Source: a virus (taxonomy: Duplodnaviria > Heunggongvirae > Uroviricota > Caudoviricetes). Taken from it: a stretch of 64,000 bases of DNA. Every line of letters begins with the position of its first letter. Within the stretch, counting starts at the first letter, position 1. Position numbers and translations under genes: made by a program. Location of the stretch: the IMG/VR virus record IMGVR_UViG_3300009614_000107, one strand, 5' to 3'. Positions 1-64,000 of this stretch are shown here, piece after piece. The notes under the pieces were generated by a model, which saw only the letters and a program-made list of their open reading frames with translations, had not been told where the DNA came from and made no database searches.

Positions 1-303
1 TTACACCAACAGATTGCCCTGACCTTTCTTTGTTAGTTCGAATAGATGAACTACATATGGACCAGCAGGGGTTTCATAGCTGTCTGAGCCTATGTAATAG
101 AGATATGATGGATCGATCTGTATTGGTTGACCAGTTTCAACTAGCCAGAAGTTGCGCTCTTCCTCTGGTTTTTCTATGTCAACAAATGCCCATAGACAGG
201 GTATCTTGTTCTGGAATTTAAATGAAAGAATTTTTGTTCCTTTTGGCATTTTGATTCTTGGGTGATCTGTGTCTGGTAATTGATATTTCCAAATCCTCAA
301 CAT
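1..303 (-). CDS. hypothetical protein (C-terminus runs off window edge)
   Basis: ORF with GGAGG SD 9 nt upstream of ATG at 303; no recognisable motifs. Confidence 0.35.
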   Translation of the reverse strand: MLRIWKYQLPDTDHPRIKMPKGTKILSFKFQNKIPCLWAFVDIEKPEEERNFWLVETGQPIQIDPSYLYYIGSDSYETPAGPYVVHLFELTKKGQGNLLV

Positions 304-599
304 TAGTTTTTCACCTCCTTCAGTTTTTCTAATGTTATAGACTCATAATGTGTTTGAACCAGTGCTAATTTGAATGAGGAATGGAAAGGCTCTAAATAGA
401 AAAGCTGATCAAGACCAAGATTTAAAGTATAAGTTGTCGAGAGTCCACCCATAACATATGTTATTTGTAGACCTATGCACTTTGATACAATCGATGGTCC
501 AGTGTAAACAATTATCCAAAAATTCATTGGGCTAATCTCAAGAATCATTGGATGCCCTAGGTCGAGTGAAACTGTTCCATCATCAACTTTTTTGCTCAC
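303..599 (-). CDS. hypothetical protein
   Basis: ORF in co-directional gene string, overlapping start/stop with neighbours. Confidence 0.35.
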   Translation of the reverse strand: MSKKVDDGTVSLDLGHPMILEISPMNFWIIVYTGPSIVSKCIGLQITYVMGGLSTTYTLNLGLDQLFYLEPFHSSFKLALVQTHYESITLEKLKEVKN

Positions 600-1114
600 T
601 TAAACCACTCCTGTAGATTTTCCTCTTTTGCTTTGCCAACCATTGCTATTCTGTAAACTACATCTGTTGGATTTTTGGGAATAAGTAAACCGTGAATTCT
701 ACACGTGGAGAAGATATTAACTCCATACATCTCTGGTCTAAGCATAAATATATTGTTATTTGGAGTGTGTACAACAATGTATTCTGTATCATCTTTGAGT
801 AGTTTATCTTGGTGTGATTGCCAGAGCCTTGAGTTTCGGCATTGCTTCTCTGTCCAAGTCGGGAACTTCTCCTTCATTTTCTTGGCGTGTGCGCTCAAGT
901 CGAAGGTTCGAATTACAAAATAGTAAGGTGGATCTATTATTGTTGACCATAAAGGAAATTTATCACAGCGTTCACATTGTGGGCATCCATTTGGATTTCC
1001 TTGATATGGTAAGTGACACCACTTTTTGACATATTCACCACCTATGACTCTCTTGAGCATAAGAAGTATGAGGTTGTCGTTCAGGATATTAAAGACTCCA
1101 GGCTCTATAGGCAT
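596..1114 (-). CDS. hypothetical Cys-rich protein with DPPY motif (possible small DNA methyltransferase-like)
   Basis: CPQCERC Zn-binding cluster followed by IIDPPYYF (DPPY = motif IV of N6A/N4C MTases); no motif I seen, so assignment weak. Confidence 0.4.
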   Translation of the reverse strand: MPIEPGVFNILNDNLILLMLKRVIGGEYVKKWCHLPYQGNPNGCPQCERCDKFPLWSTIIDPPYYFVIRTFDLSAHAKKMKEKFPTWTEKQCRNSRLWQSHQDKLLKDDTEYIVVHTPNNNIFMLRPEMYGVNIFSTCRIHGLLIPKNPTDVVYRIAMVGKAKEENLQEWFK

Positions 1115-1456
1115 TTAGATTTCCTTCCAATCATTTGTGTATAATTTTGCACGATACTTACCAACTTTGAAACTTCCAGTGGAAATTGCTATTTGCAAAA
1201 CAAACTGCAAGTCTCTATATATTTCCATCATTCTTGTTTCAACATCATCTGAGTAACCACCATTTTCATCTGGTTCTATTCCAAGTATTCTTCCTATATC
1301 ACCAAACACATATGAGTTACCAAATGGCCGTTTTGGGTCGATTGATGGTGCTCCAAATTCTGTGTCTGTCCAGTCCACATATAGTTCCTTTAGAAGTTTG
1401 ATATGATTTCTTTTGATTTCAAAATATTGATATTTATCGTCCTTAGTTCTTGGCAT
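1115..1456 (-). CDS. hypothetical protein
   Basis: ORF, start overlaps stop of upstream gene. Confidence 0.4.
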   Translation of the reverse strand: MPRTKDDKYQYFEIKRNHIKLLKELYVDWTDTEFGAPSIDPKRPFGNSYVFGDIGRILGIEPDENGGYSDDVETRMMEIYRDLQFVLQIAISTGSFKVGKYRAKLYTNDWKEI

Positions 1457-2022
1457 TATTTATCCCTCTTACCATAATCCTTCTTACAGGGTGCTGGGAC
1501 AACCTTTCCATCTGCTTGAAGCAGGACGTTTTCACATTTTCCACAGTTGTGATCACACTCTTCAAAGAAGTTGTGCGAAACCGAGATTGGGACATCTCTA
1601 ATCATCATATCATCGTATCGTCCAGTTCTAATATATTTGAGTAAATGAACCTTGTCAACCTCATCTGGGATGCAAATCTTTCTGCCTGGAAGAACTAGAA
1701 CATTTGCCTCAACACGAATCTTTGGACAGGTTTGGCGGTTTCTTGAGAGAACTTCAGCATTGTAGATTATGTTTCTAATCATATTTGTATAGAGCCAGAC
1801 GTTCTCTGTTATTGTGTAGCAGAGTTTGAGGATCCTGTAGATATCTGGGTGTGATAATGGCTCACCACCAGAGATATTGATTCTATCTATGTCCTTGTGA
1901 AGGAGAAGGAACTTCTCTATCTCTTCAAATGGAAGCGGTTTGCCCTCTGGTGTTGCAGAGGACGAGCAGACTTCACAATCCTCTTCACAGAATTGTGTGA
2001 TTTCTATTGTTACTTCAACCAA
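1456..2022 (-). CDS. radical SAM protein (small activase/QueE-like)
   Basis: CEEDCEVC (CxxxCxxC) near N-terminus and ISGGEPL motif; TTG start with GGAGG SD. Confidence 0.55.
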   Translation of the reverse strand: MVEVTIEITQFCEEDCEVCSSSATPEGKPLPFEEIEKFLLLHKDIDRINISGGEPLSHPDIYRILKLCYTITENVWLYTNMIRNIIYNAEVLSRNRQTCPKIRVEANVLVLPGRKICIPDEVDKVHLLKYIRTGRYDDMMIRDVPISVSHNFFEECDHNCGKCENVLLQADGKVVPAPCKKDYGKRDK

Positions 2023-2242
2023 CTAACTTTTCCTCCTTCTTTAATTCTCTTAATGAAACTTGACCAGCTATTCTCCATCTTTTTGCTGTTTTTGCATTGT
2101 TGAGAGCGTGTCCACAGATTGGACACCCACCTCTACCGTGTGGTACATAAGTCTGGGAAAGCATTACTGTAATAATATCACCAGATTTTACAACTCTAAT
2201 CCGTGGAGAAAATTGAGTACCCATATTAAGGCATCCTCTCAA
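2015..2242 (-). CDS. hypothetical small protein with CPICGH motif
   Basis: ORF; short. Confidence 0.3.
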   Translation of the reverse strand: MRGCLNMGTQFSPRIRVVKSGDIITVMLSQTYVPHGRGGCPICGHALNNAKTAKRWRIAGQVSLRELKKEEKLVG

Positions 2243-2675
2243 CTGTGACTGTCTCGTCCACCCAATTTACAGCCCATAATTTGTATGTTACTCCAGCAGC
2301 ATTGAATGTTTGGTGTAATACTGGATATATAGTTAATGTCTCTATGTCATTACCAAGAACAAAGTAAACAGTAAAAATTACCTGTTGTGAATATGTATGG
2401 TTTATTCCAGAAAGTACTAAAGTTGGATATCTTGTATAATAATTATTTAATATCATATCTCCAGTGTGCATCACTATTGCATCAGATGGTATGGTTTCTG
2501 TATCTGCTGATACAACAGGTGTTGGTTTTTGTGGTGTATTACCCATAATACCAACAGCAAATATGCCAAAGACTAATACACAGATTACTAAACCAAATAT
2601 AAAATCTCTTACGGAGAGATTTCTTTCCTTTCTTGGTTTTTTATTTTTTGGCTTATCATCATCAATATGTATCAA
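2226..2675 (-). CDS. membrane-anchored hypothetical protein
   Basis: basic N-terminus followed by one hydrophobic helix. Confidence 0.45.
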   Translation of the reverse strand: MIHIDDDKPKNKKPRKERNLSVRDFIFGLVICVLVFGIFAVGIMGNTPQKPTPVVSADTETIPSDAIVMHTGDMILNNYYTRYPTLVLSGINHTYSQQVIFTVYFVLGNDIETLTIYPVLHQTFNAAGVTYKLWAVNWVDETVTVERMP

Positions 2676-3094
2676 GATACTCTCACCTTACCGTGCTTTG
2701 GTGGTCTTGTCCAGTTGAATTTCATTTTCTTAATCATTTCATATTCTAAATCAATATGAAGATCTTCTGCTGTTTGGAACAGACGGAGTGCAAGATCGGC
2801 TAAATCCTCACCAAGATGTTCGTTATCTCTCCATTTCTCAAAATCTTCTGAGACTTCAGAATGGAGATAACAAAGAGCTAGAGGAACCTGATCGTTTCCT
2901 TTGAGCCAGTGACCTAACTTAGCGTGTGTGTATTTCTGGGCTTCTCTTTGCCAACCACGAATTGAAAATCCAGTGTAATGTTTTTCAAACCACTGGTTGT
3001 ACGCTTCTATATGACAGGATGGACAAGGACAAAGCTGCTCACCAGATTCTGGATTATATAGGTAGTTTCTATCAGCACAAAGTAGACAGGTCAA
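2672..3094 (-). CDS. Cys-rich hypothetical protein
   Basis: CLLCADR...CPCPSC Zn-finger-like. Confidence 0.45.
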   Translation of the reverse strand: MTCLLCADRNYLYNPESGEQLCPCPSCHIEAYNQWFEKHYTGFSIRGWQREAQKYTHAKLGHWLKGNDQVPLALCYLHSEVSEDFEKWRDNEHLGEDLADLALRLFQTAEDLHIDLEYEMIKKMKFNWTRPPKHGKVRVS

Positions 3095-3327
3095 TCAATA
3101 CCACCTCTGAAACAGATTGCCTGTTCATTTAAATTAATAAGATCTCGAAGTGATAATGGAAGTAAATGGAATGGAAGTGTGGTTATAACTATAACTTTTT
3201 TGACCTTGAGTTTTTTCATCAGTTCTTGATAGTTCACTGGAACAGACATTCTTTCTGGAAGTAAATCTGCCGTATCGAGCAGAAGCGCATACTCACCTTT
3301 GTATTTGATTTTATCCAAACAAAGCAC
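3091..3327 (-). CDS. hypothetical protein
   Basis: ORF in gene string. Confidence 0.35.
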   Translation of the reverse strand: MLCLDKIKYKGEYALLLDTADLLPERMSVPVNYQELMKKLKVKKVIVITTLPFHLLPLSLRDLINLNEQAICFRGGID

Positions 3328-3658
3328 CTCTCATTACGAGAATATTTACATATGCACAGTGGTATCTACCAAAGGCATAAATTAATGGACTAAGGAAAAA
3401 AAGATATTTATATTTGAGATCAAGTCGCATAAATACCCAGCACATAAAGATAATTGAGCCTGTGCAAGCAAACTCAAGGAGCATCCAAGTTCCATTCTGC
3501 ATACCTATTAGCACCAATGGATTCATCTCATAAGTTCCTTGTATTTGCAAACCAAAATGGGTTGTTAGAATGTCAGCCAATGCACCAAGGATAACTACTG
3601 AATAGACAACTATCTCTGAAGTAGTAATTTGCTTTTCATTCTTGGCAAATCTTATCAA
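3311..3658 (-). CDS. polytopic membrane protein
   Basis: 3-4 hydrophobic segments. Confidence 0.45.
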   Translation of the reverse strand: MIRFAKNEKQITTSEIVVYSVVILGALADILTTHFGLQIQGTYEMNPLVLIGMQNGTWMLLEFACTGSIIFMCWVFMRLDLKYKYLFFLSPLIYAFGRYHCAYVNILVMRGALFG

Positions 3659-3840
3659 AGTTCATCTACCTTCAATGGGATTTGTTTTCGCTCCATTGGA
3701 TGTAGGAGATTGATATGATTTTCCCTGAGATAGTGGGATGGAAAAACTTTCGTACAAAAAGGACATTTGTATTCCGTTTTGAATTCAAACTTTTCGCCTG
3801 GAATTACGGACACAAAATGTTCCTCCTCTCGTTTACTCAT
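3655..3840 (-). CDS. C2H2 zinc-finger protein
   Basis: YKCPFCTKVFPSHYLRENHINLLH = C-x2-C-x12-H-x4-H. Confidence 0.5.
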   Translation of the reverse strand: MSKREEEHFVSVIPGEKFEFKTEYKCPFCTKVFPSHYLRENHINLLHPMERKQIPLKVDEL

Positions 3841-4343
3841 TTAGACTTGTCCTCTTTTAACTTCTTGATTGATTCTGAAAAAATCTTGGCTTGCTCTTTA
3901 TGCCTAGTCCAAGACGGTGAATATTTTACAGTTCCATCCTTATCTTGAAGGAATTGACATCCACACTTTTTACACTCTCTCCAATATGGCATAACTGCAC
4001 CAATTATTGGATCATATGGATGTTGCTTGTTGTACGCTCGATTCATCTGATTCATCGTTGGATCTTCCCAATCGATATCGTCTGAGTCACAATTTGGACA
4101 CTTCAACTTTTTTTCCAGCCTCTTGACCACTGGCTTATTAGCATTCGGAGTTAAATTCTTTCCGCACCGCTTACACTCCAAGATGTCTGCTCCTTGATGA
4201 CCTGGAGCCCAAAAAGTATGCACCCATTGGCTCTCCCTATGTGAGCAAGTATCTTGCATTTCTTTTATCTCTAGATCACGCTGTGTTTCTATTGGCTTGA
4301 TCATTTCTTGGTACTTGTTCCATATTCTAGTATATTCAGACAT
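3837..4343 (-). CDS. multi-zinc-ribbon protein
   Basis: CxxC pairs: CKRCGK, CPNCDSD, CKKCGC. Confidence 0.5.
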   Translation of the reverse strand: MSEYTRIWNKYQEMIKPIETQRDLEIKEMQDTCSHRESQWVHTFWAPGHQGADILECKRCGKNLTPNANKPVVKRLEKKLKCPNCDSDDIDWEDPTMNQMNRAYNKQHPYDPIIGAVMPYWRECKKCGCQFLQDKDGTVKYSPSWTRHKEQAKIFSESIKKLKEDKSK

Positions 4344-4539
4344 TTTTCATCGGTTCCCTTTCTATATGGTTGCACTTTGGGCATACCCAAGCGTGTTCTC
4401 CAGAGGCTCTGAAATTTCCAAGTCCTTTTTGAATAGTGTCTAAGATGTAATTCATTTTATGACCACAATTCTTACACTCTCTTTCAGGGAAATGGAATGC
4501 TCCACAACGACCAACAGATGCCATTTTCAAATACACCAA
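4336..4539 (-). CDS. zinc-ribbon protein
   Basis: CKNCGH...CPKCNH. Confidence 0.45.
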   Translation of the reverse strand: MVYLKMASVGRCGAFHFPERECKNCGHKMNYILDTIQKGLGNFRASGEHAWVCPKCNHIEREPMKNV

Positions 4540-4574
4540 TTCGGGTTTTTCTAATTATTAAGGTACAGTTTATA

Positions 4575-4586
4575 TTTATAAATATT
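4575..4586. promoter_or_regulatory. TTTATAAATATT promoter-like element (BRE/TATA)
   Basis: exact 12-mer about 45 nt downstream of the stop of gene 4585..5001, i.e. a terminator-proximal copy that would serve gene 4336..4539. Confidence 0.5.
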
Positions 4587-5001
4587 ATGAAATACTATTA
4601 TTAATTATCTTCCTGAGTTCATCTGCCTCTTTGGTGTAACCTTCTTTTTCACATATCTTGGCCACAGCATCATAGAGGGGAATATCCCTTGGCATTAATT
4701 TGAAGGAATATGGGTTTGCACTTGTTTGTACTTCAAAATTGGCTCGGAAGTATGGACTTTTAACATAGATTAGACCGACTATGATACAGGTTACTGGACC
4801 GATTGCAAATCCTATTGTTAGAAAAATTGGGAAATTGGGGAATATTATTTTTAATGCTGGTATGTTCACAATATCAAGATAAAATGCAACAGAGGCATAG
4901 TTGAAGAGTGTTAGAGGGAGAGCAACGAGAGCATATCCCTGGGTGAATAGAAAAAGCCAGTTGTGTCTAGTTTGTTTTAGCTGATCTATATTTTGCGTCA
5001 A
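4585..5001 (-). CDS. membrane protein
   Basis: multiple hydrophobic helices. Confidence 0.45.
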   Translation of the reverse strand: MTQNIDQLKQTRHNWLFLFTQGYALVALPLTLFNYASVAFYLDIVNIPALKIIFPNFPIFLTIGFAIGPVTCIIVGLIYVKSPYFRANFEVQTSANPYSFKLMPRDIPLYDAVAKICEKEGYTKEADELRKIINNSIS

Positions 5002-5233
5002 ACTGTTTCATCCTTTCTTCTATTGCTTTTGTTTTCGCTATTTGTTTCTGTAATACATTATCTCTTAGGTTGTCAAGAATATCTATTAACTCAGTATCGG
5101 TTGGGCCATCATATGGTTGCCATACTTCACCATAGTTTAGATTAACATCAAGCACAAGAGGCTTTAGTTTTTCCTCTAGCCGTTCCCTCATCTCAGATGG
5201 ATAATCAATCACAAGAACAAGTGTTTTGTTCAA
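4967..5233 (-). CDS. hypothetical protein
   Basis: ORF. Confidence 0.4.
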   Translation of the reverse strand: MNKTLVLVIDYPSEMRERLEEKLKPLVLDVNLNYGEVWQPYDGPTDTELIDILDNLRDNVLQKQIAKTKAIEERMKQFDAKYRSAKTN

Positions 5234-5236
5234 GTT

Positions 5237-5692
5237 TTACAGCTTCCAGAATGGCATATGCTTCGTTTCTTCCCTTTTAGGAGTTACCTTCTCAGGGGCA
5301 TTGGAGTTGTCTTGAACTGGAAAAGTAGATTGTTCCTGTTTCTCAGGCTCTTTTTCCTCTTCTTTATCTTCCTCTTTATCCTCTTCTGTTTCTTCTTCCT
5401 CTTCTGGCTCTTCAAATTGTACCTCAACTATGAACCCTGAATCAAACACAAACATAATGTCCTCCTCATCATCATCCATAGTTGTCAAAATTGCAGCATT
5501 AAAGAGTCCAGATAGTATGCCTAGGGAAGAATTAAATGAACCGCCTGAGTTTTCTAGTTGTTTTGCAACTTCTTCATATTTTCCAATATATTTAATTGAG
5601 ATATCTGTATCACTATAATCAAATCGGTTGATTTTTTCTGAATCAGTAAATCTTATGCCTTTCATATAAACAGTGAGTGTCATATTTACCAC
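5237..5692 (-). CDS. acidic Glu-rich hypothetical protein
   Basis: EEPEEEEETEEDKEEDKEEEKEPEKQE low-complexity tract. Confidence 0.45.
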   Translation of the reverse strand: MVNMTLTVYMKGIRFTDSEKINRFDYSDTDISIKYIGKYEEVAKQLENSGGSFNSSLGILSGLFNAAILTTMDDDEEDIMFVFDSGFIVEVQFEEPEEEEETEEDKEEDKEEEKEPEKQEQSTFPVQDNSNAPEKVTPKREETKHMPFWKL

Positions 5693-6021
5693 TCTGGTTT
5701 GGTTGTATAACTCTTAGAGGCATCGTGCCTGTGATTCTTGAACTTATTTTCAAGGTTGGTTAGAGTGCCATCCAACTCATTTAGTTCGGTTGCAAACAAT
5801 GGACCAAACCAATCTCGATGAACAAGCCCTAGCCTGTCAGCTATCACACCTCTCAGGACATCGTATCTTACCATATCCTTTATTATTTCACCATCCATAG
5901 TCTTATCAAACTCTTCAAAAAGTTTGAGTGTTGGAAGGTTCCAAACTTGATTGTACACAGTTCGTTCATCTTCATTCATATTTGAAGTGAAGAATGGGAA
6001 CTCATAATCTGGTTTTGACAT
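5686..6021 (-). CDS. hypothetical protein
   Basis: ORF. Confidence 0.45.
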   Translation of the reverse strand: MSKPDYEFPFFTSNMNEDERTVYNQVWNLPTLKLFEEFDKTMDGEIIKDMVRYDVLRGVIADRLGLVHRDWFGPLFATELNELDGTLTNLENKFKNHRHDASKSYTTKPEW

Positions 6022-6092
6022 TTAGATTACCTTGGATTCCGCTTAGGCGGTGACTCCAGTGAATGTAATCAGTCAAATCTTTATAAATATTA

Positions 6093-6374
6093 TTATTTAA
6101 TTTCAAGTTCCTTGATTTTTTGTATAGCATTATCCATCTGTTTGATAGTGAATTCTAAGCGCATTCTGTATCCTGCTGCTTCTAATGGTAGACCACCAGC
6201 CATAAGAGTAAGACCAAATAACCTGTTTTGGGATTTTAGTGGTTTTATGAACTTCTCGTCCAGTTCATTTAGAACGATTTCTTGTTTCTTTACTTGATTT
6301 AGATAATGAACGTATAATGTCTTTGTATTTTCGAGTTGGGTCACGATTAGATCTCTATCTTCCTTAGTAACCAT
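6093..6374 (-). CDS. hypothetical coiled-coil protein
   Basis: ORF flanked by TTTATAAATATT elements at 6080 and 6404. Confidence 0.4.
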   Translation of the reverse strand: MVTKEDRDLIVTQLENTKTLYVHYLNQVKKQEIVLNELDEKFIKPLKSQNRLFGLTLMAGGLPLEAAGYRMRLEFTIKQMDNAIQKIKELEIK

Positions 6375-6403
6375 TGTAGTCTACCTGATAAAGGAACATA
6401 GAA

Positions 6404-6415
6404 TTTATAAATATT
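6404..6415. promoter_or_regulatory. TTTATAAATATT promoter-like element
   Basis: exact 12-mer about 30 nt upstream of minus-strand gene start 6374. Confidence 0.55.
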
Positions 6416-6446
6416 TGGAAATTATATGACATTTCTCTGGAGTAGA

Positions 6447-6788
6447 TTACTTCCGTAAATTGGTGATTTCTTGTGCCTTGCATCTACAGAGTAGACAACG
6501 TGTCATTAGTTCTACTCCATTTTTCTCAACATCAACTTTGCCAGCAATGAGTTTTAGTTTATAGGAATTGGAAATCGGTGTGTTGTGATTCATTCCACGT
6601 GCAAGCATTTCCTTGACTATCTCATCGTGACGTGTGCGGATATGGTGAACTTCAACCAAACCATTTTGGATATATCCTTCAATGCTCTTTCCTTTCTCGA
6701 TGCAACCAACAAACATATGGAGTTCGAGATGTTCACCAAGAAGGTGCTTGTCACACATCATCTGGGGTGGGATCATCCACATTCTCAT
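6447..6788 (-). CDS. denV: pyrimidine-dimer DNA glycosylase (T4 endonuclease V / DenV family)
   Basis: CDKHLLGEHLELHMFVG and GLVEVHHIRTRHDEIVKEMLARGMN align with T4 DenV DQHLMAEYRELPRVFG / [32 protein letters not shown]. Confidence 0.65.
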   Translation of the reverse strand: MRMWMIPPQMMCDKHLLGEHLELHMFVGCIEKGKSIEGYIQNGLVEVHHIRTRHDEIVKEMLARGMNHNTPISNSYKLKLIAGKVDVEKNGVELMTRCLLCRCKAQEITNLRK

Positions 6789-6828
6789 ATGATGAAAAAG
6801 AGGCTGAGTGAACTTATAAATAATTGGG

Positions 6829-7032
6829 TTACTCGATTACGTTTCCATATCTGTCTCTTTTCTTCAATCTCCAAATATAGAGTTCGTGATGCTTGCCATA
6901 TGGGGTTTCAGTGCTTATAATATGAGTTTGCCATTCTGGGTGCTTCTTTTTTATCTTTGTGGCCACTTGCTTGGCACTGCTGAGAGTCTTGTACCAGGCA
7001 TAGTACTTGTATTTATTGAAAAACCCAACCAT
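6829..7032 (-). CDS. small basic protein (tandem paralog family)
   Basis: 67 aa, K/R-rich; shares W/Y-x-T..S.AK..A..IKKK..YIW motif with neighbours. Confidence 0.45.
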   Translation of the reverse strand: MVGFFNKYKYYAWYKTLSSAKQVATKIKKKHPEWQTHIISTETPYGKHHELYIWRLKKRDRYGNVIE

Positions 7033-7236
7033 TTACTTCACCCATTTATGCTTGATTCTTCCGAGCTCACCTAGATGGATGCGTTCTGCACTGATTATGC
7101 GACCAATGGTCATTGCTTCTTCAGAATAACCACCTTTTTCTAGGTTGGCTTGGAATTTCTTATAGTCTGCTATAACTTGTTTCTCCGAAACACGTATAGC
7201 ATGTTCGAGTTGTTTTCTTAGAGTTGCATTCACCAT
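7033..7236 (-). CDS. small hypothetical protein (paralog of 7238..7447)
   Basis: 67 aa; ...EE..HLGELGRIKHKW vs ...EEVHRRELAEIKRKW. Confidence 0.45.
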   Translation of the reverse strand: MVNATLRKQLEHAIRVSEKQVIADYKKFQANLEKGGYSEEAMTIGRIISAERIHLGELGRIKHKWVK

Positions 7237-7237
7237 A

Positions 7238-7447
7238 TTACTTCATCCTCATCCATTTTCTCTTGATCTCTGCAAGTTCTCTACGATGAACTTCCTCTTC
7301 TCGTCTGATTTCAATGATTTTACGTGCTTCTTCCACTCTGCCATTTGCCAAAAGATGAGTATAGAATTTGTTATAGCCACGTATGGCCACAATCTCACCA
7401 CGATCATTGCTGGCAAGTTCCCTAAACTCTGATTTACTAGGTTTCAT
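7238..7447 (-). CDS. small hypothetical protein (paralog of 7033..7236)
   Basis: 69 aa. Confidence 0.45.
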   Translation of the reverse strand: MKPSKSEFRELASNDRGEIVAIRGYNKFYTHLLANGRVEEARKIIEIRREEEVHRRELAEIKRKWMRMK

Positions 7448-7608
7448 TTCAATCTCTCCCCACAGAATGGACAGTGAAGTCCACCGTTTGGAACGTATTT
7501 GTAGACATAACTACCCTTTTTGAAGAGATGTTTGTTCTTACAAACTTTATCCTTTCTAATCTGAATACGTGTTCTTGGTGAACCTTCATCATACTTGAGT
7601 CTCTTCAT
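7444..7608 (-). CDS. small zinc-ribbon protein (54 aa, below ORF-track cutoff)
   Basis: ATG at 7606-7608 with GGAG 8 nt upstream; CKNKH...CPFCG; stop overlaps next start (ATGA). Confidence 0.4.
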   Translation of the reverse strand: MKRLKYDEGSPRTRIQIRKDKVCKNKHLFKKGSYVYKYVPNGGLHCPFCGERLK

Positions 7609-7631
7609 TTTTACATCTCCTAATTTATCAT

Positions 7632-7904
7632 TTAATTGCCTCTAGTATTATGGAAGCCTTTTGCTCCTTTTTTCCTCATCCTTATCCTGTCAAGACGAAG
7701 CACTTCATTTGCATATTGAAGTGGGCCATCGTAGGTGAGATACCAGAAGTGTTTGCTTGGAGTCATTGACCACTCGATAGATGCCTGACCGTGTGGTGTC
7801 TTGTAGTATGAAGCATAATTTGTGTGCTTGTCCTGGTAGGGATCGTTGACGGTTTCCTTTTCTTGACGGACATACTTTACTTTTGGATTTGTCATATTTA
7901 TCAC
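7632..7904 (-). CDS. small basic hypothetical protein
   Basis: 90 aa ORF in array. Confidence 0.4.
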   Translation of the reverse strand: MINMTNPKVKYVRQEKETVNDPYQDKHTNYASYYKTPHGQASIEWSMTPSKHFWYLTYDGPLQYANEVLRLDRIRMRKKGAKGFHNTRGN

Positions 7905-8107
7905 AGTTTTAGGAACGCTTCTATCATTGCTCTGCTAAATCCTTCCTTTTTAGCATTGATAGCAAAGACTTCTTTCTTGTCAAGACGCTTTGGAACAGTG
8001 CCACCATATATTGAGGTTGGATAACTGTTTTGCCAAACTCTCTGCATACGATCTGCTTTTGTCTTTCCATATTTCTTTACGAAACGCTGTTCATCATCAA
8101 AACCCAT
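7901..8107 (-). CDS. small basic hypothetical protein
   Basis: 68 aa. Confidence 0.4.
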   Translation of the reverse strand: MGFDDEQRFVKKYGKTKADRMQRVWQNSYPTSIYGGTVPKRLDKKEVFAINAKKEGFSRAMIEAFLKL

Positions 8108-8118
8108 TTCATTTCCAC

Positions 8119-8340
8119 CTACATAGTATATCTGCTTTGATTCCAGAATAGCTTTTTAATACTCTTCTGGGGTCTGAGTTTATCTTTTGGAACCCTGACA
8201 ACGTACAGCCCATTTGGTAATTGGTAGATGGTGTGTTTCCACTCTTTGGAAACTCTCTTAGATACTTCAATTGAGAGTGTGGCTAACCACTTACTTTTAT
8301 CACGAACAATCGCTTCTTGACTTATTTTTCGTATGGTCAT
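8119..8340 (-). CDS. small basic hypothetical protein
   Basis: 73 aa. Confidence 0.4.
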   Translation of the reverse strand: MTIRKISQEAIVRDKSKWLATLSIEVSKRVSKEWKHTIYQLPNGLYVVRVPKDKLRPQKSIKKLFWNQSRYTM

Positions 8341-8492
8341 TTGCTTTTCCTCCTAACTTTTCTAACTACTCCGAACTTGATATCTAAATCAGAAATCCTG
8401 TATAGTGATGCAGGATATTCTTTATGTAAAAATTCCAATGCTTGTTTATAGTTTTTTGCCATAACTCTGACAGATTGGTAAGTTGTCATTTT

Positions 8493-8693
8493 TTATTTTC
8501 TCCTATATTCTTTCTGGTATTCTTTACGTAGACGCTTGTCTATGTATGTGTAAGTCTTGCCACAGTATGGACAACCAACTTTGCAGAAGCCACTTGCAGA
8601 CATTTCACTCCAGCCCTCATCGGGTTTAAGGTGTCTATGGCAGTACGGACAAGTGCCTGTCTTGTTCTCTGAAACCCTTTTCATTACCATTTT
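8493..8693 (-). CDS. small zinc-ribbon protein
   Basis: CPYCHRH...CKVGCPYCGK; start trimmed to internal Met (MVMKR) abutting upstream stop. Confidence 0.4.
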   Translation of the reverse strand, partial: KMVMKRVSENKTGTCPYCHRHLKPDEGWSEMSASGFCKVGCPYCGKTYTYIDKRLRKEYQKEYRRK

Positions 8694-8961
8694 ACTTCCA
8701 GTTCCCCTTTTTGTACCAGCTTGGATATGAGTGCTTATTCTTATACTGTACAAGGTAATGCTTTGGATCGTATTTTGGTCTTGAGTGAGATATACTTACT
8801 CTTAACATATCGCCCCTGTGTTTTGCATTGTCAGCAACTATCTTAGCTTCTTCATATGTTTCGGCTGTGAACACTAACTTGTTTGCCTTTCCCTGGGCTT
8901 TACCCCATCCAGACAAAAATTTGTCTGTCATTGTGACCCAATACTTGTAAGTTGTGACCAT
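8692..8961 (-). CDS. small basic protein (paralog family)
   Basis: FTAETYEEAKIVADNAKHRGDMLRVSISH...YLVQYKNK family motif; SD GGAGAGCGAAAAAGTAAATG. Confidence 0.45.
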   Translation of the reverse strand: MVTTYKYWVTMTDKFLSGWGKAQGKANKLVFTAETYEEAKIVADNAKHRGDMLRVSISHSRPKYDPKHYLVQYKNKHSYPSWYKKGNWK

Positions 8962-9114
8962 TTACTTTTTCGCTCTCCTAAGATGAACTTGCGTAGGCTT
9001 GTATGTTGTCCCGTCTGTGAACTTCTTACGTGCCTCTCTTGCACTATCAGCAACTACTTTGTGCCATCTTCCACCCCTGTGGGGATATTTTAACTCATAA
9101 ACGTGTTTGGTCAT
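8962..9114 (-). CDS. small basic protein (50 aa, paralog-family half-domain; below cutoff)
   Basis: MTKHVYELKYPHRGGRWHKVVADSAREARKKF...; TAATG coupling to next gene. Confidence 0.35.
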   Translation of the reverse strand: MTKHVYELKYPHRGGRWHKVVADSAREARKKFTDGTTYKPTQVHLRRAKK

Positions 9115-9120
9115 TTTATG

Positions 9121-9339
9121 TCATTTCTCCTTGACTACTGCATAGAGGACATATGTCCTTTTATCATATCTGTCTTTCGGTTTGGTGGATGGAAACATAA
9201 CTATTCTGGTATAAAATCCACCTTTTTTCCAGTGTTTTGCAGCGTGTTCAATAGATGATTTTGTTGGGTGATCGGCAACTTTAAGATATGTTCTATGACC
9301 GAATTTTTTAGTTATTGGGATACGTGGAAGTCTTTTCAT
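9121..9339 (-). CDS. small basic protein (paralog family)
   Basis: KKGGFYTRIVMFPS...YVLYAVVKEK. Confidence 0.45.
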   Translation of the reverse strand: MKRLPRIPITKKFGHRTYLKVADHPTKSSIEHAAKHWKKGGFYTRIVMFPSTKPKDRYDKRTYVLYAVVKEK

Positions 9340-9341
9340 TT

Positions 9342-9569
9342 TTAGCGTTTCTCCTTATTGGCTGTGTAGAGGATATAATACATCTTGCCTCTCATATTTT
9401 TGAGTTTAGGATCATTACCACGATATGGACCTGCCTTGACCACACGTGCCATCATACCATCTTTGCGCCTTCTCTCGGCTGTCTTTTGCATCTCACGTTT
9501 GGAGAAGTCTGAGTCATCTAGATAGAAGTGCTTACCGCCTATCCATTTTGTGCTCTGTGGTTTTCTCAT
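9342..9569 (-). CDS. small basic protein (paralog family)
   Basis: KDGMMARVVKAGPYRG...YYILYTANKEKR. Confidence 0.45.
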   Translation of the reverse strand: MRKPQSTKWIGGKHFYLDDSDFSKREMQKTAERRRKDGMMARVVKAGPYRGNDPKLKNMRGKMYYILYTANKEKR

Positions 9570-9890
9570 TTAGAATCCTCCGATATCATATGCACTCCAA
9601 GACTTCTTTCTCTTAGATCCTTCAACATATCTCTTATAAAGGACATAAAGTGTGGCTTTGCGTTTTCCATCCTTAGCCTTGAATGGTTTGACTATTTCAT
9701 TTCTAAGTCCAGCTTCATTTGTGTGCTTTGCCCACCTTTTAGCAACGTCACTATAGAATGTGTAACTTGAGATCACAACATCATATTTCTTTCCACGATG
9801 AATTACGTGCTCAGGAACTTTGAAGGTGAAACCACCATATTCAATTGTTTCCATATTTATCAGTACTCCTTCCAGATGTAGACTGCCCAC
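9570..9890 (-). CDS. small basic protein (paralog family)
   Basis: SYTFYSDVAKRWAKHTNEAGLRNEIVKPF...LYVLYKRY. Confidence 0.45.
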   Translation of the reverse strand: MGSLHLEGVLINMETIEYGGFTFKVPEHVIHRGKKYDVVISSYTFYSDVAKRWAKHTNEAGLRNEIVKPFKAKDGKRKATLYVLYKRYVEGSKRKKSWSAYDIGGF

Positions 9891-10072
9891 ATAGTGTGGG
9901 TCACTCCACCAACTTTTACCATTCTTGCGAGATAGCCTTTCTTCCTATATTTGGTTGCTCCTTCCTTTGCCTGAGTCTTTAATCTATAAAGACGTATGGG
10001 ATGGAATAAGTGCTTACCAAATTTTCTAGAAGTGACAACCTTGTCAAACTCAGAACCGTGATATCTCACCAT
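9860..10072 (-). CDS. small basic protein (paralog family)
   Basis: KKGYLARMVKVGG...WAVYIWKEY. Confidence 0.45.
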   Translation of the reverse strand: MVRYHGSEFDKVVTSRKFGKHLFHPIRLYRLKTQAKEGATKYRKKGYLARMVKVGGVTHTMWAVYIWKEY

Positions 10073-10270
10073 TTACTTTTTCCTCCTGAATACCATAACG
10101 TACTTCTGGCCACTCTTTTGAGTGTAAGTAGGAACAAGCCTGACGCTCCAGCCTTCAGCCTTCAGTTTTTCCTTGTGATATGGTGCTGTACCTTTTTGTG
10201 TAGTGACATAGAGATGGTAGATTTTACCATCAATCACTTTCTCCGAACCGATTAGCCTTCTTTTTCCCAT
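10073..10270 (-). CDS. small basic protein (paralog family)
   Basis: AEGWSVRLVPTYTQKSGQKYVMVFRRKK. Confidence 0.45.
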   Translation of the reverse strand: MGKRRLIGSEKVIDGKIYHLYVTTQKGTAPYHKEKLKAEGWSVRLVPTYTQKSGQKYVMVFRRKK

Positions 10271-10403
10271 TATTTTTTACCTTCCTTGGGATACCATATG
10301 TTCTTTAGTTTGGCATCTGAACCCCAGAGAGTGCCAACCTTTAGGGAGTTATCTCCCCAGAGGGAACCTTGTTTAAAAGAATATTTTTTCTTAGTGGGCA
10401 TAG

Positions 10404-10628
10404 CTACTTCTCCTTGTATGCCTTTAGGTCTGATTCGTGTCTGTACATTGCCTTTGGTTTGCCTGGGATTTTAACACGGTATTCGTATCCAGTGACATAG
10501 AGAGCAGAGCCAAGGACTTTTGCCTTTAACCCACTCTTTGTTTGTACCCACTGACCGACCCTGAACTTTCTCTTTGGATGTTTATGACCCATTACGTCTG
10601 TCCTGCCGTCTGTGTAATCCTTTGCCAT
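10404..10628 (-). CDS. small basic protein
   Basis: start trimmed to MAKDYTDG to remove overlap with upstream gene. Confidence 0.4.
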   Translation of the reverse strand: MAKDYTDGRTDVMGHKHPKRKFRVGQWVQTKSGLKAKVLGSALYVTGYEYRVKIPGKPKAMYRHESDLKAYKEK

Positions 10629-10629
10629 T

Positions 10630-10866
10630 TTATCTCGCCTTCCCGTACACGACATATAGTGGTGGAAAACCACGTAATGTCTCATTATTTGGAATCATTT
10701 TTATTCCAAAGATATTTCCTGTTTTTTTCTTTAGAGCAGCCATTTTCTTTTTAGTCACAGATAGATGCTGTGAATAAACGTGAAGCATTTCGTACTCAGA
10801 ACCTCTAACAGTCACTGAGTCTGGTAGTGTATATGAGTACTTTCCAACTACTACTTTTCTATCCAT
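10630..10866 (-). CDS. small basic protein
   Basis: 78 aa. Confidence 0.4.
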   Translation of the reverse strand: MDRKVVVGKYSYTLPDSVTVRGSEYEMLHVYSQHLSVTKKKMAALKKKTGNIFGIKMIPNNETLRGFPPLYVVYGKAR

Positions 10867-11166
10867 TTACTTTCTCCTCCCTAAATGAACTCCCTTATCG
10901 GTTATAACCGTCCACTCTGAATTTCCTCTGAATTTTGTCATACTGCCTCTACGCTTTTTCTTAGGAGCAATATATACAGCGTGTGTATCCTTACCCTTTC
11001 CACTAGGAACTATTGGTGAATATGACTTTGGAATTTTTACAATCCTTATCTTGTAACCAATTGAAGCAGATTCCTTTGCGTGTGCTTGGCAATGTGCTTT
11101 TGTTCCCTCACAGTCTAGGACATAGGTTTCTCCATTGAATTTCTTCGTGAATGCTGTCTGCTTCAT
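10867..11166 (-). CDS. small basic protein (paralog family)
   Basis: SIGYKIRIVKIPKSYS...HAVYIAPKKKRR; SD GGAGGAAAAAGTAAATG. Confidence 0.45.
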   Translation of the reverse strand: MKQTAFTKKFNGETYVLDCEGTKAHCQAHAKESASIGYKIRIVKIPKSYSPIVPSGKGKDTHAVYIAPKKKRRGSMTKFRGNSEWTVITDKGVHLGRRK

Positions 11167-11310
11167 TTACTTTTTCCTCCCATATTTCTGTTCAATTAGT
11201 TTCTGGTGCTTCTGTAGACGTTTAATCTCTTTATCTGTCTCTCTGAAAAACTTCTCCATTTTAAGTCTTTCATCTTTGAGCATTTTTCTGGCTACTGGAT
11301 CGCTTACCAT
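11167..11310 (-). CDS. small coiled-coil basic protein (47 aa, below cutoff)
   Basis: TAATG overlap with upstream gene; SD GGGAGGAAAAAGTAA precedes next gene. Confidence 0.3.
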   Translation of the reverse strand: MVSDPVARKMLKDERLKMEKFFRETDKEIKRLQKHQKLIEQKYGRKK

Positions 11311-11642
11311 TACTTCTTTCTCCTTACTGTTTGTTTGAACCCATAGAACCTTTCAAACTGTTCTGGGGTCATCGGTGTTCCACCACTTGGAAATTTCTTG
11401 TAGAGTTTACAAGCATTTGAGATTGTAATCTTTTTCTTTGTGTAGCCATATACCTGTGGGTTGCTAAGAACCATACCAGCTCTCTGCAATGGGAATTGTT
11501 TTCCAACTATCAGGGACTTTCTCTTTTTCTTGTATTCTGAGTCAGATATCTTTTTTGCAAGCCAATCTTTATCAAGTTTTTCAAGCTGTCTATTAATGGC
11601 TTGTATTCTTGCTGATATCTGCTTGTGTGTTAGCATTACCAT
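11310..11642 (-). CDS. basic hypothetical protein
   Basis: 110 aa. Confidence 0.4.
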   Translation of the reverse strand: MVMLTHKQISARIQAINRQLEKLDKDWLAKKISDSEYKKKRKSLIVGKQFPLQRAGMVLSNPQVYGYTKKKITISNACKLYKKFPSGGTPMTPEQFERFYGFKQTVRRKK

Positions 11643-11643
11643 T

Positions 11644-11889
11644 TTAATCTACCCATCCTGCTTCTCCAGACTTGAGCAATTTTCTAGCCCTATCTGGTGT
11701 GATTGCTCTCATTGATGCTACATCTTCCTTACGGAAAGCATAATAATGAGGTGTCTGTGATGATCTTGCTTTCTTTGCCTGAGTTGGAGTTCCAGCCCAA
11801 AGTCCATCCTGTATGTGTCTACCTCTCTTCATTTTGATATGATAGATCTTCCATCCAGACTTGATATTACGTCTACCAACTACTGGCAT
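11644..11889 (-). CDS. small basic protein
   Basis: 81 aa; AGGTGAT SD. Confidence 0.4.
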   Translation of the reverse strand: MPVVGRRNIKSGWKIYHIKMKRGRHIQDGLWAGTPTQAKKARSSQTPHYYAFRKEDVASMRAITPDRARKLLKSGEAGWVD

Positions 11890-11895
11890 CTAAGA

Positions 11896-12060
11896 TCACC
11901 TATAATCTCCAACATTTCCATATCCTGGTTTCTTTGGATGGAATTTTGATTTGTGTCTCTTGTCAGCAGCTATGGATTTACCGATGCTAACCCACTTTTT
12001 GAATCTGCCGTCTGCATAGCGTTCTACATAGAACTTTCCAATTTTACTTCTTGCAACCAT
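11896..12060 (-). CDS. small basic protein (54 aa, below cutoff)
   Basis: MVARSKIGKFYVERYADGRFKKWVSIGKSIAADKRHK...; abuts stop of 12061..12243. Confidence 0.35.
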   Translation of the reverse strand: MVARSKIGKFYVERYADGRFKKWVSIGKSIAADKRHKSKFHPKKPGYGNVGDYR

Positions 12061-12243
12061 TTACTTTTTCAACCCCATTCTTTCTGCTCTTTTGGATGCT
12101 ACAAGCAATTCCTTATTTGTGAACACCCAAGATCTGTCCTTTGCCATAATTCCAGAGTAGGTTTTATGGCGTTTTGGATCGTGAATTCTAACGGCAGTAA
12201 CTTTAGTTTTTCTGCCTACTGTGTGTGCTTTATTTTCTGTCAT
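12061..12243 (-). CDS. small basic protein
   Basis: 60 aa; SD GGGGTTGAAAAAGTAAATG. Confidence 0.4.
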   Translation of the reverse strand: MTENKAHTVGRKTKVTAVRIHDPKRHKTYSGIMAKDRSWVFTNKELLVASKRAERMGLKK

Positions 12244-12450
12244 TTACTTTCTTCTCCTCATTCTGTCACGGTGTTTCTTTGTAGAACGGACACGAGCGTG
12301 ATATACTTCCATAGCGTGTTCCTTACCAGCTAACCTGATTGCTTTTAGAGGTTTACCATTGCCATCTGTACCACCAGAAACCCAGTAGTACCCAAGGATA
12401 ATACCGTATGTATCCCTGTCCTTACAAATAGAAACTTTTCTCCTTGCCAA
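12244..12450 (-). CDS. small basic protein (first gene of array)
   Basis: 68 aa; SD GGAGAAGAAAGTAAATG. Confidence 0.4.
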   Translation of the reverse strand: MARRKVSICKDRDTYGIILGYYWVSGGTDGNGKPLKAIRLAGKEHAMEVYHARVRSTKKHRDRMRRRK

Positions 12451-12599
12451 GGTTTGTCTAAGTGGATATCACTAGCTGAGAATATAAAGTTTATGATAAA
12501 TCGTTATGATATTGATAGATGTATCGGTATGGTACATCTAGCTCATCTTTTTATGATAATTCTTTTATCTTAGCGTTCAAGATAGATTAACTGATAACA

Positions 12600-12848
12600 A
12601 TGGTTCCACCACCAAGAAAAAGAATCTTCTTAACAAAGAAGAGAGGCTGGTCGAAAGACCTTCCTGCATCAGAGCGCAGAAAGAGAGTGTATTCCACCAC
12701 AGATCATAAAAAGACTAGACACAACCGCTACCTTGAAGCATTCAGGGCAACACAGGGTCTAGCTAATCTCAGTAAGGATCCTGACACAAAGGCAAAGGCA
12801 AAGTCTGATGCAAATTACTTCTCCAAGAAAATGGAGAAGTACCAATAA
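12600..12848 (+). CDS. basic hypothetical protein
   Basis: only plus-strand ORF here without overlap; divergent from array across repeat-bearing intergenic region. Confidence 0.35.
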   Translation: MVPPPRKRIFLTKKRGWSKDLPASERRKRVYSTTDHKKTRHNRYLEAFRATQGLANLSKDPDTKAKAKSDANYFSKKMEKYQ

Positions 12849-12855
12849 ACTTTTT

Positions 12856-13236
12856 TTATTCTTGTAATAAAGCGTTAGAACTTCCTAAGATTTTATCGAG
12901 TGAGTAGAGGAAGGCTAATGATGTCAGCCTAGACACACCATCTTCATCCATCGTCAAAACAGATATTATTGAAGTATTCGAGAACTTTTTTGAACGAACA
13001 TATACATTAAGATCGTCACTGCTGTCTCTTAAAAATCCATTTTCCTTTCCTATAATAAAATGACCATCTTCATATTTAATAGTCATAAAGCCTGGAAAGG
13101 CATCTTTGATGGCTCTATCAATGTAGTCTTTTGGTTCTTCACCCTGTTTTAGGAAATAAACAACAGAACTTGGGATACTCAAACCGTGACTACTTGAGGA
13201 TGAACCGTGTGCTATTGGAACAAAAATTACAGGCAT
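12856..13236 (-). CDS. hypothetical protein
   Basis: 126 aa downstream of flotillin-like gene. Confidence 0.45.
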   Translation of the reverse strand: MPVIFVPIAHGSSSSSHGLSIPSSVVYFLKQGEEPKDYIDRAIKDAFPGFMTIKYEDGHFIIGKENGFLRDSSDDLNVYVRSKKFSNTSIISVLTMDEDGVSRLTSLAFLYSLDKILGSSNALLQE

Positions 13237-13330
13237 TTTACATCACTCTTTACTTTACATTACTTGACTTAACTGCACTAAACTCCAGTTCACTGCACTT
13301 TACTGCTCTACTTTACTTTAAAAAATGGGA

Positions 13331-15175
13331 TTAGACTGCTTTGGTAGCTGCCTCTTTCTTTCGAAGCATCTGAGCCAGCCAGACATTGAGTAGGTTGCCT
13401 TGGGCTTCTCCACCATTGCCACCTGAAACTAGGATATCAGGTGTGATAGTGATCTTGCCAGAGGCAATCTGCTCGAACACCTTTAGCATTGCAACGTTGT
13501 CCTGACCTAGGACACCCATCTGTGCAGCATATGCTTTAGCTGTACCTACACCTTCCTGTTCATTCTTGTAAGCTGTACCGTCTGCCTGAGCCTTAGTTGC
13601 ATCACGAACACCAGCAGCTTCCATCCTTGCTGCATCTGCACGGTCTGCTGCAATATCGATTGACAGTTTAGCTGAGATAACGTCAGTCTGCTTGTCAGCC
13701 CTTGCCGTTTTCTCTGCTACAGCAATCCTCTGCTCCTGTGCAAGTGCTTCCTGCTGGTACTGTGCCTGTTGCTGGGCAGCTATTTCCTTCTTTGTCTGAG
13801 TTTCTAGTAGTGCCTTGTCAACATCAATGTAAGCAATTAGCAGCCCCTGAACCTCTGTGTGGTACTTCGAGAACTCTTCACGAGCCTTCTCAAGTGCCTG
13901 TTCCTGTAGTTCAGTTCGGCTGTGGACGAACTGCATTGCCTGTTTCTTGCCAGCTTCGTTACGGAAGGAGGAGTCGATCAGTGGGTGAGCAACCTGTTCA
14001 ATCAGGTTCTGTACAGTACCGAACCTTGCAATCACGAAAGGTGCATTGGCTGGAGGTACACGGATGATGAGCCTGACATCTACATCAAGCTGGAACCCAT
14101 CCATTGAAGTTACACGAAGTTGGCTGAACTTGAAGAACTCTGTGATCTTCTGGCTCTGGGAAACGTCCTTTCCCTGAGCTCCAAGTACACGTGTCTCTGC
14201 TGGACCCTCAGTTGATGCCCAATCTATAGTGATAGCGGAAGTAGGTACTAACTCAGGCTTGTAGGCGATTTGGTTAAGGTTGTACTTTCCAGGTGTAACT
14301 GGCTCGGCCAGAATACCACGCTGGTTCTTGTCAGTGATTAGAAGAGACTCAACTGTCTCTGGAATTGGGGAATTGAGATCAGGTGTCTTGCTGATTTTTG
14401 GTGCTTCACCACTAGGCTGGACTTCCTTTCCAACACTGGAAATGATTACAGCAACGTAGCCTGGTGGGACAACAGCAACATCATAGAGAGTGACTTGGAA
14501 TAGGTTAGTATTTATGTAGTAATCACCTGGCTGAAGTGTCTCAAGTTGTGGACCCCTGTAGCCACCAGCCTCAATGAAGGCTTGGCTGTCTTGGAAGTGC
14601 TTGTGATCTGATGTGGGTGCTGGAGCAATTATGAAACCAGATGGCAGTGAATTGCCATCCATAGCAACAACTACACCGACCCTCTCCTGTGGAACTTGTA
14701 CTGCACCAACTGCTGTGACTTTGAATACAGCTAGGTTGATACGATAAACACCTGGGCGAAGTACACCAATCTGAGGACCCTTCTTTCCACCATTCTTGAG
14801 GAATGCCCCTGCATCTTGGTACGAATTACATTCAACCTCATCTGCAAGGATACGACCAGATGGAATGGATTGTCCGTCAATGGACTCAACTAGACCAATA
14901 TTTCCCTGTGGAATCTCGGTCACTTCGACCTTCTTAATCTTCCAGATTATGGGGAAACGCCAGTAAAGTCCAGGCATAAGGGTTTCAGCTTGAATACCGA
15001 CCTCACCCTCAGTAGCAATGATTTTTCCCTGTGGTAATTTCTTGCCAAACATTTTCTTAACTAGGATACCGACCTCACCAGCTTTGATGAGAGCGAATCC
15101 TGGTAGCACGAAGAAAACTAAGCATATTAGTACGACAATGCCTAGAATCCCTAGTCCGATTAGATCTTCAAACAT
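13331..15175 (-). CDS. flotillin / SPFH (band-7) family membrane protein
   Basis: N-terminal TM; internal duplicated SPFH-like segments; Ala/Glu/Gln coiled-coil region; C-terminal ITITPDILVSGGNGGEAQGNLL typical of bacterial flotillin/YqiK; GC content visibly higher than flanks. Confidence 0.6.
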   Translation of the reverse strand: MFEDLIGLGILGIVVLICLVFFVLPGFALIKAGEVGILVKKMFGKKLPQGKIIATEGEVGIQAETLMPGLYWRFPIIWKIKKVEVTEIPQGNIGLVESIDGQSIPSGRILADEVECNSYQDAGAFLKNGGKKGPQIGVLRPGVYRINLAVFKVTAVGAVQVPQERVGVVVAMDGNSLPSGFIIAPAPTSDHKHFQDSQAFIEAGGYRGPQLETLQPGDYYINTNLFQVTLYDVAVVPPGYVAVIISSVGKEVQPSGEAPKISKTPDLNSPIPETVESLLITDKNQRGILAEPVTPGKYNLNQIAYKPELVPTSAITIDWASTEGPAETRVLGAQGKDVSQSQKITEFFKFSQLRVTSMDGFQLDVDVRLIIRVPPANAPFVIARFGTVQNLIEQVAHPLIDSSFRNEAGKKQAMQFVHSRTELQEQALEKAREEFSKYHTEVQGLLIAYIDVDKALLETQTKKEIAAQQQAQYQQEALAQEQRIAVAEKTARADKQTDVISAKLSIDIAADRADAARMEAAGVRDATKAQADGTAYKNEQEGVGTAKAYAAQMGVLGQDNVAMLKVFEQIASGKITITPDILVSGGNGGEAQGNLLNVWLAQMLRKKEAATKAV

Positions 15176-15216
15176 TTGAATACATCTCTGTTTGCAAATG
15201 TAGGACTGTGCTAAAG

Positions 15217-15228
15217 TTTATAAATATT
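15217..15228. promoter_or_regulatory. TTTATAAATATT promoter-like element
   Basis: about 40 nt upstream of flotillin-like gene start 15175; abuts tRNA 3' end. Confidence 0.55.
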
Positions 15229-15235
15229 TGGAATT

Positions 15236-15320
15236 TGGTGGGGTTACAAGGAGTCGAACCCTGACCCTTGGTTTTCCCCTATTTCTGGGGACCAAGATGC
15301 TACCGCTACACCATAACCCC
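15236..15320 (-). tRNA. tRNA with about 11-nt intron in anticodon loop; anticodon CCA (Trp) most likely, CCC (Gly) alternative; CCA end encoded
   Basis: acceptor GGGGTTA/TAACCCC, T-arm CAGGG-TTCGACT-CCTTG, CCCC..GGGG helix flanking anticodon-loop insert. Confidence 0.6.
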
Positions 15321-15368
15321 AATGATATGCTCTAAGAAATGTGTGAATTTATAAATCTTGTGATTGGG

Positions 15369-15797
15369 TTAATCCCCACCGCCACCGCCATCTCCCCCAC
15401 CACCGCCATCTCCTCCTCCTGCATCTCCACCACCACCAGCATCAGAACCACCACCACTGCCACCAGAGTCGATTCCACCACCTGAACCACCATTTGATGC
15501 ACTGCCTGAGTCACCTGGACTTGGACCCTCTTCGTCATCTCCATTTGAGGATGTTGATGGATTTGAACTACTTGAACTGCCACCACCGTCATAGAAGAAA
15601 TATGGCATCCAAGGAACCCATCCAGTGTCAGTCGAGTTGTCTTTGCCTGATGTCGGTTTTGGATATGACCTTGATTGCTGGTTAATCATAGCTGTTTTTA
15701 TATTGGAAAGTAAAATAACTGTCAATAACAGTATGACAAACACCATAATTGCTGAAAGGGCTAAAGTTAGCTTTGTTCCCGTTCTCATATCGATCAA
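15369..15797 (-). CDS. Gly/Asp-rich low-complexity protein with N-terminal membrane anchor
   Basis: TM LTLALSAIMVFVILLLTVILL then GGSGGG/GGGGD repeats. Confidence 0.45.
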   Translation of the reverse strand: MIDMRTGTKLTLALSAIMVFVILLLTVILLSNIKTAMINQQSRSYPKPTSGKDNSTDTGWVPWMPYFFYDGGGSSSSSNPSTSSNGDDEEGPSPGDSGSASNGGSGGGIDSGGSGGGSDAGGGGDAGGGDGGGGGDGGGGGD

Positions 15798-15900
15798 TAA
15801 ATTGTAAGTTTGAGTGTTTATAAATATTTAGTATATTTTTTATATAGATAATTAATAAAATTTTGTTTGAAACTAATTATCTCGGAAATAAATAATTATT

Positions 15901-16671
15901 TTATGGTATCAGTTCTATCTTAGTAACCGTATCATCATATGATGGTGCTTCATAGATAGTTCTGTCCCAATATGGTTGACCAACTTTAACGTGCATTATT
16001 ATATCAGTCTGTGGCTCGATGTAGACAATTCCCCTGTCTGTGGTGTTGAAAGCTACCAAAGCGTGTCCTACACTTGTTGGCATAAAATCACCCATCTCGA
16101 TAGACACAAAGAAACACCGATAACCAGCATTAAACGCATTTCTCTTCACATCTGATGTGAAATCGTGGCAAACATAGCTACCTTCTACATATTCTTTCTC
16201 ATCTGTCTTGTCATTCTGTATGAATGTAAGCATCTGTTGATATGTTGGGTCTTTGATATTAAATCCTGTAGCTTTCCATCCTTTTTGATATCCTACTGTA
16301 TAGCCTGTTTTTTCACCCAAGCCATAGCCAGTTGTATTTCCGACTTTGTAACCGTTGGTGTATCCAGTGGCAATACCAGCCGTGTTACCAGTATTGTATC
16401 CAGCTAGATCACCCACATTGTAGCCTCTACCATACCCAACGGAATCACCAGCCGTATATCCTGTATTATACCCATCCTTTGTTCCATTTGAATAACCAGA
16501 GGTATATCCAACTGGATAACCTGATTTGTATCCAGCAATCTGTCCCTCAGTATATCCAGCAATATGTCCTTGAGTGTTTCCAAAGTAAAAACCAAAAAAG
16601 GTTCCACCAAGGATCATTGCTGTCATTCCCACAATTACTATTGTACTTGTCTTTTGGTTCATTTCATTCAC
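15901..16671 (-). CDS. GY-hexapeptide-repeat protein with N-terminal TM and C-terminal globular domain
   Basis: about 17 tandem x-G-Y-x-x-G units. Confidence 0.5.
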   Translation of the reverse strand: MNEMNQKTSTIVIVGMTAMILGGTFFGFYFGNTQGHIAGYTEGQIAGYKSGYPVGYTSGYSNGTKDGYNTGYTAGDSVGYGRGYNVGDLAGYNTGNTAGIATGYTNGYKVGNTTGYGLGEKTGYTVGYQKGWKATGFNIKDPTYQQMLTFIQNDKTDEKEYVEGSYVCHDFTSDVKRNAFNAGYRCFFVSIEMGDFMPTSVGHALVAFNTTDRGIVYIEPQTDIIMHVKVGQPYWDRTIYEAPSYDDTVTKIELIP

Positions 16672-16715
16672 TATTACGTATTGATAATTAACTTACTTAA
16701 AAATGTTATGGATTA

Positions 16716-16795
16716 TGGCGGGTTCGGAGGGATTTGAACCCCCGACAAGTGGATTAAAAGTCCACTGCGCTAAGACCTGACTGCGCCACGAACCC
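16716..16795 (-). tRNA. tRNA-Lys (anticodon UUU), CCA encoded
   Basis: GGGTTCG...GGACTTTTAATCCAC...GGTTCAAATCC...CGAACCCGCCA. Confidence 0.8.
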
Positions 16796-16817
16796 AGCAC
16801 TGAATAGTATGACTGAA

Positions 16818-16829
16818 TTTATAAATATT
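16818..16829. promoter_or_regulatory. TTTATAAATATT promoter element for tRNA-Lys(UUU)
   Basis: centred about 28 nt upstream of tRNA 5' end. Confidence 0.6.
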
Positions 16830-16834
16830 GTGAA

Positions 16835-16912
16835 TGGTGGACTCGAAGGGATTTGAACCCCTGACCCTTGGCTTAGAAGGCCAATGCTCTATCCAAGCTG
16901 TGCTACGAGTCC
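16835..16912 (-). tRNA. tRNA-Arg (anticodon UCU), CCA encoded
   Basis: GGACTCG...loop CTTCTAA...GGTTCAAATCC...CGAGTCCACCA. Confidence 0.8.
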
Positions 16913-16914
16913 AA

Positions 16915-16993
16915 TGGTGAGTCTGAGGGGATTTGAACCCCTGAATGGAGGATTAAGGGTCCTCTGCGCTAGACCTTGCTACGCCACAGACTC
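16915..16993 (-). tRNA. tRNA-Lys (anticodon CUU), CCA encoded
   Basis: GAGTCTG...loop CCCTTAA...GGTTCAAATCC...CAGACTCACCA; 2 nt from tRNA-Arg, so co-transcribed. Confidence 0.7.
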
Positions 16994-17014
16994 AGCATAA
17001 AAGACAAAATCTGA

Positions 17015-17026
17015 TTTATAAATATT
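17015..17026. promoter_or_regulatory. TTTATAAATATT promoter element for tRNA-Lys(CUU)/tRNA-Arg pair
   Basis: about 25 nt upstream of tRNA 5' end. Confidence 0.6.
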
Positions 17027-17032
17027 TAGAAT

Positions 17033-17293
17033 CTACTCTTCTGGCTTCTCAGCGACTTCCTTTACACTATCAAGGAAATCTACATTGTTTGGAACTTCTA
17101 CAATATTCTTTGATGTCACTCCAATAGATTGAACAAGTACACCAAAAAATGCACCTAAACCAAGTATTCCAAAAAGATATATAATTTCATTAGGGTGAAT
17201 TAGGGTGAATATAAGTGAAACAACTATTGAAATTGATAATAGCAACCAACCCTTGGCATTAATGCCACCCTCTACCACAACTTTACGACTCAT
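17033..17293 (-). CDS. membrane protein
   Basis: two hydrophobic helices; contains tagggtgaat x2 tandem duplication. Confidence 0.4.
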   Translation of the reverse strand: MSRKVVVEGGINAKGWLLLSISIVVSLIFTLIHPNEIIYLFGILGLGAFFGVLVQSIGVTSKNIVEVPNNVDFLDSVKEVAEKPEE

Positions 17294-17565
17294 TTCTTTT
17301 TCACCTTTTTTATTTTCTCTGGAATTACAGCTTTTTGATTTTCAAGATAAGGATCATCTGGCTTACCAAGTTCGTCCCTAAGTTTTTTATTAATCCAGGC
17401 TTCAAATTTACATTTTTGACATTGTACTACCATTGGCTCTGGTAGCTGGTTTGGTCTTTTGCCCCATATTGGTATGAGAATAAATTTCCAATCTGCCTGA
17501 TAGGAATTATGTTCAGTGCAACCATTAGGACAATATATCCCTATGAATTCTTTAGGATCTGCCAT
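17290..17565 (-). CDS. zinc-ribbon protein
   Basis: CPNGC...CQKCKFEAW. Confidence 0.45.
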   Translation of the reverse strand: MADPKEFIGIYCPNGCTEHNSYQADWKFILIPIWGKRPNQLPEPMVVQCQKCKFEAWINKKLRDELGKPDDPYLENQKAVIPEKIKKVKKK

Positions 17566-17571
17566 ATTATA

Positions 17572-17727
17572 TCAAGTTCCCGTAACTGCTTTACCCATAA
17601 ATTCTGCAAGCCATAGCAGGACTTTGAAGATGAAATACACACCAACTCCTAGGGCAAAGACGAGCAGAAGATAGATTAATATCTTCTTTTCATTTGCGTG
17701 TTCATCATCTTCGTCTATGTCAAACAA
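17572..17727 (-). CDS. small tail-anchored membrane protein (51 aa, TTG start; below cutoff)
   Basis: AGGTGA SD 7 nt upstream of TTG; acidic N-terminus then one TM. Confidence 0.25.
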   Translation of the reverse strand: MFDIDEDDEHANEKKILIYLLLVFALGVGVYFIFKVLLWLAEFMGKAVTGT

Positions 17728-17734
17728 TTTAGGT

Positions 17735-17986
17735 TCACCTAACTTTCCTTATCTTGCTTGTAATTACAATTTCACCATCTTTAATATCCATTTTTACTGT
17801 TTGAATTTTAACTAGTTTGAAGATGTATTGATTGACACCTTGTTCATTAGCCCAACCTTGCTTAACATCCATTCCAAACTGTTTCTCTGCCTCTTTGAGG
17901 GTTTTGCACCAAGAAACTTGCTCGAAGGCACAACCATTACCGTGTGCTTCACGATTATCAAAACACTTAATATATTTTGTGCTCAT
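17735..17986 (-). CDS. hypothetical protein
   Basis: ORF. Confidence 0.4.
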   Translation of the reverse strand: MSTKYIKCFDNREAHGNGCAFEQVSWCKTLKEAEKQFGMDVKQGWANEQGVNQYIFKLVKIQTVKMDIKDGEIVITSKIRKVR

Positions 17987-18186
17987 TTCTTTGCAGACTC
18001 CTTCTCCTGTTTCATAACTGTAATACTATCCCAATAATTTTTCTCGTATATGCTCCTTCCTTTTTCATAGTTGAAAAAATGAATTAAGCACTCGATTACG
18101 TCTAATTCGTCTGTTGCCTCTCTTGAGAATTCGGTTTTTTGTTTACCTTCCTTTCCTTTCCATTTTATCGTGTATTTAGTGTTCAT
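17983..18186 (-). CDS. hypothetical protein
   Basis: ORF, overlapping start/stop. Confidence 0.4.
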   Translation of the reverse strand: MNTKYTIKWKGKEGKQKTEFSREATDELDVIECLIHFFNYEKGRSIYEKNYWDSITVMKQEKESAKK

Positions 18187-18419
18187 TCCTTTGCAACCTC
18201 TGCATCCACGGTCTTTAGGAATTCAATGAACTTGGCTATGTGGTTTTGACCAAGGTCATTCATAATCTCATCGTATCGCTCGACCCCTTCTGGATAGCCC
18301 ATCTCCTTGAGAACCTTGTCGATAATCTTCATTCGCTTGACAAGTCTTTCCTGTTCCTTGGGATCTGAGGATACAACCTTTCCATTTTTCACATACACAT
18401 TGATCGGCATTTGTTTCAC
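18183..18419 (-). CDS. hypothetical protein
   Basis: ORF. Confidence 0.4.
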   Translation of the reverse strand: MKQMPINVYVKNGKVVSSDPKEQERLVKRMKIIDKVLKEMGYPEGVERYDEIMNDLGQNHIAKFIEFLKTVDAEVAKE

Positions 18420-18629
18420 CTACACATTGAGAATCTTTGCCATTTTAATGAGATTCTTCTGTGTTTCAATTAGACTTTCCCTAATTGCTACAATCTCCAG
18501 AAGTTCTGGTGTGGTTATCTTATCAGTATTAAAAAATGCGTATTGATCAATCGCTTCTGCATATGGCTTCAAATCCATTGCAAAACGAACTCCTTCGAAC
18601 CACTGGCAATCACGCTTTCTAGCAGACAT
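18420..18629 (-). CDS. hypothetical protein
   Basis: ORF. Confidence 0.4.
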   Translation of the reverse strand: MSARKRDCQWFEGVRFAMDLKPYAEAIDQYAFFNTDKITTPELLEIVAIRESLIETQKNLIKMAKILNV

Positions 18630-18658
18630 TTTGAACGTAGGAGAGATAGATGTGTGAA

Positions 18659-18670
18659 TTTATAAATATT
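18659..18670. promoter_or_regulatory. TTTATAAATATT promoter-like element
   Basis: about 30 nt upstream of gene start 18629. Confidence 0.5.
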
Positions 18671-18682
18671 GTGATTAGTTAT

Positions 18683-18871
18683 TTATGGACAGATAATACT
18701 TCCTCTAATAAAATTATCATACTTCCTATTTTCCTTGAATTTCTCAATCTTTCTTTCACGTTCTGTAGGTGGAAGAACCTCACAAAAATTCGGGTATTGA
18801 TCCAAATGCCAGTGCCAGACCCATTCCTTATCCGACATTTGTTGACCACAATGCAAACACCTTACCATCAT
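18683..18871 (-). CDS. zinc-ribbon protein
   Basis: CLHCGQQ motif. Confidence 0.4.
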   Translation of the reverse strand: MMVRCLHCGQQMSDKEWVWHWHLDQYPNFCEVLPPTERERKIEKFKENRKYDNFIRGSIICP

Positions 18872-19290
18872 TTAGAATTGTTCACCTCACTGAGTTCTTC
18901 CATCAATGTTACTTTTTTGAGCTGGGTTGGTGGTGTTTGGACATCAATCGTTCCAAGTGTTGAGTCTACATTCCAAACCATAAACTTGAAACCACCAACT
19001 GTGAAATTTTGGGGTAAGTTGTTGTTATAAAATGTTATAATATATCCACCAAGGTGCATTGAATGTGTGAGAGGTGTAGCGGAAAATAAACCACCACCAT
19101 TGTCTGTAAAGCCATTATATGTGTATGGACCAAGTTGATCGCCTGGAATGAGGGTCACTATGTTCTTTGGTTTCAATGGAACTGGTGTTGTGAATACAGA
19201 TGAAATAATACTAATTATTGCTATAGACATAAATAATCCAAAAAATAGTTTTGGTATCATATCGAACATATCTAAGTCAGACACTTTCAT
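18868..19290 (-). CDS. membrane-anchored hypothetical protein
   Basis: N-terminal TM. Confidence 0.4.
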   Translation of the reverse strand: MKVSDLDMFDMIPKLFFGLFMSIAIISIISSVFTTPVPLKPKNIVTLIPGDQLGPYTYNGFTDNGGGLFSATPLTHSMHLGGYIITFYNNNLPQNFTVGGFKFMVWNVDSTLGTIDVQTPPTQLKKVTLMEELSEVNNSK

Positions 19291-19296
19291 TTCACC

Positions 19297-20142
19297 TTAT
19301 TCATCATCGTCTTGAGGATTAGAACGTGGTCTACCTCTCGGTCTTGTTGGTGGTAATGGTTGTGGCTTACTACGAACAAATGCACCTATTGAAAATGCCA
19401 TTGACATAACACAAAACCCAATAATTGTATAGAATTCCCATTCTGGTGCTATTTCTCCTTGGGGACCCTGAATGCCTTGAGGACCTGTTGCGCCTGTGTC
19501 ACCCTTATCACCCTTTGCACCAGTTGCACCAGTTAATCCCCTATCACCCTGTATTCCTTGTATTCCTTGTAATCCCTGTATGCCTTGTGTTCCGTTAAAT
19601 CCTCTTAATCCTTGAGGACCAACTGGACCAATAAGTTTTGCTTTTATAGTTGAGTTCAATTTATCAAACCAGTCTGGTGGTGGAATGAAATTTGTGATTG
19701 TAAATGATTTTGCAATTGTTACTTTACTTCCATCCATTCCTTCAACAATAATTTTTATTGTGTGCAGACCAAGATTAGAGTAGGGTGTTTGATTAGGTAC
19801 TAAAATAAATGTGTCCCAAGTTACTAAAATATTTGCTCCAGCAGTACTGTATAATGGTTCAGATTTAATAATCTCAGAAAAATCATCATAATATACATAT
19901 AAATATGAAGAAACTGGACAAGTTGTGTGATCAGCTTCTGGATTAACTTCAATATGTATATTTATTTTTGTATTAACATCACCAGATTCTGGTGATATTA
20001 TTACAGATAAATTATTTATTGGGACATCTGCTTTTATTAATTTAGGTGTAGAGATTACAAAACATATTAAAAAAATCATTAAGATAAATTTGTGTTTGAA
20101 CATTTTATAATTTCTCACCACAGTGTTTGCAAAACTGAGCAT
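19297..20142 (-). CDS. collagen-like triple-helix-repeat protein with signal peptide and C-terminal TM
   Basis: about 25 uninterrupted G-X-Y triplets (GPVGPQGLRGFNGTQGIQGLQGIQGIQGDRGLTGATGAKGDKGDTGATGPQGIQGPQG); C-terminal TM + RPRGRPR tail. Confidence 0.6.
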   Translation of the reverse strand: MLSFANTVVRNYKMFKHKFILMIFLICFVISTPKLIKADVPINNLSVIISPESGDVNTKINIHIEVNPEADHTTCPVSSYLYVYYDDFSEIIKSEPLYSTAGANILVTWDTFILVPNQTPYSNLGLHTIKIIVEGMDGSKVTIAKSFTITNFIPPPDWFDKLNSTIKAKLIGPVGPQGLRGFNGTQGIQGLQGIQGIQGDRGLTGATGAKGDKGDTGATGPQGIQGPQGEIAPEWEFYTIIGFCVMSMAFSIGAFVRSKPQPLPPTRPRGRPRSNPQDDDE

Positions 20143-20395
20143 CTTCAGAATTAAGTGTTTTGCATTTTTGGCATTTGATTTTTATACGTATTTTTTGGTC
20201 AGAATTAACTTCTTGTTTCATAATAATTTGCTGGTGTTGACTGGATGTGATTAAACCAGCAAAAAGTATTATTCCACCCAAAAACATTGCTGGAACACCT
20301 ATAAGTGCTCCTATAATTGTAAGTGAAATTAGCCATCCTAAAAAACCAATTATAAGCCCAATGATTATTAATCCAAGACGCAAGTTGATTACCAT
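20105..20395 (-). CDS. membrane protein with C-terminal double zinc ribbon
   Basis: start trimmed to MVINLRL to avoid overlap with tRNA-Ile; CQKCKTLNSEDAQFCKHCGEKL. Confidence 0.4.
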   Translation of the reverse strand: MVINLRLGLIIIGLIIGFLGWLISLTIIGALIGVPAMFLGGIILFAGLITSSQHQQIIMKQEVNSDQKIRIKIKCQKCKTLNSEDAQFCKHCGEKL

Positions 20396-20415
20396 AAAAT
20401 AACAAATATGAAAGT

Positions 20416-20427
20416 TTATAAATATTA
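20416..20427. promoter_or_regulatory. TTTATAAATATT promoter-like element
   Basis: 20 nt upstream of trimmed start 20395; abuts tRNA-Ile 3' end. Confidence 0.5.
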
Positions 20428-20433
20428 TGAAAA

Positions 20434-20510
20434 TGGTGGCGAAGAGCAGACTTGAACTGCTGATGCCCTGATTATCAGTCAGGTGGACTACCAAGCTGTC
20501 CTACTTCGCC
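20434..20510 (-). tRNA. tRNA-Ile (anticodon GAU), CCA encoded
   Basis: GGCGAAG...loop CTGATAA...GTTCAAGTC...CTTCGCCACCA. Confidence 0.8.
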
Positions 20511-20515
20511 AAGAA

Positions 20516-20596
20516 TGGTAGAGAGGATGGGATTCGAACCCACATAAAGGCAAGGATTATGAGTCCTCCGAGATAACCAGGTTCCTCTACCTCTCT
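20516..20596 (-). tRNA. tRNA-Met-like (anticodon CAU; A1:U72), CCA encoded
   Basis: AGAGAGG...loop CTCATAA...GGTTCGAATCC...CCTCTCTACCA; 5 nt from tRNA-Ile. Confidence 0.65.
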
Positions 20597-20628
20597 GGGT
20601 ATTATAAATAAAGTGTGTTTATAAAGAT

Positions 20629-22086
20629 TTATTCTCTGACGATGTAAAGGTTGTTTAATGACCTTGTTAGAGCTACAAACTTGCAGTTATCTTCCTCTTT
20701 CAACTGCTGGGGATTGCCCTGCTTTACAGCATATGGGTGTGGCATAAGATCATAGCGGAGTATGTAGACGTTCTCAGACTCAAGTCCCTTAGCCCTATGA
20801 ACACTGCTGAAAACTATGCCCTCAATATTGTCACGGAAAATGAATTTCACTTTTGATGTAAGATCGGTTATGGTTTTGCTCTCATCGGCTATAGCAAAGA
20901 TTGTGTCAACCCTGTCACTGAGGGTGAGTATTGATGCTTCCTTTTTCTGGATCTTCAACTTCTCGGTCTGCTTCTGCTGGTACTCTTTCAGACCGATTAG
21001 GAAAGTGCTGAGATCGGTAGCACCACACATCTTTACGACACGGTTGATTAGGTTCTCAAGCTGATCGCCTATGCTCTTGCCAACAATTATGACCTTCTTG
21101 CCGTTTCGAATAAGTTCGAAGGCTGGTTCTACGAGAGGGGCATTTGTTCGGCAGAGAACCATATCCTTCGGCTGGACTTTTTTCATAAATGTGGGATAGT
21201 CTATTTCCTCAACTTTTCCCTGCTTGGCATTTGGACCACATTCGTGTGTGATGTTTGGGAAGGTCTTGTTTACAAAGGCAACGACAGACTTTGGGTTTCT
21301 GTAACTGATGCTGAGTGGAAATTCGACAGCATCAAGCATATTTCCCAAGTAATCCATAGCATTGATTCCAGCTCCACGGAAACCGTATATGGCTTGGTTT
21401 CTGTCACCGATTACTATTGTGCATCCGTTGGGTTTCCTGATTTTGAGGATCATTTGAACCTGAGTCTCGTTCAAGTCCTGTGCCTCATCAACAAGGACAT
21501 AATCGTATTTTCTCATTGGGATATCGAGAACGACAGGAAGCCAGATCATATCATCATAATCGATTGTTTGTGTGTCTTTTTTAGATCGTTGTATAACATA
21601 ATTAACGGCCTTGAACACTGTTTTTTCATTACCATTTAATTTAATGTTATAGAAATCACACATTTCAATCATAGAATCTTCATCTTCTGAATCTGTTAAT
21701 GTGTTTTTCACATATTGAACAACTTTAGCAATTGTCTGCCAGAGCATTTTATTGACAACAGTGTCCTCTAGGATTGAGTATGTTTTTTGATTGTCCATAA
21801 TGAAATTACCATATACATTACGAAGTTCACGATTGCCAAGAGAATGAAGTGTTTTTGCTTCTCCACCAGGCATATTTGCTAGTTTTTCTTTTGCCTCAAG
21901 TTGATTCTTTTTATTAAAAACAAGATATATCCAGCTTTTATTTTTTGGTATATAATTTTTAATAAACTCTTGAATTGTTCGAGTTTTACCAGAGCCAGCA
22001 GTTGCACTCACTATGATGTTCTTATCTCCCTTTCTGCCAGCCTCAAAGATTGCCTTCTGGTATGAGGACGGGACGAATGTTGACAT
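20629..22086 (-). CDS. SF1 UvrD/Rep-like DNA helicase
   Basis: Walker A VSATAGSGKTRT, Walker B VLVDEAQDLN, IVIGDRNQAIYGFRGA (helicase motif III). Confidence 0.7.
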   Translation of the reverse strand: MSTFVPSSYQKAIFEAGRKGDKNIIVSATAGSGKTRTIQEFIKNYIPKNKSWIYLVFNKKNQLEAKEKLANMPGGEAKTLHSLGNRELRNVYGNFIMDNQKTYSILEDTVVNKMLWQTIAKVVQYVKNTLTDSEDEDSMIEMCDFYNIKLNGNEKTVFKAVNYVIQRSKKDTQTIDYDDMIWLPVVLDIPMRKYDYVLVDEAQDLNETQVQMILKIRKPNGCTIVIGDRNQAIYGFRGAGINAMDYLGNMLDAVEFPLSISYRNPKSVVAFVNKTFPNITHECGPNAKQGKVEEIDYPTFMKKVQPKDMVLCRTNAPLVEPAFELIRNGKKVIIVGKSIGDQLENLINRVVKMCGATDLSTFLIGLKEYQQKQTEKLKIQKKEASILTLSDRVDTIFAIADESKTITDLTSKVKFIFRDNIEGIVFSSVHRAKGLESENVYILRYDLMPHPYAVKQGNPQQLKEEDNCKFVALTRSLNNLYIVRE

Positions 22087-22088
22087 TT

Positions 22089-22313
22089 TTATACTTCCAA
22101 TGCTAATTCTCTACAAAGTTGTATAAACTCATTTTCTTGGCGTAGTGGATTAATATCCTCAATTTTTGAATTAAAAATATAACCACATTTTGGGCAGAGG
22201 CAATAATTCATCCAATAGCGATCTTCAATCAGCTTACGATAATAAAGTGGTTTTATATCACATTGTGGGCATACCCTATTTAGGATAATGTCCAAGTCCC
22301 TGTTGGTCAACAT
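22089..22313 (-). CDS. small zinc-ribbon protein
   Basis: CPQCD...CLCPKCGY. Confidence 0.45.
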   Translation of the reverse strand: MLTNRDLDIILNRVCPQCDIKPLYYRKLIEDRYWMNYCLCPKCGYIFNSKIEDINPLRQENEFIQLCRELALEV

Positions 22314-22364
22314 TTTATACGGTGTAGATGTGTTTAGTACTCTTATAAATATTGTGGATTATAG

Positions 22365-22570
22365 TTACAGGGGAGTGATTGGCTCCCCTGCCTGAGCTTC
22401 CTTGGTTATCAACCAGTGGACATTGAGACATACACGGTGATCAGTCGTGCTGTTACTCATTCTCAGGACGTATTTACCTGTCGCTTTCCCGATTACTAGT
22501 CGGGAGCAACATAGGGAACCACACCATTGGTAAGGTGTTACGCACAGGTTCCTTCGTAGAAGAAACACGT
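22365..22570 (-). ncRNA. candidate structured non-coding RNA (about 200 nt), family unassigned
   Basis: GC-richer island between promoter elements at 22345 and 22577; only a 67-aa low-complexity ORF; hairpins such as ggggagtgattggctcccc. Confidence 0.3.
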
Positions 22571-22576
22571 TAAGAC

Positions 22577-22588
22577 TTTATAAATATT
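22577..22588. promoter_or_regulatory. TTTATAAATATT promoter-like element
   Basis: immediately upstream of the candidate ncRNA; abuts tRNA-Thr 3' end. Confidence 0.5.
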
Positions 22589-22664
22589 TGGAGCCCCAGG
22601 CAGGACTCGGACCTGCGACCATCAACTTACAAGGTTGACGCACTACCAACTATGCTACAGGGGC
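22589..22664 (-). tRNA. tRNA-Thr (anticodon UGU), CCA encoded
   Basis: GCCCCTG...loop CTTGTAA...GGTCCGAGTCC...CTGGGGCTCCA (one U-U mismatch in acceptor stem). Confidence 0.7.
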
Positions 22665-22700
22665 AACAGTGGTAAAAGGTATGTGTATGGTTATAAATAT

Positions 22701-23204
22701 TTAGATAAAAACAGGAATTTTGTTTATTTTCATTAAGTCTTTAATTGTTATTATTTTTACTTCATTTTCTATATAATTTCTAATATTTTCCCATCCCCAG
22801 ATACATTGTTCATTTTTAACATCTATAAATGGTTCATTATGTTCTTGTGCATTATCCATTGAAGATATTGGATATTGTAATAATTTTAAGAGTGGTATCA
22901 TCACTGCGTTTGTACCACCTTTATTTATTTGAATATAATATGAATATGGTTTTGCATATTTTAATTTACGTTCTAAAAAATGAACAGAATTGAATGAAAA
23001 ATAATCGTTCCAATATTTCTCGTGATTTTCTACTTCTATACCACCGACTAATGTTAGAGACTTCATAATTTGTATATCAATATCATATTTCTTTTCATTT
23101 CTTTTAATCCAAAACACATTTGATTTAATATTTTTAAAAACACAATTTATTGCAGGATCATTAAATTTTTTATTTGCTTTCTCGTCATATTCCTTATGAC
23201 CCAA
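22701..23204 (-). CDS. hypothetical protein (very AT-rich gene)
   Basis: ORF with markedly lower GC than neighbouring helicase. Confidence 0.4.
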   Translation of the reverse strand: MGHKEYDEKANKKFNDPAINCVFKNIKSNVFWIKRNEKKYDIDIQIMKSLTLVGGIEVENHEKYWNDYFSFNSVHFLERKLKYAKPYSYYIQINKGGTNAVMIPLLKLLQYPISSMDNAQEHNEPFIDVKNEQCIWGWENIRNYIENEVKIITIKDLMKINKIPVFI

Positions 23205-23208
23205 GAGA

Positions 23209-25005
23209 TCACCTAATAGCTTCCTTAAACCACTTCGGGAAGAATCCTATATTCTGGTTGAATAAGTCTGAGAACTTCCCATCAATTATGAAAGTCTCAC
23301 CCCAATCGTCAACACTTCTACAGACTCTACCATAAGTCTGGATTAGGAGCATTGCGGTTGTCCAGTTGTACCAGGATTGATCCTTTTCGACCCTCTTCTT
23401 AATCTGAGGATCACCGAGAGATGGATAGGGTACTTTAACTAGGACTTGCCATCTAGCCAAATCATCTTTTAGGTCGATGCCCATTTTCATACTCGGTGTT
23501 GTCATAATGCAAGGTGCTTTTGCTTGGAAGAATCTCTCGAAAGTATCTTCACGCCTCTCATCTGTGTCAATAAAGTTTCCTCTCTCATCTCTAAGAGAAA
23601 CATTGGTCATCATATACTGCTTGTATTTTGAATTAGCCATAATATATCTTGCAATTTCGTTATTGTGAGTGTGTATTACACCTTTGTGCTGCAAACGAGT
23701 TGGAATGATATCGTTGTCAATTATTCTAAGCATATTCGGTAGGAACTGATCCATTTCTTTGAAAATCGCTCTTCCAGCAAATTTTTGGTAGAGTGGACGA
23801 TGTTCGACTGGGAATGTTGAGTTGCCTATTCTGAAAAACTTAACCTCTTCTTCTATGCCTAAGTATTTCTGTAATTTTTCTTTGTCAAGTATTGTGGCCG
23901 ATATAAGAATGTGTTTGTCAGTGTGCTTGAAAAGCTGGTCAGAATATTTATTAATTGTAACTGGTTTGAAAGTGGCAGATGTTTTGTCTTTTAAGACAAC
24001 CCAGTTATCAATATCATCTTCTAGACTATCTAGCAACTCTGTGATTCTATTTGTTATATTTTCAACTGTTTTACGACTCTTCAGTTCTTGTACACGATTT
24101 GAACTATCACCTATATCCCTTTGGATTGAGGCGAAAGTTCCATACTTTTCTGAGATCCCTTTAAGTTCACCCTGGATATTCTGCAACCATTTTTCCCAAT
24201 CTTCCATTTTTGTGTATTCTGGTATTATTGGAAATGGCATATCTTTAAAATACATCCAAATACCATTAAATGTTCTCGAAGAAATTAAAACTTCAATATA
24301 GGTCATTAAAGTATTTTCGATTGTGTGTGCCTCATCAAAGATTCCTAAAAATCTTTTATTGAAGCTGTGTGCGTGATTTTGTTCGTGAAGGTAATAGGAA
24401 TAGTTGTGGATGGTAAGAGGTGAATGGATTGCCTTGTCCTTGGCTTGCCAGTAGGCACAGAGTGGATAAGAACAATTGCTCCAATCGAACTTAACTCCAA
24501 ACTTGTCACGATCTGCTCTCGGTGACGCATTATCATCTTCAAAATTTTCTGGGTCAATTTCAGCACCCATCTCCATATCGGTTAGTGCAGACTCACGTTT
24601 TACTTGGTTTGCCTTGTGGGGGCATTTGTAACCATTAATCAGGGTACACGGTGCTCTGTCTGCATAGAGTGTGTTCCCTATTCTCTCAGCCCAAAACTCT
24701 GGTTCCATATCTCCTGCTGTGAGAGAGCAGGGATAATTGCCCCTACCTTTGATTAGTGCTATGTCTGGAAAATCACGTAGATACTGTCCCTGTAGGTAGA
24801 TGTCGTTTACAACAAAGTGTGTAAGGTTGCCATATTCCTGATAGACATACTTAGCGATTGCATAGGCTACAGGTGACTTACCAAAGCCTGTAGGTGCTTC
24901 TAGGAAGATGTAATTGTAGGGATCAAGGTTGGCTTCTATAAGACTTAGGATTTCCTTCTGGTATGGACGGAATTCCTTGAATGGGAAACAGGCTTCAATT
25001 GCCAA
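23209..25005 (-). CDS. SF2 DEAH-box DNA helicase
   Basis: Walker A APTGFGKSPV, DEAH box IFDEAHTIEN, helicase C-terminal region. Confidence 0.65.
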   Translation of the reverse strand: MAIEACFPFKEFRPYQKEILSLIEANLDPYNYIFLEAPTGFGKSPVAYAIAKYVYQEYGNLTHFVVNDIYLQGQYLRDFPDIALIKGRGNYPCSLTAGDMEPEFWAERIGNTLYADRAPCTLINGYKCPHKANQVKRESALTDMEMGAEIDPENFEDDNASPRADRDKFGVKFDWSNCSYPLCAYWQAKDKAIHSPLTIHNYSYYLHEQNHAHSFNKRFLGIFDEAHTIENTLMTYIEVLISSRTFNGIWMYFKDMPFPIIPEYTKMEDWEKWLQNIQGELKGISEKYGTFASIQRDIGDSSNRVQELKSRKTVENITNRITELLDSLEDDIDNWVVLKDKTSATFKPVTINKYSDQLFKHTDKHILISATILDKEKLQKYLGIEEEVKFFRIGNSTFPVEHRPLYQKFAGRAIFKEMDQFLPNMLRIIDNDIIPTRLQHKGVIHTHNNEIARYIMANSKYKQYMMTNVSLRDERGNFIDTDERREDTFERFFQAKAPCIMTTPSMKMGIDLKDDLARWQVLVKVPYPSLGDPQIKKRVEKDQSWYNWTTAMLLIQTYGRVCRSVDDWGETFIIDGKFSDLFNQNIGFFPKWFKEAIR

Positions 25006-25948
25006 CGTCTATACCACCGAGTTGATATTTTCTTACGTGATTACGAATTGAAACCTCTGTCACGCCACAGGTTGTTGCTATAACCTTCTGGGAGATGTTA
25101 AGTTCCATCTTCTTGGATGCCAGATAAATTGCACAAGCTGCTACACAGAGTGGACTTGAGCCACTTGTGATTTTTAAGTCCTCTGCCTCTCTGCAAATCT
25201 TTAGGGCTAACATTTCAAATTCACCAGATAGGTTTAACTTAGAGGTGAACTGGGAAATAAAGATTGCAGGATCCCTGCGAGTTGGCTTGATCTTCATTGA
25301 TTCTACCATAAGGCGATAGCAACGAGCAATATCCTTCTTGTCGATGCCTGTGACCTCTTCAATATTCTCCATTGTTGTTGGAATGCCATTCTCTCTGAGG
25401 CTGTAGTACATACAGGCAACTAGGATTTGCTGGATTGAACGTCCTCTAATGAGGTTTATGGCCACCGATTTTGTAAATATATCAAAGATATCGTCATCTA
25501 TTGCATCTGGTATGCTGAGTCTGTATTTGTAGGTTGTATAAAGTGACCTTGCAGAGGATAGTGTTCTGGTTAGAGATGCCTTATCACCTGTTGCCCTATT
25601 GTTCATTCTTGAAAGACGAAGATATTCTATCTTCTTTTCTCCTGTAAGTTTCTTGTTTTGACCATCTAAATTTGACCAAGGAGCAATCCTTGTATGGCTT
25701 GAAGAGCCATTAACGACACCTGGATTTGTGATTGGCGTAGCCCTGTCAAGTTGCTGTGGCTCACCATCAAAGTTTCGCCATTCCTTGTCTCTGGAAATTA
25801 CTTGTTCCTCAAGAACAACCAACCCACAGTTTTTGCAAACAACCTCACCAGTAACATTATCGTGATAGAAGTCACGACTGCCACAAATTGGGCAGTTTAA
25901 TGGAGCATCTTGTGGGGCTTCGTGGGACGGGTCATTAGACATAAACAT
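24995..25948 (-). CDS. tfb: transcription factor B (TFIIB homolog)
   Basis: N-terminal Zn ribbon CPICGSRDFYHDNVTGEVVCKNCG; cyclin-fold core; start trimmed to MFMSNDP about 20 nt downstream of TATA at 25968. Confidence 0.8.
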   Translation of the reverse strand: MFMSNDPSHEAPQDAPLNCPICGSRDFYHDNVTGEVVCKNCGLVVLEEQVISRDKEWRNFDGEPQQLDRATPITNPGVVNGSSSHTRIAPWSNLDGQNKKLTGEKKIEYLRLSRMNNRATGDKASLTRTLSSARSLYTTYKYRLSIPDAIDDDIFDIFTKSVAINLIRGRSIQQILVACMYYSLRENGIPTTMENIEEVTGIDKKDIARCYRLMVESMKIKPTRRDPAIFISQFTSKLNLSGEFEMLALKICREAEDLKITSGSSPLCVAACAIYLASKKMELNISQKVIATTCGVTEVSIRNHVRKYQLGGIDVGN

Positions 25949-25967
25949 CACTCCTATTGTACCTACA

Positions 25968-25979
25968 TTTATAAATATT
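25968..25979. promoter_or_regulatory. TTTATAAATATT promoter element for tfb (near-leaderless)
   Basis: between PolB stop (25989) and tfb start. Confidence 0.55.
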
Positions 25980-25988
25980 ATGAGATTT

Positions 25989-28325
25989 TTATCCAAACCA
26001 CTCATTTAGGTTTGCGAAACCTTCAACATTTTCCCAACCTATTCCAACTGCCTCTAGGATCCTCTCTAATGGGGAACGCACGGTTCTTTCAATTACCCAA
26101 TCATAATCTATTTCTATACCCTTTCCGACTAGGCTTTGCTTGTCTAGATATGAACACCAATTTGTTTGTTCCCAAGAACCGTTGTTAATCCTTTTTACTC
26201 TAAAGTACTTTACAAGATCACCTGGAACGATTTCTTCTTTAAGGAATTTATTTGACCAAATTGCACCGTCATAATATTCACCACCAGCATCCTGTTTAAG
26301 GAAGTTCTTTGAGAGGTTGACGGGGATAACTATCTGGTCGATATCGTATGTTCCACCTCTGATATCAGCCATCAACTTACCCAACTTTGCAACAAACTCC
26401 TGTGCTTGTCCGTGCAGAACCATCTCGATACACTCTTTTTGCAGTTTGCGTGTTACCTCAGATGTGTTTCCACGGATGTAGTCGAAACCCTTGATGAGGA
26501 TGTAGTCGCAGGATCGACCATCTTCTCTAATAATACGCTGTGCATATCTCTTCTTAGCACCTGTCTCTTTGCCCTTTTTCTTAATGAAAAGGCTTTCAGA
26601 GGCATACCTATCCTCTTTGATTTTGAATTTGGCTGTCTCGGCTATGCCATTTTCCTCTGCCCACTTCAGTAACTCATCGTTCATTGCAGCTTCGAGTTCT
26701 GGTACACGTTCCATTGGGGCATCGATGAATATGGAATCTGTATCACCGTAGATGACCTTGAAACCCATAGATTCTGCTCTCTTCTGGAGTCTGTGTAAAC
26801 CATCTCCAGCAGTTTTGAGAACGAAGTCTGCCTTTGCCTTTGAGAAGATACGACTGCCCTTGAATGCAAAGTATCCCCAAGCACCTGAGAGGAAAGCCTT
26901 AACCTTATCTCGTGTGTCCTTTACAACCTTGTACTGTGCAGAACCAGGCTCATATTTCAGAAGTTCCTTGTCCCACACTTCACGTTCACTTAATAAATCA
27001 TTGATAACTGCTGGACCCAACTTGCCCCAGATATCTGGAGAAGTTTCCATAGGATAACTTCTGAGGATACTTGGGTAGTATCTGCTCATATCCAGCACGA
27101 CTAAGTTTGGATAAATCTTTGGCGGTGGAGTGAACACTACACCACCATACTCTAAGTCCTCTTCACTCTGCTCCTCTGGAGAGGATGGTAGAACCATTCC
27201 AAGTCCGTGTGCTTTTCTAAGCCAGAAGCAGTCGTGACGCTTAATGTGTTCGAGTGTGTAGTTTATGTCGTGAAGCCCTACAAAGTTCTTCTCTCCCCAG
27301 AAGGACTGTATGAAGCGGTATTCCTTCCACTCACCAGTGTTGACATCCTTGAAGCCTCTGTCGAGCTTGACACAGTAGTCAACGTCCATCTTATTGTATA
27401 GAATGAACTCATCTCTCTTTGTAGGGTCAAGGTATGTATCGATTCTGAAGAATTCGGACACCATATCCTCTTGTTTGATTATCCCTTCCCTGATAACAAC
27501 TTCCTTTAGTCTGTTACCTAGGTTTGGTCTAGTCTTTGTGTAGGCATTATGTAGGTCGAAGATTTCTGTTCCAGCCCAATCAACCTTGAGATTGAACTGT
27601 TTCTTAGCCCAAGCATCAAAGTACTCGGTATCAAATCTGATATTCCAGCCTGTAACTATATCTGGCTTGAGGTAGTCAAAATACTTCTGGATATAATCAA
27701 TTAGAGCAACGTAAGAAGCAACGTGAACAACTTTCCAGTTCTCCTCTCTTTGCTCAACCTGTGTGGCCAAGAACCGATCATCAACAACAAACGTGATATA
27801 TTGCTCACTTTTGTTGTCCCAGAAGGTGACACAGATAATTGGCTGAGTTGGGTTGTTCTTGTTTGGGAATCTGATGCCCTGAGCCTTTGTCTCAATGTCC
27901 ATATAGACAACTAGAGGCTGGAGAACAACATTGGCTGGTTTTATGGTGTCAAATGGAATGATTGAAGAGTTCCCATCATAGTAGAATGAGGATTTGACAC
28001 CTGTGTCAATCAGCATACGTTCTACAAATTCAATATCTGCTTCCCAATGCTTTGAGAAATTGTCTCTGTGGTTACTTACTTCAAGTGGATTTTGAACAAC
28101 TATTTTTACTAACTTTTCACCGTCTTTTGAAATGAACCCAGGCTCAATGCGTTTAATCCAAGGTGCATTCTCTGGAATTGATTCACCATCGTGGACGTAC
28201 ATATAAGGGTCGAACTTGGAGATTCTGAACATTCTCTTCTCTCCAGTGTTCGAGCGACAGTAAATATTAATGAAGCCTGTCTCTCCATCGTAATGACCTT
28301 TAACGTACTGCCAGACAGTGGACAT
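25989..28325 (-). CDS. polB: family B DNA polymerase with 3'-5' exonuclease domain
   Basis: Exo I MDIET, Exo II WNIRFDTEYF, Exo III YNKMDVDY, Pol A LDMSRYYPS, Pol C VIYGDTDSIFI. Confidence 0.9.
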   Translation of the reverse strand: MSTVWQYVKGHYDGETGFINIYCRSNTGEKRMFRISKFDPYMYVHDGESIPENAPWIKRIEPGFISKDGEKLVKIVVQNPLEVSNHRDNFSKHWEADIEFVERMLIDTGVKSSFYYDGNSSIIPFDTIKPANVVLQPLVVYMDIETKAQGIRFPNKNNPTQPIICVTFWDNKSEQYITFVVDDRFLATQVEQREENWKVVHVASYVALIDYIQKYFDYLKPDIVTGWNIRFDTEYFDAWAKKQFNLKVDWAGTEIFDLHNAYTKTRPNLGNRLKEVVIREGIIKQEDMVSEFFRIDTYLDPTKRDEFILYNKMDVDYCVKLDRGFKDVNTGEWKEYRFIQSFWGEKNFVGLHDINYTLEHIKRHDCFWLRKAHGLGMVLPSSPEEQSEEDLEYGGVVFTPPPKIYPNLVVLDMSRYYPSILRSYPMETSPDIWGKLGPAVINDLLSEREVWDKELLKYEPGSAQYKVVKDTRDKVKAFLSGAWGYFAFKGSRIFSKAKADFVLKTAGDGLHRLQKRAESMGFKVIYGDTDSIFIDAPMERVPELEAAMNDELLKWAEENGIAETAKFKIKEDRYASESLFIKKKGKETGAKKRYAQRIIREDGRSCDYILIKGFDYIRGNTSEVTRKLQKECIEMVLHGQAQEFVAKLGKLMADIRGGTYDIDQIVIPVNLSKNFLKQDAGGEYYDGAIWSNKFLKEEIVPGDLVKYFRVKRINNGSWEQTNWCSYLDKQSLVGKGIEIDYDWVIERTVRSPLERILEAVGIGWENVEGFANLNEWFG

Positions 28326-28435
28326 AGAATCAGCCTGTCTTGTTTTTATTTACTGATTCTCCAAATTGAATTGCTTGGTAGGTCATACCCACATTTTTCT
28401 GTCCGTGGATGGAGATTGTTATATATTTATCTTTT

Positions 28436-29464
28436 TTAGAGTTGACCATTATTCATTAATTCCTCCTCTTCCTGTCTAGCATCTGGGTTGCGAATTGGAC
28501 AGTCTGAGAATCTATCGTATAGGCAAGCACCCCTTGTTTTAAGCCTTGTGCAGGAGTACTCCTTGAGATCCATACAGGAATGGATTTGGCTGATTGTTGT
28601 GTCGTAATCCCAGTCTACCCATTTGAGTTGGGCATACATATCGGCTATCTGGTGTGGTTTCCAGAATCTGAGTAAATCAACTGTGGCTGCTACACGAATG
28701 AAATGGAGTGGGTTAGGAGCACAAAGTGCCTTGAAGATGCAGGGACGAAGTTGTCCTTCTAGATAGATTGGTGCAGAGTTCTCGGATGAACTTGTATTGA
28801 ATAGAGGTGCTTCTTCGTCTGTCTCTATCCGTTTTATCTTTGAGAGATCGACTGTCTTGAAGTCATAGAGTGTCTTGTTTGGCACTGAAACTGTGTTAAA
28901 CTCGTGTGGCATCTTAGTCCAATTTACAACGTCCTTCCAGGACATATCAAGGAACCAAGGCGGTAGAGCAACACAGTAACTTGCATTGTTTGGCGGTCTG
29001 CGTGTGTTTGGTAGACGGCTGTATCTGCTGATGTCACCTATGCAGTGTGGGTCAACGGTTGTTTTAACATAATCATCTTCACCAAAGGTATCTATCAGGA
29101 TACGATAGGTAGAAGATGTTAGCAACTTCTTTGAGTCTGGATATTGACGTGGGGTAAGGAGAACATAGAGATGTATGCCCTTCTTACCAGATGCCACAGG
29201 AACGACTGTATGCTTCTGCTTTACGAGATATTGAAAAATGGCTTTAGAATCTTCCAGAGCTCGCCCATATCCATCAAAGTCAAAATATACCTTGTCTATC
29301 ATTCCACTTAGAGGATATATTTTAACGAAGCAGTCATTCACGCCTTCGTTATAAGATAAAAAACTTTTGAGTTGCTTGATATCAAAAACTATGGTATCAA
29401 TTGGATTTCCCACTATCCTTGGGAACTGACCAAAAAGCTGGAGAGTGAGAAGATCAGGGATCAA
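28436..29464 (-). CDS. archaeo-eukaryotic primase (PriS-like) with C-terminal Cys cluster
   Basis: motif I VYFDFDG, motif II SGKKGIHLY, motif III VDPHCIGDISRYSRLPNTRRP; four C-terminal Cys. Confidence 0.7.
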   Translation of the reverse strand: MIPDLLTLQLFGQFPRIVGNPIDTIVFDIKQLKSFLSYNEGVNDCFVKIYPLSGMIDKVYFDFDGYGRALEDSKAIFQYLVKQKHTVVPVASGKKGIHLYVLLTPRQYPDSKKLLTSSTYRILIDTFGEDDYVKTTVDPHCIGDISRYSRLPNTRRPPNNASYCVALPPWFLDMSWKDVVNWTKMPHEFNTVSVPNKTLYDFKTVDLSKIKRIETDEEAPLFNTSSSENSAPIYLEGQLRPCIFKALCAPNPLHFIRVAATVDLLRFWKPHQIADMYAQLKWVDWDYDTTISQIHSCMDLKEYSCTRLKTRGACLYDRFSDCPIRNPDARQEEEELMNNGQL

Positions 29465-29469
29465 TTTTT

Positions 29470-30027
29470 TTATCCTCCAATAGTAAACAACCCAATATCA
29501 TTGAAATTTATCTTTGCATATTTACCAAACAATTCAATGGCTTTACTATCATAGGCTCTAGCTGCATCTTCTTCTGTATTAAATGTGCCTAAATATATTA
29601 TTGTTCCATCTTTCACTATACGACTATACCATTTATTATTGTTTTTACTCACACCTTTATATTTGCTTAAACACATTTTTCTATTTCGTGTTTTCTGCTT
29701 TCTACTATTAAATTTATTTTGCTGGTTTGAAACTATTCTTAAATTACACTTACGATTATCAAGACCATCACCATTAATATGATCGATTTGCTCATTTGAA
29801 TTTACATTTAAAATTAATCTATGTATTGAATTTCCTTTGTTGCCAACTCTTCCAGATTCTGCATACCAGATACCATCTCTTTTATTGGCATACCAAGTAT
29901 GATTTTTTACATTATCATAATCTTCTGAATCTATAATAGCAGATTTATTTTGAGTTAATGAAATTATACAAATTTTACTTAATTTATCTTCAATTATTTT
30001 ATTATGTTTTCTGCTACCAAATTTCAT
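29470..30027 (-). CDS. HNH-AP2 homing endonuclease
   Basis: HNH IDHINGDGLDNRKCNLRIVSNQQN plus AP2 domain YKGVSKNNNKWYSRIVKDGTIIYLGTFNTEEDAARAYD; extremely AT-rich. Confidence 0.75.
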   Translation of the reverse strand: MKFGSRKHNKIIEDKLSKICIISLTQNKSAIIDSEDYDNVKNHTWYANKRDGIWYAESGRVGNKGNSIHRLILNVNSNEQIDHINGDGLDNRKCNLRIVSNQQNKFNSRKQKTRNRKMCLSKYKGVSKNNNKWYSRIVKDGTIIYLGTFNTEEDAARAYDSKAIELFGKYAKINFNDIGLFTIGG

Positions 30028-30040
30028 TTTTAGACACCAT

Positions 30041-30262
30041 TTATTTCATATCTTTTCTGACATCCACCTTTGGAGGGATTGTAATGACACTGTTGGCTTG
30101 TGTTACACCAAAAATTGGATGTCCTTTTGGATCAAATTTGTTGTCGAACACAAGAGACACAACACTTGTACGTATCAATATAGTGTAACCTTTGAACTTA
30201 CCCTCTGTCACTGTAACCTGTAATTCTCCAGACTTATCAGATTTAAAATCAATGAATTCCAT
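30041..30262 (-). CDS. hypothetical protein
   Basis: ORF. Confidence 0.4.
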   Translation of the reverse strand: MEFIDFKSDKSGELQVTVTEGKFKGYTILIRTSVVSLVFDNKFDPKGHPIFGVTQANSVITIPPKVDVRKDMK

Positions 30263-30272
30263 AAAAAATCGC

Positions 30273-31064
30273 CTAAGTAACTGCTGTCATATACATAAGC
30301 GAGAAGGTATCGTTGAGTTGGGTGATAAAGATTCCTCTCTCGTAGATAGTCACCACAACATTATCTGAGAAGTTTGCTAGGATATCTGCTAGGTGGTCGA
30401 TGAAGAATGTATAGTCTATCTTCTCACCCTGACCAGCAGTTCTAGGCTTCATAACTTCTAGGGGTGTAATCTTCTCACTATATTCACCACCTAGAGTGAA
30501 GTAGAGTGTAAGGCTTGGGCCATTTGTTCTATATGTGACCTTATCGATGCCCTTTGGTGTTGAGAGTGCAGATGCAGGAACCCTGATTTGGTAGTGTATA
30601 GGACGATCTTCCTTGGCTGGTAGCCAACCGATTGTAGGCTTCTCAGCAATAGTCATTTTGAGAGGCTGAACCTCTGGGTTAGATAAGACAGGGTGATAGT
30701 CAGATCGTGTGCCTGAAATGTTGAGTCTGCTATTAGGTATGTCTGTTTCGACAGTAATTTCTGCTTCACTGCCAAATTTGAGACTCTGCATATTTGCAAA
30801 CAATTCCTTTGTAAGTTTGATTGTCTCTGGTGCTGGGCATTCATACTTTGTGAAATATCCAGGCTTGAATGTGTTGTGAACACCAAATGTTCCAGCTCTG
30901 CTGGTTGATGTTGTCACCAACTCTGGTGTGAATGAAACTTCCATTGCTTCGAAGTGATTATTGATTAATCCCTTGCGAATGATATCAAGGAACTTCTGTG
31001 GACTACAACTGAATTTTGTCAATCTTCCTTCACCTTTACTATCTCGTGCTGTCTCTTCCTGCAC
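30273..31064 (-). CDS. hypothetical protein (size and position compatible with a divergent sliding clamp; unverified)
   Basis: 263 aa between primase and clamp-loader genes; no diagnostic motif seen. Confidence 0.4.
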   Translation of the reverse strand: MQEETARDSKGEGRLTKFSCSPQKFLDIIRKGLINNHFEAMEVSFTPELVTTSTSRAGTFGVHNTFKPGYFTKYECPAPETIKLTKELFANMQSLKFGSEAEITVETDIPNSRLNISGTRSDYHPVLSNPEVQPLKMTIAEKPTIGWLPAKEDRPIHYQIRVPASALSTPKGIDKVTYRTNGPSLTLYFTLGGEYSEKITPLEVMKPRTAGQGEKIDYTFFIDHLADILANFSDNVVVTIYERGIFITQLNDTFSLMYMTAVT

Positions 31065-31282
31065 GTTTTATGGATGTGCCATTTCTGTCCATTTCTAGTG
31101 ACAGAAACCCTATCTGCACGTATTATATGCTTGCCACATATTGGACAAGTTTCTAGATTGGGCTGGATGTGACCGTTCTCGAAGGTCATCTCTGGATGCA
31201 CAATCTTTACTTTGTTATGGTAAAAAATTGGATTGTTTGGATTTCCCATTACTTTTTCTCCTCCACTACTAACCTCTTCCAA
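31019..31282 (-). CDS. zinc-ribbon protein
   Basis: CPICGKH...HKTCRK. Confidence 0.4.
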   Translation of the reverse strand: MEEVSSGGEKVMGNPNNPIFYHNKVKIVHPEMTFENGHIQPNLETCPICGKHIIRADRVSVTRNGQKWHIHKTCRKRQHEIVKVKED

Positions 31283-32346
31283 ATATCTACTTTTCCTGGT
31301 TCACAGGTGATATCTGCCTTGTGTCCTGTTGGCATATCTGTATGCTTGGATGATATGATGTGGGCATAGAATCTTGGGATTCCTGTTTCCTTATTGATGT
31401 CAACCGTGTTCTCTATCACGATGTCTGTCTGTTCCTCAACGATGTCAACCCAGATTGGAACTTTCTTCTTCTCGACTACCATTCCAGCGATCTTGGTTTC
31501 TTCCCACTCGTACTTGGTGCAGAAGATGACACCCTGCTTGACGATGCTTCCTATCTTGATGAACAGTTGCTTGATGTAGAGCCTACGATCCTTCCAGTAC
31601 TGCCATTCCACACCCTGTGTGAGCTTGAGGTTGTTCCTGAACCTCATAACGTTCTCGGCTATAGACTTGTACTCTTCGAACCCGTCTATGATTATCCAGT
31701 CTGGATATTCTGACTGAGCACCTGACTTAATCTTGTCTAGGATAGCATTGATGAATTGGAATGTAATCTCTGAGGACATTAGTGTTGCATCTGGAGAACT
31801 GTAGTCCATATACTTGATGGCGTTCATAATGGTAATTCTTGTATCAGACTTGAACATTGTGAACCAAGCCTCAACTGTCTTGTTATCAAAAGACAGTGCA
31901 AGGACTTTTCCAGGTGCTGAAAGTGCCAGAGTTGACTTAGATGTACCTTTACCACCAAAAATGGTGATGTATTTGAGGCTACTCGGTGCTTGTGGTGTGA
32001 AATCAAATTCCTTTGGCATCTCAGGTAGAGGTGCATCGGGAAGAGCATTCTTTCTTGTATCTAATGAAGAAAGTCCTGCCAATAATGGATTAGGTATTGG
32101 TTGTGCCATCTTTGGTGTTTCCTTCATATCAAGAAGTCCACCACCTGGATTTCCTTTTGGATTAAGTGATTCCTGTGGTGCTATAGTTTGTGCTGGTGCT
32201 TGCTCTATTGGTTTGAGAGGTTCTTTTGGAGGAACTTGTTCCTTTGGCTTTTCCTCAACTACTGGTGCTTGGGGTACAGGAGCAGGAGTTTCCTTCTTCT
32301 CCTCTACCTTTGGTGGGCCTTTCTTAAACAGTTCCTCTATAGACAT
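31249..32346 (-). CDS. RecA-superfamily P-loop ATPase with Pro-rich N-terminal region
   Basis: Walker A FGGKGTSKST, Walker B-like IIIDGFEEY; N-terminal PAPVPQAPVVEEKPKEQVPPKEP. Confidence 0.5.
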   Translation of the reverse strand: MSIEELFKKGPPKVEEKKETPAPVPQAPVVEEKPKEQVPPKEPLKPIEQAPAQTIAPQESLNPKGNPGGGLLDMKETPKMAQPIPNPLLAGLSSLDTRKNALPDAPLPEMPKEFDFTPQAPSSLKYITIFGGKGTSKSTLALSAPGKVLALSFDNKTVEAWFTMFKSDTRITIMNAIKYMDYSSPDATLMSSEITFQFINAILDKIKSGAQSEYPDWIIIDGFEEYKSIAENVMRFRNNLKLTQGVEWQYWKDRRLYIKQLFIKIGSIVKQGVIFCTKYEWEETKIAGMVVEKKKVPIWVDIVEEQTDIVIENTVDINKETGIPRFYAHIISSKHTDMPTGHKADITCEPGKVDIWKRLVVEEKK

Positions 32347-32351
32347 TTAGT

Positions 32352-33338
32352 TTAACGCTCCTCAATTCCTTGGCTCATACTGAAGATTGGCATTATCAAG
32401 CCAGCCTTCATACTAGTTTTGACCTGACCTGTCTTTTCATCCTTCTTATTGGATACAGCACCTAGGAATGCAGCGTAGTCGTTCTCAGACTGTGCCTGTA
32501 GGAACTCTGGTGCAGCATAGCAATCAATACCTGGATAGACTGTAAAGTTCTTAGCGTCTTGGTAGGCGGTTTCCTTCACTGTAAGGTCAGTGATTGTGCA
32601 TCGACCATACTTGACAGGTTGACCATCAAGTTCGATTACATTTCCTGCATCATCCTTGGAGTTGTTGATTCTCGGTGGACCTGAGAAGTTGCCAAGTATG
32701 CAACGCCAGTCACAAGGATCAACAAAGCCATCAGACTTAGTTTTTGATGGATTTGCCTTTGCTTGCTCAATTGTCACTATTGGAGTATTGAGGATTTGAC
32801 ATAGAGCGTAGACATCTAGACTCTGAGGTCTGGGTGAACCGAATGAACACCTACCATCGTAGGTGAAATCACCCTCTACACCACCAGCACTCCTGCGTCT
32901 TGCAAGAACTGCTGTGTAGATATTTAGAGGATTGAGGACTTTATAGATACCAGCATATTTCCCATCAGATGAGAGTCTGTAAATCTTGAGTCCAGTTCCT
33001 TCTCTAAGACCTAAGAATAGAGTTGCACTAGCACGTTTGGAACCCTTTGCGACTGTCATACCAGATGTACCTAGATAAACGATATCATAGTTATTCACTG
33101 GTGGCATATTCACTATTTGGTTCCAGACAGTTGAGATTGCTATTGTTTGTGCCTTCGCAATCTTCTCATCTGCGGAGAGATTCGGGTGTACAATGTTGAC
33201 TTGTTGAATACTCATCTTAAAAACTCGTAAGTATTCCTGAAGGATAACTTCCTTCGAATTTCCTGTCCTTGAAACCAGTTGAGCAATCTGTGCTTCAATG
33301 GCTTCAGGGAGTGTTTGAGGATGTTCAATGACGGACAT
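32352..33338 (-). CDS. hypothetical protein
   Basis: 328 aa in replication module. Confidence 0.45.
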   Translation of the reverse strand: MSVIEHPQTLPEAIEAQIAQLVSRTGNSKEVILQEYLRVFKMSIQQVNIVHPNLSADEKIAKAQTIAISTVWNQIVNMPPVNNYDIVYLGTSGMTVAKGSKRASATLFLGLREGTGLKIYRLSSDGKYAGIYKVLNPLNIYTAVLARRRSAGGVEGDFTYDGRCSFGSPRPQSLDVYALCQILNTPIVTIEQAKANPSKTKSDGFVDPCDWRCILGNFSGPPRINNSKDDAGNVIELDGQPVKYGRCTITDLTVKETAYQDAKNFTVYPGIDCYAAPEFLQAQSENDYAAFLGAVSNKKDEKTGQVKTSMKAGLIMPIFSMSQGIEER

Positions 33339-33370
33339 AACAGCGTCAATACGTAACCCCCACTATAAAC

Positions 33371-33382
33371 TTTATAAATATT
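33371..33382. promoter_or_regulatory. TTTATAAATATT promoter element (minus-strand gene 32352..33338)
   Basis: divergent intergenic region. Confidence 0.55.
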
Positions 33383-33420
33383 ATCGGCTAGACGGATTTC
33401 TTGTTTTTCATAATTTAAAA

Positions 33421-33432
33421 AATATTTATAAA
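33421..33432. promoter_or_regulatory. AATATTTATAAA promoter element in plus orientation (rfcS)
   Basis: reverse-complement copy about 80 nt upstream of plus-strand gene 33514. Confidence 0.55.
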
Positions 33433-33513
33433 GTGTCTGCCTTGTATTTGTATGGTTTCAAATGCTTCCAACTAGCTTAGTGATTTCACAAGTTTTCAAT
33501 GTGAGGGATCGGT

Positions 33514-34497
33514 TTGAGTAATCAAAGACTTACTGAGAAATATAGACCCCAAAAATGGGATGATGTAGTCGGTCAGGACAAGATAATCAAGTCCATTAAG
33601 AACACCGTTGACAGGGCTAAAATGATGAAAGGTGAGGGTATTACTCCACATTTCTTATTTGTTGGTCCTCCAGGTTGTGGTAAAACAACAGTTGCAGAGA
33701 TTGTAGGTAGGGAACTTGGGTTTGAGACTATAGAGTTTAATGCCTCTGATGATAGAACACTTGTTTTTGTTAGAGAGGAAATCAAGAAACTAGCTGCATT
33801 TGCTGGTGTTCACGTAATCATTCTGGACGAGTTTGACGAAATGATCAAGCCAGCTCAGATGGCTATGAAGAGGATTATGGAAACAACTGATTCAATTTTC
33901 ATACTCTTGGCAAACCACGATTGGAAGATTGAAGATGCTATCAAGAGTCGATGTGCAAAGTTTACCTTTGAGAGAATCAAAGATGATATTATTGAGAAGA
34001 AGATTGTATCCATAATTATGGCAGAGGGAATCAAGTTCTCACCTACAGAAGAAGTCAAACAGGGTCTGAAGGACTTGGTAAAGAATGCCGATGGTGATCT
34101 TAGGAAGGCTATAAACGACTTGGAAAGTATCACAGACGCAAGCAAATACATTACAAATGATTCCGTTGCTTTACTCCAGAGGCCAATCGGACTTGGTTTG
34201 GTTGCTCTAACTTATGCTTTACAGGGTGACTTTGATAGTGCAAAGGAGAACATTGAGAAAACATATGTTGAGGGAAAATATGATCCAAGAAAGACTATTC
34301 ACGAACTTTACGAAGCTATTCCAAAACTACAGCTAGATCAGGAAATTAAAATCAGAATGTATGAGAAGTTAGCCAGAACAGATGCTGATATGAAATATGG
34401 TGGGGATCCTGTAATCCACCTGATTGGCTTCGTAGCTTTTGTTTGGCTACTACCACACCTTAGTAAGTGTCCAGTTCTAAGTACAAGTGGGGTTTAA
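33514..34497 (+). CDS. rfcS: replication factor C small subunit (clamp-loader AAA+ ATPase)
   Basis: Walker A GPPGCGKTT, NASDDR RFC box, DEFDEM, SRC motif (IKSRCAKF). Confidence 0.8.
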   Translation: MSNQRLTEKYRPQKWDDVVGQDKIIKSIKNTVDRAKMMKGEGITPHFLFVGPPGCGKTTVAEIVGRELGFETIEFNASDDRTLVFVREEIKKLAAFAGVHVIILDEFDEMIKPAQMAMKRIMETTDSIFILLANHDWKIEDAIKSRCAKFTFERIKDDIIEKKIVSIIMAEGIKFSPTEEVKQGLKDLVKNADGDLRKAINDLESITDASKYITNDSVALLQRPIGLGLVALTYALQGDFDSAKENIEKTYVEGKYDPRKTIHELYEAIPKLQLDQEIKIRMYEKLARTDADMKYGGDPVIHLIGFVAFVWLLPHLSKCPVLSTSGV

Positions 34498-34981
34498 GAT
34501 GCCAACACAATCAAAGGTCATAGGTAACAATGTTGTCACTAACCCAATTGGAGAAAAGATAGAGGATAATTACATACATATCTATCCAGGCACTGAAGTA
34601 ACAATAAGGTTGGCAAAAAGTTTTGCAGACGAACTTAGTGACCTTGGATATGTTGGTGTAGAAAGGACAGACGATAGAACAAAGTCTGTGGATTTGCCTG
34701 TAAACATAATCCATATGCAGGATGAATTAATGATATCATTCTACAGGCACGATCTTGGTGAACCTATGCCCTGTAAGTTACATAACTTTGTAATTGACGG
34801 TATCTCAGATACAATACAGGACATACTCCGATCTAGGGCAGATGTTGTGTCAAGAATTAAATATGAGGGTGTGTCGGTAGTAGTGGGCGAACTTCCCCAA
34901 GTTATTCATATGTACTTCGATATGTTGAAGTTAGAGAAACTTGGAAGGAAGGAAGAGAAGTTAGATTCGTGGTTTGGGTGA
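34487..34981 (+). CDS. hypothetical protein
   Basis: ORF overlapping rfcS stop. Confidence 0.45.
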   Translation: MGFKMPTQSKVIGNNVVTNPIGEKIEDNYIHIYPGTEVTIRLAKSFADELSDLGYVGVERTDDRTKSVDLPVNIIHMQDELMISFYRHDLGEPMPCKLHNFVIDGISDTIQDILRSRADVVSRIKYEGVSVVVGELPQVIHMYFDMLKLEKLGRKEEKLDSWFG

Positions 34982-34987
34982 TAATCC

Positions 34988-35725
34988 TTGCAAATGGGTC
35001 CAATTAGTCAGTCACAGATGTATTATGCAGAACATTGCCCACATAGTTGGTATTTCTATAGAATCAAGGCACAACAAATCCAAGGTGATATGTCCTATGC
35101 CACAATTGGAACCGTGATTCACGAATCAATTGAGGAGTATTTCAAATCAATCAGTGAAAATCCACATAGTGGACAAATCACAGGTACATTTAAAACGATT
35201 GTTGACAAGAACTGGAGTGTTTACGAATCTTTACTCAAGGAGTACTCTGGTAGAAAAGACAAGTGTGTTAATAACTTTGTCAACTTCGAAGTAAATAGAG
35301 CAGCTACAGCAAAGAAATACAAGCCAACTCTTATCGAACAAGATTTGAAGGCAATTATCAAGAGGATAGAGTACAGGGCAATAATAGACGCTTACTGGGA
35401 AGATGAGGGACTGATAGCAGACTGGAAAACAGGGAATAAGAATATGCTAAGTCCACAGGATTATCTTCAGGGACAAATTGAGACAATGCTCCTGAGAGAG
35501 CACGGATACAACGTTAAGAGAGTTGTCTTTGTAAGTCTCTTTTCTGGACTTGTACTTGAACTTCCAAAGGTAACAGATGAATACGTTCACGAGAAAGCAA
35601 TGAAAATGATAAATTATTGGAATACAGGTATATTCCCAAAAATTAGAGGACAAGGTTGCAATATGTGTAACTGGAATCTGAGATGTAAATTAGAAGATAG
35701 AGGGATATGTTTATGGCAACTATAG
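34988..35725 (+). CDS. Cas4/RecB-family PD-(D/E)xK nuclease with Fe-S cysteines
   Basis: N-terminal HCPHSWYF, C-terminal CNMCNWNLRC. Confidence 0.6.
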   Translation: MQMGPISQSQMYYAEHCPHSWYFYRIKAQQIQGDMSYATIGTVIHESIEEYFKSISENPHSGQITGTFKTIVDKNWSVYESLLKEYSGRKDKCVNNFVNFEVNRAATAKKYKPTLIEQDLKAIIKRIEYRAIIDAYWEDEGLIADWKTGNKNMLSPQDYLQGQIETMLLREHGYNVKRVVFVSLFSGLVLELPKVTDEYVHEKAMKMINYWNTGIFPKIRGQGCNMCNWNLRCKLEDRGICLWQL

Positions 35726-35988
35726 ACGAGCCAGTTTCTCTACCAAAATCTGGTAGATGCAAACGTTGTGGCAGACAACTATCAGATCACACTAGCATTC
35801 TTTTTGAAATGGGACCAGTCTGCCGTGCTAAAGAAGGAATGAAAATAACAAAACCTAGGGTGCATAAAGTAGATTTAACTATCAAGAAACCGAAGGTACA
35901 TACATTTAAATTTAAGAAGGTAGAAGGTACTGCACCCACCTTCGATTTCGAAGATTGGTTCAGCAATAAAGAGGAGAAAGAGCAATGA
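35707..35988 (+). CDS. zinc-ribbon protein
   Basis: CKRCGRQ...PVCRAK. Confidence 0.45.
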   Translation: MFMATIDEPVSLPKSGRCKRCGRQLSDHTSILFEMGPVCRAKEGMKITKPRVHKVDLTIKKPKVHTFKFKKVEGTAPTFDFEDWFSNKEEKEQ

Positions 35989-36881
35989 GATGGGATAAAA
36001 TAGCACCAAAGACAACTTCCGAGTTGCTAGGAAATCCCAAGGCTCACGAGTCATTGATGAGATACGTTAAGGAACGTACTGCTGTATGTTTAGTCGGTGA
36101 TCCAGGCTCAGGAAAGACTACCGCAGCATATGTGGTGGCTCGTGAGTTAGGTTTGAATGTGATGGAGCTCAATGCTTCTGACGAGAGAACAAAGGAATCT
36201 TCCCTTCCAGAGTTTGTTGAACTCTGCCAACAAGTACCAATGACAGGAGAAGGACTTCTTTTCCTGTTAGATGAGGTAGATGGTATGGGTTCGGTTGATG
36301 GTAAGGGAGCCTGGGAGTATGTCAAAGATATTTTGAAGTACTCCAAACACGCTGTTGTGTTGACTTGTAATGATGATTATAAAATTCCTGCTACAGTGAA
36401 AGGTTTACTTGTAACTGTTAAGTTGATAAAACCCAATGTAAAAACTGTTGAAAAATATGCTGCTAAAATTGCAAAGGAAAATTTGCGTACAACTGCACCT
36501 ACAACTGATGAATTGACATCTGACTTTAGAAATGCTATTAATGTTGCACTATTTGGTGGAGAACCCTACAAAGAACAGAATACATACACATTGACACACA
36601 AGTTCTTCGTTGAAGGGGATGTGGAGAGGATTGATGATGTTCCTCTACCTTTCCTCTTTGACAATGCCCCAAACTATCTAAAGGGGTGGGACTTGTTCCA
36701 GTTTTACAGAGTACTCAGAATATCAGCTATTAGCAATCAAACTGGAGCACTGTCCTTATCCCCCAGAGGTTCTGGGACATATGCCAGATTCCCTGGCTAT
36801 ATGAGAATGCGATCTAGTCGCAAGAAGGGTGAGGATGATGTCGAATCAACAACAACAGACGAAAACGGGCAGAAGAGTTGA
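35985..36881 (+). CDS. rfcL: RFC large-subunit-like clamp-loader ATPase
   Basis: Walker A GDPGSGKTT, NASDERTKE, LDEVDGM; lacks SRC motif. Confidence 0.7.
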   Translation: MRWDKIAPKTTSELLGNPKAHESLMRYVKERTAVCLVGDPGSGKTTAAYVVARELGLNVMELNASDERTKESSLPEFVELCQQVPMTGEGLLFLLDEVDGMGSVDGKGAWEYVKDILKYSKHAVVLTCNDDYKIPATVKGLLVTVKLIKPNVKTVEKYAAKIAKENLRTTAPTTDELTSDFRNAINVALFGGEPYKEQNTYTLTHKFFVEGDVERIDDVPLPFLFDNAPNYLKGWDLFQFYRVLRISAISNQTGALSLSPRGSGTYARFPGYMRMRSSRKKGEDDVESTTTDENGQKS

Positions 36882-38322
36882 ACTAACTTCTTCTGGTTTG
36901 GTTAGAGAACTAACCGAGTTTATGCTAGATGGGGTAAACACCCATCCAGATTGGGTAGAAAGTTTGGCAGTAGCTTTAGTTGGTATGTTGGCTGGAAAGA
37001 ACAGGTATATGGTCAACAACCTTGGAAAGGTCAGGGCTAATCTATTCTTCATTATAGTTGGGGCTAGTGGACTCAGTATGAAGTCTGTGCCACTTATGAA
37101 GGTGGCTAGACCTATTCTGAAGAAACTTACTAAGGCTGTAAATGATGACGTACTGAAAGATGCTGGAATCAAGGAAGAGGAATTCCTAGCACGTAAGATG
37201 GCCAACAACAAGGCAGATGCTAAGGAGAGAGGAAAGGACGAGTGGAAAAAGGAGAAGGCTTGGCTTGATGAGTTGGAGAAAAGTATGGTTGATTTTGTCA
37301 CACCTACCAGCTTCACGTCAGAACTTCTCACAACATTCCTGAGCAAGCACCCACAGGGTTTAATCTGTGGTGACGAGTACACCAAGATGTTCAAGGGAAC
37401 TTTGAAGAAAGATTACCTTACAGACAATATGGAAGATCTCAGTCGAATGTATGACTGTGATATGGAGAAGAAGGGTACTCAGACTAGGGGAATCGAGAAC
37501 CCAGAGGATGCCTATGTTAGCTTTACTTCCGCTACTACATATTATCTTCTGACAATAATGACCGATGACTTTTTCCTACAGGGAACAGGTAATCGGATAC
37601 TCTGGATTCTTGATGAGGAACTTTATCCTATGGATATCGAGAAGGAAGAGGGTAAGTTCTTCTGGGACTTGAACAGGGAAACAGAGTTCAACAACAAGAT
37701 GGATGAACTGGTAATCAAGCTAATGAATGTTAGGTATCTCCCAGAAGGAATCATAATGCCTAACTATGCTGCTGGAATCATGCTGGATAGATATAGGATA
37801 GAGATGTATAATGAGGCTGTAAAGAAGTTCAATGAGGATATTCTGAATAAGGATGCTAACCTAATTTCCAGACTTGCACAGAACTCTATGAAGTTGGCTT
37901 TGGCACATGCTATTGGTAGATATGCTGTAGATGACCGTGGAACATATCACGATGTTACACAACTTGAGATTGTAGAAGAGGATGCTAAATGGGCAATTGA
38001 AAAGACCAGAAAACACTATGAATACTATAAGAGAATGTGGGAAGTTGCTTCAACAATTAAGATTGGTACTATGAAGAATTACAAGGCTGACCAAGAACGT
38101 GTACTATTCATAATGGATAAGATAGAGAGTCAGGGAAAGCATATGACAACAGCCAATCTCAGAAAACACACTGGTTGGGATAAGGCAGAATGTCAGAAGT
38201 TGCTGGATACTATGGTTTCGAATGGTCAGTTAAAGTACCTTGAAGGACTGTCTGGTATTCATAAATATGGATATTATACACACAGTACTGAAGAGGATCC
38301 TCAAGATCAAAAGACTGTGTGA
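36829..38322 (+). CDS. hypothetical protein (497 aa) with degenerate P-loop-like segment
   Basis: VGASGLSMKS; no confident family. Confidence 0.5.
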   Translation: MRMMSNQQQQTKTGRRVELTSSGLVRELTEFMLDGVNTHPDWVESLAVALVGMLAGKNRYMVNNLGKVRANLFFIIVGASGLSMKSVPLMKVARPILKKLTKAVNDDVLKDAGIKEEEFLARKMANNKADAKERGKDEWKKEKAWLDELEKSMVDFVTPTSFTSELLTTFLSKHPQGLICGDEYTKMFKGTLKKDYLTDNMEDLSRMYDCDMEKKGTQTRGIENPEDAYVSFTSATTYYLLTIMTDDFFLQGTGNRILWILDEELYPMDIEKEEGKFFWDLNRETEFNNKMDELVIKLMNVRYLPEGIIMPNYAAGIMLDRYRIEMYNEAVKKFNEDILNKDANLISRLAQNSMKLALAHAIGRYAVDDRGTYHDVTQLEIVEEDAKWAIEKTRKHYEYYKRMWEVASTIKIGTMKNYKADQERVLFIMDKIESQGKHMTTANLRKHTGWDKAECQKLLDTMVSNGQLKYLEGLSGIHKYGYYTHSTEEDPQDQKTV

Positions 38323-38398
38323 TATGAGCTTTGATTATAATATATATTGGATTATAAAGAGCGAAAGATCGCTCTTCGCTTTTATCGCTTTTCGCTTT

Positions 38399-38935
38399 TC
38401 ATTTTCTAAGAAGGCTATATCCTTCATATAACTTTGGATATAATTTATAATCATAGATTAGAACTGCTGGATGTAATAATGGTAAAATAACTCGTCCTTC
38501 CCAGAAGAAGGCATTACCGTGTTCCATTGAGATTGATGCTCCTGGCTTGAAGAATTGAAGGGCAGAATTTCCAAGAGGTGCGATCTTCTGAGGGTTGACC
38601 ATATTTATTTCCATCCGAAGATAAGGAGAACAAGTTTGAATTTCTATTGGAACAGGTGCTCGATTCTTGTTACCATCTGTCGGTCTGCATTTAACAATGT
38701 TTGTTATAAAAAGATCAGACCTTTTTATGCCTATATCCTTTAGAAGTCTATCAAGCATCTGTCCAGCTTTACCAACAAATGGCAGTCCCTGAAGATCCTC
38801 ATCTTTTCCAGGTGCTTCACCAACAAGCATTGTTTTTGCTTGAGGGTTCCCAACTCCTATACAAACGTGATGTCTGTGAATTTTGATATCAGTTGGACAT
38901 CTTTTGCAGTCTATCTCGATACCGTTGATAGACAT
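38399..38935 (-). CDS. uracil-DNA glycosylase, family 4
   Basis: GEAPGKDEDLQGLPFVGKAGQMLDRLL and C-terminal LLHPAVL; N-terminal Cys. Confidence 0.8.
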   Translation of the reverse strand: MSINGIEIDCKRCPTDIKIHRHHVCIGVGNPQAKTMLVGEAPGKDEDLQGLPFVGKAGQMLDRLLKDIGIKRSDLFITNIVKCRPTDGNKNRAPVPIEIQTCSPYLRMEINMVNPQKIAPLGNSALQFFKPGASISMEHGNAFFWEGRVILPLLHPAVLIYDYKLYPKLYEGYSLLRK

Positions 38936-39180
38936 TTTCTAGTCCTCTTCTCGGTATCTATCTCCTTTCTTGTCTTTATGGCTAATTCGACTGCACACTC
39001 TTCACAATATAGTTTTCTCAAACCGTGGCTAACTTTGCTTATTGCATAGTCACCCTGTTTGAATGTGACCATATTTGTGCAATTTGGGTTGGCGCATTTT
39101 AACACTTCTTCACCACCCTTCAGACCTATTCTCTTTGCCGTGATATAAATTACTACAGTGTTCTTACCCATCAGTATCAT
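38911..39180 (-). CDS. zinc-ribbon protein
   Basis: CANPNC...CEEC. Confidence 0.4.
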   Translation of the reverse strand: MILMGKNTVVIYITAKRIGLKGGEEVLKCANPNCTNMVTFKQGDYAISKVSHGLRKLYCEECAVELAIKTRKEIDTEKRTRKCLSTVSR

Positions 39181-39748
39181 CTCCGATTTGGACTTGGTTT
39201 GTTTCCAGTGGAGTCCAATTGAACACTGGTGCTGTTTGCATATTAAAGCCTATGCCTTTTTCGTAAATATACCATAGCGGAATGTCAGCCCACACCGCCT
39301 TCTCCGAAACCTTGGCCACCCACTCATCTACATCTTCCTTGCTTAAAAGGAAGTAGGTATAGGGATGATGCTTGATTCTGACTTCAACAATCATACAGAG
39401 ATTTGCTATCCTACCACGAGCAAATTCTTTCAATCCAAACCATCCAGCCTTGTTGAGATGTGTATTTCCTACTTTTCAAATCTTCATACCTTTTACATTT
39501 TTATCTACACTGAAAGGTAGCATTGTTTTAACTTCTATAACCATCCTTCCAAGAGAAGTTACCAGATATATATCTGGGTGTCCACCCTGACCAGTTGTGG
39601 TTTGAATGGAATCTTCACCAAAGTAATGAGCCAGAATCATTTTGACATTCTCCTCACCTTGGTTTCCAATTTCCTCTCGCTCATCCCTTCCGTACATACC
39701 ATTCATCTCTTGTAAACATTGTAAAACTGTAACCGAAGTCACAATCAT
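39164..39748 (-). pseudogene. Hjc-like Holliday-junction resolvase (PD-(D/E)xK) interrupted by one in-frame TGA at 39476-39478
   Basis: ORFs 39476..39748 and 39164..39433 are in the same frame separated only by TGA; N-part GQGGHPDIYLV...MVIEVKT matches Hjc GS..PDL.A...IEVK core. Confidence 0.45.
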
Positions 39749-40022
39749 AGTATTGAATCATATAGTCGTGTTCTTTGGCGTATTGATTGATCCAGCTCCT
39801 AAGAGGAACAAAATGTACAGGTTTGACTCCTTGGTAGTATTCAAACCATTTCTTGAATCCTTCGCTACATTTCTTCTTAGTGTTTAGGTAGTTCTTACCA
39901 ATAAGAAAAGTAAAATATTCACCTATATGATGTGTTGATAATCTCCTATCTGACCTATTAATTAAATCCAGCCATTTGTTGAGATTATTATGATCTGGAA
40001 CATAGAGTTGCAACATTATCAC
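39681..40022 (-). CDS. hypothetical protein
   Basis: ORF; 3' end overlaps Hjc-like N-terminus in another frame. Confidence 0.35.
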   Translation of the reverse strand: MIMLQLYVPDHNNLNKWLDLINRSDRRLSTHHIGEYFTFLIGKNYLNTKKKCSEGFKKWFEYYQGVKPVHFVPLRSWINQYAKEHDYMIQYYDCDFGYSFTMFTRDEWYVRKG

Positions 40023-40198
40023 CTATGATATACACGGATTTCTGCAAGGCTGTAGACATCGGCTTGAAAGCCTCTGAGCAAGAGCCTGTTGGGGAAACTG
40101 ATGTAAAGCCAACAGGGAGACCAGGGGAAGAACTAACCCTACTCTACAGAAGAGTATGCCCATTTCGGATGTCCCTTGCCTCTTACAGTCCGTAATTA

Positions 40199-40750
40199 TC
40201 ACACCTGTTGTTGTGTCTCTTTTGGCTTGTTTTTACTACCTTTTGGTCTGCCACCGCCTCTCTTTTTCTGAACTGGAGATACTACTTGTTCTTGTTCCTG
40301 TGGCTGTTCTTGTTCCTGTTCCTCTGGTTGTGTCTGTTTCTCTGGTGGTGTTTGATGAGTACTCACGAATATTGGCTTTTTTCCTTTTCTCTTCAAGGCA
40401 CTTGGAATCTTGAGCTTTTCTTGTGGTTTTTGCATTGATTGAAACTGTGGTTTCTTGTGTCTGTCTGGCTTACTTAACCTAACATATGCGTCCCAATATG
40501 TCCAAGTTGAGACAATTGTAATTAGCACAAATAAGATGAATGTTCCAATAACTGTAGCATCTCTATTTTGATAAATGAAATCAAGACCAGATATTGGTTC
40601 CATCTTATCTAAGGCAAAGTAAACCATAACAAAGAATGTCCAACTAAAGAACACTGCAAATAGGTTTATCAGGAATAGTATCCCTTGGCTACCAACTAGG
40701 CTTCTAAGTGCCTTAGAAAACCAAGTTGTGAACTTTTCTCTTTGCATCAT
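40199..40750 (-). CDS. membrane protein with QEQ-repeat and AT-hook-like C-terminus
   Basis: three TM; ...KKRGGGRPKGSKNKPK. Confidence 0.45.
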   Translation of the reverse strand: MMQREKFTTWFSKALRSLVGSQGILFLINLFAVFFSWTFFVMVYFALDKMEPISGLDFIYQNRDATVIGTFILFVLITIVSTWTYWDAYVRLSKPDRHKKPQFQSMQKPQEKLKIPSALKRKGKKPIFVSTHQTPPEKQTQPEEQEQEQPQEQEQVVSPVQKKRGGGRPKGSKNKPKETQQQV

Positions 40751-40793
40751 TAATACACTCTCTTCATTTGGTCGCTTATACTATGTCTATGCG

Positions 40794-40805
40794 TTTATAA
40801 ATATT
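40794..40805. promoter_or_regulatory. TTTATAAATATT promoter-like element
   Basis: about 45 nt upstream of minus gene start 40750. Confidence 0.5.
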
Positions 40806-40870
40806 GTGGTTGGGTATCTATACAATAAACGAACACTATATGATAATTCTATTTATATTATACCACATAT

Positions 40871-43147
40871 ATGTGTGTAACGAGCGCATTGTCTAGTAAA
40901 TATCTCCACTTACTAGTTATACTTATAATTTTAATACCGATGATACCAAAGGCAAACGCAAGTTTATCCAAACCATATATTGATGGTATGACAATTGAAA
41001 ATATTAATGGAGAACCATTGAATCTATATGGGGTGAATATACGTGACAACTACCAAGAAAAGGACATTAAATGGCTATCAGATAATGGGTATAATGCAAT
41101 AAGAGTCACAATTCTATGGCAAACAATCGAGCCAACAGAAGGTGTACTGGATTGGAGTGGGTTAGACAACACAGTACAATGGGCTGAAAAATATCACATT
41201 TATGTACAGTTAGATTTTCACCAGTGGCAATATAGTAATTATTTTCATTGGGACAGTATGGGAACAGGTTGTGGATTTCCAGCTTGGATTGTTAGTGCTG
41301 GAGGATACACAAACGATGAGGCTGGACAGCAAGCCTTCTCAGATGATTTTTTCCTCAAACGTGGTTATGGTGCAGTAGTCTGGGATAAATATGAAAACTT
41401 CATATTGCAAATTGTCACCAGATATAAAGATTATCAAAATGTGTGGGCATATGAACCAATTAATGAACCAATGGTTGGTTCACCACATATTGATGATGCA
41501 AGAGTTGCCTGTAATGCTAGATATACAGAATTGATACAGGCAATCAGAGCAATCGACCCTGAAACGATAATTGTGTTACATTATATTGATTCTGGTTTCA
41601 ATCAAAAACAGGATTTTCCAAACATTGCCTGGACAAAGAGTGCATATAGTGAATATGGTGTTGGAACAACAAAATCTCAGATTGATAAATATCTAACAAA
41701 CCGTGAAGCAGAGTTCAATATTGTAATGGATGTTCCTTGGATAATTAGTGAAACTGGGTCGATGCCAGCTATGAAAGATTCGGCTGAGTATTTCCTAACA
41801 ACATTATTGACTGACTACAAATCAATGTTAAACAATGGTCAATCTGTTTGGTATATCTGGGATTATGGATATGGTATAACTGGTGGTTATGTAAGCCCAA
41901 GAAATGCAGACGGCAGTGATAGTTGGATACAGCCAATACTAGCTAATATTATTAATTCAATTACTCCACCAAAAACAATAACACAAGTAGACACATCATC
42001 TTGGACAGGATTTGCAATGTCTGTCGAGAATCGTGAAAACTTGGATATGTGGACTTCTGCTTTAGACAAAGGCTCAAAATGGGGATTTACTGTAATTCGT
42101 GTACCATTTCTATTTCCAATAGACTATGCTAATATGGATCAGATACTTGCCCTTATTGACCAGCACGGTGCAAAGGCAATTTTAGATTTCCATTGTTTGG
42201 TTCAATATCCAGCAGCAAATAAGATTGGCACTGTTGGATTCATATCAGATTGGGTGGAAGTAGTCAACCATTATAAGAATGACACTAGAGTTCTTGGCTG
42301 GGAAATTGCCAATGAACCTGATCCAACACAATGGGATACATCAATAGTTACTTCTTATGATCATATCAAAGCATTAACAGATGTTGTTGATGCTATCAGA
42401 GCAATCGATCCAAGTAGAGTGATCATTTGGCCACCATCTTCTTTTTGGGGAGATACTAACATCCCACAAGGACTTATACGGGATAATATTGTTCTTTCAA
42501 CACATCCATATAGTTACGGTGATAAGAGTACTTGGGCAGAATTAAAAGTAATAGCAGACTACAGAATATCACAAATTGCAAAATATGAAAACCAATTTAG
42601 TGGTGTTTGGGTTGGTGAAATTGAATGCCATCCAGGTGGAGCAACTAATCCAGAATTGGAAAAACAATATGTTGTCTATATGTTGAGTTGGTCACTCAGT
42701 AATGGACACGGATTTAATTATTGGAAATATGGAAATACATATGATGATGGTGGACAAAATCCAGATGAAATCATTAGTTTAGCATATGCAGATTCTGGAA
42801 TATCATTACCCGTCACAACAACTGCCATATCAACAGTTTCTATGATAACAACGACTGTAGAAGAAACATATACAAAAGAGCCAATTGTTACTTCCAAAAT
42901 ATCACAAAGAAATAATTTGAATCAGAATAATCAAAATAATGCCCCTGTAGATTCTCCACCTGTAGATCCACCATTAGATACTAGTATTGGTGCTATGGGA
43001 CAGATTATAGAATTTGTGATTATTGCATTTGGAATATCATTTTTGATAGCAATAGTCAATGGTGGAACAATAGAAGGAAGAAGTTTGATTGGAATGGTAA
43101 TTGGACTTACAATAGTTATGTTTATCTTAGTTTTGATAAATAAATAA
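40871..43147 (+). CDS. secreted tandem glycoside hydrolase family 5 protein with C-terminal membrane anchor
   Basis: signal peptide; two GH5 domains with catalytic NEP motifs (YEPINEP, WEIANEP); Thr-rich linker, NQ tract, C-terminal TM. Confidence 0.7.
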   Translation: MCVTSALSSKYLHLLVILIILIPMIPKANASLSKPYIDGMTIENINGEPLNLYGVNIRDNYQEKDIKWLSDNGYNAIRVTILWQTIEPTEGVLDWSGLDNTVQWAEKYHIYVQLDFHQWQYSNYFHWDSMGTGCGFPAWIVSAGGYTNDEAGQQAFSDDFFLKRGYGAVVWDKYENFILQIVTRYKDYQNVWAYEPINEPMVGSPHIDDARVACNARYTELIQAIRAIDPETIIVLHYIDSGFNQKQDFPNIAWTKSAYSEYGVGTTKSQIDKYLTNREAEFNIVMDVPWIISETGSMPAMKDSAEYFLTTLLTDYKSMLNNGQSVWYIWDYGYGITGGYVSPRNADGSDSWIQPILANIINSITPPKTITQVDTSSWTGFAMSVENRENLDMWTSALDKGSKWGFTVIRVPFLFPIDYANMDQILALIDQHGAKAILDFHCLVQYPAANKIGTVGFISDWVEVVNHYKNDTRVLGWEIANEPDPTQWDTSIVTSYDHIKALTDVVDAIRAIDPSRVIIWPPSSFWGDTNIPQGLIRDNIVLSTHPYSYGDKSTWAELKVIADYRISQIAKYENQFSGVWVGEIECHPGGATNPELEKQYVVYMLSWSLSNGHGFNYWKYGNTYDDGGQNPDEIISLAYADSGISLPVTTTAISTVSMITTTVEETYTKEPIVTSKISQRNNLNQNNQNNAPVDSPPVDPPLDTSIGAMGQIIEFVIIAFGISFLIAIVNGGTIEGRSLIGMVIGLTIVMFILVLINK

Positions 43148-43152
43148 AAAAA

Positions 43153-43410
43153 TTAGATTTTTCCTTCTATTTCAAGTCTAATCTGCTTCGCAATTCGGAC
43201 AGCTTTAGTCTTTGTTATTCCTTTTCTTTTGCGAATAAGCACCGACTGTACTTTCCAGACACCCTTAGTTGTTTTCCCAACAACAACTTCTGAACCTCTT
43301 ACCTTACTGTTTGCAACTAACTTTGCCCACTCTGGTGTCCTGAACATAGTAAACTGTCCAGGTGGTCGCTGTCGAACTCTAAAGTAGTTTGTCGTTTCTT
43401 CTACTGGCAT
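43153..43410 (-). CDS. small basic hypothetical protein
   Basis: 85 aa. Confidence 0.4.
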   Translation of the reverse strand: MPVEETTNYFRVRQRPPGQFTMFRTPEWAKLVANSKVRGSEVVVGKTTKGVWKVQSVLIRKRKGITKTKAVRIAKQIRLEIEGKI

Positions 43411-43542
43411 TTTTTTTCACCTCCTACATAACTGGTGGATATTTCTTAATATTCTGTCTTTGTTTCTTCTTCCATTCTGGAAGTTTTGAGAGTTTATTTT
43501 TTGTACCGCTTGACCGTTTATCTTTTTTAACTTTCTTTCCCA

Positions 43543-44235
43543 TTAATCCTCAACCTTCTTCAATAGTTCGTAATAATCTGGTTTTTCTTTCAAGTGCGCC
43601 CAAGCTATCTTAGCTGTAAGCACAGGATCATTGTGTGTAACATCTGTCTGTGGATCTTGGATTCCGTGTTCGTTCTCGACATTCATTCCCTGAGCGAATG
43701 TCTCTGCTGTGAACGGTGATTTAGTCCACTCAATACCAACCATTCTGCCTATCTCTCTGGCCATTTTGGAATTGTAATGTCTCTTTGTTGTGAATCTTGA
43801 TTTAAACTTGTTACGCCACTTTAACTCCTCTTCATTGGCGTGAAAGTGAGCGACTTCGTATGGTTCCTTGAGATCTCTCATCCTCTTGGCTTCAACAGTT
43901 TCGTGAATTTTGAGTGCTTCGAAGTCAAAAGGTGCAAGATCATCATCTATCCAAACTTCACCCTTTGGAATGTAGCCATCTCCAGCATAGCAGTGATTAC
44001 CCATAGTGAATGATATGTCAATTTTATCTCTAACGTAAGAGCCATTTACACCATAGATTTTAAATCCGTTCAGAGAACCACGATAAATCTTTCTAAGTCC
44101 AGGTGCTTCGAGATGACTTGTGGTTAGTGGTTTCTGGTGCTGTGGTTTGAATACACCACGTGCATATGAATGAACTGTATGTCCTTCTCTATTGTATCCT
44201 CTTACAACGTGACGTTTTGGGGGTTGTCTTGCCAA
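43543..44235 (-). CDS. hypothetical protein
   Basis: 230 aa. Confidence 0.45.
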   Translation of the reverse strand: MARQPPKRHVVRGYNREGHTVHSYARGVFKPQHQKPLTTSHLEAPGLRKIYRGSLNGFKIYGVNGSYVRDKIDISFTMGNHCYAGDGYIPKGEVWIDDDLAPFDFEALKIHETVEAKRMRDLKEPYEVAHFHANEEELKWRNKFKSRFTTKRHYNSKMAREIGRMVGIEWTKSPFTAETFAQGMNVENEHGIQDPQTDVTHNDPVLTAKIAWAHLKEKPDYYELLKKVED

Positions 44236-44326
44236 GCTGAAACACCTTAGTGTATGATAATTCCCTCCTTAGAATAAAAAAGTTATGATAAATATTTAAT
44301 ACTCGATTATATATGATTATAATGAC

Positions 44327-44500
44327 TTGGGCAAGAAAAGAAAGGCTGAGAACAATTATACAACTGTGCGTGTCAGTAAAGATTTTGTTGATAAGGTTGC
44401 CAAGCTCAGAATCACAGAATCTTTTGAGGATACGCTTAGAAGGATTCTTAACTGGGAACCTCTAAAAAAACAGTCCTCTGAGGTATCCGATAGCAAGTGA
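44327..44500 (+). CDS. possible ribbon-helix-helix (CopG/Arc-like) small regulator (57 aa, TTG start)
   Basis: NNYTTVRVSKDFVDKVAKLRITESFEDTLRRIL beta-alpha-alpha pattern; AATATTTA(A)TA-like element 25-35 nt upstream; overlaps 3' end of convergent GT2 gene by 39 nt. Confidence 0.3.
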   Translation: MGKKRKAENNYTTVRVSKDFVDKVAKLRITESFEDTLRRILNWEPLKKQSSEVSDSK

Positions 44501-45397
44501 TAATTGCATTATTGTAAATGCAACGGTTTCTTCTGGTAGCAACTCTAGAATAAGAATGTATGATGAAATTCCTATTATTCCTAGTGCTGGGAACATATAG
44601 AAGATAATTGGAGCAAGAATTAACAGTAAAATTAAAGCAATCGAAGGTATTGCCCTAGATAACTTGAAGATATGCTTGACTCTGAGTAGTCTACCCCAGC
44701 TCCAACCATACCCATTCATTTGTTTTTGGAATGCCTTGTATGTCACTCTTTCCTTGTGAACAACTGGAACGGCTGGTACACCAAGCAAACAATATCCTGC
44801 ATTTCTGAGTCTATTGTTGAGCTCCCAATCCTCACATCCACCAATTTCCTCTGAGAATCCACCAACTTTTCGGATTGCATCTGCTTTGTAGACAGCATTG
44901 TAGCCAGGAACACTGTTGACATAGACGGTGTTTGTGTACTTCCTAGAATGGTTTGATGCTATTTTCATAACATTGCTTTTTGCTCTGGAAAGACTTGTTG
45001 ATGTGTCTGGTTCACAGCCAGATGTTATGGCTGCAACTGGAATGAATTGTGTGGTTTTTGGGTCAACAACTGGAGATCTATAAATTTCCATTAAGTTCTC
45101 CATTTCTTCAGCCCAAGTCTCTGGGATTACTGTATCACTATCTAGGAACCCAACGAACTCAGATGTTACGTGTCTCAAACCTTCATTACAGGCCACTGCT
45201 CTTTTGCTACCTTTGAAATTTGTTTTTGGCTCTTCTAGGATAGTACAACCAAAGGCTTTTGCTATATCTTTTGTCTCATCTGATGAGTTGGCATCTACGA
45301 TAATGACATGCACTGGATTGGTTTGTTTTGAGAGGGATAATAGACAGGGTTCTAACACAGGAGCACTGTTTCGAGTGGGAATTATAACATCCATCAA
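44462..45397 (-). CDS. glycosyltransferase family 2
   Basis: MMDVIIPTRNSAPVL...IIVDANSSDET GT-A signature; C-terminal TM helices. Confidence 0.75.
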   Translation of the reverse strand: MMDVIIPTRNSAPVLEPCLLSLSKQTNPVHVIIVDANSSDETKDIAKAFGCTILEEPKTNFKGSKRAVACNEGLRHVTSEFVGFLDSDTVIPETWAEEMENLMEIYRSPVVDPKTTQFIPVAAITSGCEPDTSTSLSRAKSNVMKIASNHSRKYTNTVYVNSVPGYNAVYKADAIRKVGGFSEEIGGCEDWELNNRLRNAGYCLLGVPAVPVVHKERVTYKAFQKQMNGYGWSWGRLLRVKHIFKLSRAIPSIALILLLILAPIIFYMFPALGIIGISSYILILELLPEETVAFTIMQLSLAIGYLRGLFF

Positions 45398-45786
45398 AAT
45401 TCATTTCTCCAGTTCTTGATTCTGTAAATTAGGCTGAAACTTGCAGCACCTGGATACCCATTTGATATTGCGTCAAAGAGCATATGTACGATAAGCCCAT
45501 TCACAAACGCACCGATAAGCATTGGTGAAATTGGCATTAGTAATATAGAAAAAATTATGGCTTCATAGCTATGAAATGGTAAGATAAAATGGTGGTAAGG
45601 AGCTAAAGTCTCTGAGAGTTCTGTGACACTTAGAGTAAATCGTTTCTTTCTCAGGAAGAAATCGACTTGATGATCAAAGTCCACAAGAACAGCACCTAAT
45701 AGAAATGGGATGATTAATGTTGGTGTCCAAATGAAACCGAACATAATCAGAAAGATGACCGATACAAAGAAATGATATTTTGCCAT
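45394..45786 (-). CDS. membrane protein
   Basis: start trimmed to internal Met to remove overlap. Confidence 0.35.
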   Translation of the reverse strand: MAKYHFFVSVIFLIMFGFIWTPTLIIPFLLGAVLVDFDHQVDFFLRKKRFTLSVTELSETLAPYHHFILPFHSYEAIIFSILLMPISPMLIGAFVNGLIVHMLFDAISNGYPGAASFSLIYRIKNWRNEF

Positions 45787-46544
45787 CAAAACTTTTTCCA
45801 CATCCCAAGGAACCAAGGAACCTTTGTTCCATCTATATCCAGTACAGTTGAATATTGTGTTAGACATAAATACTCTTCGTGATTTACGACAATTTTTGAC
45901 TCATTTTTATTCCTCATTTGTTTGTTTTGCCATAATAAATTACTATTTTCCATCCAGAGATTGTGTTGATGTAGACCGAGCCATTTGTTGCAATCTGCTA
46001 CTTTTATGTCACCACAAACTATTAGGATTCCGTTTGGTTTTAAGACTGTATTAATCCCTTTAAATGTTTGTTCTGGATTATCTCCGTGATCTATTGAATT
46101 GCTTGCATAGATCATATGAATTGAATTTGGTTTAAAAAGTTCAGCAATTTCCTCTCCTCTGCCTCTCAGAAGAAAGTCTCTCCCACCAAATTCTCTCTTA
46201 AAATCATCTGCAAGAGGATCAATTGCCCTCAAATCAAAAAGACCATCATCATATCCTTTGGTGAGTCTAGAACGTGGACCAGGACCAATCTCCAAACATT
46301 TAATTGCTTTGCCAGATATACCAAAATCTTTCTTTATTTCATTTAATGCTATCTCTATATCATTTGTTTGCATATCTTGGGAGTAACTTAGTGGTTTGCC
46401 GTTCATCTCACGTTTCCAATAAAGCAGTTCATCAGAATATCCAAAATTAGAATATTTTAGTACGTTATGAACATAATAAAGAAACAGCTTTGGATGAAAT
46501 ATTGCACCATGTACATAATTCACAGCTTTTCTTATTTTACTCAT
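45786..46544 (-). CDS. SAM-dependent methyltransferase-like protein
   Basis: motif I-like CLEIGPGPRS. Confidence 0.45.
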   Translation of the reverse strand: MSKIRKAVNYVHGAIFHPKLFLYYVHNVLKYSNFGYSDELLYWKREMNGKPLSYSQDMQTNDIEIALNEIKKDFGISGKAIKCLEIGPGPRSRLTKGYDDGLFDLRAIDPLADDFKREFGGRDFLLRGRGEEIAELFKPNSIHMIYASNSIDHGDNPEQTFKGINTVLKPNGILIVCGDIKVADCNKWLGLHQHNLWMENSNLLWQNKQMRNKNESKIVVNHEEYLCLTQYSTVLDIDGTKVPWFLGMWKKF

Positions 46545-47248
46545 ACGTTTGCCTTCAGCATAAAGTTCTTGTCGTTTGTGTATATCTTAACAGCAATACT
46601 AGGAATATTAGGATCGATATATTTTATAAACATTTTATTTTTAATGACCATATCATGGAAAAGTGGGTTGTTATAAATCAATACTATCTTCCTTGGATTT
46701 GTTGTTAGTGATTCAGATATGCGTTCAAGCACATCAAACATAACCTCTTTTGGAAACGAGTTGAATATATAAAAAAAATTATAATTATTATATTTATTAA
46801 ATATTCTTGCATCACAATGATAAATTTTTATATTTTTATGAGGAATTTTTGATATATTTCTTATACTTATCTCACATAATTCTTTATCAATTTCTATTCC
46901 GTCTATCTTTTCAAATGGATATTGTAGAAATGTTATGATTGCTCCACCCTTACCACTACCTATATCAATTATAGAATCTGTTTGTTGTATTTCTATTTTT
47001 GAGATTATTTTATTAAGAATTGGACCACCAGAACTTTGATGGCATGTCATATTTTCAGCATTAGATTTTCTATATTCAAGATCTATGCCAAGAGAAAACA
47101 TTCTCAATTGAAATCTTATGTTTTCTGGAGATATGTTAGTTATAATAAAATGTATTATAGGTTTAAAGTTCATACCAATCAACATATTGAGATATTTTCT
47201 GATCATGAATACTCTACGCTGATTGGTGCTGTTATAGAAGAAATTCAA
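46541..47248 (-). CDS. class I SAM-dependent methyltransferase
   Basis: IIDIGSGKGGAI motif I. Confidence 0.65.
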   Translation of the reverse strand: MNFFYNSTNQRRVFMIRKYLNMLIGMNFKPIIHFIITNISPENIRFQLRMFSLGIDLEYRKSNAENMTCHQSSGGPILNKIISKIEIQQTDSIIDIGSGKGGAIITFLQYPFEKIDGIEIDKELCEISIRNISKIPHKNIKIYHCDARIFNKYNNYNFFYIFNSFPKEVMFDVLERISESLTTNPRKIVLIYNNPLFHDMVIKNKMFIKYIDPNIPSIAVKIYTNDKNFMLKANV

Positions 47249-48141
47249 TAAGAAACATCCCTATATGTCTCTATAATTTTCTTTACAAGAATGTTTTTAC
47301 TAAGATTCTCCCTAAAGTACATTGCCCCATCTACATTTGGTTCAGTTCTATCTTCAAGATTTTTGAGAAGTTCAAGAGAAGTATTGTAGTCTGTAGCATA
47401 TTCACAAAATGGAAATTTTTGTGACCATATAACATATCTGCCCATACTCAGGCTTTCCTGAACCATATGTGAAAGAGCATCATGTTTTGTTATTCTAAGA
47501 AGGACAGTTGACCTTTTATAGATATTTTCCATCTCATTATGATTGACGATATCTATATACTCAACATTTGGTAATTTTTTGAATCTTGCCCCACCAAGAA
47601 TTATATAATTATACGATGTGTTTTTGATTAATTCTTTAATTATTTTTCCACCATAGAAGTCTGTTGCACCGACTTTTTTCCATCCTAAATAGACAAGAAC
47701 TGTGAATTTCTTTGGTAATGGAGAAATATCAGTAGTTGAGATATCACTTGGAAGGATCAAGCATTTTGATTCTACACCCTTAGTTTTAAGTTCGTCAACT
47801 AACCAAGGAGAGTTGGCCAAATGCAAATCAATAAGTGGGTTGATACGATTTAGTAGTCTCTGATCTGCTTCAAGTACATCTGTTCCAATCCAGTGAAGTA
47901 CTATCTTTTTTCCCATCTTCTTCAGTATTGTAAATATCACAAGCCAAAGAAATCCCTCTATGCCACTCAGTTTTGCAGAAATATGATGAAAAACATCCGA
48001 TCTTATTACTTTCACAAAGTTTCCGAATATAGATAAGATGCTACGATTCACAACAAGCACTTGAATATCTGGATAGTCTTTTAGGAGGGACGAAAGAAAC
48101 TTGACATCTATACTATTTCCAGAGAGTAGCACTTTTGTCAT
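47245..48141 (-). CDS. GT-B fold glycosyltransferase (GT4-like)
   Basis: C-terminal E-x7-E-like MVQESLSMGRYVI. Confidence 0.45.
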   Translation of the reverse strand: MTKVLLSGNSIDVKFLSSLLKDYPDIQVLVVNRSILSIFGNFVKVIRSDVFHHISAKLSGIEGFLWLVIFTILKKMGKKIVLHWIGTDVLEADQRLLNRINPLIDLHLANSPWLVDELKTKGVESKCLILPSDISTTDISPLPKKFTVLVYLGWKKVGATDFYGGKIIKELIKNTSYNYIILGGARFKKLPNVEYIDIVNHNEMENIYKRSTVLLRITKHDALSHMVQESLSMGRYVIWSQKFPFCEYATDYNTSLELLKNLEDRTEPNVDGAMYFRENLSKNILVKKIIETYRDVSY

Positions 48142-48770
48142 TGTTCATCATCCTTCCATGCCACTATTGTATTTATGATTGTTTTATTATATGGTCTAAA
48201 GATATTTACAAATTTTATTAAATATGTTATCAGCCTCTGTTCTTCTCCTTCAAAATCCAGTCTGCTTACTAGTTTTGTTTTAAATCCAAGTTTTTTAAAA
48301 TCTTTTTCATACCAGATCGTATTATGTGTGTGATAATCGTTCACTTTTGGTGAGAGAGCATTGCCGTTTGGACAAGTAAATATCACAAGTGGTGCTAAAT
48401 CTCTAAGATATTCAATCATCTTTAATGTCTTATTTTTATCTAATGTGTGTTCAACAACTTCTGTGCAAATTATTATTTTTACATCTTTTGTTATATTTGC
48501 TGGATATGGAACTTCAACAGCATCATATAAATAGACATCTCGATAAAATGGCATCCATTTTTTTGCAAATTCAACATTATCTGGATTCTTGTCTATTCCA
48601 ATGATATAAGGTTCCCCTGTGAAATGGTATTGCTTTCCATAACTAAATGACATAATAGTGTGCATCACTTGACCATAACCGAATCCAATATCAAGTATCT
48701 TCTTATTATGTAGATCCTTTGGAAGCAAATCGATAACTGGTGCTACATTATATAGCGCACCGTGTGCCAT
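48138..48770 (-). CDS. class I SAM-dependent methyltransferase
   Basis: ILDIGFGYGQ motif I. Confidence 0.6.
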   Translation of the reverse strand: MAHGALYNVAPVIDLLPKDLHNKKILDIGFGYGQVMHTIMSFSYGKQYHFTGEPYIIGIDKNPDNVEFAKKWMPFYRDVYLYDAVEVPYPANITKDVKIIICTEVVEHTLDKNKTLKMIEYLRDLAPLVIFTCPNGNALSPKVNDYHTHNTIWYEKDFKKLGFKTKLVSRLDFEGEEQRLITYLIKFVNIFRPYNKTIINTIVAWKDDEQ

Positions 48771-49303
48771 TATATCAATCTCCTAATTTTTTTAGATGTG
48801 TTTTTAATAAATAAATTCACACCTTCTGGCTTCTTGCTTATTACAGTGCATGGATTTCCATAAGCAACAACATTGTCTGGGATATCTTTGACAACATTGC
48901 TACCCTGACCAATTATCGTATTCTTACCTATTCTTATCCGATTCCTGATTGTTGAACCAGCATGAATTACTGTATCATCACCTATTTCCACAAAACCACT
49001 TACAAATGTTGAGATAATTTCTGTTCTATTCCCAATTATACAATCATGTCCAATATCTGTGTATTGACCTATAATTACCTGGTTGCCAATTTTTGTTGGT
49101 CGAGTAACGCCACTCATAATAACAGAATGAGGACCAATGTAAACATCATTTCCTATCTCAACACCAAATTTTGCTTCTTCACGTTTGAAATTCTTGAATT
49201 CTAAAGGAGTGCCACAGATAACAGAAAACTCACGAATTTCCACATTTTTACCTATGACTGCTGGTTGATTGATAATTGCTGTTGAATGTATGAATTCAGT
49301 CAA
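48770..49303 (-). CDS. hexapeptide-repeat (left-handed beta-helix) sugar N-/O-acetyltransferase
   Basis: repeated [LIV]G-x4 hexapeptides: IGNDVYIGPHSVI, IGNQVIIGQYTDIG, IGNRTEI. Confidence 0.7.
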   Translation of the reverse strand: MTEFIHSTAIINQPAVIGKNVEIREFSVICGTPLEFKNFKREEAKFGVEIGNDVYIGPHSVIMSGVTRPTKIGNQVIIGQYTDIGHDCIIGNRTEIISTFVSGFVEIGDDTVIHAGSTIRNRIRIGKNTIIGQGSNVVKDIPDNVVAYGNPCTVISKKPEGVNLFIKNTSKKIRRLI

Positions 49304-49809
49304 TCCTTCTTCTTCTCCTTTAGATTCTCATATAGGAAGTCAATATATACTTCGAATAAGTATCTTGCATCAATATGCCAAATTGGAAGTTCTCCATCTT
49401 CTAATGGAACCCTGTTTCCCTTCATCCAATCTGTATCATAATGCCATGTTTTCTTTGGCTGGTTGAGTGGTGGATACCAAACACGCTTGCGATTGAAACC
49501 ATATTTTCCAACATGAATATGTCTATGTATATCCTTACCAGAACTCTTTAGATAATCAATTAATACCTTTTTTTCTTTCGCAACATCATCTGTGATACCA
49601 TAAACAGTATCAACATCAAGAAGTTCGTTAAGTTCAGTAATTGCTATTGCATAACTATCAGTTTCTTCATACATGTCTCTAAAGAAAAATGGGTGTATAT
49701 GAAAAAGATTGCAACATCCAAAAAAGAAGAGTTTAATTCCTCTCTTAATGCACCAAAAAGCATCAACATCTGGTGTATCCCAATCAAATAAAACTTTTAA
49801 CTTACCCAT
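49300..49809 (-). CDS. hypothetical protein
   Basis: ORF in glycan cluster. Confidence 0.4.
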   Translation of the reverse strand: MGKLKVLFDWDTPDVDAFWCIKRGIKLFFFGCCNLFHIHPFFFRDMYEETDSYAIAITELNELLDVDTVYGITDDVAKEKKVLIDYLKSSGKDIHRHIHVGKYGFNRKRVWYPPLNQPKKTWHYDTDWMKGNRVPLEDGELPIWHIDARYLFEVYIDFLYENLKEKKKD

Positions 49810-50795
49810 TTTTTACCATATCCTATTTTTGGTCTATCTTTGGTTTTAAAGATAACCCAAAGTTGATAATACTCACCAATACTACCTAGTACTTGCAATA
49901 TAAACAAATTGAAATTAAACGTACTGTGCGACCACGTTATACCAAAAACAAGTGCTATTATGGACAGTAACACCCCTAAACTGGGAAAAAGTGTTGGTAG
50001 TCCAAATAACAGTGAAATTATTAGAAAAACTGTTGAGAATAAAAATACTGATCTGAGTAATACACCACAAAAATGATGGATATCTATTAAGCAATATCTC
50101 CACCCGTATTTATATATAAATTTAAAAAATGTTGGTGTTTTAAATGCCTTCCATAGATTTCTTTTTCCCTGTACTCCAAAATGATATCCCTGAAGATCAT
50201 TTTCAACACCGCCAACTGCTCCAGATTTAATTAATCGAATAACCAAATCCCTATCCTGACCACGAGTAAAGAATTGATCAAAACCACCAACCTTGAGTAC
50301 AACTTCCCTCTTAAATGCCACAACACCCGATGGGTTTCCAAGATGGTTATTATCATATGTTATTGTTGAATATTTATGTCCATTATCTTCAAATTTCTTT
50401 GATATTAATTTAGAATCTGTTTCATATTGATGTGAACATAAGTAATCGAGCTGTGGGTTCTCTTTAAAATATCTAACATTGGCTTCAACCCACCAATGTG
50501 ATCTTACACTATCTGAATCAGCCCACAGAATAATATCTCCTGTTGCTTTGGACAGCAATAGATTCATTGCATACCCAGTTCCCAAGCCATTCATATCATA
50601 ATATACGCTGACTGGTGTCTTGCTTTCTTTCTGAAAGTTAAGAACAATTTCTTCTGTTTTATCATTACTTTTGCCAACACAAATAAGTATTTCATTTGGT
50701 TGCAGAGATTGATCTGAAATGAACTTGAGCGCATATGGTAGACTCCATTCCGCATTCCTAGTTGGAAGGAGCACAGAGACAGTCATATTATCCAT
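49797..50795 (-). CDS. glycosyltransferase family 2 with C-terminal TM segments
   Basis: VSVLLPTRNAEWSL...DSD. Confidence 0.7.
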   Translation of the reverse strand: MDNMTVSVLLPTRNAEWSLPYALKFISDQSLQPNEILICVGKSNDKTEEIVLNFQKESKTPVSVYYDMNGLGTGYAMNLLLSKATGDIILWADSDSVRSHWWVEANVRYFKENPQLDYLCSHQYETDSKLISKKFEDNGHKYSTITYDNNHLGNPSGVVAFKREVVLKVGGFDQFFTRGQDRDLVIRLIKSGAVGGVENDLQGYHFGVQGKRNLWKAFKTPTFFKFIYKYGWRYCLIDIHHFCGVLLRSVFLFSTVFLIISLLFGLPTLFPSLGVLLSIIALVFGITWSHSTFNFNLFILQVLGSIGEYYQLWVIFKTKDRPKIGYGKKWVS

Positions 50796-51409
50796 CTAAT
50801 TACCTCAAATGCTTCTGCATAATCAGAATCACATTGAACACCACGTGCCTTGGCCAAACCATAAATGGCATCTTTATCAAAGTATCTTTTGTTAGATTGT
50901 GATTTATATTTTTGTAAAATATCCCACTTTCTATCCATGTGACTTTTTGTTAATTTACTAAAAAGCTGTGTGTTGAACGTTATATAATTCCAGGGTAGTT
51001 CATATGAAATTATACTACTTGAAGTCTTAAATGCCCTGACAGTTTCAGATGCAATAACTTGATGATCTTGGTGGAAGTCATTAAGAGAGGGACAAATCAC
51101 AAGATCTGGCTTGAACATGTCTCTTATCTTTATCAATTCATCAAGTATAGGTTGTCTGTGAACATGTAATTCCCTCACTTTGAAGGTAAATATTTTGTAA
51201 GAATCCTTTCCAAGTCCAATAGTATTCATAACGTCTTGAAATTCATTTTTGAGTGTGTCTTTAGAATATTCCTTTGGAATAGATATTTCTGCTGTTGAAA
51301 ACACAACCCAAAATAGATTCGCTCCGTTCTCTAAAAGTTTAAAAACAGTACCTCCACATCCGAGCTCTATGTCATCTGTGTGTGGACTTAGAAGTAAGAT
51401 ATTTTTCAA
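50783..51409 (-). CDS. PIG-L/LmbE family N-acetylglucosaminyl deacetylase
   Basis: ILLLSPHTDDIELGCGGT signature. Confidence 0.75.
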   Translation of the reverse strand: MKNILLLSPHTDDIELGCGGTVFKLLENGANLFWVVFSTAEISIPKEYSKDTLKNEFQDVMNTIGLGKDSYKIFTFKVRELHVHRQPILDELIKIRDMFKPDLVICPSLNDFHQDHQVIASETVRAFKTSSSIISYELPWNYITFNTQLFSKLTKSHMDRKWDILQKYKSQSNKRYFDKDAIYGLAKARGVQCDSDYAEAFEVIRWII

Positions 51410-52071
51410 TATAGATCAACTCCCATGTTGAATATTAAATCAATAATTGAGAGATTTGACAAAAAATCCCCATATAGTTGTTGGTATATCGGGTGTTTTA
51501 TATTTTGGTATATTATCTTGATATCATACTTTTCAAAGTGTAAGTTATCATTATATTTTCTACCAGATATACCACAATAGTAGACATCTGCACCAACTGC
51601 TTTGCAAATTTCTGGGATTAGTGTTTCTTTCTTACCATGTACATCAAGTTCTGAGGCACGTATAAAAGTACCACCTATATTAAACAATTGAGCCAATGTT
51701 TCTGTTATAAATATATTGAGATCAGACAGATTGTGCCATTCCTTTTTGTAGATGGAATTTATAATATTTTCATATTGTCTGTAATACTTACTGTGAACAT
51801 AATTCTCGTGTATCAAATTCATATGTGCAGTGCGCCAATCAATTGTGTTTGAAATAGTAACATTTTTTATTTCTTTTTCTAATATTCCTTTTTTATTAAG
51901 TGGCACTGTAAGCCATGCCTCTCCTTTTGGTGTTTTGATTCTATTTCTATTTGTAAAACTCTCCTTGGAATAAGTAACATTATCAAGAAATACAAAGATA
52001 TCAGATACATTGATTTTATCAAAATAGCCATAGTATGGGAAGAAATTTGGTTGATGTATAGATACAATCAT
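51406..52071 (-). CDS. WbqC-like family protein
   Basis: N-terminal MIVSIHQPNFFPYYGYFDKI pattern. Confidence 0.45.
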   Translation of the reverse strand: MIVSIHQPNFFPYYGYFDKINVSDIFVFLDNVTYSKESFTNRNRIKTPKGEAWLTVPLNKKGILEKEIKNVTISNTIDWRTAHMNLIHENYVHSKYYRQYENIINSIYKKEWHNLSDLNIFITETLAQLFNIGGTFIRASELDVHGKKETLIPEICKAVGADVYYCGISGRKYNDNLHFEKYDIKIIYQNIKHPIYQQLYGDFLSNLSIIDLIFNMGVDLY

Positions 52072-52073
52072 TT

Positions 52074-52712
52074 TTATTCACTTTTTAATTCAAATAACAT
52101 AACTGACTGCTCGTGAAGAAGAGTTGATTTTCTTGCTATAAGAACAAATCCCTTAGTTTTAAGGTAATCTATGAAATATTGTAGTTTAAAAGAGTATTCA
52201 AGAACACCTTTTCCACCGAGATGTAACCAAGCCCAATGAAGCAAACCACCAAAGAATGAGAAGTGATCTGGCTGGGAAATCATTATCCAGTGATTTGATA
52301 AACGACATGTTTCATCCATAAATGGTGTTGGATCCTTGTAATGTTCCCAAAGACCTTCGGACACACAGAAGTTAAAGGTTTTGTCTGGGAATGTAGTTTT
52401 CATTGCGTCCATGTAAAAAACATCTTTATCTTTTTTAAATCCCAGCTTTTCACAATTTTCTAATGCAGCATCTGAATAATCTATACCTATTGAATCATAG
52501 AAACCTCTCATTCTTAATGTAGATAATGTAATGCCACCGCCACATCCTAAATCTATTGTTTTTGCCCTGTTATCAACTTTGCAGAGCATGTCGTTTATTA
52601 TTTTCATTTTCTGTTTGTGAATCCAAACTCCAATAAAGGATGCCCTATCGCTAACATTTGATGAGAGTTTCCATTCTTCCTCCCAGGCTTGTTTTACTTT
52701 TTCATCAGACAT
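52074..52712 (-). CDS. class I SAM-dependent methyltransferase
   Basis: IDLGCGGGIT motif I. Confidence 0.65.
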   Translation of the reverse strand: MSDEKVKQAWEEEWKLSSNVSDRASFIGVWIHKQKMKIINDMLCKVDNRAKTIDLGCGGGITLSTLRMRGFYDSIGIDYSDAALENCEKLGFKKDKDVFYMDAMKTTFPDKTFNFCVSEGLWEHYKDPTPFMDETCRLSNHWIMISQPDHFSFFGGLLHWAWLHLGGKGVLEYSFKLQYFIDYLKTKGFVLIARKSTLLHEQSVMLFELKSE

Positions 52713-54199
52713 TAAGAATCAACCCTTTGATAGACCTTGACACCATACCTATTATATATCAATCTCCAACTTGAAGATTCTTCCCATTTGAATGGAAAAT
52801 GAACCTGATATGCCCTACTACCAGTATAAATATTAAAGAAAGCTAAATTAGTCATTCTATCACTAACAAAGATGTAATCATAACGACTTGGTACTTTTAT
52901 ATTTTGAGCAGTTGTATTTGTTGCAAGTGTATGTATCATATTATAGAGTTCTTCTGATTGTGTATCAACAAGTGTTTGATTTGCTGGTTTTATATAGAGG
53001 AAAGAATCTGTGATTTCAGCAGATACTATAGAACATGTTGCTGGATAATCTGCAAACCATTTGTCATAATCTTTGATAACACCTGTCTTGTATAAATCAT
53101 TAATTGCACTATATTCATTCAATGTTGGTGCATCTGAAACTGTTAGAAAAGCATTAAGTCCAGAAAATGTAGACAAAATCATTATCACTGAAATAAACAT
53201 AAAAATAATATATTTTCTATTCCCTTTCATAGAAGATATCCATTTTGATGAAAGCATTGCCAATGGAATTATAAAATAGATAGTTAATCTCGGTGGAGCA
53301 AATAAGTATGGTGAATAGAATATCCAAGAAAATGTAAACAAACCAGTTGCAACTATCAACATAGAGATAATTATTTTGTCTATAGAGAACTTAGTTGATA
53401 TTATTTCCAGTAAAGAAAATAAGATCAAAAAGATAGAACCCATAAATACAGATATTCCAAAAGCAATATCAGTAGCAGAATATAACATAATATTACTAAT
53501 TTTGAATCTAGAAATGAGATATATTGGGTTTATTTTATCTTGTTGTTTTATATGTGTATCAAATGGAGATAAGATAAATAAGTAGAAAGCCAAGCATAAT
53601 CCTATTGCTATTAATTTCTTCTTTTTACTTGTGTTTAGGAACATATCTACTGCTACTACACCTATTGTAAATGCACCTGGAAGCAAATGTGAAAATAATG
53701 ATAATATTAGAAAAGCAAATGATGGAATATAGTTTTTTCTAACATAGAAGGCTAAAGAGAAAACACAAAGAAATATCGCCAAAGGTTCAGTTGATGAATA
53801 TGTTGCACTTCTGTAGAATACAGACTCTGAGAAAGTCCAAAACATGCAAACAAATACAGACTGTGTTTTAGTCAGGTATTTTATTGAAAAATAATATATT
53901 GGCACAACAGTCAATGCAGATATCAATGGATTAAAGGACATTGCAATCGTCCTTAGATCTATATGTGAAAACAAACTTGTAAAGTAGACGATTAACTGAG
54001 TTAATATTGGTATTGTGACATTAAATGTAATTTTTTCCGTGGCCATTTCCTGAGTCTGTCTAAACACAAATGCTTCTTCTGCAACCCATCTTGGAATCAG
54101 GAAAAGATGTGGGTACATACGGAAGATAAAACCCAATATCACTAAAGCAATAAGTGAGAATGTGTATTTATGTTGCTCTAATTTAATTTTGAAAGACAA
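52712..54199 (-). CDS. polytopic membrane protein (GT-C-like glycosyltransferase/polymerase candidate)
   Basis: about 12 predicted TM helices, 495 aa. Confidence 0.45.
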   Translation of the reverse strand: MSFKIKLEQHKYTFSLIALVILGFIFRMYPHLFLIPRWVAEEAFVFRQTQEMATEKITFNVTIPILTQLIVYFTSLFSHIDLRTIAMSFNPLISALTVVPIYYFSIKYLTKTQSVFVCMFWTFSESVFYRSATYSSTEPLAIFLCVFSLAFYVRKNYIPSFAFLILSLFSHLLPGAFTIGVVAVDMFLNTSKKKKLIAIGLCLAFYLFILSPFDTHIKQQDKINPIYLISRFKISNIMLYSATDIAFGISVFMGSIFLILFSLLEIISTKFSIDKIIISMLIVATGLFTFSWIFYSPYLFAPPRLTIYFIIPLAMLSSKWISSMKGNRKYIIFMFISVIMILSTFSGLNAFLTVSDAPTLNEYSAINDLYKTGVIKDYDKWFADYPATCSIVSAEITDSFLYIKPANQTLVDTQSEELYNMIHTLATNTTAQNIKVPSRYDYIFVSDRMTNLAFFNIYTGSRAYQVHFPFKWEESSSWRLIYNRYGVKVYQRVDS

Positions 54200-54924
54200 G
54201 ATATTATCTCCTTTTCGTGATTACTAGAAAGCATAGTGTTTTTTGTATATGACAGTTCGGTGATTATTTTCTTGATTTCTTTATCATTTCTTTCCCACCA
54301 TTTAGTCTTTAAAATAAGGTTAATTGTATCTATATTAAATCTATATCTTATCAGTTTTGCTGGATTTCCAGCAACAATTGCATATGGTGGAACGCTGTGT
54401 GTAACAACAGAACCAGCACCAATAACAGCACCATCACCTATTGAAACCGAAGTTAAAATAATGGCATTCAAACCTATCCAGACATCATTACCTATAGTAA
54501 TTTTGCCATTTTTTGAATGAAGCCATTCTGTTGGTGTGTTATGATTTATAAAGCCATATTCTTTCTCTGAAGTAAATGGGTGTGTTGTTAGTCTATCAAT
54601 TGGATGATTACCATTTGAGATAATTACACCATCAGCAATCGAACAGAAACTACCAATTGATGCAAGCCTTTCAATATCAAGGTGCATAAATTGTATATAT
54701 CCATAAGTATATTTTCCAACATCTATATTGAGATATTTTTTGAAATAAAATCTTCCAATGTGTTGATCTTTATATTTTAAATTTATCTTAGCAAGTAATA
54801 AAGCAGATATCTGTCTAAAAAATTGTGTAGGTTGCATTCTGCTTATGATATGAATAACTCTAAGTTCACTTTCTTCTATGGTAGTGACTTTTGAGTTATT
54901 TCTATCAGACATATATAACACCAA
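54178..54924 (-). CDS. hexapeptide-repeat acetyltransferase
   Basis: IGNDVWIGLNAIILTSVSIGDGAVIGAGSVVT...AGNPAKLI. Confidence 0.65.
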   Translation of the reverse strand: MVLYMSDRNNSKVTTIEESELRVIHIISRMQPTQFFRQISALLLAKINLKYKDQHIGRFYFKKYLNIDVGKYTYGYIQFMHLDIERLASIGSFCSIADGVIISNGNHPIDRLTTHPFTSEKEYGFINHNTPTEWLHSKNGKITIGNDVWIGLNAIILTSVSIGDGAVIGAGSVVTHSVPPYAIVAGNPAKLIRYRFNIDTINLILKTKWWERNDKEIKKIITELSYTKNTMLSSNHEKEIISCLSKLN

Positions 54925-54925
54925 A

Positions 54926-56266
54926 TCATTTTGATAGGAATCCTAGCATTCCTAGGGCATCATTCACAACATTTTTCCATTCACGTGGGTTTGTTACAAC
55001 ATTCATCCAGAACTTGGGATTTTTGATATAGAATTCCTTGAAACAGTACTGTTCCCATTGCTGCATCTCATTAAAGTCCATCATATGTTTTCCAGGCATA
55101 TCCTTGTAGGATGCTATAACATCCATTATTGGGACATTTGGATAGGCTTGTAACTGTGCAACATTGATCCTTGTAGCATTGTTATCCTTAATCCATTTGA
55201 CCATATATTTTATCTGGTCAGGTGTCATCCAAGGGAAAATCATAAAAGAAGAGGATGTCCAAAGACCAACTTTATTGACATTTTTGATAAACTGCTCTTC
55301 TTGTTCAACTGTGATATCTTTTTTGATTTCGTCTAGGATACTTTGAATTGGAACCTCATAACCAACATGTAGAGTTCGACACCCAGCTTCTTTCATTAAT
55401 TTGAGGGTTTCGTAATCTTTATCTGCCCTGCTATATGCACCCCAACACATCTCTAAACCCTCATCAATTATGGCTTGACTAATCTCTTTTGCCCAAGGTG
55501 TGATTAGAGTTGAGTCTTGGAAGAACACCTGATTCACTTCTGGAAGTTCATTTTTTATGTACCAAAGTTCTTCCATTAATTTTGAAAGGCTTCGTGTTTG
55601 TGTCCTATCTGGGTCGAGCTGATACATTCCATTTACCCAAGAGCAGAAAGCGCATCTATGTGGACAACTTCCGTGACCATAGAAGAGATCGGTAAATGGG
55701 TGTCTAAAACTTGTTTGATAGTAAGCAGGAATTATAAGGTGTTTCTTATAGACACTTGTGACAAATGGCATCCAATCAAGATCTATTCTGGTGTATGGTT
55801 TTCCTTGCGGAATGTATCTACCATCACTATACGTTACTCCCTTTGCTGGTCTTTTCTCGATAAGTTCTGGTAATGTGTACTCAAACTGCCCCCAAGTCAT
55901 TGATTCTACAGATGGGCATTCCCAGAGAGCATTAGGATAGTGTGCGCTCCAAGGACCAACAAGTATAACTCTGTATTTTTGAGCCAACTGTTCTGCATAT
56001 GCCAAATCTTCAAATCTTGTATCATATGCCCAGTAGTAGGCAATTACTTCTGGGTTATAGTCTTGGATTATCTGGTTTGTTTTATCTATGCTGGTTTTGA
56101 GAACAGAAGCATCATATAACATACATTCATAGCCTAACTTTTCAAGAACACCAGTTGCATATGCTAAAAAAATCGGTGGCCAAGATTGTGTGCTGATCTT
56201 GCTTTTACGGACAAGCCTTCCTGTCCGAATTATATCCCCAGGGGGATTCAAAAGAAAGATTTTCAA
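54926..56266 (-). CDS. B12-binding radical SAM enzyme (class B)
   Basis: CPHRCAFCS CxxxCxxC; N-terminal B12-binding-like region. Confidence 0.75.
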   Translation of the reverse strand: MKIFLLNPPGDIIRTGRLVRKSKISTQSWPPIFLAYATGVLEKLGYECMLYDASVLKTSIDKTNQIIQDYNPEVIAYYWAYDTRFEDLAYAEQLAQKYRVILVGPWSAHYPNALWECPSVESMTWGQFEYTLPELIEKRPAKGVTYSDGRYIPQGKPYTRIDLDWMPFVTSVYKKHLIIPAYYQTSFRHPFTDLFYGHGSCPHRCAFCSWVNGMYQLDPDRTQTRSLSKLMEELWYIKNELPEVNQVFFQDSTLITPWAKEISQAIIDEGLEMCWGAYSRADKDYETLKLMKEAGCRTLHVGYEVPIQSILDEIKKDITVEQEEQFIKNVNKVGLWTSSSFMIFPWMTPDQIKYMVKWIKDNNATRINVAQLQAYPNVPIMDVIASYKDMPGKHMMDFNEMQQWEQYCFKEFYIKNPKFWMNVVTNPREWKNVVNDALGMLGFLSK

Positions 56267-56269
56267 CCA

Positions 56270-57205
56270 TTACACCTTATCCCACGTAGGTGGCTCAAGT
56301 GCATCCTGAGCTTCGTAGTATGTAAATAAGGTATTGATGATTTTATAAATATCACTCTTTGGATGCCAGTTTTGTTGTCTTGCAATCTTATCTATATCAA
56401 GTGTAGATTCTTTGACATACCCAGGTGCTTTAAAATCAGTCAATGTAAAGTTTGTTTTGTAGCCCTTTGTTGCTGCAACTTCGGATACTAGTTTTGCTAA
56501 ATCACCAGTGGAAATTTCCATTCCCATCGAGACATTATATAGTCCTGTATTTTCTGGTAGGTTGAATGTTGGTGCTTTCATTACAGCATCAACAATATCG
56601 TTCACATCTACTAAATCACGATAGGCTTGTCCTTGACAGAATATTTGTTCAGGAATCCCTCTTATTGCACTCCAAACCAATCTGTTAGGGAAGCAACGTC
56701 CTCTGGTTCCGACAACTGTCCCAAATCTGAAAACAACATTCTTCTTTCCAGACTTGCGTATGATTTCTTCTGCAATCCATTTGGAATAGCCATATTGTGA
56801 TGAAAGATTTACAGGACTGAGCTCCGTAAATTTCCTTCCTTCACCATAAAGATTTGCAGTTGATGAAATTACAATCATTTTTGGGTTGATTGCTCTGAGT
56901 GCATTGTAAGTTCCAATAGAATTATTGTAGAAAGCATCCTTGCTACCGTGGAACCAGCCTTCTAAGTCCTTAACCATTGACCAAGGAGTTGCAGCGAGAT
57001 GATAGAGTACTTCTGGTGGCTCATCTGGGAACATAAAATCGTCTTTTGACAAGTCACCATATTGATAGATAACACCCCTTTTCAATTCATATTTTGGGGT
57101 AACTTTGTCAATGTTTATAACTTTCTTTCCAGAAAGCCTTAGTGCCTCAACTAGGTGTGAACCTATGAAACCTGATCCACCTGTTACAACTACTATTCCA
57201 CCCAT
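56270..57205 (-). CDS. NAD-dependent sugar epimerase/dehydratase (extended SDR)
   Basis: VVTGGSGFIGSHLV Rossmann motif and YGYSK catalytic YxxxK. Confidence 0.8.
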   Translation of the reverse strand: MGGIVVVTGGSGFIGSHLVEALRLSGKKVINIDKVTPKYELKRGVIYQYGDLSKDDFMFPDEPPEVLYHLAATPWSMVKDLEGWFHGSKDAFYNNSIGTYNALRAINPKMIVISSTANLYGEGRKFTELSPVNLSSQYGYSKWIAEEIIRKSGKKNVVFRFGTVVGTRGRCFPNRLVWSAIRGIPEQIFCQGQAYRDLVDVNDIVDAVMKAPTFNLPENTGLYNVSMGMEISTGDLAKLVSEVAATKGYKTNFTLTDFKAPGYVKESTLDIDKIARQQNWHPKSDIYKIINTLFTYYEAQDALEPPTWDKV

Positions 57206-57292
57206 TTACTTTTTCTCCTTTACTTTTTTAACACCTATCAATCCAGCCCACATCATCTGACCAGAAAACTCCATAACTCCCCACAGCCATCC

Positions 57293-57850
57293 CTATGGTG
57301 AAACTTCTATCAATCCATTAGAATACATAATCCAACTAGCCCAATATCCACTAACTGTTAGATAATATAATGATCCTGTAAATATTAATCCAAGTATCCA
57401 AAACCATTTTGAAATACTTAAAAAATTATATATTTTACCCAGTATAATTACAGTTGCAATCATAATCATTCCAATTACAAAATGTGATATACCATAAGTA
57501 CCAAAAAACATAATATATATATCATTACCAATACCAGTATTTGGTTCGTAAAAAACTTTTTCAACCCACCAAGCAAAATCATGTGATATTAAAATAGATG
57601 CCATGATAACAAGCACCATCACTGAATATCGTATTGTATAATGAATTTGTCTGGTTTCGTAATATAATACTATATACAATAAACACCAAGTCAAAACTGT
57701 AATAGAATGTGGAGTAAATGGTGTGAATGGAATTGCTATTCCTCTTATATCAAACAATCCATATCGAAAGATGTTGACAATGGCAACTATCATTACTACT
57801 ATTGCAGGAGATAGTGCTAAAAAGTCAAATAATTCACCTTTATTGACCAA
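57293..57850 (-). CDS. polytopic membrane protein
   Basis: about 6 TM helices. Confidence 0.4.
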   Translation of the reverse strand: MVNKGELFDFLALSPAIVVMIVAIVNIFRYGLFDIRGIAIPFTPFTPHSITVLTWCLLYIVLYYETRQIHYTIRYSVMVLVIMASILISHDFAWWVEKVFYEPNTGIGNDIYIMFFGTYGISHFVIGMIMIATVIILGKIYNFLSISKWFWILGLIFTGSLYYLTVSGYWASWIMYSNGLIEVSP

Positions 57851-57866
57851 AATTTATTTCACCATT

Positions 57867-58286
57867 TTATTTTACTTCCTTTTTTAGGTGAACTTCATAG
57901 AATATCCAGATCCAACTACTACAAGCATATGTGCCAGAGATTATAAATATTAATGAAGTTAGCCTTGTCCAAGGCAAAATCCATGTGATTAGTGAGGCTA
58001 TAGATAACCCAATACCTATAAGCAACGTCTTAAATGATGTGGGATTATCCATATAAAATTCATCGTGCTTTGTACCATCTGCTTCAGTCACGTGAAAGAT
58101 AGTTGGCTCTGGTAAATTTCTACAAGTTATAAAGAAATATAGAATTACCATAACACCAATAAATCCAATTATAACAGAGCTAACGTGCATTTCTGGTGAT
58201 ATAAAATCAAGAATTCCGATTGCTAATATTAAAATTGCTGATGTATATAATGATGCAAGTGTTGGTGGTTCTCCAACTATACCCAT
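57867..58286 (-). CDS. polytopic membrane protein
   Basis: 4 TM helices. Confidence 0.4.
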   Translation of the reverse strand: MGIVGEPPTLASLYTSAILILAIGILDFISPEMHVSSVIIGFIGVMVILYFFITCRNLPEPTIFHVTEADGTKHDEFYMDNPTSFKTLLIGIGLSIASLITWILPWTRLTSLIFIISGTYACSSWIWIFYEVHLKKEVK

Positions 58287-58498
58287 TAGAGCAACCCACC
58301 TCTGGCTTCATCCATCTCCTTGAATGTCTGTTTATAGTTGCTTAGAAGCAGAGGTATTCCACTAAGAGGAATATAGAAAAGCATTATGTGGAAATGATAA
58401 TGAATCTCTTTCCAAATCCACACATATATGAAAGCAGCCATATCTATTGTAATATATCCTAATCCAGTCAGCTTCAAAATTTCAAAAATATCTATCAT
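58286..58498 (-). CDS. small membrane protein
   Basis: 2 TM helices. Confidence 0.35.
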   Translation of the reverse strand: MIDIFEILKLTGLGYITIDMAAFIYVWIWKEIHYHFHIMLFYIPLSGIPLLLSNYKQTFKEMDEARGGLL

Positions 58499-59703
58499 TT
58501 TCTGGATAGCTCCTTAATTACACGTCTTTGAATTGTGATAAAGAAAATTATTGAAACCAAAGCGACAGAGGATAGGAACGACACTCCACATAATATGGCC
58601 AAGGTTGCAAGCAACTTGCCTTCAGCCAAGTAGACTATAATTGCTTGGATTCCTGCCCACATAGAGAATATGAAGAGAACCAAGGCTGGTAATCCGAGAA
58701 CAGTGTATGGTCTTGCCCATATTCCAGACCAGAAAATAGAGTTAATTAGATTTAATCCCTGGGATAGGAGATTGCTGGCTGGCTTCTCTGGTTTGTTGTA
58801 TGTTATTACACATGGAACTTCTGAAATTTTCATATTTTCTTCTTTTGCAATATTAAGTATCTCAAGGGAAGCACCCATTCCATCGTCTGTAATTTTTATG
58901 GACTCGATTGCCTTTCTACTGTAAGCTCGGAATCCACACTGTGTATCACCGATTTTGTAGATTAGGTTGAGTGCTGAGATTACTGCTTTTCTATGAAGAG
59001 GAACCTGTTCTCCTGCTAAGAACCTGTTGCCTATCACTATATCTGAGGTTTGTAGAGCAGTTAGGAATCTGGGAATCTCATTTGGATTGTGTTGTCCATC
59101 TCCGTCCAAAGTGATAAGGGTATCATAGTAGTTTTCTTTTGCATATTTGAATATCTCATAAAGTGCTTGTCCATATCCAGACCATTTGAAATCAAGAACT
59201 TGTGCTCCAAGAGACTTTGAGATTTCTGCTGTTCCATCCATCGAGCCATTTGATACAACTAGAACATTGCCAAATTTTTTGGCTTCTTTTATAACATCAC
59301 TGATATTATCCTGTTCGTTATGTGCTGGTATCCCTATGAGGATCCTGCTTCTTGTAGTGTGAATTAGGCATCTTACATATTCTGAGGAGAAGAGTTGTTT
59401 GGATTCCTCTAGGTTGAGAACATCGTCACAGCCTATGATATGATAGTGCTGGGGAACAGAGGCGTATGTCCCGAAAACCATATAGAAGGTTTCTGTCTTG
59501 CAGTTTTGCTCCATATATGAACGTAATCTATCTAGGCAGTGGGCAAACTCTGCTGGTGTTGGTGTCTCTGTATGGCGGTTTGTGACAACCATAATACGTA
59601 AATTGTGTCCTTTTGGTTCCTTTGTTTTAACTATGTAACAGAGATCATCCTGGTAAAGTAATTGTTCCCGTTGTGGGATTGTGCAAAGGGGGCATTCAGA
59701 CAC
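58495..59703 (-). CDS. HIT-like domain fused to DPM1-like GT2 glycosyltransferase with C-terminal TM helices
   Basis: N-terminal CPLCTI...DDLCYIVKTKEPKGHNLRIMVVTNRH...SVPQHYHIIG (HIT pattern); then IGIPAHNEQDNI...VSNGSMDGT GT2; two C-terminal TM. Confidence 0.6.
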   Translation of the reverse strand: MSECPLCTIPQREQLLYQDDLCYIVKTKEPKGHNLRIMVVTNRHTETPTPAEFAHCLDRLRSYMEQNCKTETFYMVFGTYASVPQHYHIIGCDDVLNLEESKQLFSSEYVRCLIHTTRSRILIGIPAHNEQDNISDVIKEAKKFGNVLVVSNGSMDGTAEISKSLGAQVLDFKWSGYGQALYEIFKYAKENYYDTLITLDGDGQHNPNEIPRFLTALQTSDIVIGNRFLAGEQVPLHRKAVISALNLIYKIGDTQCGFRAYSRKAIESIKITDDGMGASLEILNIAKEENMKISEVPCVITYNKPEKPASNLLSQGLNLINSIFWSGIWARPYTVLGLPALVLFIFSMWAGIQAIIVYLAEGKLLATLAILCGVSFLSSVALVSIIFFITIQRRVIKELSRK

Positions 59704-60128
59704 TACTTAACTCCACCAGCCACAGTAGGATAAATTAACTTTAATGCTAGGAATATAATCAGCACAATAATGATTATGGAATCACTGAAGATTTTTGGTG
59801 CTTTTGCACGTTGCATTATATCACCATAAATTACTTCTGCTTTTCCAATTATAAAACCACCAACACTTTCACAACCAATCATAAGGATATATGCAGCAAA
59901 TGCGTATGTAGCAAACCCAAGTATCGTCATATTTTCAAAGTTTAACACACTTGTGAGAATGTTTGGTTCTATTACCATAGCTGTCATTATACCGACTACA
60001 AAACCAACAGCAATTTTCATTTGTCTATATTGAAATGTGTCTTTGAATGAATATTCTTCATCTTTATGTTCATCTGCATCCTCTTTCAGGAATGTCTTGA
60101 CCTTTTCTTTCAGATCATTTAGGTTCAT
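59703..60128 (-). CDS. GtrA-like small polytopic membrane protein
   Basis: 141 aa, 4 TM. Confidence 0.35.
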   Translation of the reverse strand: MNLNDLKEKVKTFLKEDADEHKDEEYSFKDTFQYRQMKIAVGFVVGIMTAMVIEPNILTSVLNFENMTILGFATYAFAAYILMIGCESVGGFIIGKAEVIYGDIMQRAKAPKIFSDSIIIIVLIIFLALKLIYPTVAGGVK

Positions 60129-60786
60129 CTGTTATCCCAGCCACAAACTTTTCCCAAGCCTCATCAAATTCCTTGATGGTGGTTTCTGTTCTTGGATGGG
60201 TTATCATACCCATAAGGACTTCATAGGATACTGTAACAATGTCTGCACCGTAACTGAAGGCTAGTGGAACATCTAATGGACTCCTAATACTTCCAGCAAT
60301 GATCTCTGCTGGTGGATCCCAGTCTGAACCGTGCTCTAGAAGGTAGATATGTGATAGCCTGAAAGCATCTTCAACTGCTTCCATATTCTTTTCATTCCAG
60401 TCAAGTATGCGGTTATAGAAGAGTGAAACATATCTTGCACCAGCTTCCATAGCAAGAATTGCCTGGGAAGCGGTCATTAGACACGTTGCATTTGTTGGGA
60501 TTCCGTTTTCTGTGAGTTCCGCTATTACTCCAAGTCCCTTGCCATCACTCCACATTGGGACTTTTATTACAATATTGCTATGGTTTATATCAAACAAATC
60601 CTTGGCTTCGTTGATTAATTCATCAATGGAACCCTTGGAGTTTGTAAGTTCGACACTTATTGGACCATCTACAATATCACAGATATCCGCTATTGCTGAT
60701 ATGTAGGCTTCCTTTGAATACTTCATACCAGATTTTCTGAAGATATTTTGGTTTGTTGTGACTCCATGAATCACACCCAAATCCAA
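60115..60786 (-). CDS. transaldolase / fructose-6-phosphate aldolase family (short type)
   Basis: GVTTNQ; Schiff-base lysine context IVIKVP...GIPTNATCLMTASQAILAMEAGARYVSLFYNRI. Confidence 0.75.
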   Translation of the reverse strand: MDLGVIHGVTTNQNIFRKSGMKYSKEAYISAIADICDIVDGPISVELTNSKGSIDELINEAKDLFDINHSNIVIKVPMWSDGKGLGVIAELTENGIPTNATCLMTASQAILAMEAGARYVSLFYNRILDWNEKNMEAVEDAFRLSHIYLLEHGSDWDPPAEIIAGSIRSPLDVPLAFSYGADIVTVSYEVLMGMITHPRTETTIKEFDEAWEKFVAGITDEPK

Positions 60787-60955
60787 TGCCTTTTCTATTT
60801 CATCTATCTTTGCTGTATCTAAAAAGATTGTCGTACCCTCATCATCTCCAAAGCCTTGTATATAATAACTGGAACCATAAGACCGATGAGTATGGCTTCC
60901 TTAATGCCTATTTCATCGTCTTTGTCCATATAGAACGTTTTTCTCAATGTCATTT

Positions 60956-61333
60956 CTAACACCTCAATAGATCGGGATTGATTTGCGCCAGAGGATGTTT
61001 CTTTTTGACAAAGTAATATGCTTCGTCACGTGACATTCCCATTTTTTCAAGCCAAAGAATTATTATGAATACTGATCTGGACATACCAGCTCTGCAACAG
61101 ACAAGAACTTTCTGATTACTTCCCAGTGCGTTTTCTAAATCTTTAAGAATTGTTGAAAATGCCTCTTCTGGGTTTGTACCATCATCATTTAAACGAAATT
61201 GATAGCAGTTTGGTAAATGACCGAGATCGAAGCCACCAACGTTAATTATATGGTTTATTTCATATTTATTAATATCATCCATAGCTATGAAGGAGTCACC
61301 AACATATAATCTGTCTAAGATTTTTGTTATCAT
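60956..61333 (-). CDS. dual-specificity (CX5R) protein/sugar-phosphate phosphatase
   Basis: VLVCCRAGMSRS active-site P-loop. Confidence 0.6.
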   Translation of the reverse strand: MITKILDRLYVGDSFIAMDDINKYEINHIINVGGFDLGHLPNCYQFRLNDDGTNPEEAFSTILKDLENALGSNQKVLVCCRAGMSRSVFIIILWLEKMGMSRDEAYYFVKKKHPLAQINPDLLRC

Positions 61334-61890
61334 TTTTGAACCAGCCTCTTCAACTCGTGGCAGACTAGGTGGGTGTAAACAGAATGAATTCCCTCAACAA
61401 CATACACATCCCCAGAACTAATTGTCAGGAAATGTGCGGTTGGGAATAACTTGGCTAAATCTCCACCATTATTCCCAGAAAGAATGAAGATTTCCCCCTT
61501 CTTTTCCTTAGCCAGATTTGCAGCACCTACTAGGTTCTGACTCCATTGCCCAGCATCCTGCTGTCCTGCTCCACCGTGAACGGTAATCAGGATAAGTCCA
61601 TCACCTTGAGTGAAATATTTCATTTGTTCGGTGTAGACTCTGCTCCATCCTCTGTCATTTGTGAGTGCTGATAATCTAGGTGCATTATCCACCATCGAAG
61701 TGACATCAAAACCAAGGTTCATCAAGTCTGATGCAAAATGGCTTGCTGTCGCTAGTGAACCGCCATTACCAGCAACAAAAATTCTCTTTCCCATCCTTCT
61801 AACAGCCATTAATTTCTGTGAGAAATCTTTAATGTCCTTTATGGATGTTGCCTTGAGCATATCGATTACTACAGTCTTTGGTTCAATCAA
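61330..61890 (-). CDS. SIS-domain phosphoheptose isomerase (GmhA-like)
   Basis: RIFVAGNGGSLATASHFASDL similar to GmhA GNGGSAADAQHFAAEL. Confidence 0.7.
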   Translation of the reverse strand: MIEPKTVVIDMLKATSIKDIKDFSQKLMAVRRMGKRIFVAGNGGSLATASHFASDLMNLGFDVTSMVDNAPRLSALTNDRGWSRVYTEQMKYFTQGDGLILITVHGGAGQQDAGQWSQNLVGAANLAKEKKGEIFILSGNNGGDLAKLFPTAHFLTISSGDVYVVEGIHSVYTHLVCHELKRLVQK

Positions 61891-62825
61891 GCCTCAATCA
61901 CTCTGGATCCATTTTGGTAGAATTTGAATGGCACGTATGGTAAGCCAATATTATTCATAGCCTTGATCAATTTAGCCTTATCCTGATTTTTGGCTGTATA
62001 GAACAATAAAAAGCCACCTCCACCAGCACCAATTATCTTTCCACCAAGTGCGCCTGACTTCATTGCTAATTCATATGCCTTGTCAATATCTGGATTTGTC
62101 ATCTCTGGAGTTATCTGACGTTTAGTTTTCCAATGAACATCAAGAGTTCTTCCAAACTCATCATATTCACAGGCTTCAAGCGCACTGAAACTTCTCTCAC
62201 CGAGTTGCATTATTTTAAGCATATTTTCATCATCATTGCCAACTTTGGCAAGTATGGGGTTGGCATCTCTTGTGAAATTTGTGTAGAATAGTGATAAATG
62301 ATCTTCCAAGCCTGGAACTTCCATCTTTTTACTCATAACAAGTCCAGCCTTATTTATTGTGTAAACACGAATTCCACCATAAAGTGCAGTATATTGATCT
62401 TGTTTACCAACTGGATGTCCAAGTGATCTATCCAAGTCAAAGGCTAGTTCTGCAATATTATTAATTGGTGTCTTTGTGTAGACTGAAAGAGCATTAATTA
62501 AACCAACAGCAAATGAACAGGAAGAACCCATACCGCTTCCACTTGGTAAGTCGGATAATGTTGTGATATCTACGTGATCTCTAATGTTAAAGTATTCTAG
62601 GGCAACTCTAATGAACTTATGTTGAATATCATCAAGTTCGTTTGCTATCTCTATCCTTGAATATGCCAAACGAATTGGACTTTCGAATCTAGAATTAATT
62701 GCAACGTAAACAAACTTATCAATTGCAGCAGAAATCCAGAACCCATCGTGTTTAGTATAGAACTCTGGTATATCTGTACCCCCACCGCCTAGGGGAAGTC
62801 TATGAGGTGTTTTGGATATTATCAA
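61887..62825 (-). CDS. GHMP-family sugar kinase (HddA-like heptose-7-phosphate kinase candidate)
   Basis: LPSGSGMGSSCSFAVG GHMP motif; N-terminal PLGGGGTD. Confidence 0.7.
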   Translation of the reverse strand: MIISKTPHRLPLGGGGTDIPEFYTKHDGFWISAAIDKFVYVAINSRFESPIRLAYSRIEIANELDDIQHKFIRVALEYFNIRDHVDITTLSDLPSGSGMGSSCSFAVGLINALSVYTKTPINNIAELAFDLDRSLGHPVGKQDQYTALYGGIRVYTINKAGLVMSKKMEVPGLEDHLSLFYTNFTRDANPILAKVGNDDENMLKIMQLGERSFSALEACEYDEFGRTLDVHWKTKRQITPEMTNPDIDKAYELAMKSGALGGKIIGAGGGGFLLFYTAKNQDKAKLIKAMNNIGLPYVPFKFYQNGSRVIEA

Positions 62826-63492
62826 CTTTCTTTTTCCTCCAAACTGGTGCGTCTTTCTTAATTGCTAGAAACACAATAACTGTACAAATTAGCCTATCTA
62901 GCATATAATATGGTGTATTCCAAACTGTCTCATTTGCGTTTGCTGATGGTGGTATATACCAACCAAGCATAAACAGAGTGGCTATTACAAGACCGAGAAC
63001 AATTAATCCTAATGATTTTTTATCTGTTTTCCAGCCAGTTGTTTTTAATATGAACCAAACAAACATCAGACTTACTAGGTGAAGAACCCAGTCTAACTGG
63101 AAACCAAGAATAAATGCGTTTGTGATTAGATATGGAACTTCCCAATAATGAGATCCTATGAACACAACTAGAACAGATATTGCTATAGCTTGTGGAAAAT
63201 CCCATTTTTTAACTACCATTAGGTATAATGCAAATACAAATCCAACTCCAATATAGAACATAAACAGAGTTATTATTGGATTTGCTTGAATAACATTATT
63301 AAGAAATGGGATCATTCCTTTCAATAAATAAGAAATACCCAGAAGCATAATCGCAACGGGCATTAAGACTACCATTAAATTGTTTAGTTTCTTGCTTTTA
63401 AAATAAAAGAAATACATCCAGAAGATTGGCTGTAACCACACCATTGTGAAGTCAAGTAAAGAATAAAAATCACTTGTATTCATTGAATTCAA
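62800..63492 (-). CDS. polytopic membrane protein
   Basis: 6-7 TM helices. Confidence 0.45.
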   Translation of the reverse strand: MNSMNTSDFYSLLDFTMVWLQPIFWMYFFYFKSKKLNNLMVVLMPVAIMLLGISYLLKGMIPFLNNVIQANPIITLFMFYIGVGFVFALYLMVVKKWDFPQAIAISVLVVFIGSHYWEVPYLITNAFILGFQLDWVLHLVSLMFVWFILKTTGWKTDKKSLGLIVLGLVIATLFMLGWYIPPSANANETVWNTPYYMLDRLICTVIVFLAIKKDAPVWRKKKVDNIQNTS

Positions 63493-64000
63493 GTCCTATT
63501 TATTGCAAGCCAATCCCATTCTGCTTTGTAGAGTGCAGCTACGTTTTTATCTGTGATTAAAAGCATATTTTCTGCATTTTCTGTTTCGGCTGCGGTTGTC
63601 CAATTGAAACTTCCTGTTGTAACATAGACACCATCAACAATCATAAATTTATTGTGCATTATTCCAGAACCTGTGTCAAAGGAAACTTTGATATTTTCAT
63701 ATCTTCCTATATAAGAAAACATATTTCCTTCAGTTCTCTGGGATGGTTCTCCAATAACATATATTTTGATGCCTCTGTTTCCAGCAGCAATTAAAGCATC
63801 TGCAATATTTTGACTTGTAAATGAGTAAATAGCTATGTATATTGTAGAGTTTGCATTGTTAATTAGTTTGATTACTTCGTTGGAACAGCTAGTATGTGTT
63901 GAGAAAAAGACTTTGACATTTGTTGAATATGGTTCTGGTGGTCCGTGGGCAATTATCCCAGGAAGATTAGAACCAATTGACAGTCCTATAATGAATACTA
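63489..64000 (-). CDS. phospholipase D / HKD-nuclease family protein (N-terminus beyond window)
   Basis: HKD motif HNKFMIVDG...GSFNWT; frame open upstream to window edge. Confidence 0.55.
   Translation of the reverse strand, partial: VFIIGLSIGSNLPGIIAHGPPEPYSTNVKVFFSTHTSCSNEVIKLINNANSTIYIAIYSFTSQNIADALIAAGNRGIKIYVIGEPSQRTEGNMFSYIGRYENIKVSFDTGSGIMHNKFMIVDGVYVTTGSFNWTTAAETENAENMLLITDKNVAALYKAEWDWLAINRT

Follow-up and report, generated by a model that had tools for sequence, protein, structure and literature searches.

Collagen-like proteins are rare in archaea, as a preliminary description of this locus had stated and as a 2015 count of Pfam collagen sequences bears out, with 14 archaeal entries against 2,554 bacterial ones (PMC4565658). 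In the searchable literature we found no description of such a collagen protein in archaeal mobile elements or archaeal viruses. The 64,000-nucleotide stretch of DNA analyzed here (hereafter, the window) constitutes the last 64 kb of a ~197-kb contig and encodes one protein of this kind, which raises the questions of how this protein is built, whether it belongs to a wider family, and what it might do for the element that carries it.

Domain organization of the collagen-like protein

The reading frame singled out in the preliminary description (19297..20142, minus strand, 281 aa, stop codon at 19297-19299) is real and coding, and the repeat tract is encoded in its frame. An identical 268-aa product (P0001), starting at Met14 (nt 20103), has been called on 11 public contigs, including NCBI JAFMOA010002524.1 (197,240 bp) and a 197,232-bp JGI contig; contigs retrieved by exact look-up of P0001 carry the identical protein by construction, and the 90% cluster of P0001 contains start-site variants only. 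The Met14 codon sits one base past the stop of the upstream gene, and this position, together with the 268-aa calls on public contigs, makes Met14 the likely start. Residue numbers for the individual parts of the protein follow the 281-aa frame throughout (Table 1).

Table 1. Location of the collagen-like protein, its parts and other features in the window
Feature	Residues	Nucleotides	Strand	Basis and remarks
Coding sequence, collagen-stalked membrane protein	268 aa from Met14	19297..20103	-	
Signal peptide	14-38	20029..20103	-	MFKHK + FILMIFLICFVIS + TPKLIKA; putative cleavage site
Predicted Ig-like (PKD-related) beta-sandwich head, ~110 residues	39-151	19690..20028	-	No Pfam family
Conserved head-stalk junction, FIPPPDWFDKLNSTIKAKLI	152-171	19630..19689	-	Family alignments; short helix within
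Collagen-like stalk, 20 uninterrupted G-X-Y triplets	172-231	19450..19629	-	Regular-expression count and PF01391
Cap/linker APEWE, stalk to membrane	five residues	19435..19449	-	Comparison of family C termini
C-terminal transmembrane helix	237-257	19372..19434	-	Hydropathy 1.7-1.9; AF2 helix at P0001 residues 221-244
Putative cytoplasmic tail, RSKPQPLPPTRPRGRPRSNPQDDDE, Pro/Arg-rich		19300..19371	-	Sequence
Upstream neighbor, two TM segments and C-terminal zinc ribbon	96 aa	20105..20395	-	1-nt spacing; Zn_ribbon_3, E=5e-7
Downstream neighbor, N-terminal TM segment	138 aa	18868..19284	-	12-nt spacing; no family assignment
Seven tRNAs (Trp, Lys-UUU, Arg-UCU, Lys-CUU, Ile, Met, Thr)		15236-15320, 16716-16993, 20434-20596, 22589-22664	-	
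Replication operon, overlapping gene ends		23209-28325	-	TFB between family-B DNA polymerase and XPD-like helicase
TFIIB/TFB homolog		24995-26005	-	
Glycan-biosynthesis cluster, ~20 kb		44462-63492	-	

The signal peptide and C-terminal transmembrane (TM) helix that had been proposed for this protein are both supported by hydropathy and by helices in the AlphaFold2 (AF2) model. At the N terminus, hydropathy exceeds 1.6 over aa 12-40, the hydrophobic segment proper (aa 18-38) follows MFKHK, and the AF2 helix at P0001 residues 3-18 coincides with the signal peptide region, the beginning of which is alike in all members of the family described below. The domain that follows is, as had been noted, rich in beta structure: the AF2 monomer shows nine strands, with pLDDT mostly >90, in a predicted fold that resembles adhesion-type Ig, FnIII and PKD domains. 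Since this head matches generic Ig-like folds only, its ligand cannot be named. Head and stalk are connected by a junction containing a short AF2 helix (P0001 residues 151-158), for which the family consensus is IPPxEWWxDLPxEF(I/L)xxIt, running into GPxG, and of which the window protein carries a diverged variant (DWFDKLNSTI).

A scan with the Pfam Collagen model (PF01391) matched aa 172-230 with a score of 39.1 bits against a cut-off of 27.2 (E=6.2e-10). A regular-expression count yielded exactly 20 triplets, rather than the 25 or so of the preliminary description, and corroborated the reported abundance of Gln, Ile and Thr, with X positions holding P4 I4 L3 D3 A3 and Y positions Q9 T4 R2 K2. 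Twenty glycines in perfect register cannot be due to chance, and the DNA beneath the GIQ and GLQ triplets is merely a weak 9-bp repeat (4.9 copies, 19550-19593). The rise per residue of collagen is 0.286 nm, so that these 60 residues, if triple-helical, would make a stalk of about 17 nm. Proline occupies 4/20 X and 0/20 Y positions, leaving the thermal stability of such a helix uncertain, and the AF2 monomer models the tract with low confidence (pLDDT 48-74). The TM helix begins five residues past the last triplet and is followed by the Arg/Pro tail already recognized in the preliminary description, which is unusually long and Pro/Arg-rich when compared with the family, where most tails are basic and span 5-15 residues. 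Signal peptide, TM helix and tract together support the earlier view of a secreted, membrane-anchored and collagen-stalked surface protein on an archaeal-type element.

Homologs of the window protein and their stalks

Searches with the full-length protein were dominated by collagen repeats, returning 4894 matches, among which P0032, P0041 and P0077 were the only true relatives over the full length, and word-indexed searches with alignments of the head domain returned 2 and 4 proteins. An exhaustive search with a head-domain profile was needed to recover the family, yielding 1496 proteins at E<=1e-3. Among the best 150 of these 1496, 62 are proteins of 195-368 aa that match the profile from end to end, and another group consists of giant PKD-repeat proteins that match its C-terminal half only. 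In this way, no fewer than 60 sequence clusters sharing the architecture were recovered. The window protein matches the profile with E=9.7e-42 over profile positions 1-127, and an hmmsearch of the window identified this reading frame only (E=2.4e-38), with neither a second family member nor a second G-X-Y run elsewhere in the window.

The architecture is shared across the family. All but two of the 64 short family proteins carry G-X-Y tracts, ranging from 5 to 27 triplets (median 18), and these 62 also present a signal peptide, the head, the conserved junction, a TM segment located 0-10 residues past the last triplet and often preceded by G[KE][DS][AY]P, and a short basic tail. The window protein displays the same set of parts, with a full-length head match, junction, stalk, a TM segment within 10 residues of the last triplet and a basic tail. 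Across 1184 triplets from 66 family sequences, glycine is invariant while X and Y vary, with X positions favoring P (28%), E (17%) and D (10%) and Y positions favoring Q (31%), T (12%) and K (12%), a composition that is that of hydroxyproline-free bacterial collagens.

Two family members, P0225 and P0242, present the same head and TM segment, with 11-12 perfect heptads (LxxxYxx) replacing the collagen tract. Fourier analysis of the heptad tract places its peak exactly at 3.5 residues, and the AF2 model of P0242 predicts the same sandwich and, after it, an alpha-helix that extends into the TM segment. This replacement indicates that the segment between head and membrane is an exchangeable oligomerising spacer, and it provides the strongest evidence that the G-X-Y tract acts as such a spacer and not as an inconsequential linker. 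It also amounts to a natural experiment on equivalent trimerising spacers. Taken as a whole, the family is new and was previously unannotated, is carried mostly by mobile elements, and falls within the known class of prokaryotic collagen-like surface proteins.

Genomic setting of the family

The window encodes a TFB, a family-B DNA polymerase (PolB), RFC-like clamp loaders, XPD-like and UvrD-like helicases, a PD-(D/E)XK nuclease, a DUF3987 protein, an HNH-AP2 endonuclease, an SPFH protein and seven tRNAs scattered among the other genes, and the element it belongs to is an archaeal-type mobile element or virus. The placement of TFB among the replication genes means that the element carries its own transcription initiation factor within the replication operon. 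PolB and TFB match only remote haloarchaeal sequences in phage and plasmid collections, with 24% and 29-35% identity, respectively; the PolB matches are tailed-virus polymerases, and no relative of this PolB was found in IMG/VR. Searches of the 64-kb window and the 7 kb beyond it turned up no capsid, portal, terminase or known archaeal virion protein, and no virion hallmark gene was recognised in the related loci.

The glycan-biosynthesis cluster of the window contains genes for three GT2 glycosyltransferases, an epimerase, a B12-radical SAM protein, a hexapeptide transferase, WbqC, PIG-L, methyltransferases, a transaldolase/FSA (TAL), a DSPc phosphatase, a SIS-domain protein and a GHMP kinase. 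The last four suggest heptose synthesis, possibly with an activated-heptose branch. Gene order in this cluster is kept in related elements (L007 2648-10842, L014 6380-10152 and L059) at 41-60% amino acid identity. In seven loci (L007, L013, L014, L037, L048, L049 and L051), glycosylation genes are found no more than 3 kb from the family gene, and on several short JGI contigs GT2, GHMP-kinase or ERCC4 homologs of these elements adjoin it. Glycosylation of the family proteins by enzymes of their own element is plausible from this proximity; the number of N-glycosylation sequons in the heads (52, with 45.6 expected) shows no enrichment. In L013, the family gene overlaps that for a GT-C glycosyltransferase inside a glycosylation cluster, which suggests co-translation of a substrate with its glycosyltransferase, and four weaker homologs are common to this locus and the window. 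The L013 pair (8361-10669) consists of a 273-aa member with 27 triplets and a 496-aa GT-C-type protein with weak STT3/PMT_2 matches, which overlap by 4 nt in a locus of 56% GC.

Ten contexts offer several kb of readable flank; nine of them have the appearance of mobile elements, and the remaining one is a Bathyarchaeia chromosome. L007, L011 and L014 share genes syntenic with the window at 27-60% amino acid identity, with the family member at a different place in each. L056-L058 are series of small ORFs accompanied by genes for integrases, ParB and DnaA-like proteins, and L008 is a similar series without marker genes. The integrase-bearing L058 also harbors a second collagen-repeat gene, ~4.4 kb from the family member (660-1304 (-) and 5705-6481 (+)). 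The only clearly cellular locus is L009, which encodes urocanase, histidine ammonia-lyase and a DNA ligase sharing 90% identity with the ligase of a Bathyarchaeia MAG, and some members may accordingly serve a purely cellular role. The subgroup containing this chromosomal member was not found in 185,579 GTDB species genomes or in IMG/VR. GC content across loci spans 29% to 57%, indicating that the hosts are probably diverse, and tetranucleotide comparison with a Bathyarchaeia contig gave r=0.80, a value that does not discriminate.

Neither the upstream nor the downstream neighbor of the window gene is conserved beside other family members, and no gene is conserved within 3 kb of the family member among the seven loci compared. 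The surface or fiber module that the preliminary description had proposed, joining this protein to neighboring GY-repeat and Gly-rich proteins, is not upheld by these comparisons, since those genes lie 2.6-4 kb away and encode proteins without a family. The two proteins in question (15369-15797 and 15901-16671, both on the minus strand) each start with a TM segment; one ends in a Ser/Gly/Asp-rich region, the other has ~20 G-Y-x-x-G-type repeats and a globular C-terminal part, and their database matches (Yae1_N, FliH) are repeat-driven and below cut-offs.

Several other genes of the window merit mention. The product of the gene at 40871-43147, one of the few on the plus strand, is 758 aa long and combines a GH5 cellulase domain (E=4.8e-38) with a GH42-like stretch at its N terminus, which makes it unusual as cargo of an archaeal element. 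The SPFH/Band-7 protein (13331-15175, minus strand, 614 aa) carries a TM segment at its N terminus, and its long C-terminal region is rich in Gln and Ala. The HNH endonuclease with an AP2-like domain (29470-30027, minus strand; phrog_99, E=5.7e-34) adjoins the replication genes, a truncated-looking radical SAM protein of 188 aa (1456-2022, minus strand) lies near the contig end, and several of the seven tRNAs are 79-85 nt long and may contain introns or long arms.

Likely role, related systems and alternative explanations

In our view, the window protein is probably anchored in the membrane with type I topology and forms a trimeric "lollipop" at the surface that serves adhesion or recognition; it belongs to a family found mainly on archaeal-type mobile elements or viruses. 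Its synthesis would be directed by a Sec-type signal peptide, leaving a single-pass protein with the Ig-like beta-sandwich head as its ectodomain. Three chains would then wind their 20 triplets into one collagen triple helix, a rigid stalk of ~17 nm running almost directly into three C-terminal TM helices with basic tails in the cytoplasm, and the trimer would thus hold its three Ig-like heads at a constant distance from the membrane. The protein would enter the host cytoplasmic membrane and may pass to any envelope derived from it, serving as an adhesion or recognition spike on the host cell or on such an envelope, a function to which both its architecture and its mobile-element context point. 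That the long Pro/Arg tail contacts an internal partner is speculation.

The layout of the protein matches those of the streptococcal Scl proteins and of Sulfolobus SlaB, and it is a member of neither. Scl1/SclA and Scl2/SclB consist of a signal peptide, an N-terminal globular head, a variable G-X-Y stalk, a C-terminal hydrophobic anchor and a basic tail, and the window protein presents the same order of parts, the same lollipop logic and a hydroxyproline-free stalk. Unlike them, it lacks an LPXTG sortase motif, bears a predicted Ig-like beta-sandwich in place of the helical Scl V domain, and is encoded on a mobile element with an archaeal host. The corresponding models (NF038330 and NF038329) match aa 172-230 only, scoring 38.1 bits (cut-off 400) and 40.4 bits (cut-off 325), respectively. 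An NCBIfam scan at E<=1 returned collagen adhesin models only and no archaeosortase signal (PGF-CTERM, PEF-CTERM and the like). SlaB, which anchors the Sulfolobales S-layer in the membrane, combines N-terminal Ig-like beta-sandwich domains with a trimeric coiled coil and a C-terminal TM segment (PMC10903991). Compared by layout, the window protein resembles it in being archaeal and in its signal peptide, Ig-like head, proposed trimerising stalk and C-terminal TM helix; it differs in that its stalk is collagen-like and not an alpha-helical coiled coil (the variants P0225 and P0242 excepted), in having one head domain where SlaB has two or three, and in being neither accompanied by a SlaA partner nor part of a core chromosome.

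More distant parallels are found in other collagen-bearing proteins. Bacillus BclA and Legionella Lcl possess prokaryotic trimeric collagen stalks in which the number of triplets sets the projection of a globular head. In contrast to the window protein, the exosporium protein BclA carries its anchor at the N terminus and a C1q-like head at the C terminus, Lcl is a secreted protein, and both lack a TM anchor into which the helix continues; the Lcl model (NF046116), although the best NCBIfam match, matched the repeat only and scored 48.9 bits against a cut-off of 500. In animals, collagens XIII, XVII, XXIII and XXV, MARCO and SR-A set a triple helix directly on a single-pass anchor and display terminal domains, but these are type II proteins with an N-terminal anchor and rely on hydroxyproline, whereas the window protein would be type I, with a cleavable signal peptide and a C-terminal anchor. 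Collagen-like tail fiber and minor tail proteins of phages (phrog_819, phrog_5073, phrog_1806) have a G-X-Y tract in common with the window protein, but they are soluble virion parts without signal peptide or TM segment, and the similarity is limited to ~59 repeat residues.

These comparisons bear on the alternatives to an adhesion or recognition lollipop. The analogy to tail fibers drawn in the preliminary description would make the protein a soluble fiber of a tailed archaeal virus, and 45 PHROG families, mostly labeled as tail fiber, do match it at E values down to 5.5e-18. Nearly all of these matches, however, are confined to the G-X-Y tract (aa ~168-236); in addition, a signal peptide is present and a TM helix follows the tract after five residues. 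With 268 aa and its head at the N terminus, the protein also lacks both an N-terminal baseplate-attachment module and a C-terminal receptor-binding module, and a tblastn search against 50,697 phage genomes returned zero matches; the tail-fiber reading is hence largely refuted, and we regard it as very improbable. A distinctly unlikely reading takes the G-X-Y tract as a flexible, low-complexity spacer that forms no triple helix, tethering a monomeric Ig-domain protein to the membrane. The low proline content of the window protein (4/60 tract residues), the low AF2 confidence over the tract, and the existence of several members with interrupted tracts or just 5-7 triplets would agree with such a spacer. 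Against it, glycine is strictly conserved at every third position and X and Y are not, a pattern that speaks for a constraint imposed by triple-helix packing, and the element that replaces the tract in P0225 and P0242 is a canonical heptad coiled coil and not a random linker.

Two other readings retain the trimer and assign it a different place. As a SlaB-like envelope strut, which we consider unlikely, it would anchor or space an S-layer or other canopy, with collagen replacing the trimeric coiled coil, and the copy borne by the element would remodel or replace the host's own strut. The parts of SlaB follow the same order (PMC10903991), the coiled-coil variants come closer still to it, stalks of ~12-17 nm would fit the archaeal pseudo-periplasm, and one member is chromosomal in Bathyarchaeia. 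Yet no SlaA-like or other large S-layer gene adjoins any member at the loci examined, Pfam and NCBIfam scans revealed no resemblance in sequence to known S-layer families, stalks differ in length between 5 and 27 triplets, and the absence of the chromosomal subgroup from GTDB species genomes fits poorly with a core envelope component. In a special case of the membrane lollipop, which comes close to the virion or envelope surface module of the preliminary description and which we hold possible but not likely, the element would be a large archaeal virus that is enveloped or contains a membrane, and the protein its envelope spike: the trimer would be taken into the virion envelope, its heads would bind the host surface, and the Pro/Arg tail would contact matrix or nucleoprotein. 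The lack of detectable virion genes in the window and the 7 kb beyond it, the lack of IMG/VR relatives of PolB, and the presence of some members in small integrase-bearing elements and of one in a chromosome speak against this, and we know of no enveloped archaeal virus of ~200 kb. It is doubtful that the ~197-kb element as a whole is a large archaeal virus, possibly of Bathyarchaeia, that is enveloped and bears collagen-stalked trimeric spikes glycosylated by its own heptose-type cluster.

The family is of note for its archaeal mobile-element setting, for the way in which collagen is fused directly to a TM anchor, and for the natural interchange of collagen and coiled coil. Its head domain, lacking a Pfam family, could be registered as a new one, and its short, hydroxyproline-free stalks may interest collagen engineers. 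If displayed on virions or infected cells, the members would be candidate host-recognition or surface-remodeling factors for elements of uncultured sediment and soil archaea. Were the enveloped-virus reading true, the family would represent interchangeable collagen or coiled-coil spikes across archaeal viruses and, to our knowledge, the first collagen-based viral membrane glycoprotein.

Some members elaborate on the common plan. The upstream zinc-ribbon membrane protein of the window shows no similarity to the C-terminal extension of P0202 (E=1.0). In P0202 (L014 4643-5749) and in P0158, the family architecture is fused at its C terminus to an extra polytopic membrane region, which in P0202 is flanked by two CxxC pairs.

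Follow-up and report, generated by a model that had tools for sequence, protein, structure and literature searches.

A replisome, repair and TFB gene block in a 197-kb archaeal replicon from peat that may be a virus

What kind of replicon keeps a DNA polymerase, a primase, a sliding clamp and its loader, an SSB, two helicases and the transcription factor TFB together within 18 kb? The question is raised by positions 20629 to 38935 of a 64-kb stretch of peat metagenome DNA (the window, at its full length), for which a preliminary description had proposed a replicon that brings its own replisome and TFB and is not a cellular chromosome. Our analysis supports that proposal, since no cellular markers were found in the ~81 kb inspected and the proteins are divergent. 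On balance we read the 18-kb region as the information-processing block of a ~197-kb dsDNA virus whose host would be an anaerobic peat archaeon.

Origin and extent of the element

The window makes up the opening 64 kb of the 197,240-bp contig JAFMOA010002524.1 from a SPRUCE peat metagenome. The contig lies within the accession range of the SPRUCE vOTUs (ter Horst et al. 2021) and was deposited as a viral population with no individual description; the viral call of these vOTUs, by VirSorter and/or DeepVirFinder, is automated and not specific to JAFMOA010002524.1. Further contigs of the same element measure 197,232 and 197,619 bp, and a 98-kb contig from another sample crosses the end of the 197-kb contig without a break, inside gene-dense sequence, so that the map is circular or permuted. 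We inspected about 81 kb of the 197,240 bp, namely the window with 10 kb to its left and 7 kb to its right. Coding sequence makes up 95% of the window, ORFs of 50-100 aa are numerous, and 98 of the 116 ORFs lie on the minus strand, which bears out the co-orientation noted earlier. Also present are an extensive glycosylation island and genes for proteins that are secreted or membrane-bound.

The same module, with TFB directly after PolB, recurs in metagenomic relatives on contigs of up to 213 kb, and the element is a member of a lineage not yet characterised, whose contigs measure 160-213 kb. The relatives have inteins in PolB and encode 7-deazaguanine genes, a dCMP deaminase and a CCA-adding enzyme; some distant ones are found on contigs that were assigned to MAGs of archaea (Nitrosotalea, Desulfurococcaceae, Methanosuratincola).

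Polymerase, primase, clamp and SSB

The SF1 and SF2 helicases, TFB, PolB, AEP primase, RFC small subunit, Cas4-like nuclease, UDG and endonuclease V-like enzyme named in the preliminary description are all present, at the positions given below. The family B DNA polymerase PolB (25989..28325, minus strand; Pfam DNA_pol_B E=1e-22, exo1 E=2e-11) is a single uninterrupted ORF, and an 18-sequence alignment shows D143/E145, D232, Y310/D314, D412/Y417, K476 and YGDTD 526-530 to be invariant; judged by these residues, the exonuclease (Exo I/II/III) and polymerase (Pol A/B/C) motifs are intact. Its best database relative is 54% identical, the nearest PolB among 185,579 species genomes shares 36% identity and comes from a short contig that carries this viral-type module too, and among the matches listed for GenBank viruses identity is at most 24%.

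The archaeo-eukaryotic primase (AEP; 28436..29464, minus strand) has no Pfam match and was recognised by profile comparison with the PDB: in an 8-sequence profile the N-terminal part matches PriS (1zt2_A, E=1.3e-4) and residues 204-316 match PriL (5of3_B, E=0.013), while the DxD and SGxKGxH motifs and D62xD64, G93/G96, D138 and C242/H254/C314 are invariant. The protein thus looks like a fusion in which a PriS-like catalytic domain is followed by a Cys/His domain resembling the PriL-CTD; among GenBank viruses its homologues are confined to Druskaviridae. Between the primase and clamp genes sits an HNH-AP2 homing-type endonuclease gene (29470..30027, minus strand; Pfam HNH_3 E=1e-5, AP2 E=6e-8), the embedded homing endonuclease seen previously.

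Two ORFs for which the preliminary description could offer only guesses, a clamp and an SSB, have now been matched by predicted structure. No Pfam, PHROG or PDB sequence match exists for 30273..31064 (minus strand), and its AF2 model (pLDDT 89.5, pTM 0.86) confirms a PCNA fold: in Foldseek searches of the PDB it pairs with Archaeoglobus fulgidus PCNA (1rxm_A, E=3.5e-12, TM 0.70/0.75), all 50 of the 50 matches listed are PCNA or viral clamps, and 522 have E<=1e-3. The model of 32352..33338 (minus strand; pLDDT 93.8) consists of a three-helix domain at the N-terminus and, after it, two OB-fold barrels, and likewise confirms an RPA-like SSB, with matches to Pyrococcus abyssi RPA (8aaj_A, E=4e-10), tandem-OB SSBs and RPA70 in the PDB, and to R4T7G8 (E=7e-16), LEF-3 and phage SSBs in BFVD.

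On the plus strand lies the clamp-loader operon. It begins with the RFC small subunit (33514..34497; Pfam AAA, Rad17 and Rep_fac_C; NCBIfam RFC small E=3e-58), which has an SRC motif in its translation, and continues with a 164-aa ORF (34487..34981) that has no Pfam or PHROG match and no homologue among the relatives' loci compared, a Cas4-like PD-(D/E)XK nuclease with a Cys cluster (34988..35725; Pfam PDDEXK_1 E=5e-13) and a small DUF6011 zinc-ribbon protein (35707..35988; Pfam DUF6011 E=3e-8). The RFC large-like subunit of the preliminary description (35985..36881; 298 aa; PHROG clamp loader E=1e-27) does match RFC large models (NCBIfam E=9e-26), over residues 4-147, and by this alignment is a truncated RFC-L with the AAA+ module only. 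Downstream, a DUF3987 protein (36829..38322, plus strand; Pfam DUF3987 E=2.7e-8, above cut-off; EAP30 E=1e-4) has a winged-helix-like C-terminal region and conserved G78/S80/K85 and D182/E183, lacks a PDB match, and is encoded at the same position in three relatives (L084/L116/L142); it is a candidate helicase or primase partner.

Helicases, nucleases and repair enzymes

The UvrD/PcrA-like SF1 helicase (20629..22086, minus strand; Pfam UvrD-helicase E=8e-29, UvrD_C E=8e-11) has a 60% identical homologue in one relative (L092), and the XPD/DinG-type SF2 helicase with a DEAH box (23209..25005, minus strand; Pfam Helicase_C_2 E=9e-18, ResIII and DEAD_2), which also matches NCBIfam YoaA/rad3/DinG models, has homologues 43-50% identical in 5 relatives; neither MCM nor ligase was seen in the window. 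Between the two helicases, a 167-aa ORF (22701..23204, minus strand) without Pfam or PHROG match has a D...E-x-K pattern that suggests a putative PD-(D/E)XK nuclease. The ATPase formerly called RecA-like (31249..32346, minus strand; PHROG Sak4-like E=7e-4) is indeed a P-loop ATPase, and its family is AAA_24, assigned through a 39% identical relative (L098:4550-5500) annotated PF13479 AAA_24; its N-terminus is extended by about 120 aa rich in Pro, Glu and Lys, and it has homologues at 21 loci.

Repair is represented by a family 4 UDG (38399..38935, minus strand; Pfam UDG E=4e-33; NCBIfam TIGR00758 148.4 bits, cut-off 125.3) and a T4 endonuclease V-type pyrimidine-dimer DNA glycosylase (6447..6788, minus strand; Pfam Pyr_excise E=5.7e-14) with 53% identical homologues in L099 and L007; an ERCC4/XPF-type nuclease lies ~1.5 kb past the window's left end. 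An Hjc-like resolvase, also reported at first, was not detected in the ORFs scanned. A radical-SAM activase-like protein (1456..2022, minus strand; Pfam Radical_SAM/Fer4_12) is probably NrdG-like, and the anaerobic ribonucleotide reductase NrdD (PF13597, 636 aa; L094:14159-16069) is encoded ~3-5 kb past the same end.

TFB, operons and promoters

TFB, of the TFIIB family (24995..26005, minus strand; Pfam Zn_Ribbon_TF E=5e-13, two TFIIB cyclin repeats E=2e-26; NCBIfam TFIIB E=4e-66, under cut-off), lies directly downstream of PolB, an order kept in 8 distinct relatives. An archaeal TATA-like motif, AATATTTATAAA, occurs in 26 copies (1.6 expected). Five tRNA genes are preceded by it at a distance of 21-27 nt, and about 8 ATGs, including TFB's and SSB's, at 19-32 nt. 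Because one copy (25968-25979) stands 19 nt upstream of the first internal ATG of TFB, the true start of that protein is probably Met20 or Met22 (about 25948/25942). The seven tRNA genes (15236..22664, minus strand; ARAGORN; Rfam tRNA 47-66 bits) are Trp, Lys-UUU, Arg-UCU, Lys-CUU, Ile, Met and Thr.

Adjacent ORFs mostly touch or overlap by 1-4 nt, and the motifs stand before operons and tRNA genes; the earlier idea of a promoter for each gene finds no support, the genes being arranged in tight operons. A divergent control region (33339..33513) separates the SSB operon (minus) from the clamp-loader operon (plus) and has one motif per direction, at 33371-33382 (minus) and 33421-33432 (plus); the divergent SSB/RFC-S junction is found likewise in L099 and L092.

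We can envisage how such a module might work. The element would replicate largely independently of host replication proteins: the primase would start synthesis on an SSB-coated template, the two-protein RFC would load the viral PCNA, PolB would then extend, and the DUF3987 protein is a candidate replicative helicase. The repair enzymes may safeguard a genome that is large and AT-rich. The viral TFB, with host TBP and RNA polymerase, might direct transcription to the element's own AATATTTATAAA promoters, a role that could be likened to that of phage sigma factors redirecting bacterial polymerase; the motif might just as well be the consensus promoter of the host.

Virus, plasmid or chromosome

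Capsid and terminase genes, for which the preliminary description had advised inspection of the contig, were not found in ~81 kb of the 197,240 bp, nor were portal or tail genes recognised there (Pfam/PHROGs on larger ORFs; phmmer with HCTV-1 structural proteins). The lack of structural or packaging genes in this part weighs against a virus, as do the automated viral call and the absence of the element and its close relatives from IMG/VR (best PolB match 27% identical) and GenBank phages; on the other side are the 95% coding density, the small ORFs, the 7 tRNAs, the homing endonuclease and, in the relatives, inteins and genes for 7-deazaguanine, dCMP deaminase and a CCA-adding enzyme, together with six HCTV-1 homologues, a gene set similar to that reported for magroviruses and divergence from cellular proteins. 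A non-viral archaeal extrachromosomal element (ECE), whether megaplasmid, Borg-like or jumbo, with a virus-derived replisome and TFB and never packaged, is a lesser but serious prospect: the missing structural or packaging genes and the absence of the lineage from IMG/VR suit it, as does the glycosylation island with its secreted or membrane proteins, which recalls Borgs (PMC12660748), and the jumbo circular ECEs of Methanoperedens encode PolB and PriS without capsid genes (PMC13444090). Yet no Orc1/Cdc6, ParA/ParB, relaxase or integrase occurs in the part seen, Borg-type pervasive tandem repeats are absent, and the replication proteins and TFB score far under the NCBIfam cellular equivalog cut-offs (TFB, RFC and PolB at 17-65%), whereas proteins of the Methanoperedens ECEs are reported to be host-like (PMC13444090). 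The module is moreover homologous to that of bona fide tailed viruses; tRNAs, a homing endonuclease and tiny ORFs in great number are what large lytic viruses typically have; and the depositors' pipeline called the contig viral.

An integrated provirus or defective remnant in an archaeal chromosome would be in keeping with the binning of some distant relatives with archaeal MAGs, but we consider it very unlikely, as neither an integrase nor attachment-site repeats nor cellular genes at the flanks were seen, contigs of nearly equal length (197.2-197.6 kb) turned up repeatedly, and the contig end is spanned in another assembly. Hardly credible is a chromosome part of a very small or symbiotic (e.g. 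DPANN-like) archaeon with replication genes clustered by chance: PolB, PCNA, RFC, AEP primase, RPA-like SSB and TFB are of archaeal cellular type and tRNA genes are present, but rRNA (Rfam) and annotated ribosomal-protein or core-metabolism genes, which the preliminary description had named as the mark of an ordinary archaeal chromosome, were all lacking across ~81 kb. Contigs of ~197 kb also recur with a map that closes on itself, a considerable fraction of the ORFs fall below 100 aa, and both the low equivalog scores and the distance of PolB from those in the 185,579 species genomes (its closest match there lying on a short contig with the viral-type module) speak against a cell. A virus thus seems to us more likely than a plasmid or Borg-like element.

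Comparison with known systems

Borgs measure 0.6-1 Mb, have long inverted repeats at their termini and carry tandem repeats throughout. The Borg-like option of the preliminary description fares poorly here: the window has no pervasive tandem repeats, the element is ~0.2 Mb, and its map appears circular or permuted, not linear. Like Borgs and jumbo ECEs, it is a large archaeal replicon with PolB, glycosylation genes and mostly unknown proteins; unlike them, it has a circular or permuted map without tandem-repeat arrays, and no Orc1 or metabolic gene load in the part seen. Borgs, for which glycosylation genes are reported, are linear and ~10x larger than mini-Borgs (PMC12660748), Orc1 and host-like versions of PolB and PriS are present in the jumbo ECEs (PMC13444090), and whether either group is virus or plasmid is unresolved (PMC12660748, PMC13444090).

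If the element is a virus, its genome exceeds every archaeal virus genome described so far; it is ~53 kb larger than that of the size benchmark HGTV-1 (Hagravirus capitaneum; 143,855 bp, many tRNAs; 10.1101/2025.11.07.687168), which by its description is likewise a large virus with tRNA genes. Magroviruses (Magrovirales, Aoguangviridae; 90-100 kb, from marine Poseidoniales) are reported to encode an SF1 helicase, TFB, RFC-S, PCNA, PolB and AEP primase, with MCM helicase and ATP-dependent ligase also present, and their replication and morphogenesis genes form separate clusters (PMC10768690). By described gene content they resemble the element in a near-complete archaeal-type replisome with TFB; they differ in a PolB split into N- and C-terminal genes (PMC10768690), a single ORF here, and in being marine and ~92 kb, against peat and ~197 kb.

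Homology links the module to Druskaviridae (HCTV-1, HVTV-1, HCTV-5), tailed haloarchaeal Caudoviricetes of ~102-104 kb. HCTV-1 lives in brine, not anoxic peat, and has about half the genome size; nothing in the ~81 kb inspected could be recognised as a counterpart of its TerL, portal or MCP, the annotation of its block as inspected lists neither TFB nor UDG and neither an SF1 nor an XPD-like helicase, the clamp profile fails to match its gp96, and RadA-type ATPases stand in its block where the element has AAA_24. Sequence identity is remote throughout, but six genes are homologous: PolB (22-24% identity to Druskaviridae), RFC-S (27-28% to HVTV-1/HCTV-1), RFC-L (E=1.4e-14), the PD-(D/E)XK Cas4-like nuclease (gp87, E=2.5e-11), the fused AEP primase (gp95, 24%) and the two-OB SSB (gp99, hhalign probability 99.4, E=4e-21). 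In HCTV-1 these counterparts are clustered in one block, HNH endonucleases included, as here; its replication genes adjoin TerL, and it has 7-deazaguanine genes like the close relatives of the window. We conclude that the module has a common origin with those that serve replication in tailed viruses of archaea, namely Druskaviridae and, judged by gene content, Magrovirales.

An archaeal-type replication and repair module

The ~197-kb replicon carries a conserved cluster of archaeal-type replisome genes, repair enzymes, and a TFB. The window has a G+C content of 31 to 44% and is about 95% coding, with 116 non-overlapping ORFs of at least 50 amino acid residues, 98 of them on the minus strand and most abutting or overlapping their neighbors by 1 to 4 nt; the seven tRNA genes occupy the interval from 15.2 to 22.7 kb, and tRNA is the only Rfam family to reach threshold in the window. 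Pfam searches identified a UvrD-like SF1 helicase (20629-22086), an XPD/DinG-type DEAH helicase (23209-25005), a TFB with a zinc ribbon and two cyclin repeats (24995-26005), PolB (25989-28325), an HNH-AP2 endonuclease (29470-30027), an RFC small subunit (RFC-S, 33514-34497), a Cas4-like PD-(D/E)XK nuclease (34988-35725), a DUF6011 protein (35707-35988), an AAA+ protein (35985-36881), a DUF3987 protein (36829-38322), a UDG (38399-38935), and a T4 endoV-type glycosylase (6447-6788). The helicases, TFB, PolB, RFC-S, Cas4-like nuclease, UDG, and endoV-type glycosylase had all been named, and correctly placed, in a preliminary description made from sequence alone. The UDG was there assigned to family 4, and indeed it scores 148.4 bits against the NCBIfam model TIGR00758 (cut-off 125.3) and contains a GEAPG motif. 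An Hjc-like resolvase said to lie nearby was not detected among the ORFs scanned; an ERCC4/XPF-type nuclease is encoded just outside the window. Overall, the observation stands, and the interpretation placed on it, a replicon with its own replisome and TFB, is supported.

Several other genes of the element deserve mention. A 614-residue SPFH/Band-7 domain protein (13331-15175, minus strand; Pfam E=9e-21) is unusual for a viral-type genome. One of the few plus-strand genes outside the clamp-loader operon (40871-43147) encodes a protein of 758 residues. It begins with a signal-peptide-like N-terminus, contains a GH5 (cellulase-family) domain and another glycoside-hydrolase region, has membrane helices at its C-terminus, and might act as an envelope or exopolysaccharide depolymerase. 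About 20 kb (44462-63722, minus strand; G+C lower, at 0.31 to 0.35) form an island of glycosylation and sugar-modification genes, which runs on to about 71 kb in locus L096, continuing beyond the right end of the window, and includes at least three GT2 glycosyltransferases, methyltransferases, an NAD-epimerase, a B12/radical-SAM enzyme, a GHMP kinase, transaldolase-like, WbqC-like, and PIG-L-like proteins, and an EpsG-like membrane protein. Three paralogues (43543-44235, minus strand; L096:194-556; L096:623-1168), one of them with an additional DUF5661 domain, have in common an N-terminal motif of about 25 residues, approximately V-x-x-H-x-R-x-x-x-G-x-x-V-x-V-x-x-Y/H-x-R/S-G, which may have a common role in targeting or binding. 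Small DUF5658 proteins occur both in the element (3311-3658, minus strand) and in relatives (1850-2617 in loci L001/L002; 9249-9611 in L092).

Predicted sliding clamp and single-stranded DNA-binding protein

The 263-residue protein encoded at 30273-31064 has no sequence match in Pfam (including PCNA_N and PCNA_C), PHROG, or PDB. Its AlphaFold2 model (10-sequence alignment, pLDDT 89.5) has the two topologically identical beta-alpha-beta-beta-beta domains of a PCNA monomer of about 250 residues, and a Foldseek search of PDB gave 522 matches at E<=1e-3; all 50 matches listed are PCNAs or viral clamps, the best being A. fulgidus PCNA over the full length (E=3.5e-12, TM 0.70-0.75). Because of this fold, and because the gene adjoins RFC, PolB, and the primase, we assign the protein as a predicted PCNA-fold sliding clamp, bearing out an earlier guess. 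The 298-residue AAA+ protein at 35985-36881 is a clamp loader in PHROGs (E=1e-27); in NCBIfam, its similarity to RFC large subunits is confined to their N-terminal AAA+ part.

A second guess, that the 328-residue protein at 32352-33338 might be an OB-fold SSB, is likewise upheld by structure prediction. The family is small (59 representatives among 1.84 billion proteins), and none of its 43 members submitted to Pfam matched any family. The AlphaFold2 model (pLDDT 93.8) consists of a three-helix domain followed by two beta-barrels of the RPA/SSB type, and matches P. abyssi RPA, tandem-OB bacterial SSBs, and RPA70 DBD-A/B with probability 1.0 and E values down to 4e-10, as well as baculovirus LEF-3 and phage or viral SSBs; TM scores are low (0.2 to 0.54 overall, 0.2 to 0.4 for the PDB matches), which a different relative orientation of the two barrels would most simply explain. 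Single-stranded DNA binding is inferred from the predicted fold and from the gene's location, conserved in 14 loci, beside those for the AAA_24 ATPase, primase, and PolB. The ATPase in question, a 365-residue protein at 31249-32346, had been described as RecA-like; it is an ATPase, and a relative with 39% identity is annotated as AAA_24. PDB sequence and profile searches with the clamp, SSB, AAA_24, and DUF3987 proteins returned nothing useful, and the clamp and SSB identities were obtained from structure prediction only. The proteins encoded at 22701-23204 and 34487-34981 have no match in Pfam or PHROGs.

Primase and DNA polymerase

The primase candidate (28436-29464) has no Pfam match. In a profile of eight homologues, the N-terminal half matches PriS (E=1.3e-4) and also NHEJ/LigD polymerase domains, and residues 204-316 weakly match the PriL C-terminal domain 5of3_B (E=0.013). 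AEP motifs I (DxD), II (sGxGxH), and III (hD) are present, with D62/D64, G93/G96, and D138 invariant in all eight sequences and the motif II histidine falling within KGIH in the query, so that the earlier identification of an AEP primase holds. Three further invariant residues in the eight sequences, C242, H254, and C314, are candidates for three of the four ligands that a putative PriL-CTD-like Fe-S cluster would need, in a region where the PriL match is weak. PolB is a single ORF of 778 residues whose exonuclease (Exo I-III) and polymerase (Pol A-C) catalytic residues show no variation when aligned with those of 17 relatives, in agreement with the intact motifs first described. The PolBs of several relatives (P0005, P0006, P0007, P0017, and L088) exceed the usual length by about 300 residues and contain intein or LAGLIDADG domains; the window PolB lacks such domains, but the HNH-AP2 endonuclease gene lies nearby.

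A divergent TFB and a recurrent promoter motif

TFB (24995-26005) has a zinc ribbon (Zn_Ribbon_TF, E=5e-13) followed by two TFIIB-repeat stretches (E=2e-26; both Pfam), yet it scores only 223 bits against the cellular TFB equivalog model NF001658 (NCBIfam; cut-off 384). The shares of the NCBI cellular-equivalog scores reached by TFB, RFC-S, and PolB are 58%, 65%, and 17%, respectively, and scores below these cut-offs mark all three as divergent, non-host-like versions. By its sequence, this is a divergent, element-specific TFB; other viral TFBs in GenBank (from Halorubrum tailed viruses, ARV3, and Sulfolobales virus YNP2) are no more than 28% identical to it.

The preliminary description had inferred per-gene promoters. 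Promoters are not found gene by gene; what recurs is one 12-mer, AATATTTATAAA, with 26 copies in the window at no more than one mismatch (1.6 expected), 21 of them on the minus strand, which is the main coding strand. Copies lie 21 to 27 nt upstream of 5 tRNA genes and 19 to 32 nt upstream of the ATG in about eight genes, and the 175 bp that separate the SSB operon from the clamp-loader operon contain two outward-facing copies. The distances to tRNA genes and ATGs are those to be expected if the motif is an archaeal TATA box and leaders are short or absent, and the module is predicted to be expressed from archaeal-type promoters. A perfect copy at 25968-25979 lies inside the longest TFB ORF (start 26005), within its first 20 codons, suggesting that translation of TFB probably begins at Met20 or Met22 and that the gene has a promoter to itself; the real TFB would then probably be about 315 residues long, nearly leaderless, and without overlap with PolB. 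The motif is frequent in this element, present in relatives that carry TFB, and nearly absent from those that lack it. Because the motif tracks TFB among relatives in this way, the pattern is suggestive of a TFB that would steer host RNA polymerase to the element's own promoters, and the conserved PolB-TFB pair together with so sharp a promoter motif offers a directly testable case of takeover by a virus-encoded basal transcription factor in archaea.

Conservation of the module among relatives

About 22 PolB homologues were found among metagenome proteins, the best 54% identical and some with inteins, on contigs of up to 213.7 kb; one sister element is represented by contigs of 193.8, 162.8, and 101.7 kb. 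Gene order is conserved at several levels: i) TFB directly follows PolB in 8 distinct relatives, though TFB itself is only about 30% identical; ii) the order SSB-AAA_24-(clamp)-primase-PolB recurs in relatives down to about 28% PolB identity; and iii) the divergent SSB/RFC-S junction and the order RFC-S-Cas4-RFC-L-DUF3987 recur as well. Among all fetched loci, homologues of the primase were present in 27, ERCC4 in 27, RFC-S in 24, AAA_24 in 21, RFC-L in 21, SSB in 14, and TFB in 11. Relatives also carry genes for 7-deazaguanine synthesis, dCMP deaminase, and a CCA-adding enzyme. Clusters for 7-deazaguanine (queuosine/archaeosine-type) DNA modification (FolE, QueC, QueD, QueE) adjoin the replication module in many relatives (loci L090, L091, L088, L089, and L004); none of these genes was seen in the window.

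Close relatives are absent from IMG/VR and from GenBank phages, and scans of IMG/VR and GTDB genomes with the single PolB found none. Scans with a PolB alignment gave a best match of 27% identity in IMG/VR and 36% in species genomes, the latter on a 20- to 25-kb contig (L084, the same as L116; JAHJRN010000055.1) from a MAG labelled Patescibacteria. That contig encodes SSB, AAA_24, primase, PolB, RFC-S, Cas4, RFC-L, and DUF3987; an archaeal-type module in a Patescibacteria (CPR) MAG is most likely a binning error. The plasmid database yielded matches only to two haloarchaeal plasmids (PolB 24-25% identical).

Source and nature of the element

The clamp protein is 100% identical on contigs of 197,619 and 197,232 bp, and another window protein was located on NCBI JAFMOA010002524.1 (197,240 bp) and JGI 3300018005 Ga0187878_1000020 (197,232 bp). 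With an offset of 124 bp, the window corresponds to the initial 64 kb of the JGI contig. JAFMOA010000001-5006 comprise the 5006 viral populations of the SPRUCE peat experiment, which VirSorter (high-confidence categories), DeepVirFinder, or both had called (PMC8626947); that paper does not discuss the contig individually, and it is absent from the supplementary tables. A 98-kb contig from another sample reaches 10 kb beyond the window's left end, across the end of the 197-kb contig, with densely packed genes throughout. The 197-kb contig therefore stops at a break in the assembly, and its map is circular or circularly permuted. This left extension (locus L094) encodes the ERCC4/XPF-type nuclease, a polynucleotide-kinase-like protein, and NrdD, along with numerous tiny ORFs; PLD-like, glycosyltransferase, and unassigned proteins are encoded in the 7 kb that follow the right end. 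A scan of a metagenome collection with a protein from beyond the right end gave no match, and the element is thus not in that collection. A radical-SAM activase-like gene (1456-2022, minus strand) and the class III anaerobic ribonucleotide reductase NrdD (L094:14159-16069, outside the window) point to an anaerobic host.

With its own polymerase, primase, clamp, and clamp loader, the element would replicate largely on its own proteins, and the roughly 81 kb inspected, comprising the window and both flanks, are without cellular markers. In these ~81 of ~197 kb, neither Pfam and PHROG searches of the larger ORFs nor phmmer searches with proteins of the cultivated tailed halovirus HCTV-1 revealed an HK97-fold major capsid protein, a portal, or a large terminase, and PHROGs on large unassigned ORFs beyond the window and from distant relatives revealed nothing structural. 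Two membrane-anchored proteins with collagen-like Gly-X-Y repeats (19297-20142, minus strand; L094:17752-18504) gave "tail fibre" matches in PHROGs, which we reject as evidence for a tail since they cover only the repeats. That no capsid or packaging gene was found in these ~81 kb would suit a plasmid-like element, a reading we regard as rather unlikely, whereas homology to modules of bona fide tailed viruses, a set of genes characteristic of large lytic viruses, and the viral classification made by the depositors all favor a virus, which we consider the element probably, if by no means certainly, to be.

A more specific proposal is a real possibility, though slightly short of probable: that this is a lineage of archaeal viruses of about 160 to 213 kb (larger than HGTV-1 at 143.9 kb) with a near-complete archaeo-eukaryotic replisome, a TFB of their own always placed directly after PolB that reprograms host RNA polymerase onto the virus-specific BRE/TATA promoter AATATTTATAAA, and virion genes so divergent that the profile searches of this study and the pipelines behind IMG/VR would miss them. 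A lineage of about 200 kb in anoxic peat would raise the size ceiling of archaeal viruses and place such viruses in a methane-relevant habitat.

Comparison with known systems

To our knowledge, archaeal viruses with a whole archaeo-eukaryotic replisome are confined to a few groups (magroviruses and some haloviruses), none above 144 kb. The stated largest archaeal virus genome to date is that of HGTV-1, at 143,855 bp (10.1101/2025.11.07.687168).

The Borg reading, put forward as one possibility in the preliminary description, is rejected: TRF found only short low-copy repeats, mostly inside genes, and no tandem-repeat arrays, and where Borgs are linear with defined ends, the end of this 197-kb contig is bridged by another assembly. 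We also reject a jumbo Methanoperedens ECE, since those elements have Orc1 and host-like proteins (PMC13444090); Borgs and Methanoperedens jumbo ECEs differ from the present element in size, repeats, Orc1, and host-like proteins (PMC12660748, PMC13444090).

Magroviruses are reported to encode an SF1 helicase, TFB, RFC-S, PCNA, a split PolB, MCM, an AEP primase, and a ligase, and the Magrovirales (Aoguangviridae) are characterized by the split PolB, the MCM helicase, and a marine Poseidoniales association (PMC10768690). Here PolB is a single ORF, Pfam found no MCM in the window, and the origin is peat, so that membership is rejected; by analogy, the element would work like the magrovirus replication module without belonging to that group.

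One IMG/VR match is HCTV-1 itself, a member of the Druskaviridae, whose replication block adjoins TerL and comprises FolE/QueC/D/E/F, RFC-L, PolB, HNH endonucleases, a PD-(D/E)XK nuclease, RFC-S, gp95, and gp99, with the 7-deazaguanine genes at 36.8-42.6 kb. HCTV-1 gp95 (NC_021330.1 53939-55090) is a homologue of the window primase and can be read from its sequence as an AEP primase; in newer Druskaviridae records its homologue is already labelled a primase, an annotation that our results support, and among GenBank viruses the primase family occurs in Druskaviridae only. HCTV-1 gp99 (57954-59045, annotated as hypothetical) is homologous to the SSB family (hhalign probability 99.4) and is likely, as a prediction, an RPA-like two-OB SSB, so that a hypothetical protein of cultivated haloviruses gains a likely function. 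Yet HCTV-1 gp96 does not match the clamp profile, nor gp100 RadA the AAA_24 protein, nor gp98 DUF3987, and HCTV-1 structural proteins have no match in the window or flanks. With only six remote homologues, 21-28% identical or detectable by profile, membership in the Druskaviridae is rejected in favor of a related module.

A very divergent, fold-verified PCNA and RPA-like SSB, together with a putatively fused PriS/PriL primase, should help to trace how replication modules have moved between cells and viruses. We conclude that replisomes of this kind, encoded by archaeal viruses and accompanied by a TFB, are known already, and that the present module comes from an uncharacterised lineage of about double the usual size, whose predicted clamp and SSB are verified by modelled fold yet orphan in sequence.

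Follow-up and report, generated by a model that had tools for sequence, protein, structure and literature searches.

Is the AT-rich HNH-AP2 gene that sits among the replication genes of this large virus-like replicon a homing endonuclease gene, and has it moved between related genomes? We addressed this question in a 64,000-nucleotide stretch of DNA, referred to below as the window, and in the contigs of its relatives. Taking together the domain architecture, the intact catalytic residues, the polymorphic insertion site and the alien composition, all of which bear out the homing-endonuclease reading of the original prediction, we consider it likely (roughly 80%), as judged from sequence, that this ORF belongs to the HNH(HNN)-AP2 class of free-standing homing endonuclease genes.

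Position, composition and domains of the HNH-AP2 gene

The gene and its surroundings comprise the following features.

29470..30027, minus strand: putative HNH-AP2 endonuclease ORF (ATG start, 185 aa, from the ORF list)
29707..29823, minus strand: HNH (HNN) nuclease core, residues 69-107, with H69, D82-H83, N91-R92, N95, R97, N104 and N107 invariant in alignments
29500..29667, minus strand: AP2 DNA-binding domain, residues 121-176
30041..30262, minus strand: conserved 73-aa gene, the upstream flank, whose homologues directly abut the primase in relatives L019, L020, L021 and L017
28436..29464, minus strand: primase-like gene (archaeo-eukaryotic primase superfamily), the downstream flank, with a TTG start that is ATG in relatives with an empty site
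25989-28325, minus strand: PolB, 778 aa

On the minus strand the gene order is a 263-aa gene, the 73-aa gene, the HNH-AP2 gene, the primase-like gene, PolB and TFIIB. The HNH-AP2 gene therefore does not lie between the primase and PolB genes, where it had been placed earlier, but between the 73-aa gene and the primase-like gene. The 5-nt gap described at the same time does exist; it separates the HNH-AP2 stop from the TTG start of the primase rather than primase from PolB. The gap between the 73-aa gene and the HNH-AP2 gene is 13 nt. The gene is free-standing, located between conserved genes and outside an intron, and no paralogue was found in the window, where it is present as a single copy.

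The composition of the ORF is clearly distinct from that of its surroundings. Its GC content is 0.267 and its GC3 is 0.156, against GC values of 0.41-0.43 and GC3 values of 0.37-0.45 for the primase, PolB, TFIIB and the 263-, 365- and 328-aa genes, which confirms the predicted AT-richness relative to the flanking primase and PolB genes. The 73-aa neighbour is intermediate (GC 0.356, GC3 0.311). Only one of the window's 65 ORFs that reach 120 aa has a lower GC than the HNH-AP2 ORF.

Both motifs quoted in the original prediction are present in the ORF. Pfam HNH_3 (PF13392) matches residues 77-104 with 25.5 bits (cut-off 24.8), Pfam AP2 (PF00847) matches residues 121-167 with 33.3 bits, exactly at the cut-off of 33.3, and the PHROG_99 family 'HNH endonuclease' matches at 5.7e-34. 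A database search returned 876 HNH-AP2 homologues, nearly all of them annotated with both HNH_3 and AP2, and D82, H83, N91, R92, N95, R97, N104 and N107 are invariant across 56 aligned homologues. A profile of the N-terminal half matches only I-HmuI (1u3e) among solved structures. In this alignment D82, H83, N95 and N104 correspond to D74, H75, N87 and N96 of I-HmuI, with an identical 21-residue spacing from H to N, so that the HNH catalytic residues, on which the prediction depended, are all in place. An AlphaFold2 model of the 185-aa protein has a mean pLDDT of 88.7; around the HNH motif it comprises strand 80-83, strand 96-99 and helix 101-106, a predicted β-β-α arrangement. Fold searching was convincing for the AP2 half only and missed I-HmuI when applied to the nuclease half. 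The AP2 domain is assigned from its profile match and from a three-stranded sheet packed on a helix. By its D-H, N and N residues the protein belongs to the I-HmuI-like HNN subgroup (HNH_3) and is a putative nuclease.

The nearest annotated relatives are the 'HNH homing endonuclease' proteins of the Bacillus phages Stahl, Slash and Staley (41-43% identity), and homologues of about 50% identity are found in unrelated phage contexts. Both HNN-AP2 genes of the free-standing kind and homing without introns are well established in phages (PMC2248197, PMC2993671, PMC2988022), and such genes are documented in T4-related phages, Xanthomonas phages and others (PMC2993671, PMC2248197). Examples include those of the T4-related phages RB49, JSE and RB43, of the Xanthomonas phages Xp10, OP1 and Xop411, and of Stahl, Slash and Staley. 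The window gene shares with them an HNN-type His-Me motif (DH...DNR..NLR...N) followed by AP2, a small size, a site between conserved genes and a patchy distribution. It differs in that its replicon carries TFIIB/TFB, an RFC small subunit, PolB and an AEP primase, and in that it is a single copy, whereas many phages carry several HNN-AP2 genes. A limited literature search found no link between the HNN-AP2 class and archaeal viruses.

I-HmuI (PDB 1u3e, Bacillus phage SPO1), which has matching D-H, N and N positions in its nuclease core, is a nickase. It is encoded within a group I intron of a polymerase gene and its C-terminal DNA-binding modules differ from AP2, whereas the window gene has no intron and AP2 as its DNA-binding domain. 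By analogy, the HNH-AP2 enzyme may nick one strand, as I-HmuI does.

The gene also resembles mobE and seg of T4, being an intergenic insertion between conserved, co-transcribed genes of replication or nucleotide metabolism. In T4, free-standing HNH and GIY-YIG genes located between conserved genes home without an intron and co-convert flanking sequence; mobE and seg spread by break repair with co-conversion, and in related phages segH or hef replace them at the same loci (PMC2988022). Mob proteins have other C-terminal domains and their homing and cleavage sites were shown experimentally, whereas homing of the window gene is predicted from sequence.

The gene thus fits the known HNN-AP2 homing class on every feature that can be tested computationally, and it does not challenge current understanding. 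Since the class is textbook, what the finding adds is mainly annotation and context; the host, a replicon with archaeal-type replication and transcription genes, is mildly unusual.

Filled and empty alleles of the insertion site

Relatives were collected as a graded series of primase homologues from the protein database, followed by retrieval of their contigs. L018 (primase 54% identical) was left out for lack of upstream synteny, and L023 because its contig begins inside the primase. A scan of IMG/VR with the primase protein yielded relatives of about 27% identity only, exact patterns of the empty and filled junctions had no matches, and a scan of metagenome contigs with the primase gave distant relatives only. 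The alleles found are as follows, with identities given relative to the window primase.

L019: primase 91% identical, site empty
L020: primase 86% identical, site empty
L021: primase 82% identical, site empty
L022: primase 81% identical, a different AT-rich ORF of 119 aa directly upstream of the primase start
L016 (and the fragment L011): primase 76% identical, site filled by a 188-aa HNH-AP2 gene, 82% identical
L017: primase 62% identical, site empty

The comparison with relatives lacking the insert that the original prediction called for thus shows a site that is filled in the window and in L016/L011 and precisely empty in four related lineages (L019, L020, L021 and L017). In a neighbour-joining tree of the primases, the window has the empty L019 as its sister with 100% support (200 bootstraps); the filled L016 branches outside this pair, and the empty L017 is external to all of them. 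This distribution, set against the refuting condition of the original prediction, favours mobility: the nearest primase relative is empty and the more distant L016 is filled. The gene was either gained twice at the same nucleotide, or gained once and precisely lost several times. With two filled lineages available, a single ancient gain followed by losses is inseparable from repeated gains, and both histories fit the prediction of a homing cycle. Within the window's own strain the gene is uniform: at least 15 contigs, drawn from several samples and up to about 197 kb long, encode the identical protein (100%), and all retrieved contigs of the strain, which were found through the HNH-AP2 protein, carry the gene. 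Samples containing this genome include SRR5824233, JGI 3300018005 and 3300018018, and ERZ27250059.

The junction alignment defines the insert and a candidate translation signal.

29464..30043, minus strand: inserted segment of about 580 nt, delimited to within 1 nt by aligning two filled with two empty alleles across the junction
29473..29478, minus strand: GGAGGA, Shine-Dalgarno-like, encoding the two final glycines of the HNH-AP2 protein and situated 8 nt before the primase TTG

The insert measures 580 nt in the window, with a GC content of 0.264, and 581 nt in L016. It is positioned exactly within the 4-nt ATGA stop/start overlap of the 73-aa gene and the primase. At empty sites the homologue of the 73-aa gene ends ...ATGAAATGA, its TGA overlapping the ATG of the primase, and the junction reads ...ATGAAA/TGATCC..., where the slash marks the insertion point. 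The filled junction reads ...ATGAAA[ TAAATGGTG...HNH-AP2...GGAGGATAAAAAAAT ]TGATCC..., and an artificial empty junction built on the window's flanks would read ...AGAAAAGATATGAAATGATCCCTGATC... The new TAA stop that ends the 73-aa gene, the spacer of 13 nt and the HNH-AP2 ORF all belong to the insert, as does the initial T of the primase TTG, so that the primase start changes from ATG in the empty alleles to TTG in the presence of the insert. L016 and L011 have this GGAGGA as well, and the HNH gene of L016 reuses the original TGA. The GGAGGA and the new TTG would keep the downstream primase translated once translational coupling is lost. The locus would then provide a small example of an insert that preserves the expression of an essential downstream gene, through a new stop, GGAGGA and TTG. 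The mapped ATGA site and the natural empty alleles can also be used to test the cleavage specificity of HNH-AP2 enzymes.

The insert is neither a transposon nor intron-borne, since its ends (TAAATGGTG... and ...GGATAAAAAAAT) are not inverted repeats, no target-site duplication was seen at the junction, and no Rfam family or group I intron was matched in 28000-31500. No transposase domain was found with Pfam either, and a transposon or insertion sequence was rejected on these grounds.

L022 carries a different sequence upstream of its primase. The 119-aa ORF (L022:12-371, plus strand; GC 0.319, GC3 0.217) overlaps the primase start by 11 nt. Only 11 nt of contig precede this ORF, which leaves its left boundary and the 73-aa gene out of view. 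The sole match of the ORF is a sub-threshold one to Pfam REase_MTES_1575 (E 0.009); searches of PDB, NCBIfam, PHROG and PADLOC gave none. The ORF may be a second kind of mobile nuclease at the same landing site, comparable to the alternative occupants of the T4 mobE/seg slot.

Age of the insert, proposed homing and its alternatives

The HNH-AP2 copies of the window and L016 differ by a dN of 0.096 and a dS of 0.93. The resulting omega of about 0.1 indicates that the protein is under purifying selection. In both filled lineages the codon usage is alien and AT-rich (GC3 of 0.156 in the window and 0.228 in L016, compared with about 0.37-0.49 in most flanking genes), as the proposed composition check anticipated. 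Because each copy is AT-rich relative to its own host, this composition is a stable property of the gene and not a mark of recency. The original prediction of a recent selfish insertion is supported in its selfish character; its recency is not supported, given the dS of about 0.9 between two AT-rich copies and the presence of the gene in all own-strain contigs. A comparison of synonymous rates was considered as evidence of recent transfer and set aside as indecisive: the synonymous sites of the flanking genes are saturated, and AT-biased third positions inflate the identity of the HNH genes, so that their lower dS is partly an effect of this bias.

We then asked whether sequence next to the insert is shared by the filled alleles, by counting sites at which the window agrees with L016 and not with a reference, and the reverse.

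Against L019: 11 to 1 in the last 60 nt before the insert, 210 to 271 in the rest (Fisher p 0.0016)
Against L019, unsupervised scan: 18/20 consecutive informative sites at -79..+28 favour window and L016 (permutation p 0.005)
Against L021: 19 to 5 in the last 60 nt, 165 to 167 in the rest (p 0.0056)
Against L020: 8 to 5 in the last 60 nt, 210 to 204 in the rest (p 0.58)
30044..30121, with 29435-29463 downstream, minus strand: possible co-conversion tract, with excess sharing between window and L016 relative to L019 or L021

The excess depends on the reference, being significant against L019 and L021 and not against L020. The genomes are generally mosaic; the 73-aa protein of the window, for one, resembles its L020 and L016 counterparts more than the one from L019. 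The counts hint at co-conversion around the junction, and the signal is not robust.

In the homing cycle that these observations point to, the AP2 domain, probably together with the N-terminal β-rich region, would recognise a specific sequence in related genomes lacking the gene. The I-HmuI-like His-Me finger would nick or cut the recognised DNA, and recombination repair from a co-infecting filled genome would copy the gene and a short flanking stretch into the broken one. The replicon's own PD-(D/E)XK exonuclease and helicases could serve in this break repair. For the window gene, cleavage activity, a target site and homing itself are inferences.

An older history without active homing is an unlikely account. 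The gene would have been gained once in the ancestor of the group, inherited vertically and now be disappearing, with L019, L020, L021 and L017 emptied by recombination with empty alleles and the element persisting elsewhere as harmless or mildly useful. The divergence of the two AT-rich copies, which speaks against a recent insertion, agrees with such a history, as do the identical copy in every retrieved contig of the window's strain and a co-conversion signal that is not robust. However, at least three or four independent and precise restorations of the ATGA would be needed, or else an ancestral empty allele that persisted, which amounts to a homing cycle, and the outgroup L017 is empty. 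The strong purifying selection and the intact catalytic residues also argue for what would be a working nuclease.

That same selection could also reflect a domesticated HNH-AP2 protein, employed as a regulator of the replication operon or as a nickase in replication or recombination rather than as a selfish element. AP2 domains are transcription factors elsewhere, and the gene is co-oriented within the replication operon, a few nucleotides from each neighbour. We regard domestication as improbable, since the closest relatives keep an otherwise identical operon without the gene, which is hence dispensable; its codon composition is alien, the family is scattered over unrelated phages, and L022 has a different ORF directly upstream of the primase start. 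It is more improbable still that the gene came as a moron-like passenger, by transposition or illegitimate recombination, with the endonuclease playing no part in its spread. Sequence-independent insertion has been suggested for the HNN-AP2 genes of Xanthomonas phages (PMC2248197), but here the insertion point matches to the nucleotide in two diverged lineages, whose insert ends are homologous, and neither inverted repeats nor target duplications are present.

Homing may also have a wider setting at this locus. Tentatively, the junction of the 73-aa gene and the primase could be a contested landing site at which unrelated selfish nuclease genes replace one another, with HNH-AP2 in two lineages and the 119-aa AT-rich ORF in L022; inteins also occur in the PolB genes of relatives. 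The hosts would perhaps form a previously undescribed group of archaeal-type virus-like replicons of roughly 200 kb from wetland and peat-type metagenomes. Were this doubtful reading true, the locus would be the first tractable case of intronless homing and of the passage of an HNH-AP2 gene of bacterial-phage type into archaeal viruses. The locus also shows that these poorly known large replicons exchange DNA by recombination among relatives.

The host replicon

The neighbourhood of the insert encodes an RFC small subunit, TFIIB/TFB, a family B polymerase, a PD-(D/E)XK exonuclease and several helicases, and the replicon genes are tightly packed with overlapping stops and starts. The best PDB matches of the RFC small subunit are archaeal RFCS, and the best annotated matches of PolB are in haloarchaeal tailed viruses, at only 24% identity. 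We call the replicon archaeal-type and virus-like because of these replication and transcription genes and because its PolB is closest to that of haloarchaeal tailed viruses. No virion genes were found among the scanned ORFs, and 'virus' is for that reason not proven from the window.

The label 'primase' combines several lines of evidence. Invariant AEP motifs are present (D62xD64, G93..G96xH98 and D138, that is DxD, GxxGxH and D), some of the 44 homologues have precomputed matches to PF01896 (PriS) or PF04104 (PriL), and there is a weak profile match to the LigD polymerase domain (E 0.0019). One homologue, P0150 (38% identical, on a 25.6-kb contig), is labelled at NCBI as a hypothetical protein of a Patescibacteria group bacterium; either this is a mis-binned viral contig or it hints at a primase family that extends beyond archaeal elements.

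Four PolB homologues (P0175, P0176, P0177 and P0187) are 38-52% identical and 1080-1148 aa long. Intein/LAGLIDADG Pfam matches (PF14528, PF14890) are precomputed for P0175, P0177 and P0187 and none is recorded for P0176, which lies on a 213.7-kb contig of another large relative; the 778-aa PolB of the window has no intein. Since several related PolB genes carry inteins, the replication module attracts selfish elements. TFIIB/TFB (24995-26005, minus strand) is full-length, with a zinc ribbon and two cyclin repeats, and runs into the end of PolB; about 325 nt separate the two genes in L016.

Farther along, a 497-aa protein (36829-38322, plus strand) has a DUF3987 (primase/helicase-associated) domain and a weak match to the EAP30/Vps36 family that stays under the cut-off (E 1e-4). 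Seven tRNA genes (Trp, Lys x2, Arg, Ile, Met and Thr) are located at 15236-22664 on the minus strand, interspersed with genes for a UvrD-like helicase, a collagen-repeat protein and a Band-7 protein. Between tRNA-Thr and a 598-aa helicase gene lies a 167-aa ORF (22701-23204, minus strand) with the lowest GC in the window (0.242) and no match in Pfam, PHROG or PADLOC; it is possibly another foreign insert, and it is unrelated to the 119-aa ORF of L022. About 6 kb at 5700-11900 (minus strand) consist of some 20 small ORFs of 70-113 aa on one strand, with no larger genes and a strong negative AT skew. A 758-aa protein (40871-43147, plus strand) contains a domain of GH5 cellulases (4.8e-38), cargo that is unusual in a virus-like replicon. 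Finally, a long co-oriented cluster of sugar-modification (glycosylation) genes with a lower GC of 0.29-0.39 extends over ~44400-63500 on the minus strand, and includes several family-2 glycosyltransferases, an NAD epimerase/dehydratase, a B12-radical SAM enzyme, a GHMP kinase and a methyltransferase.
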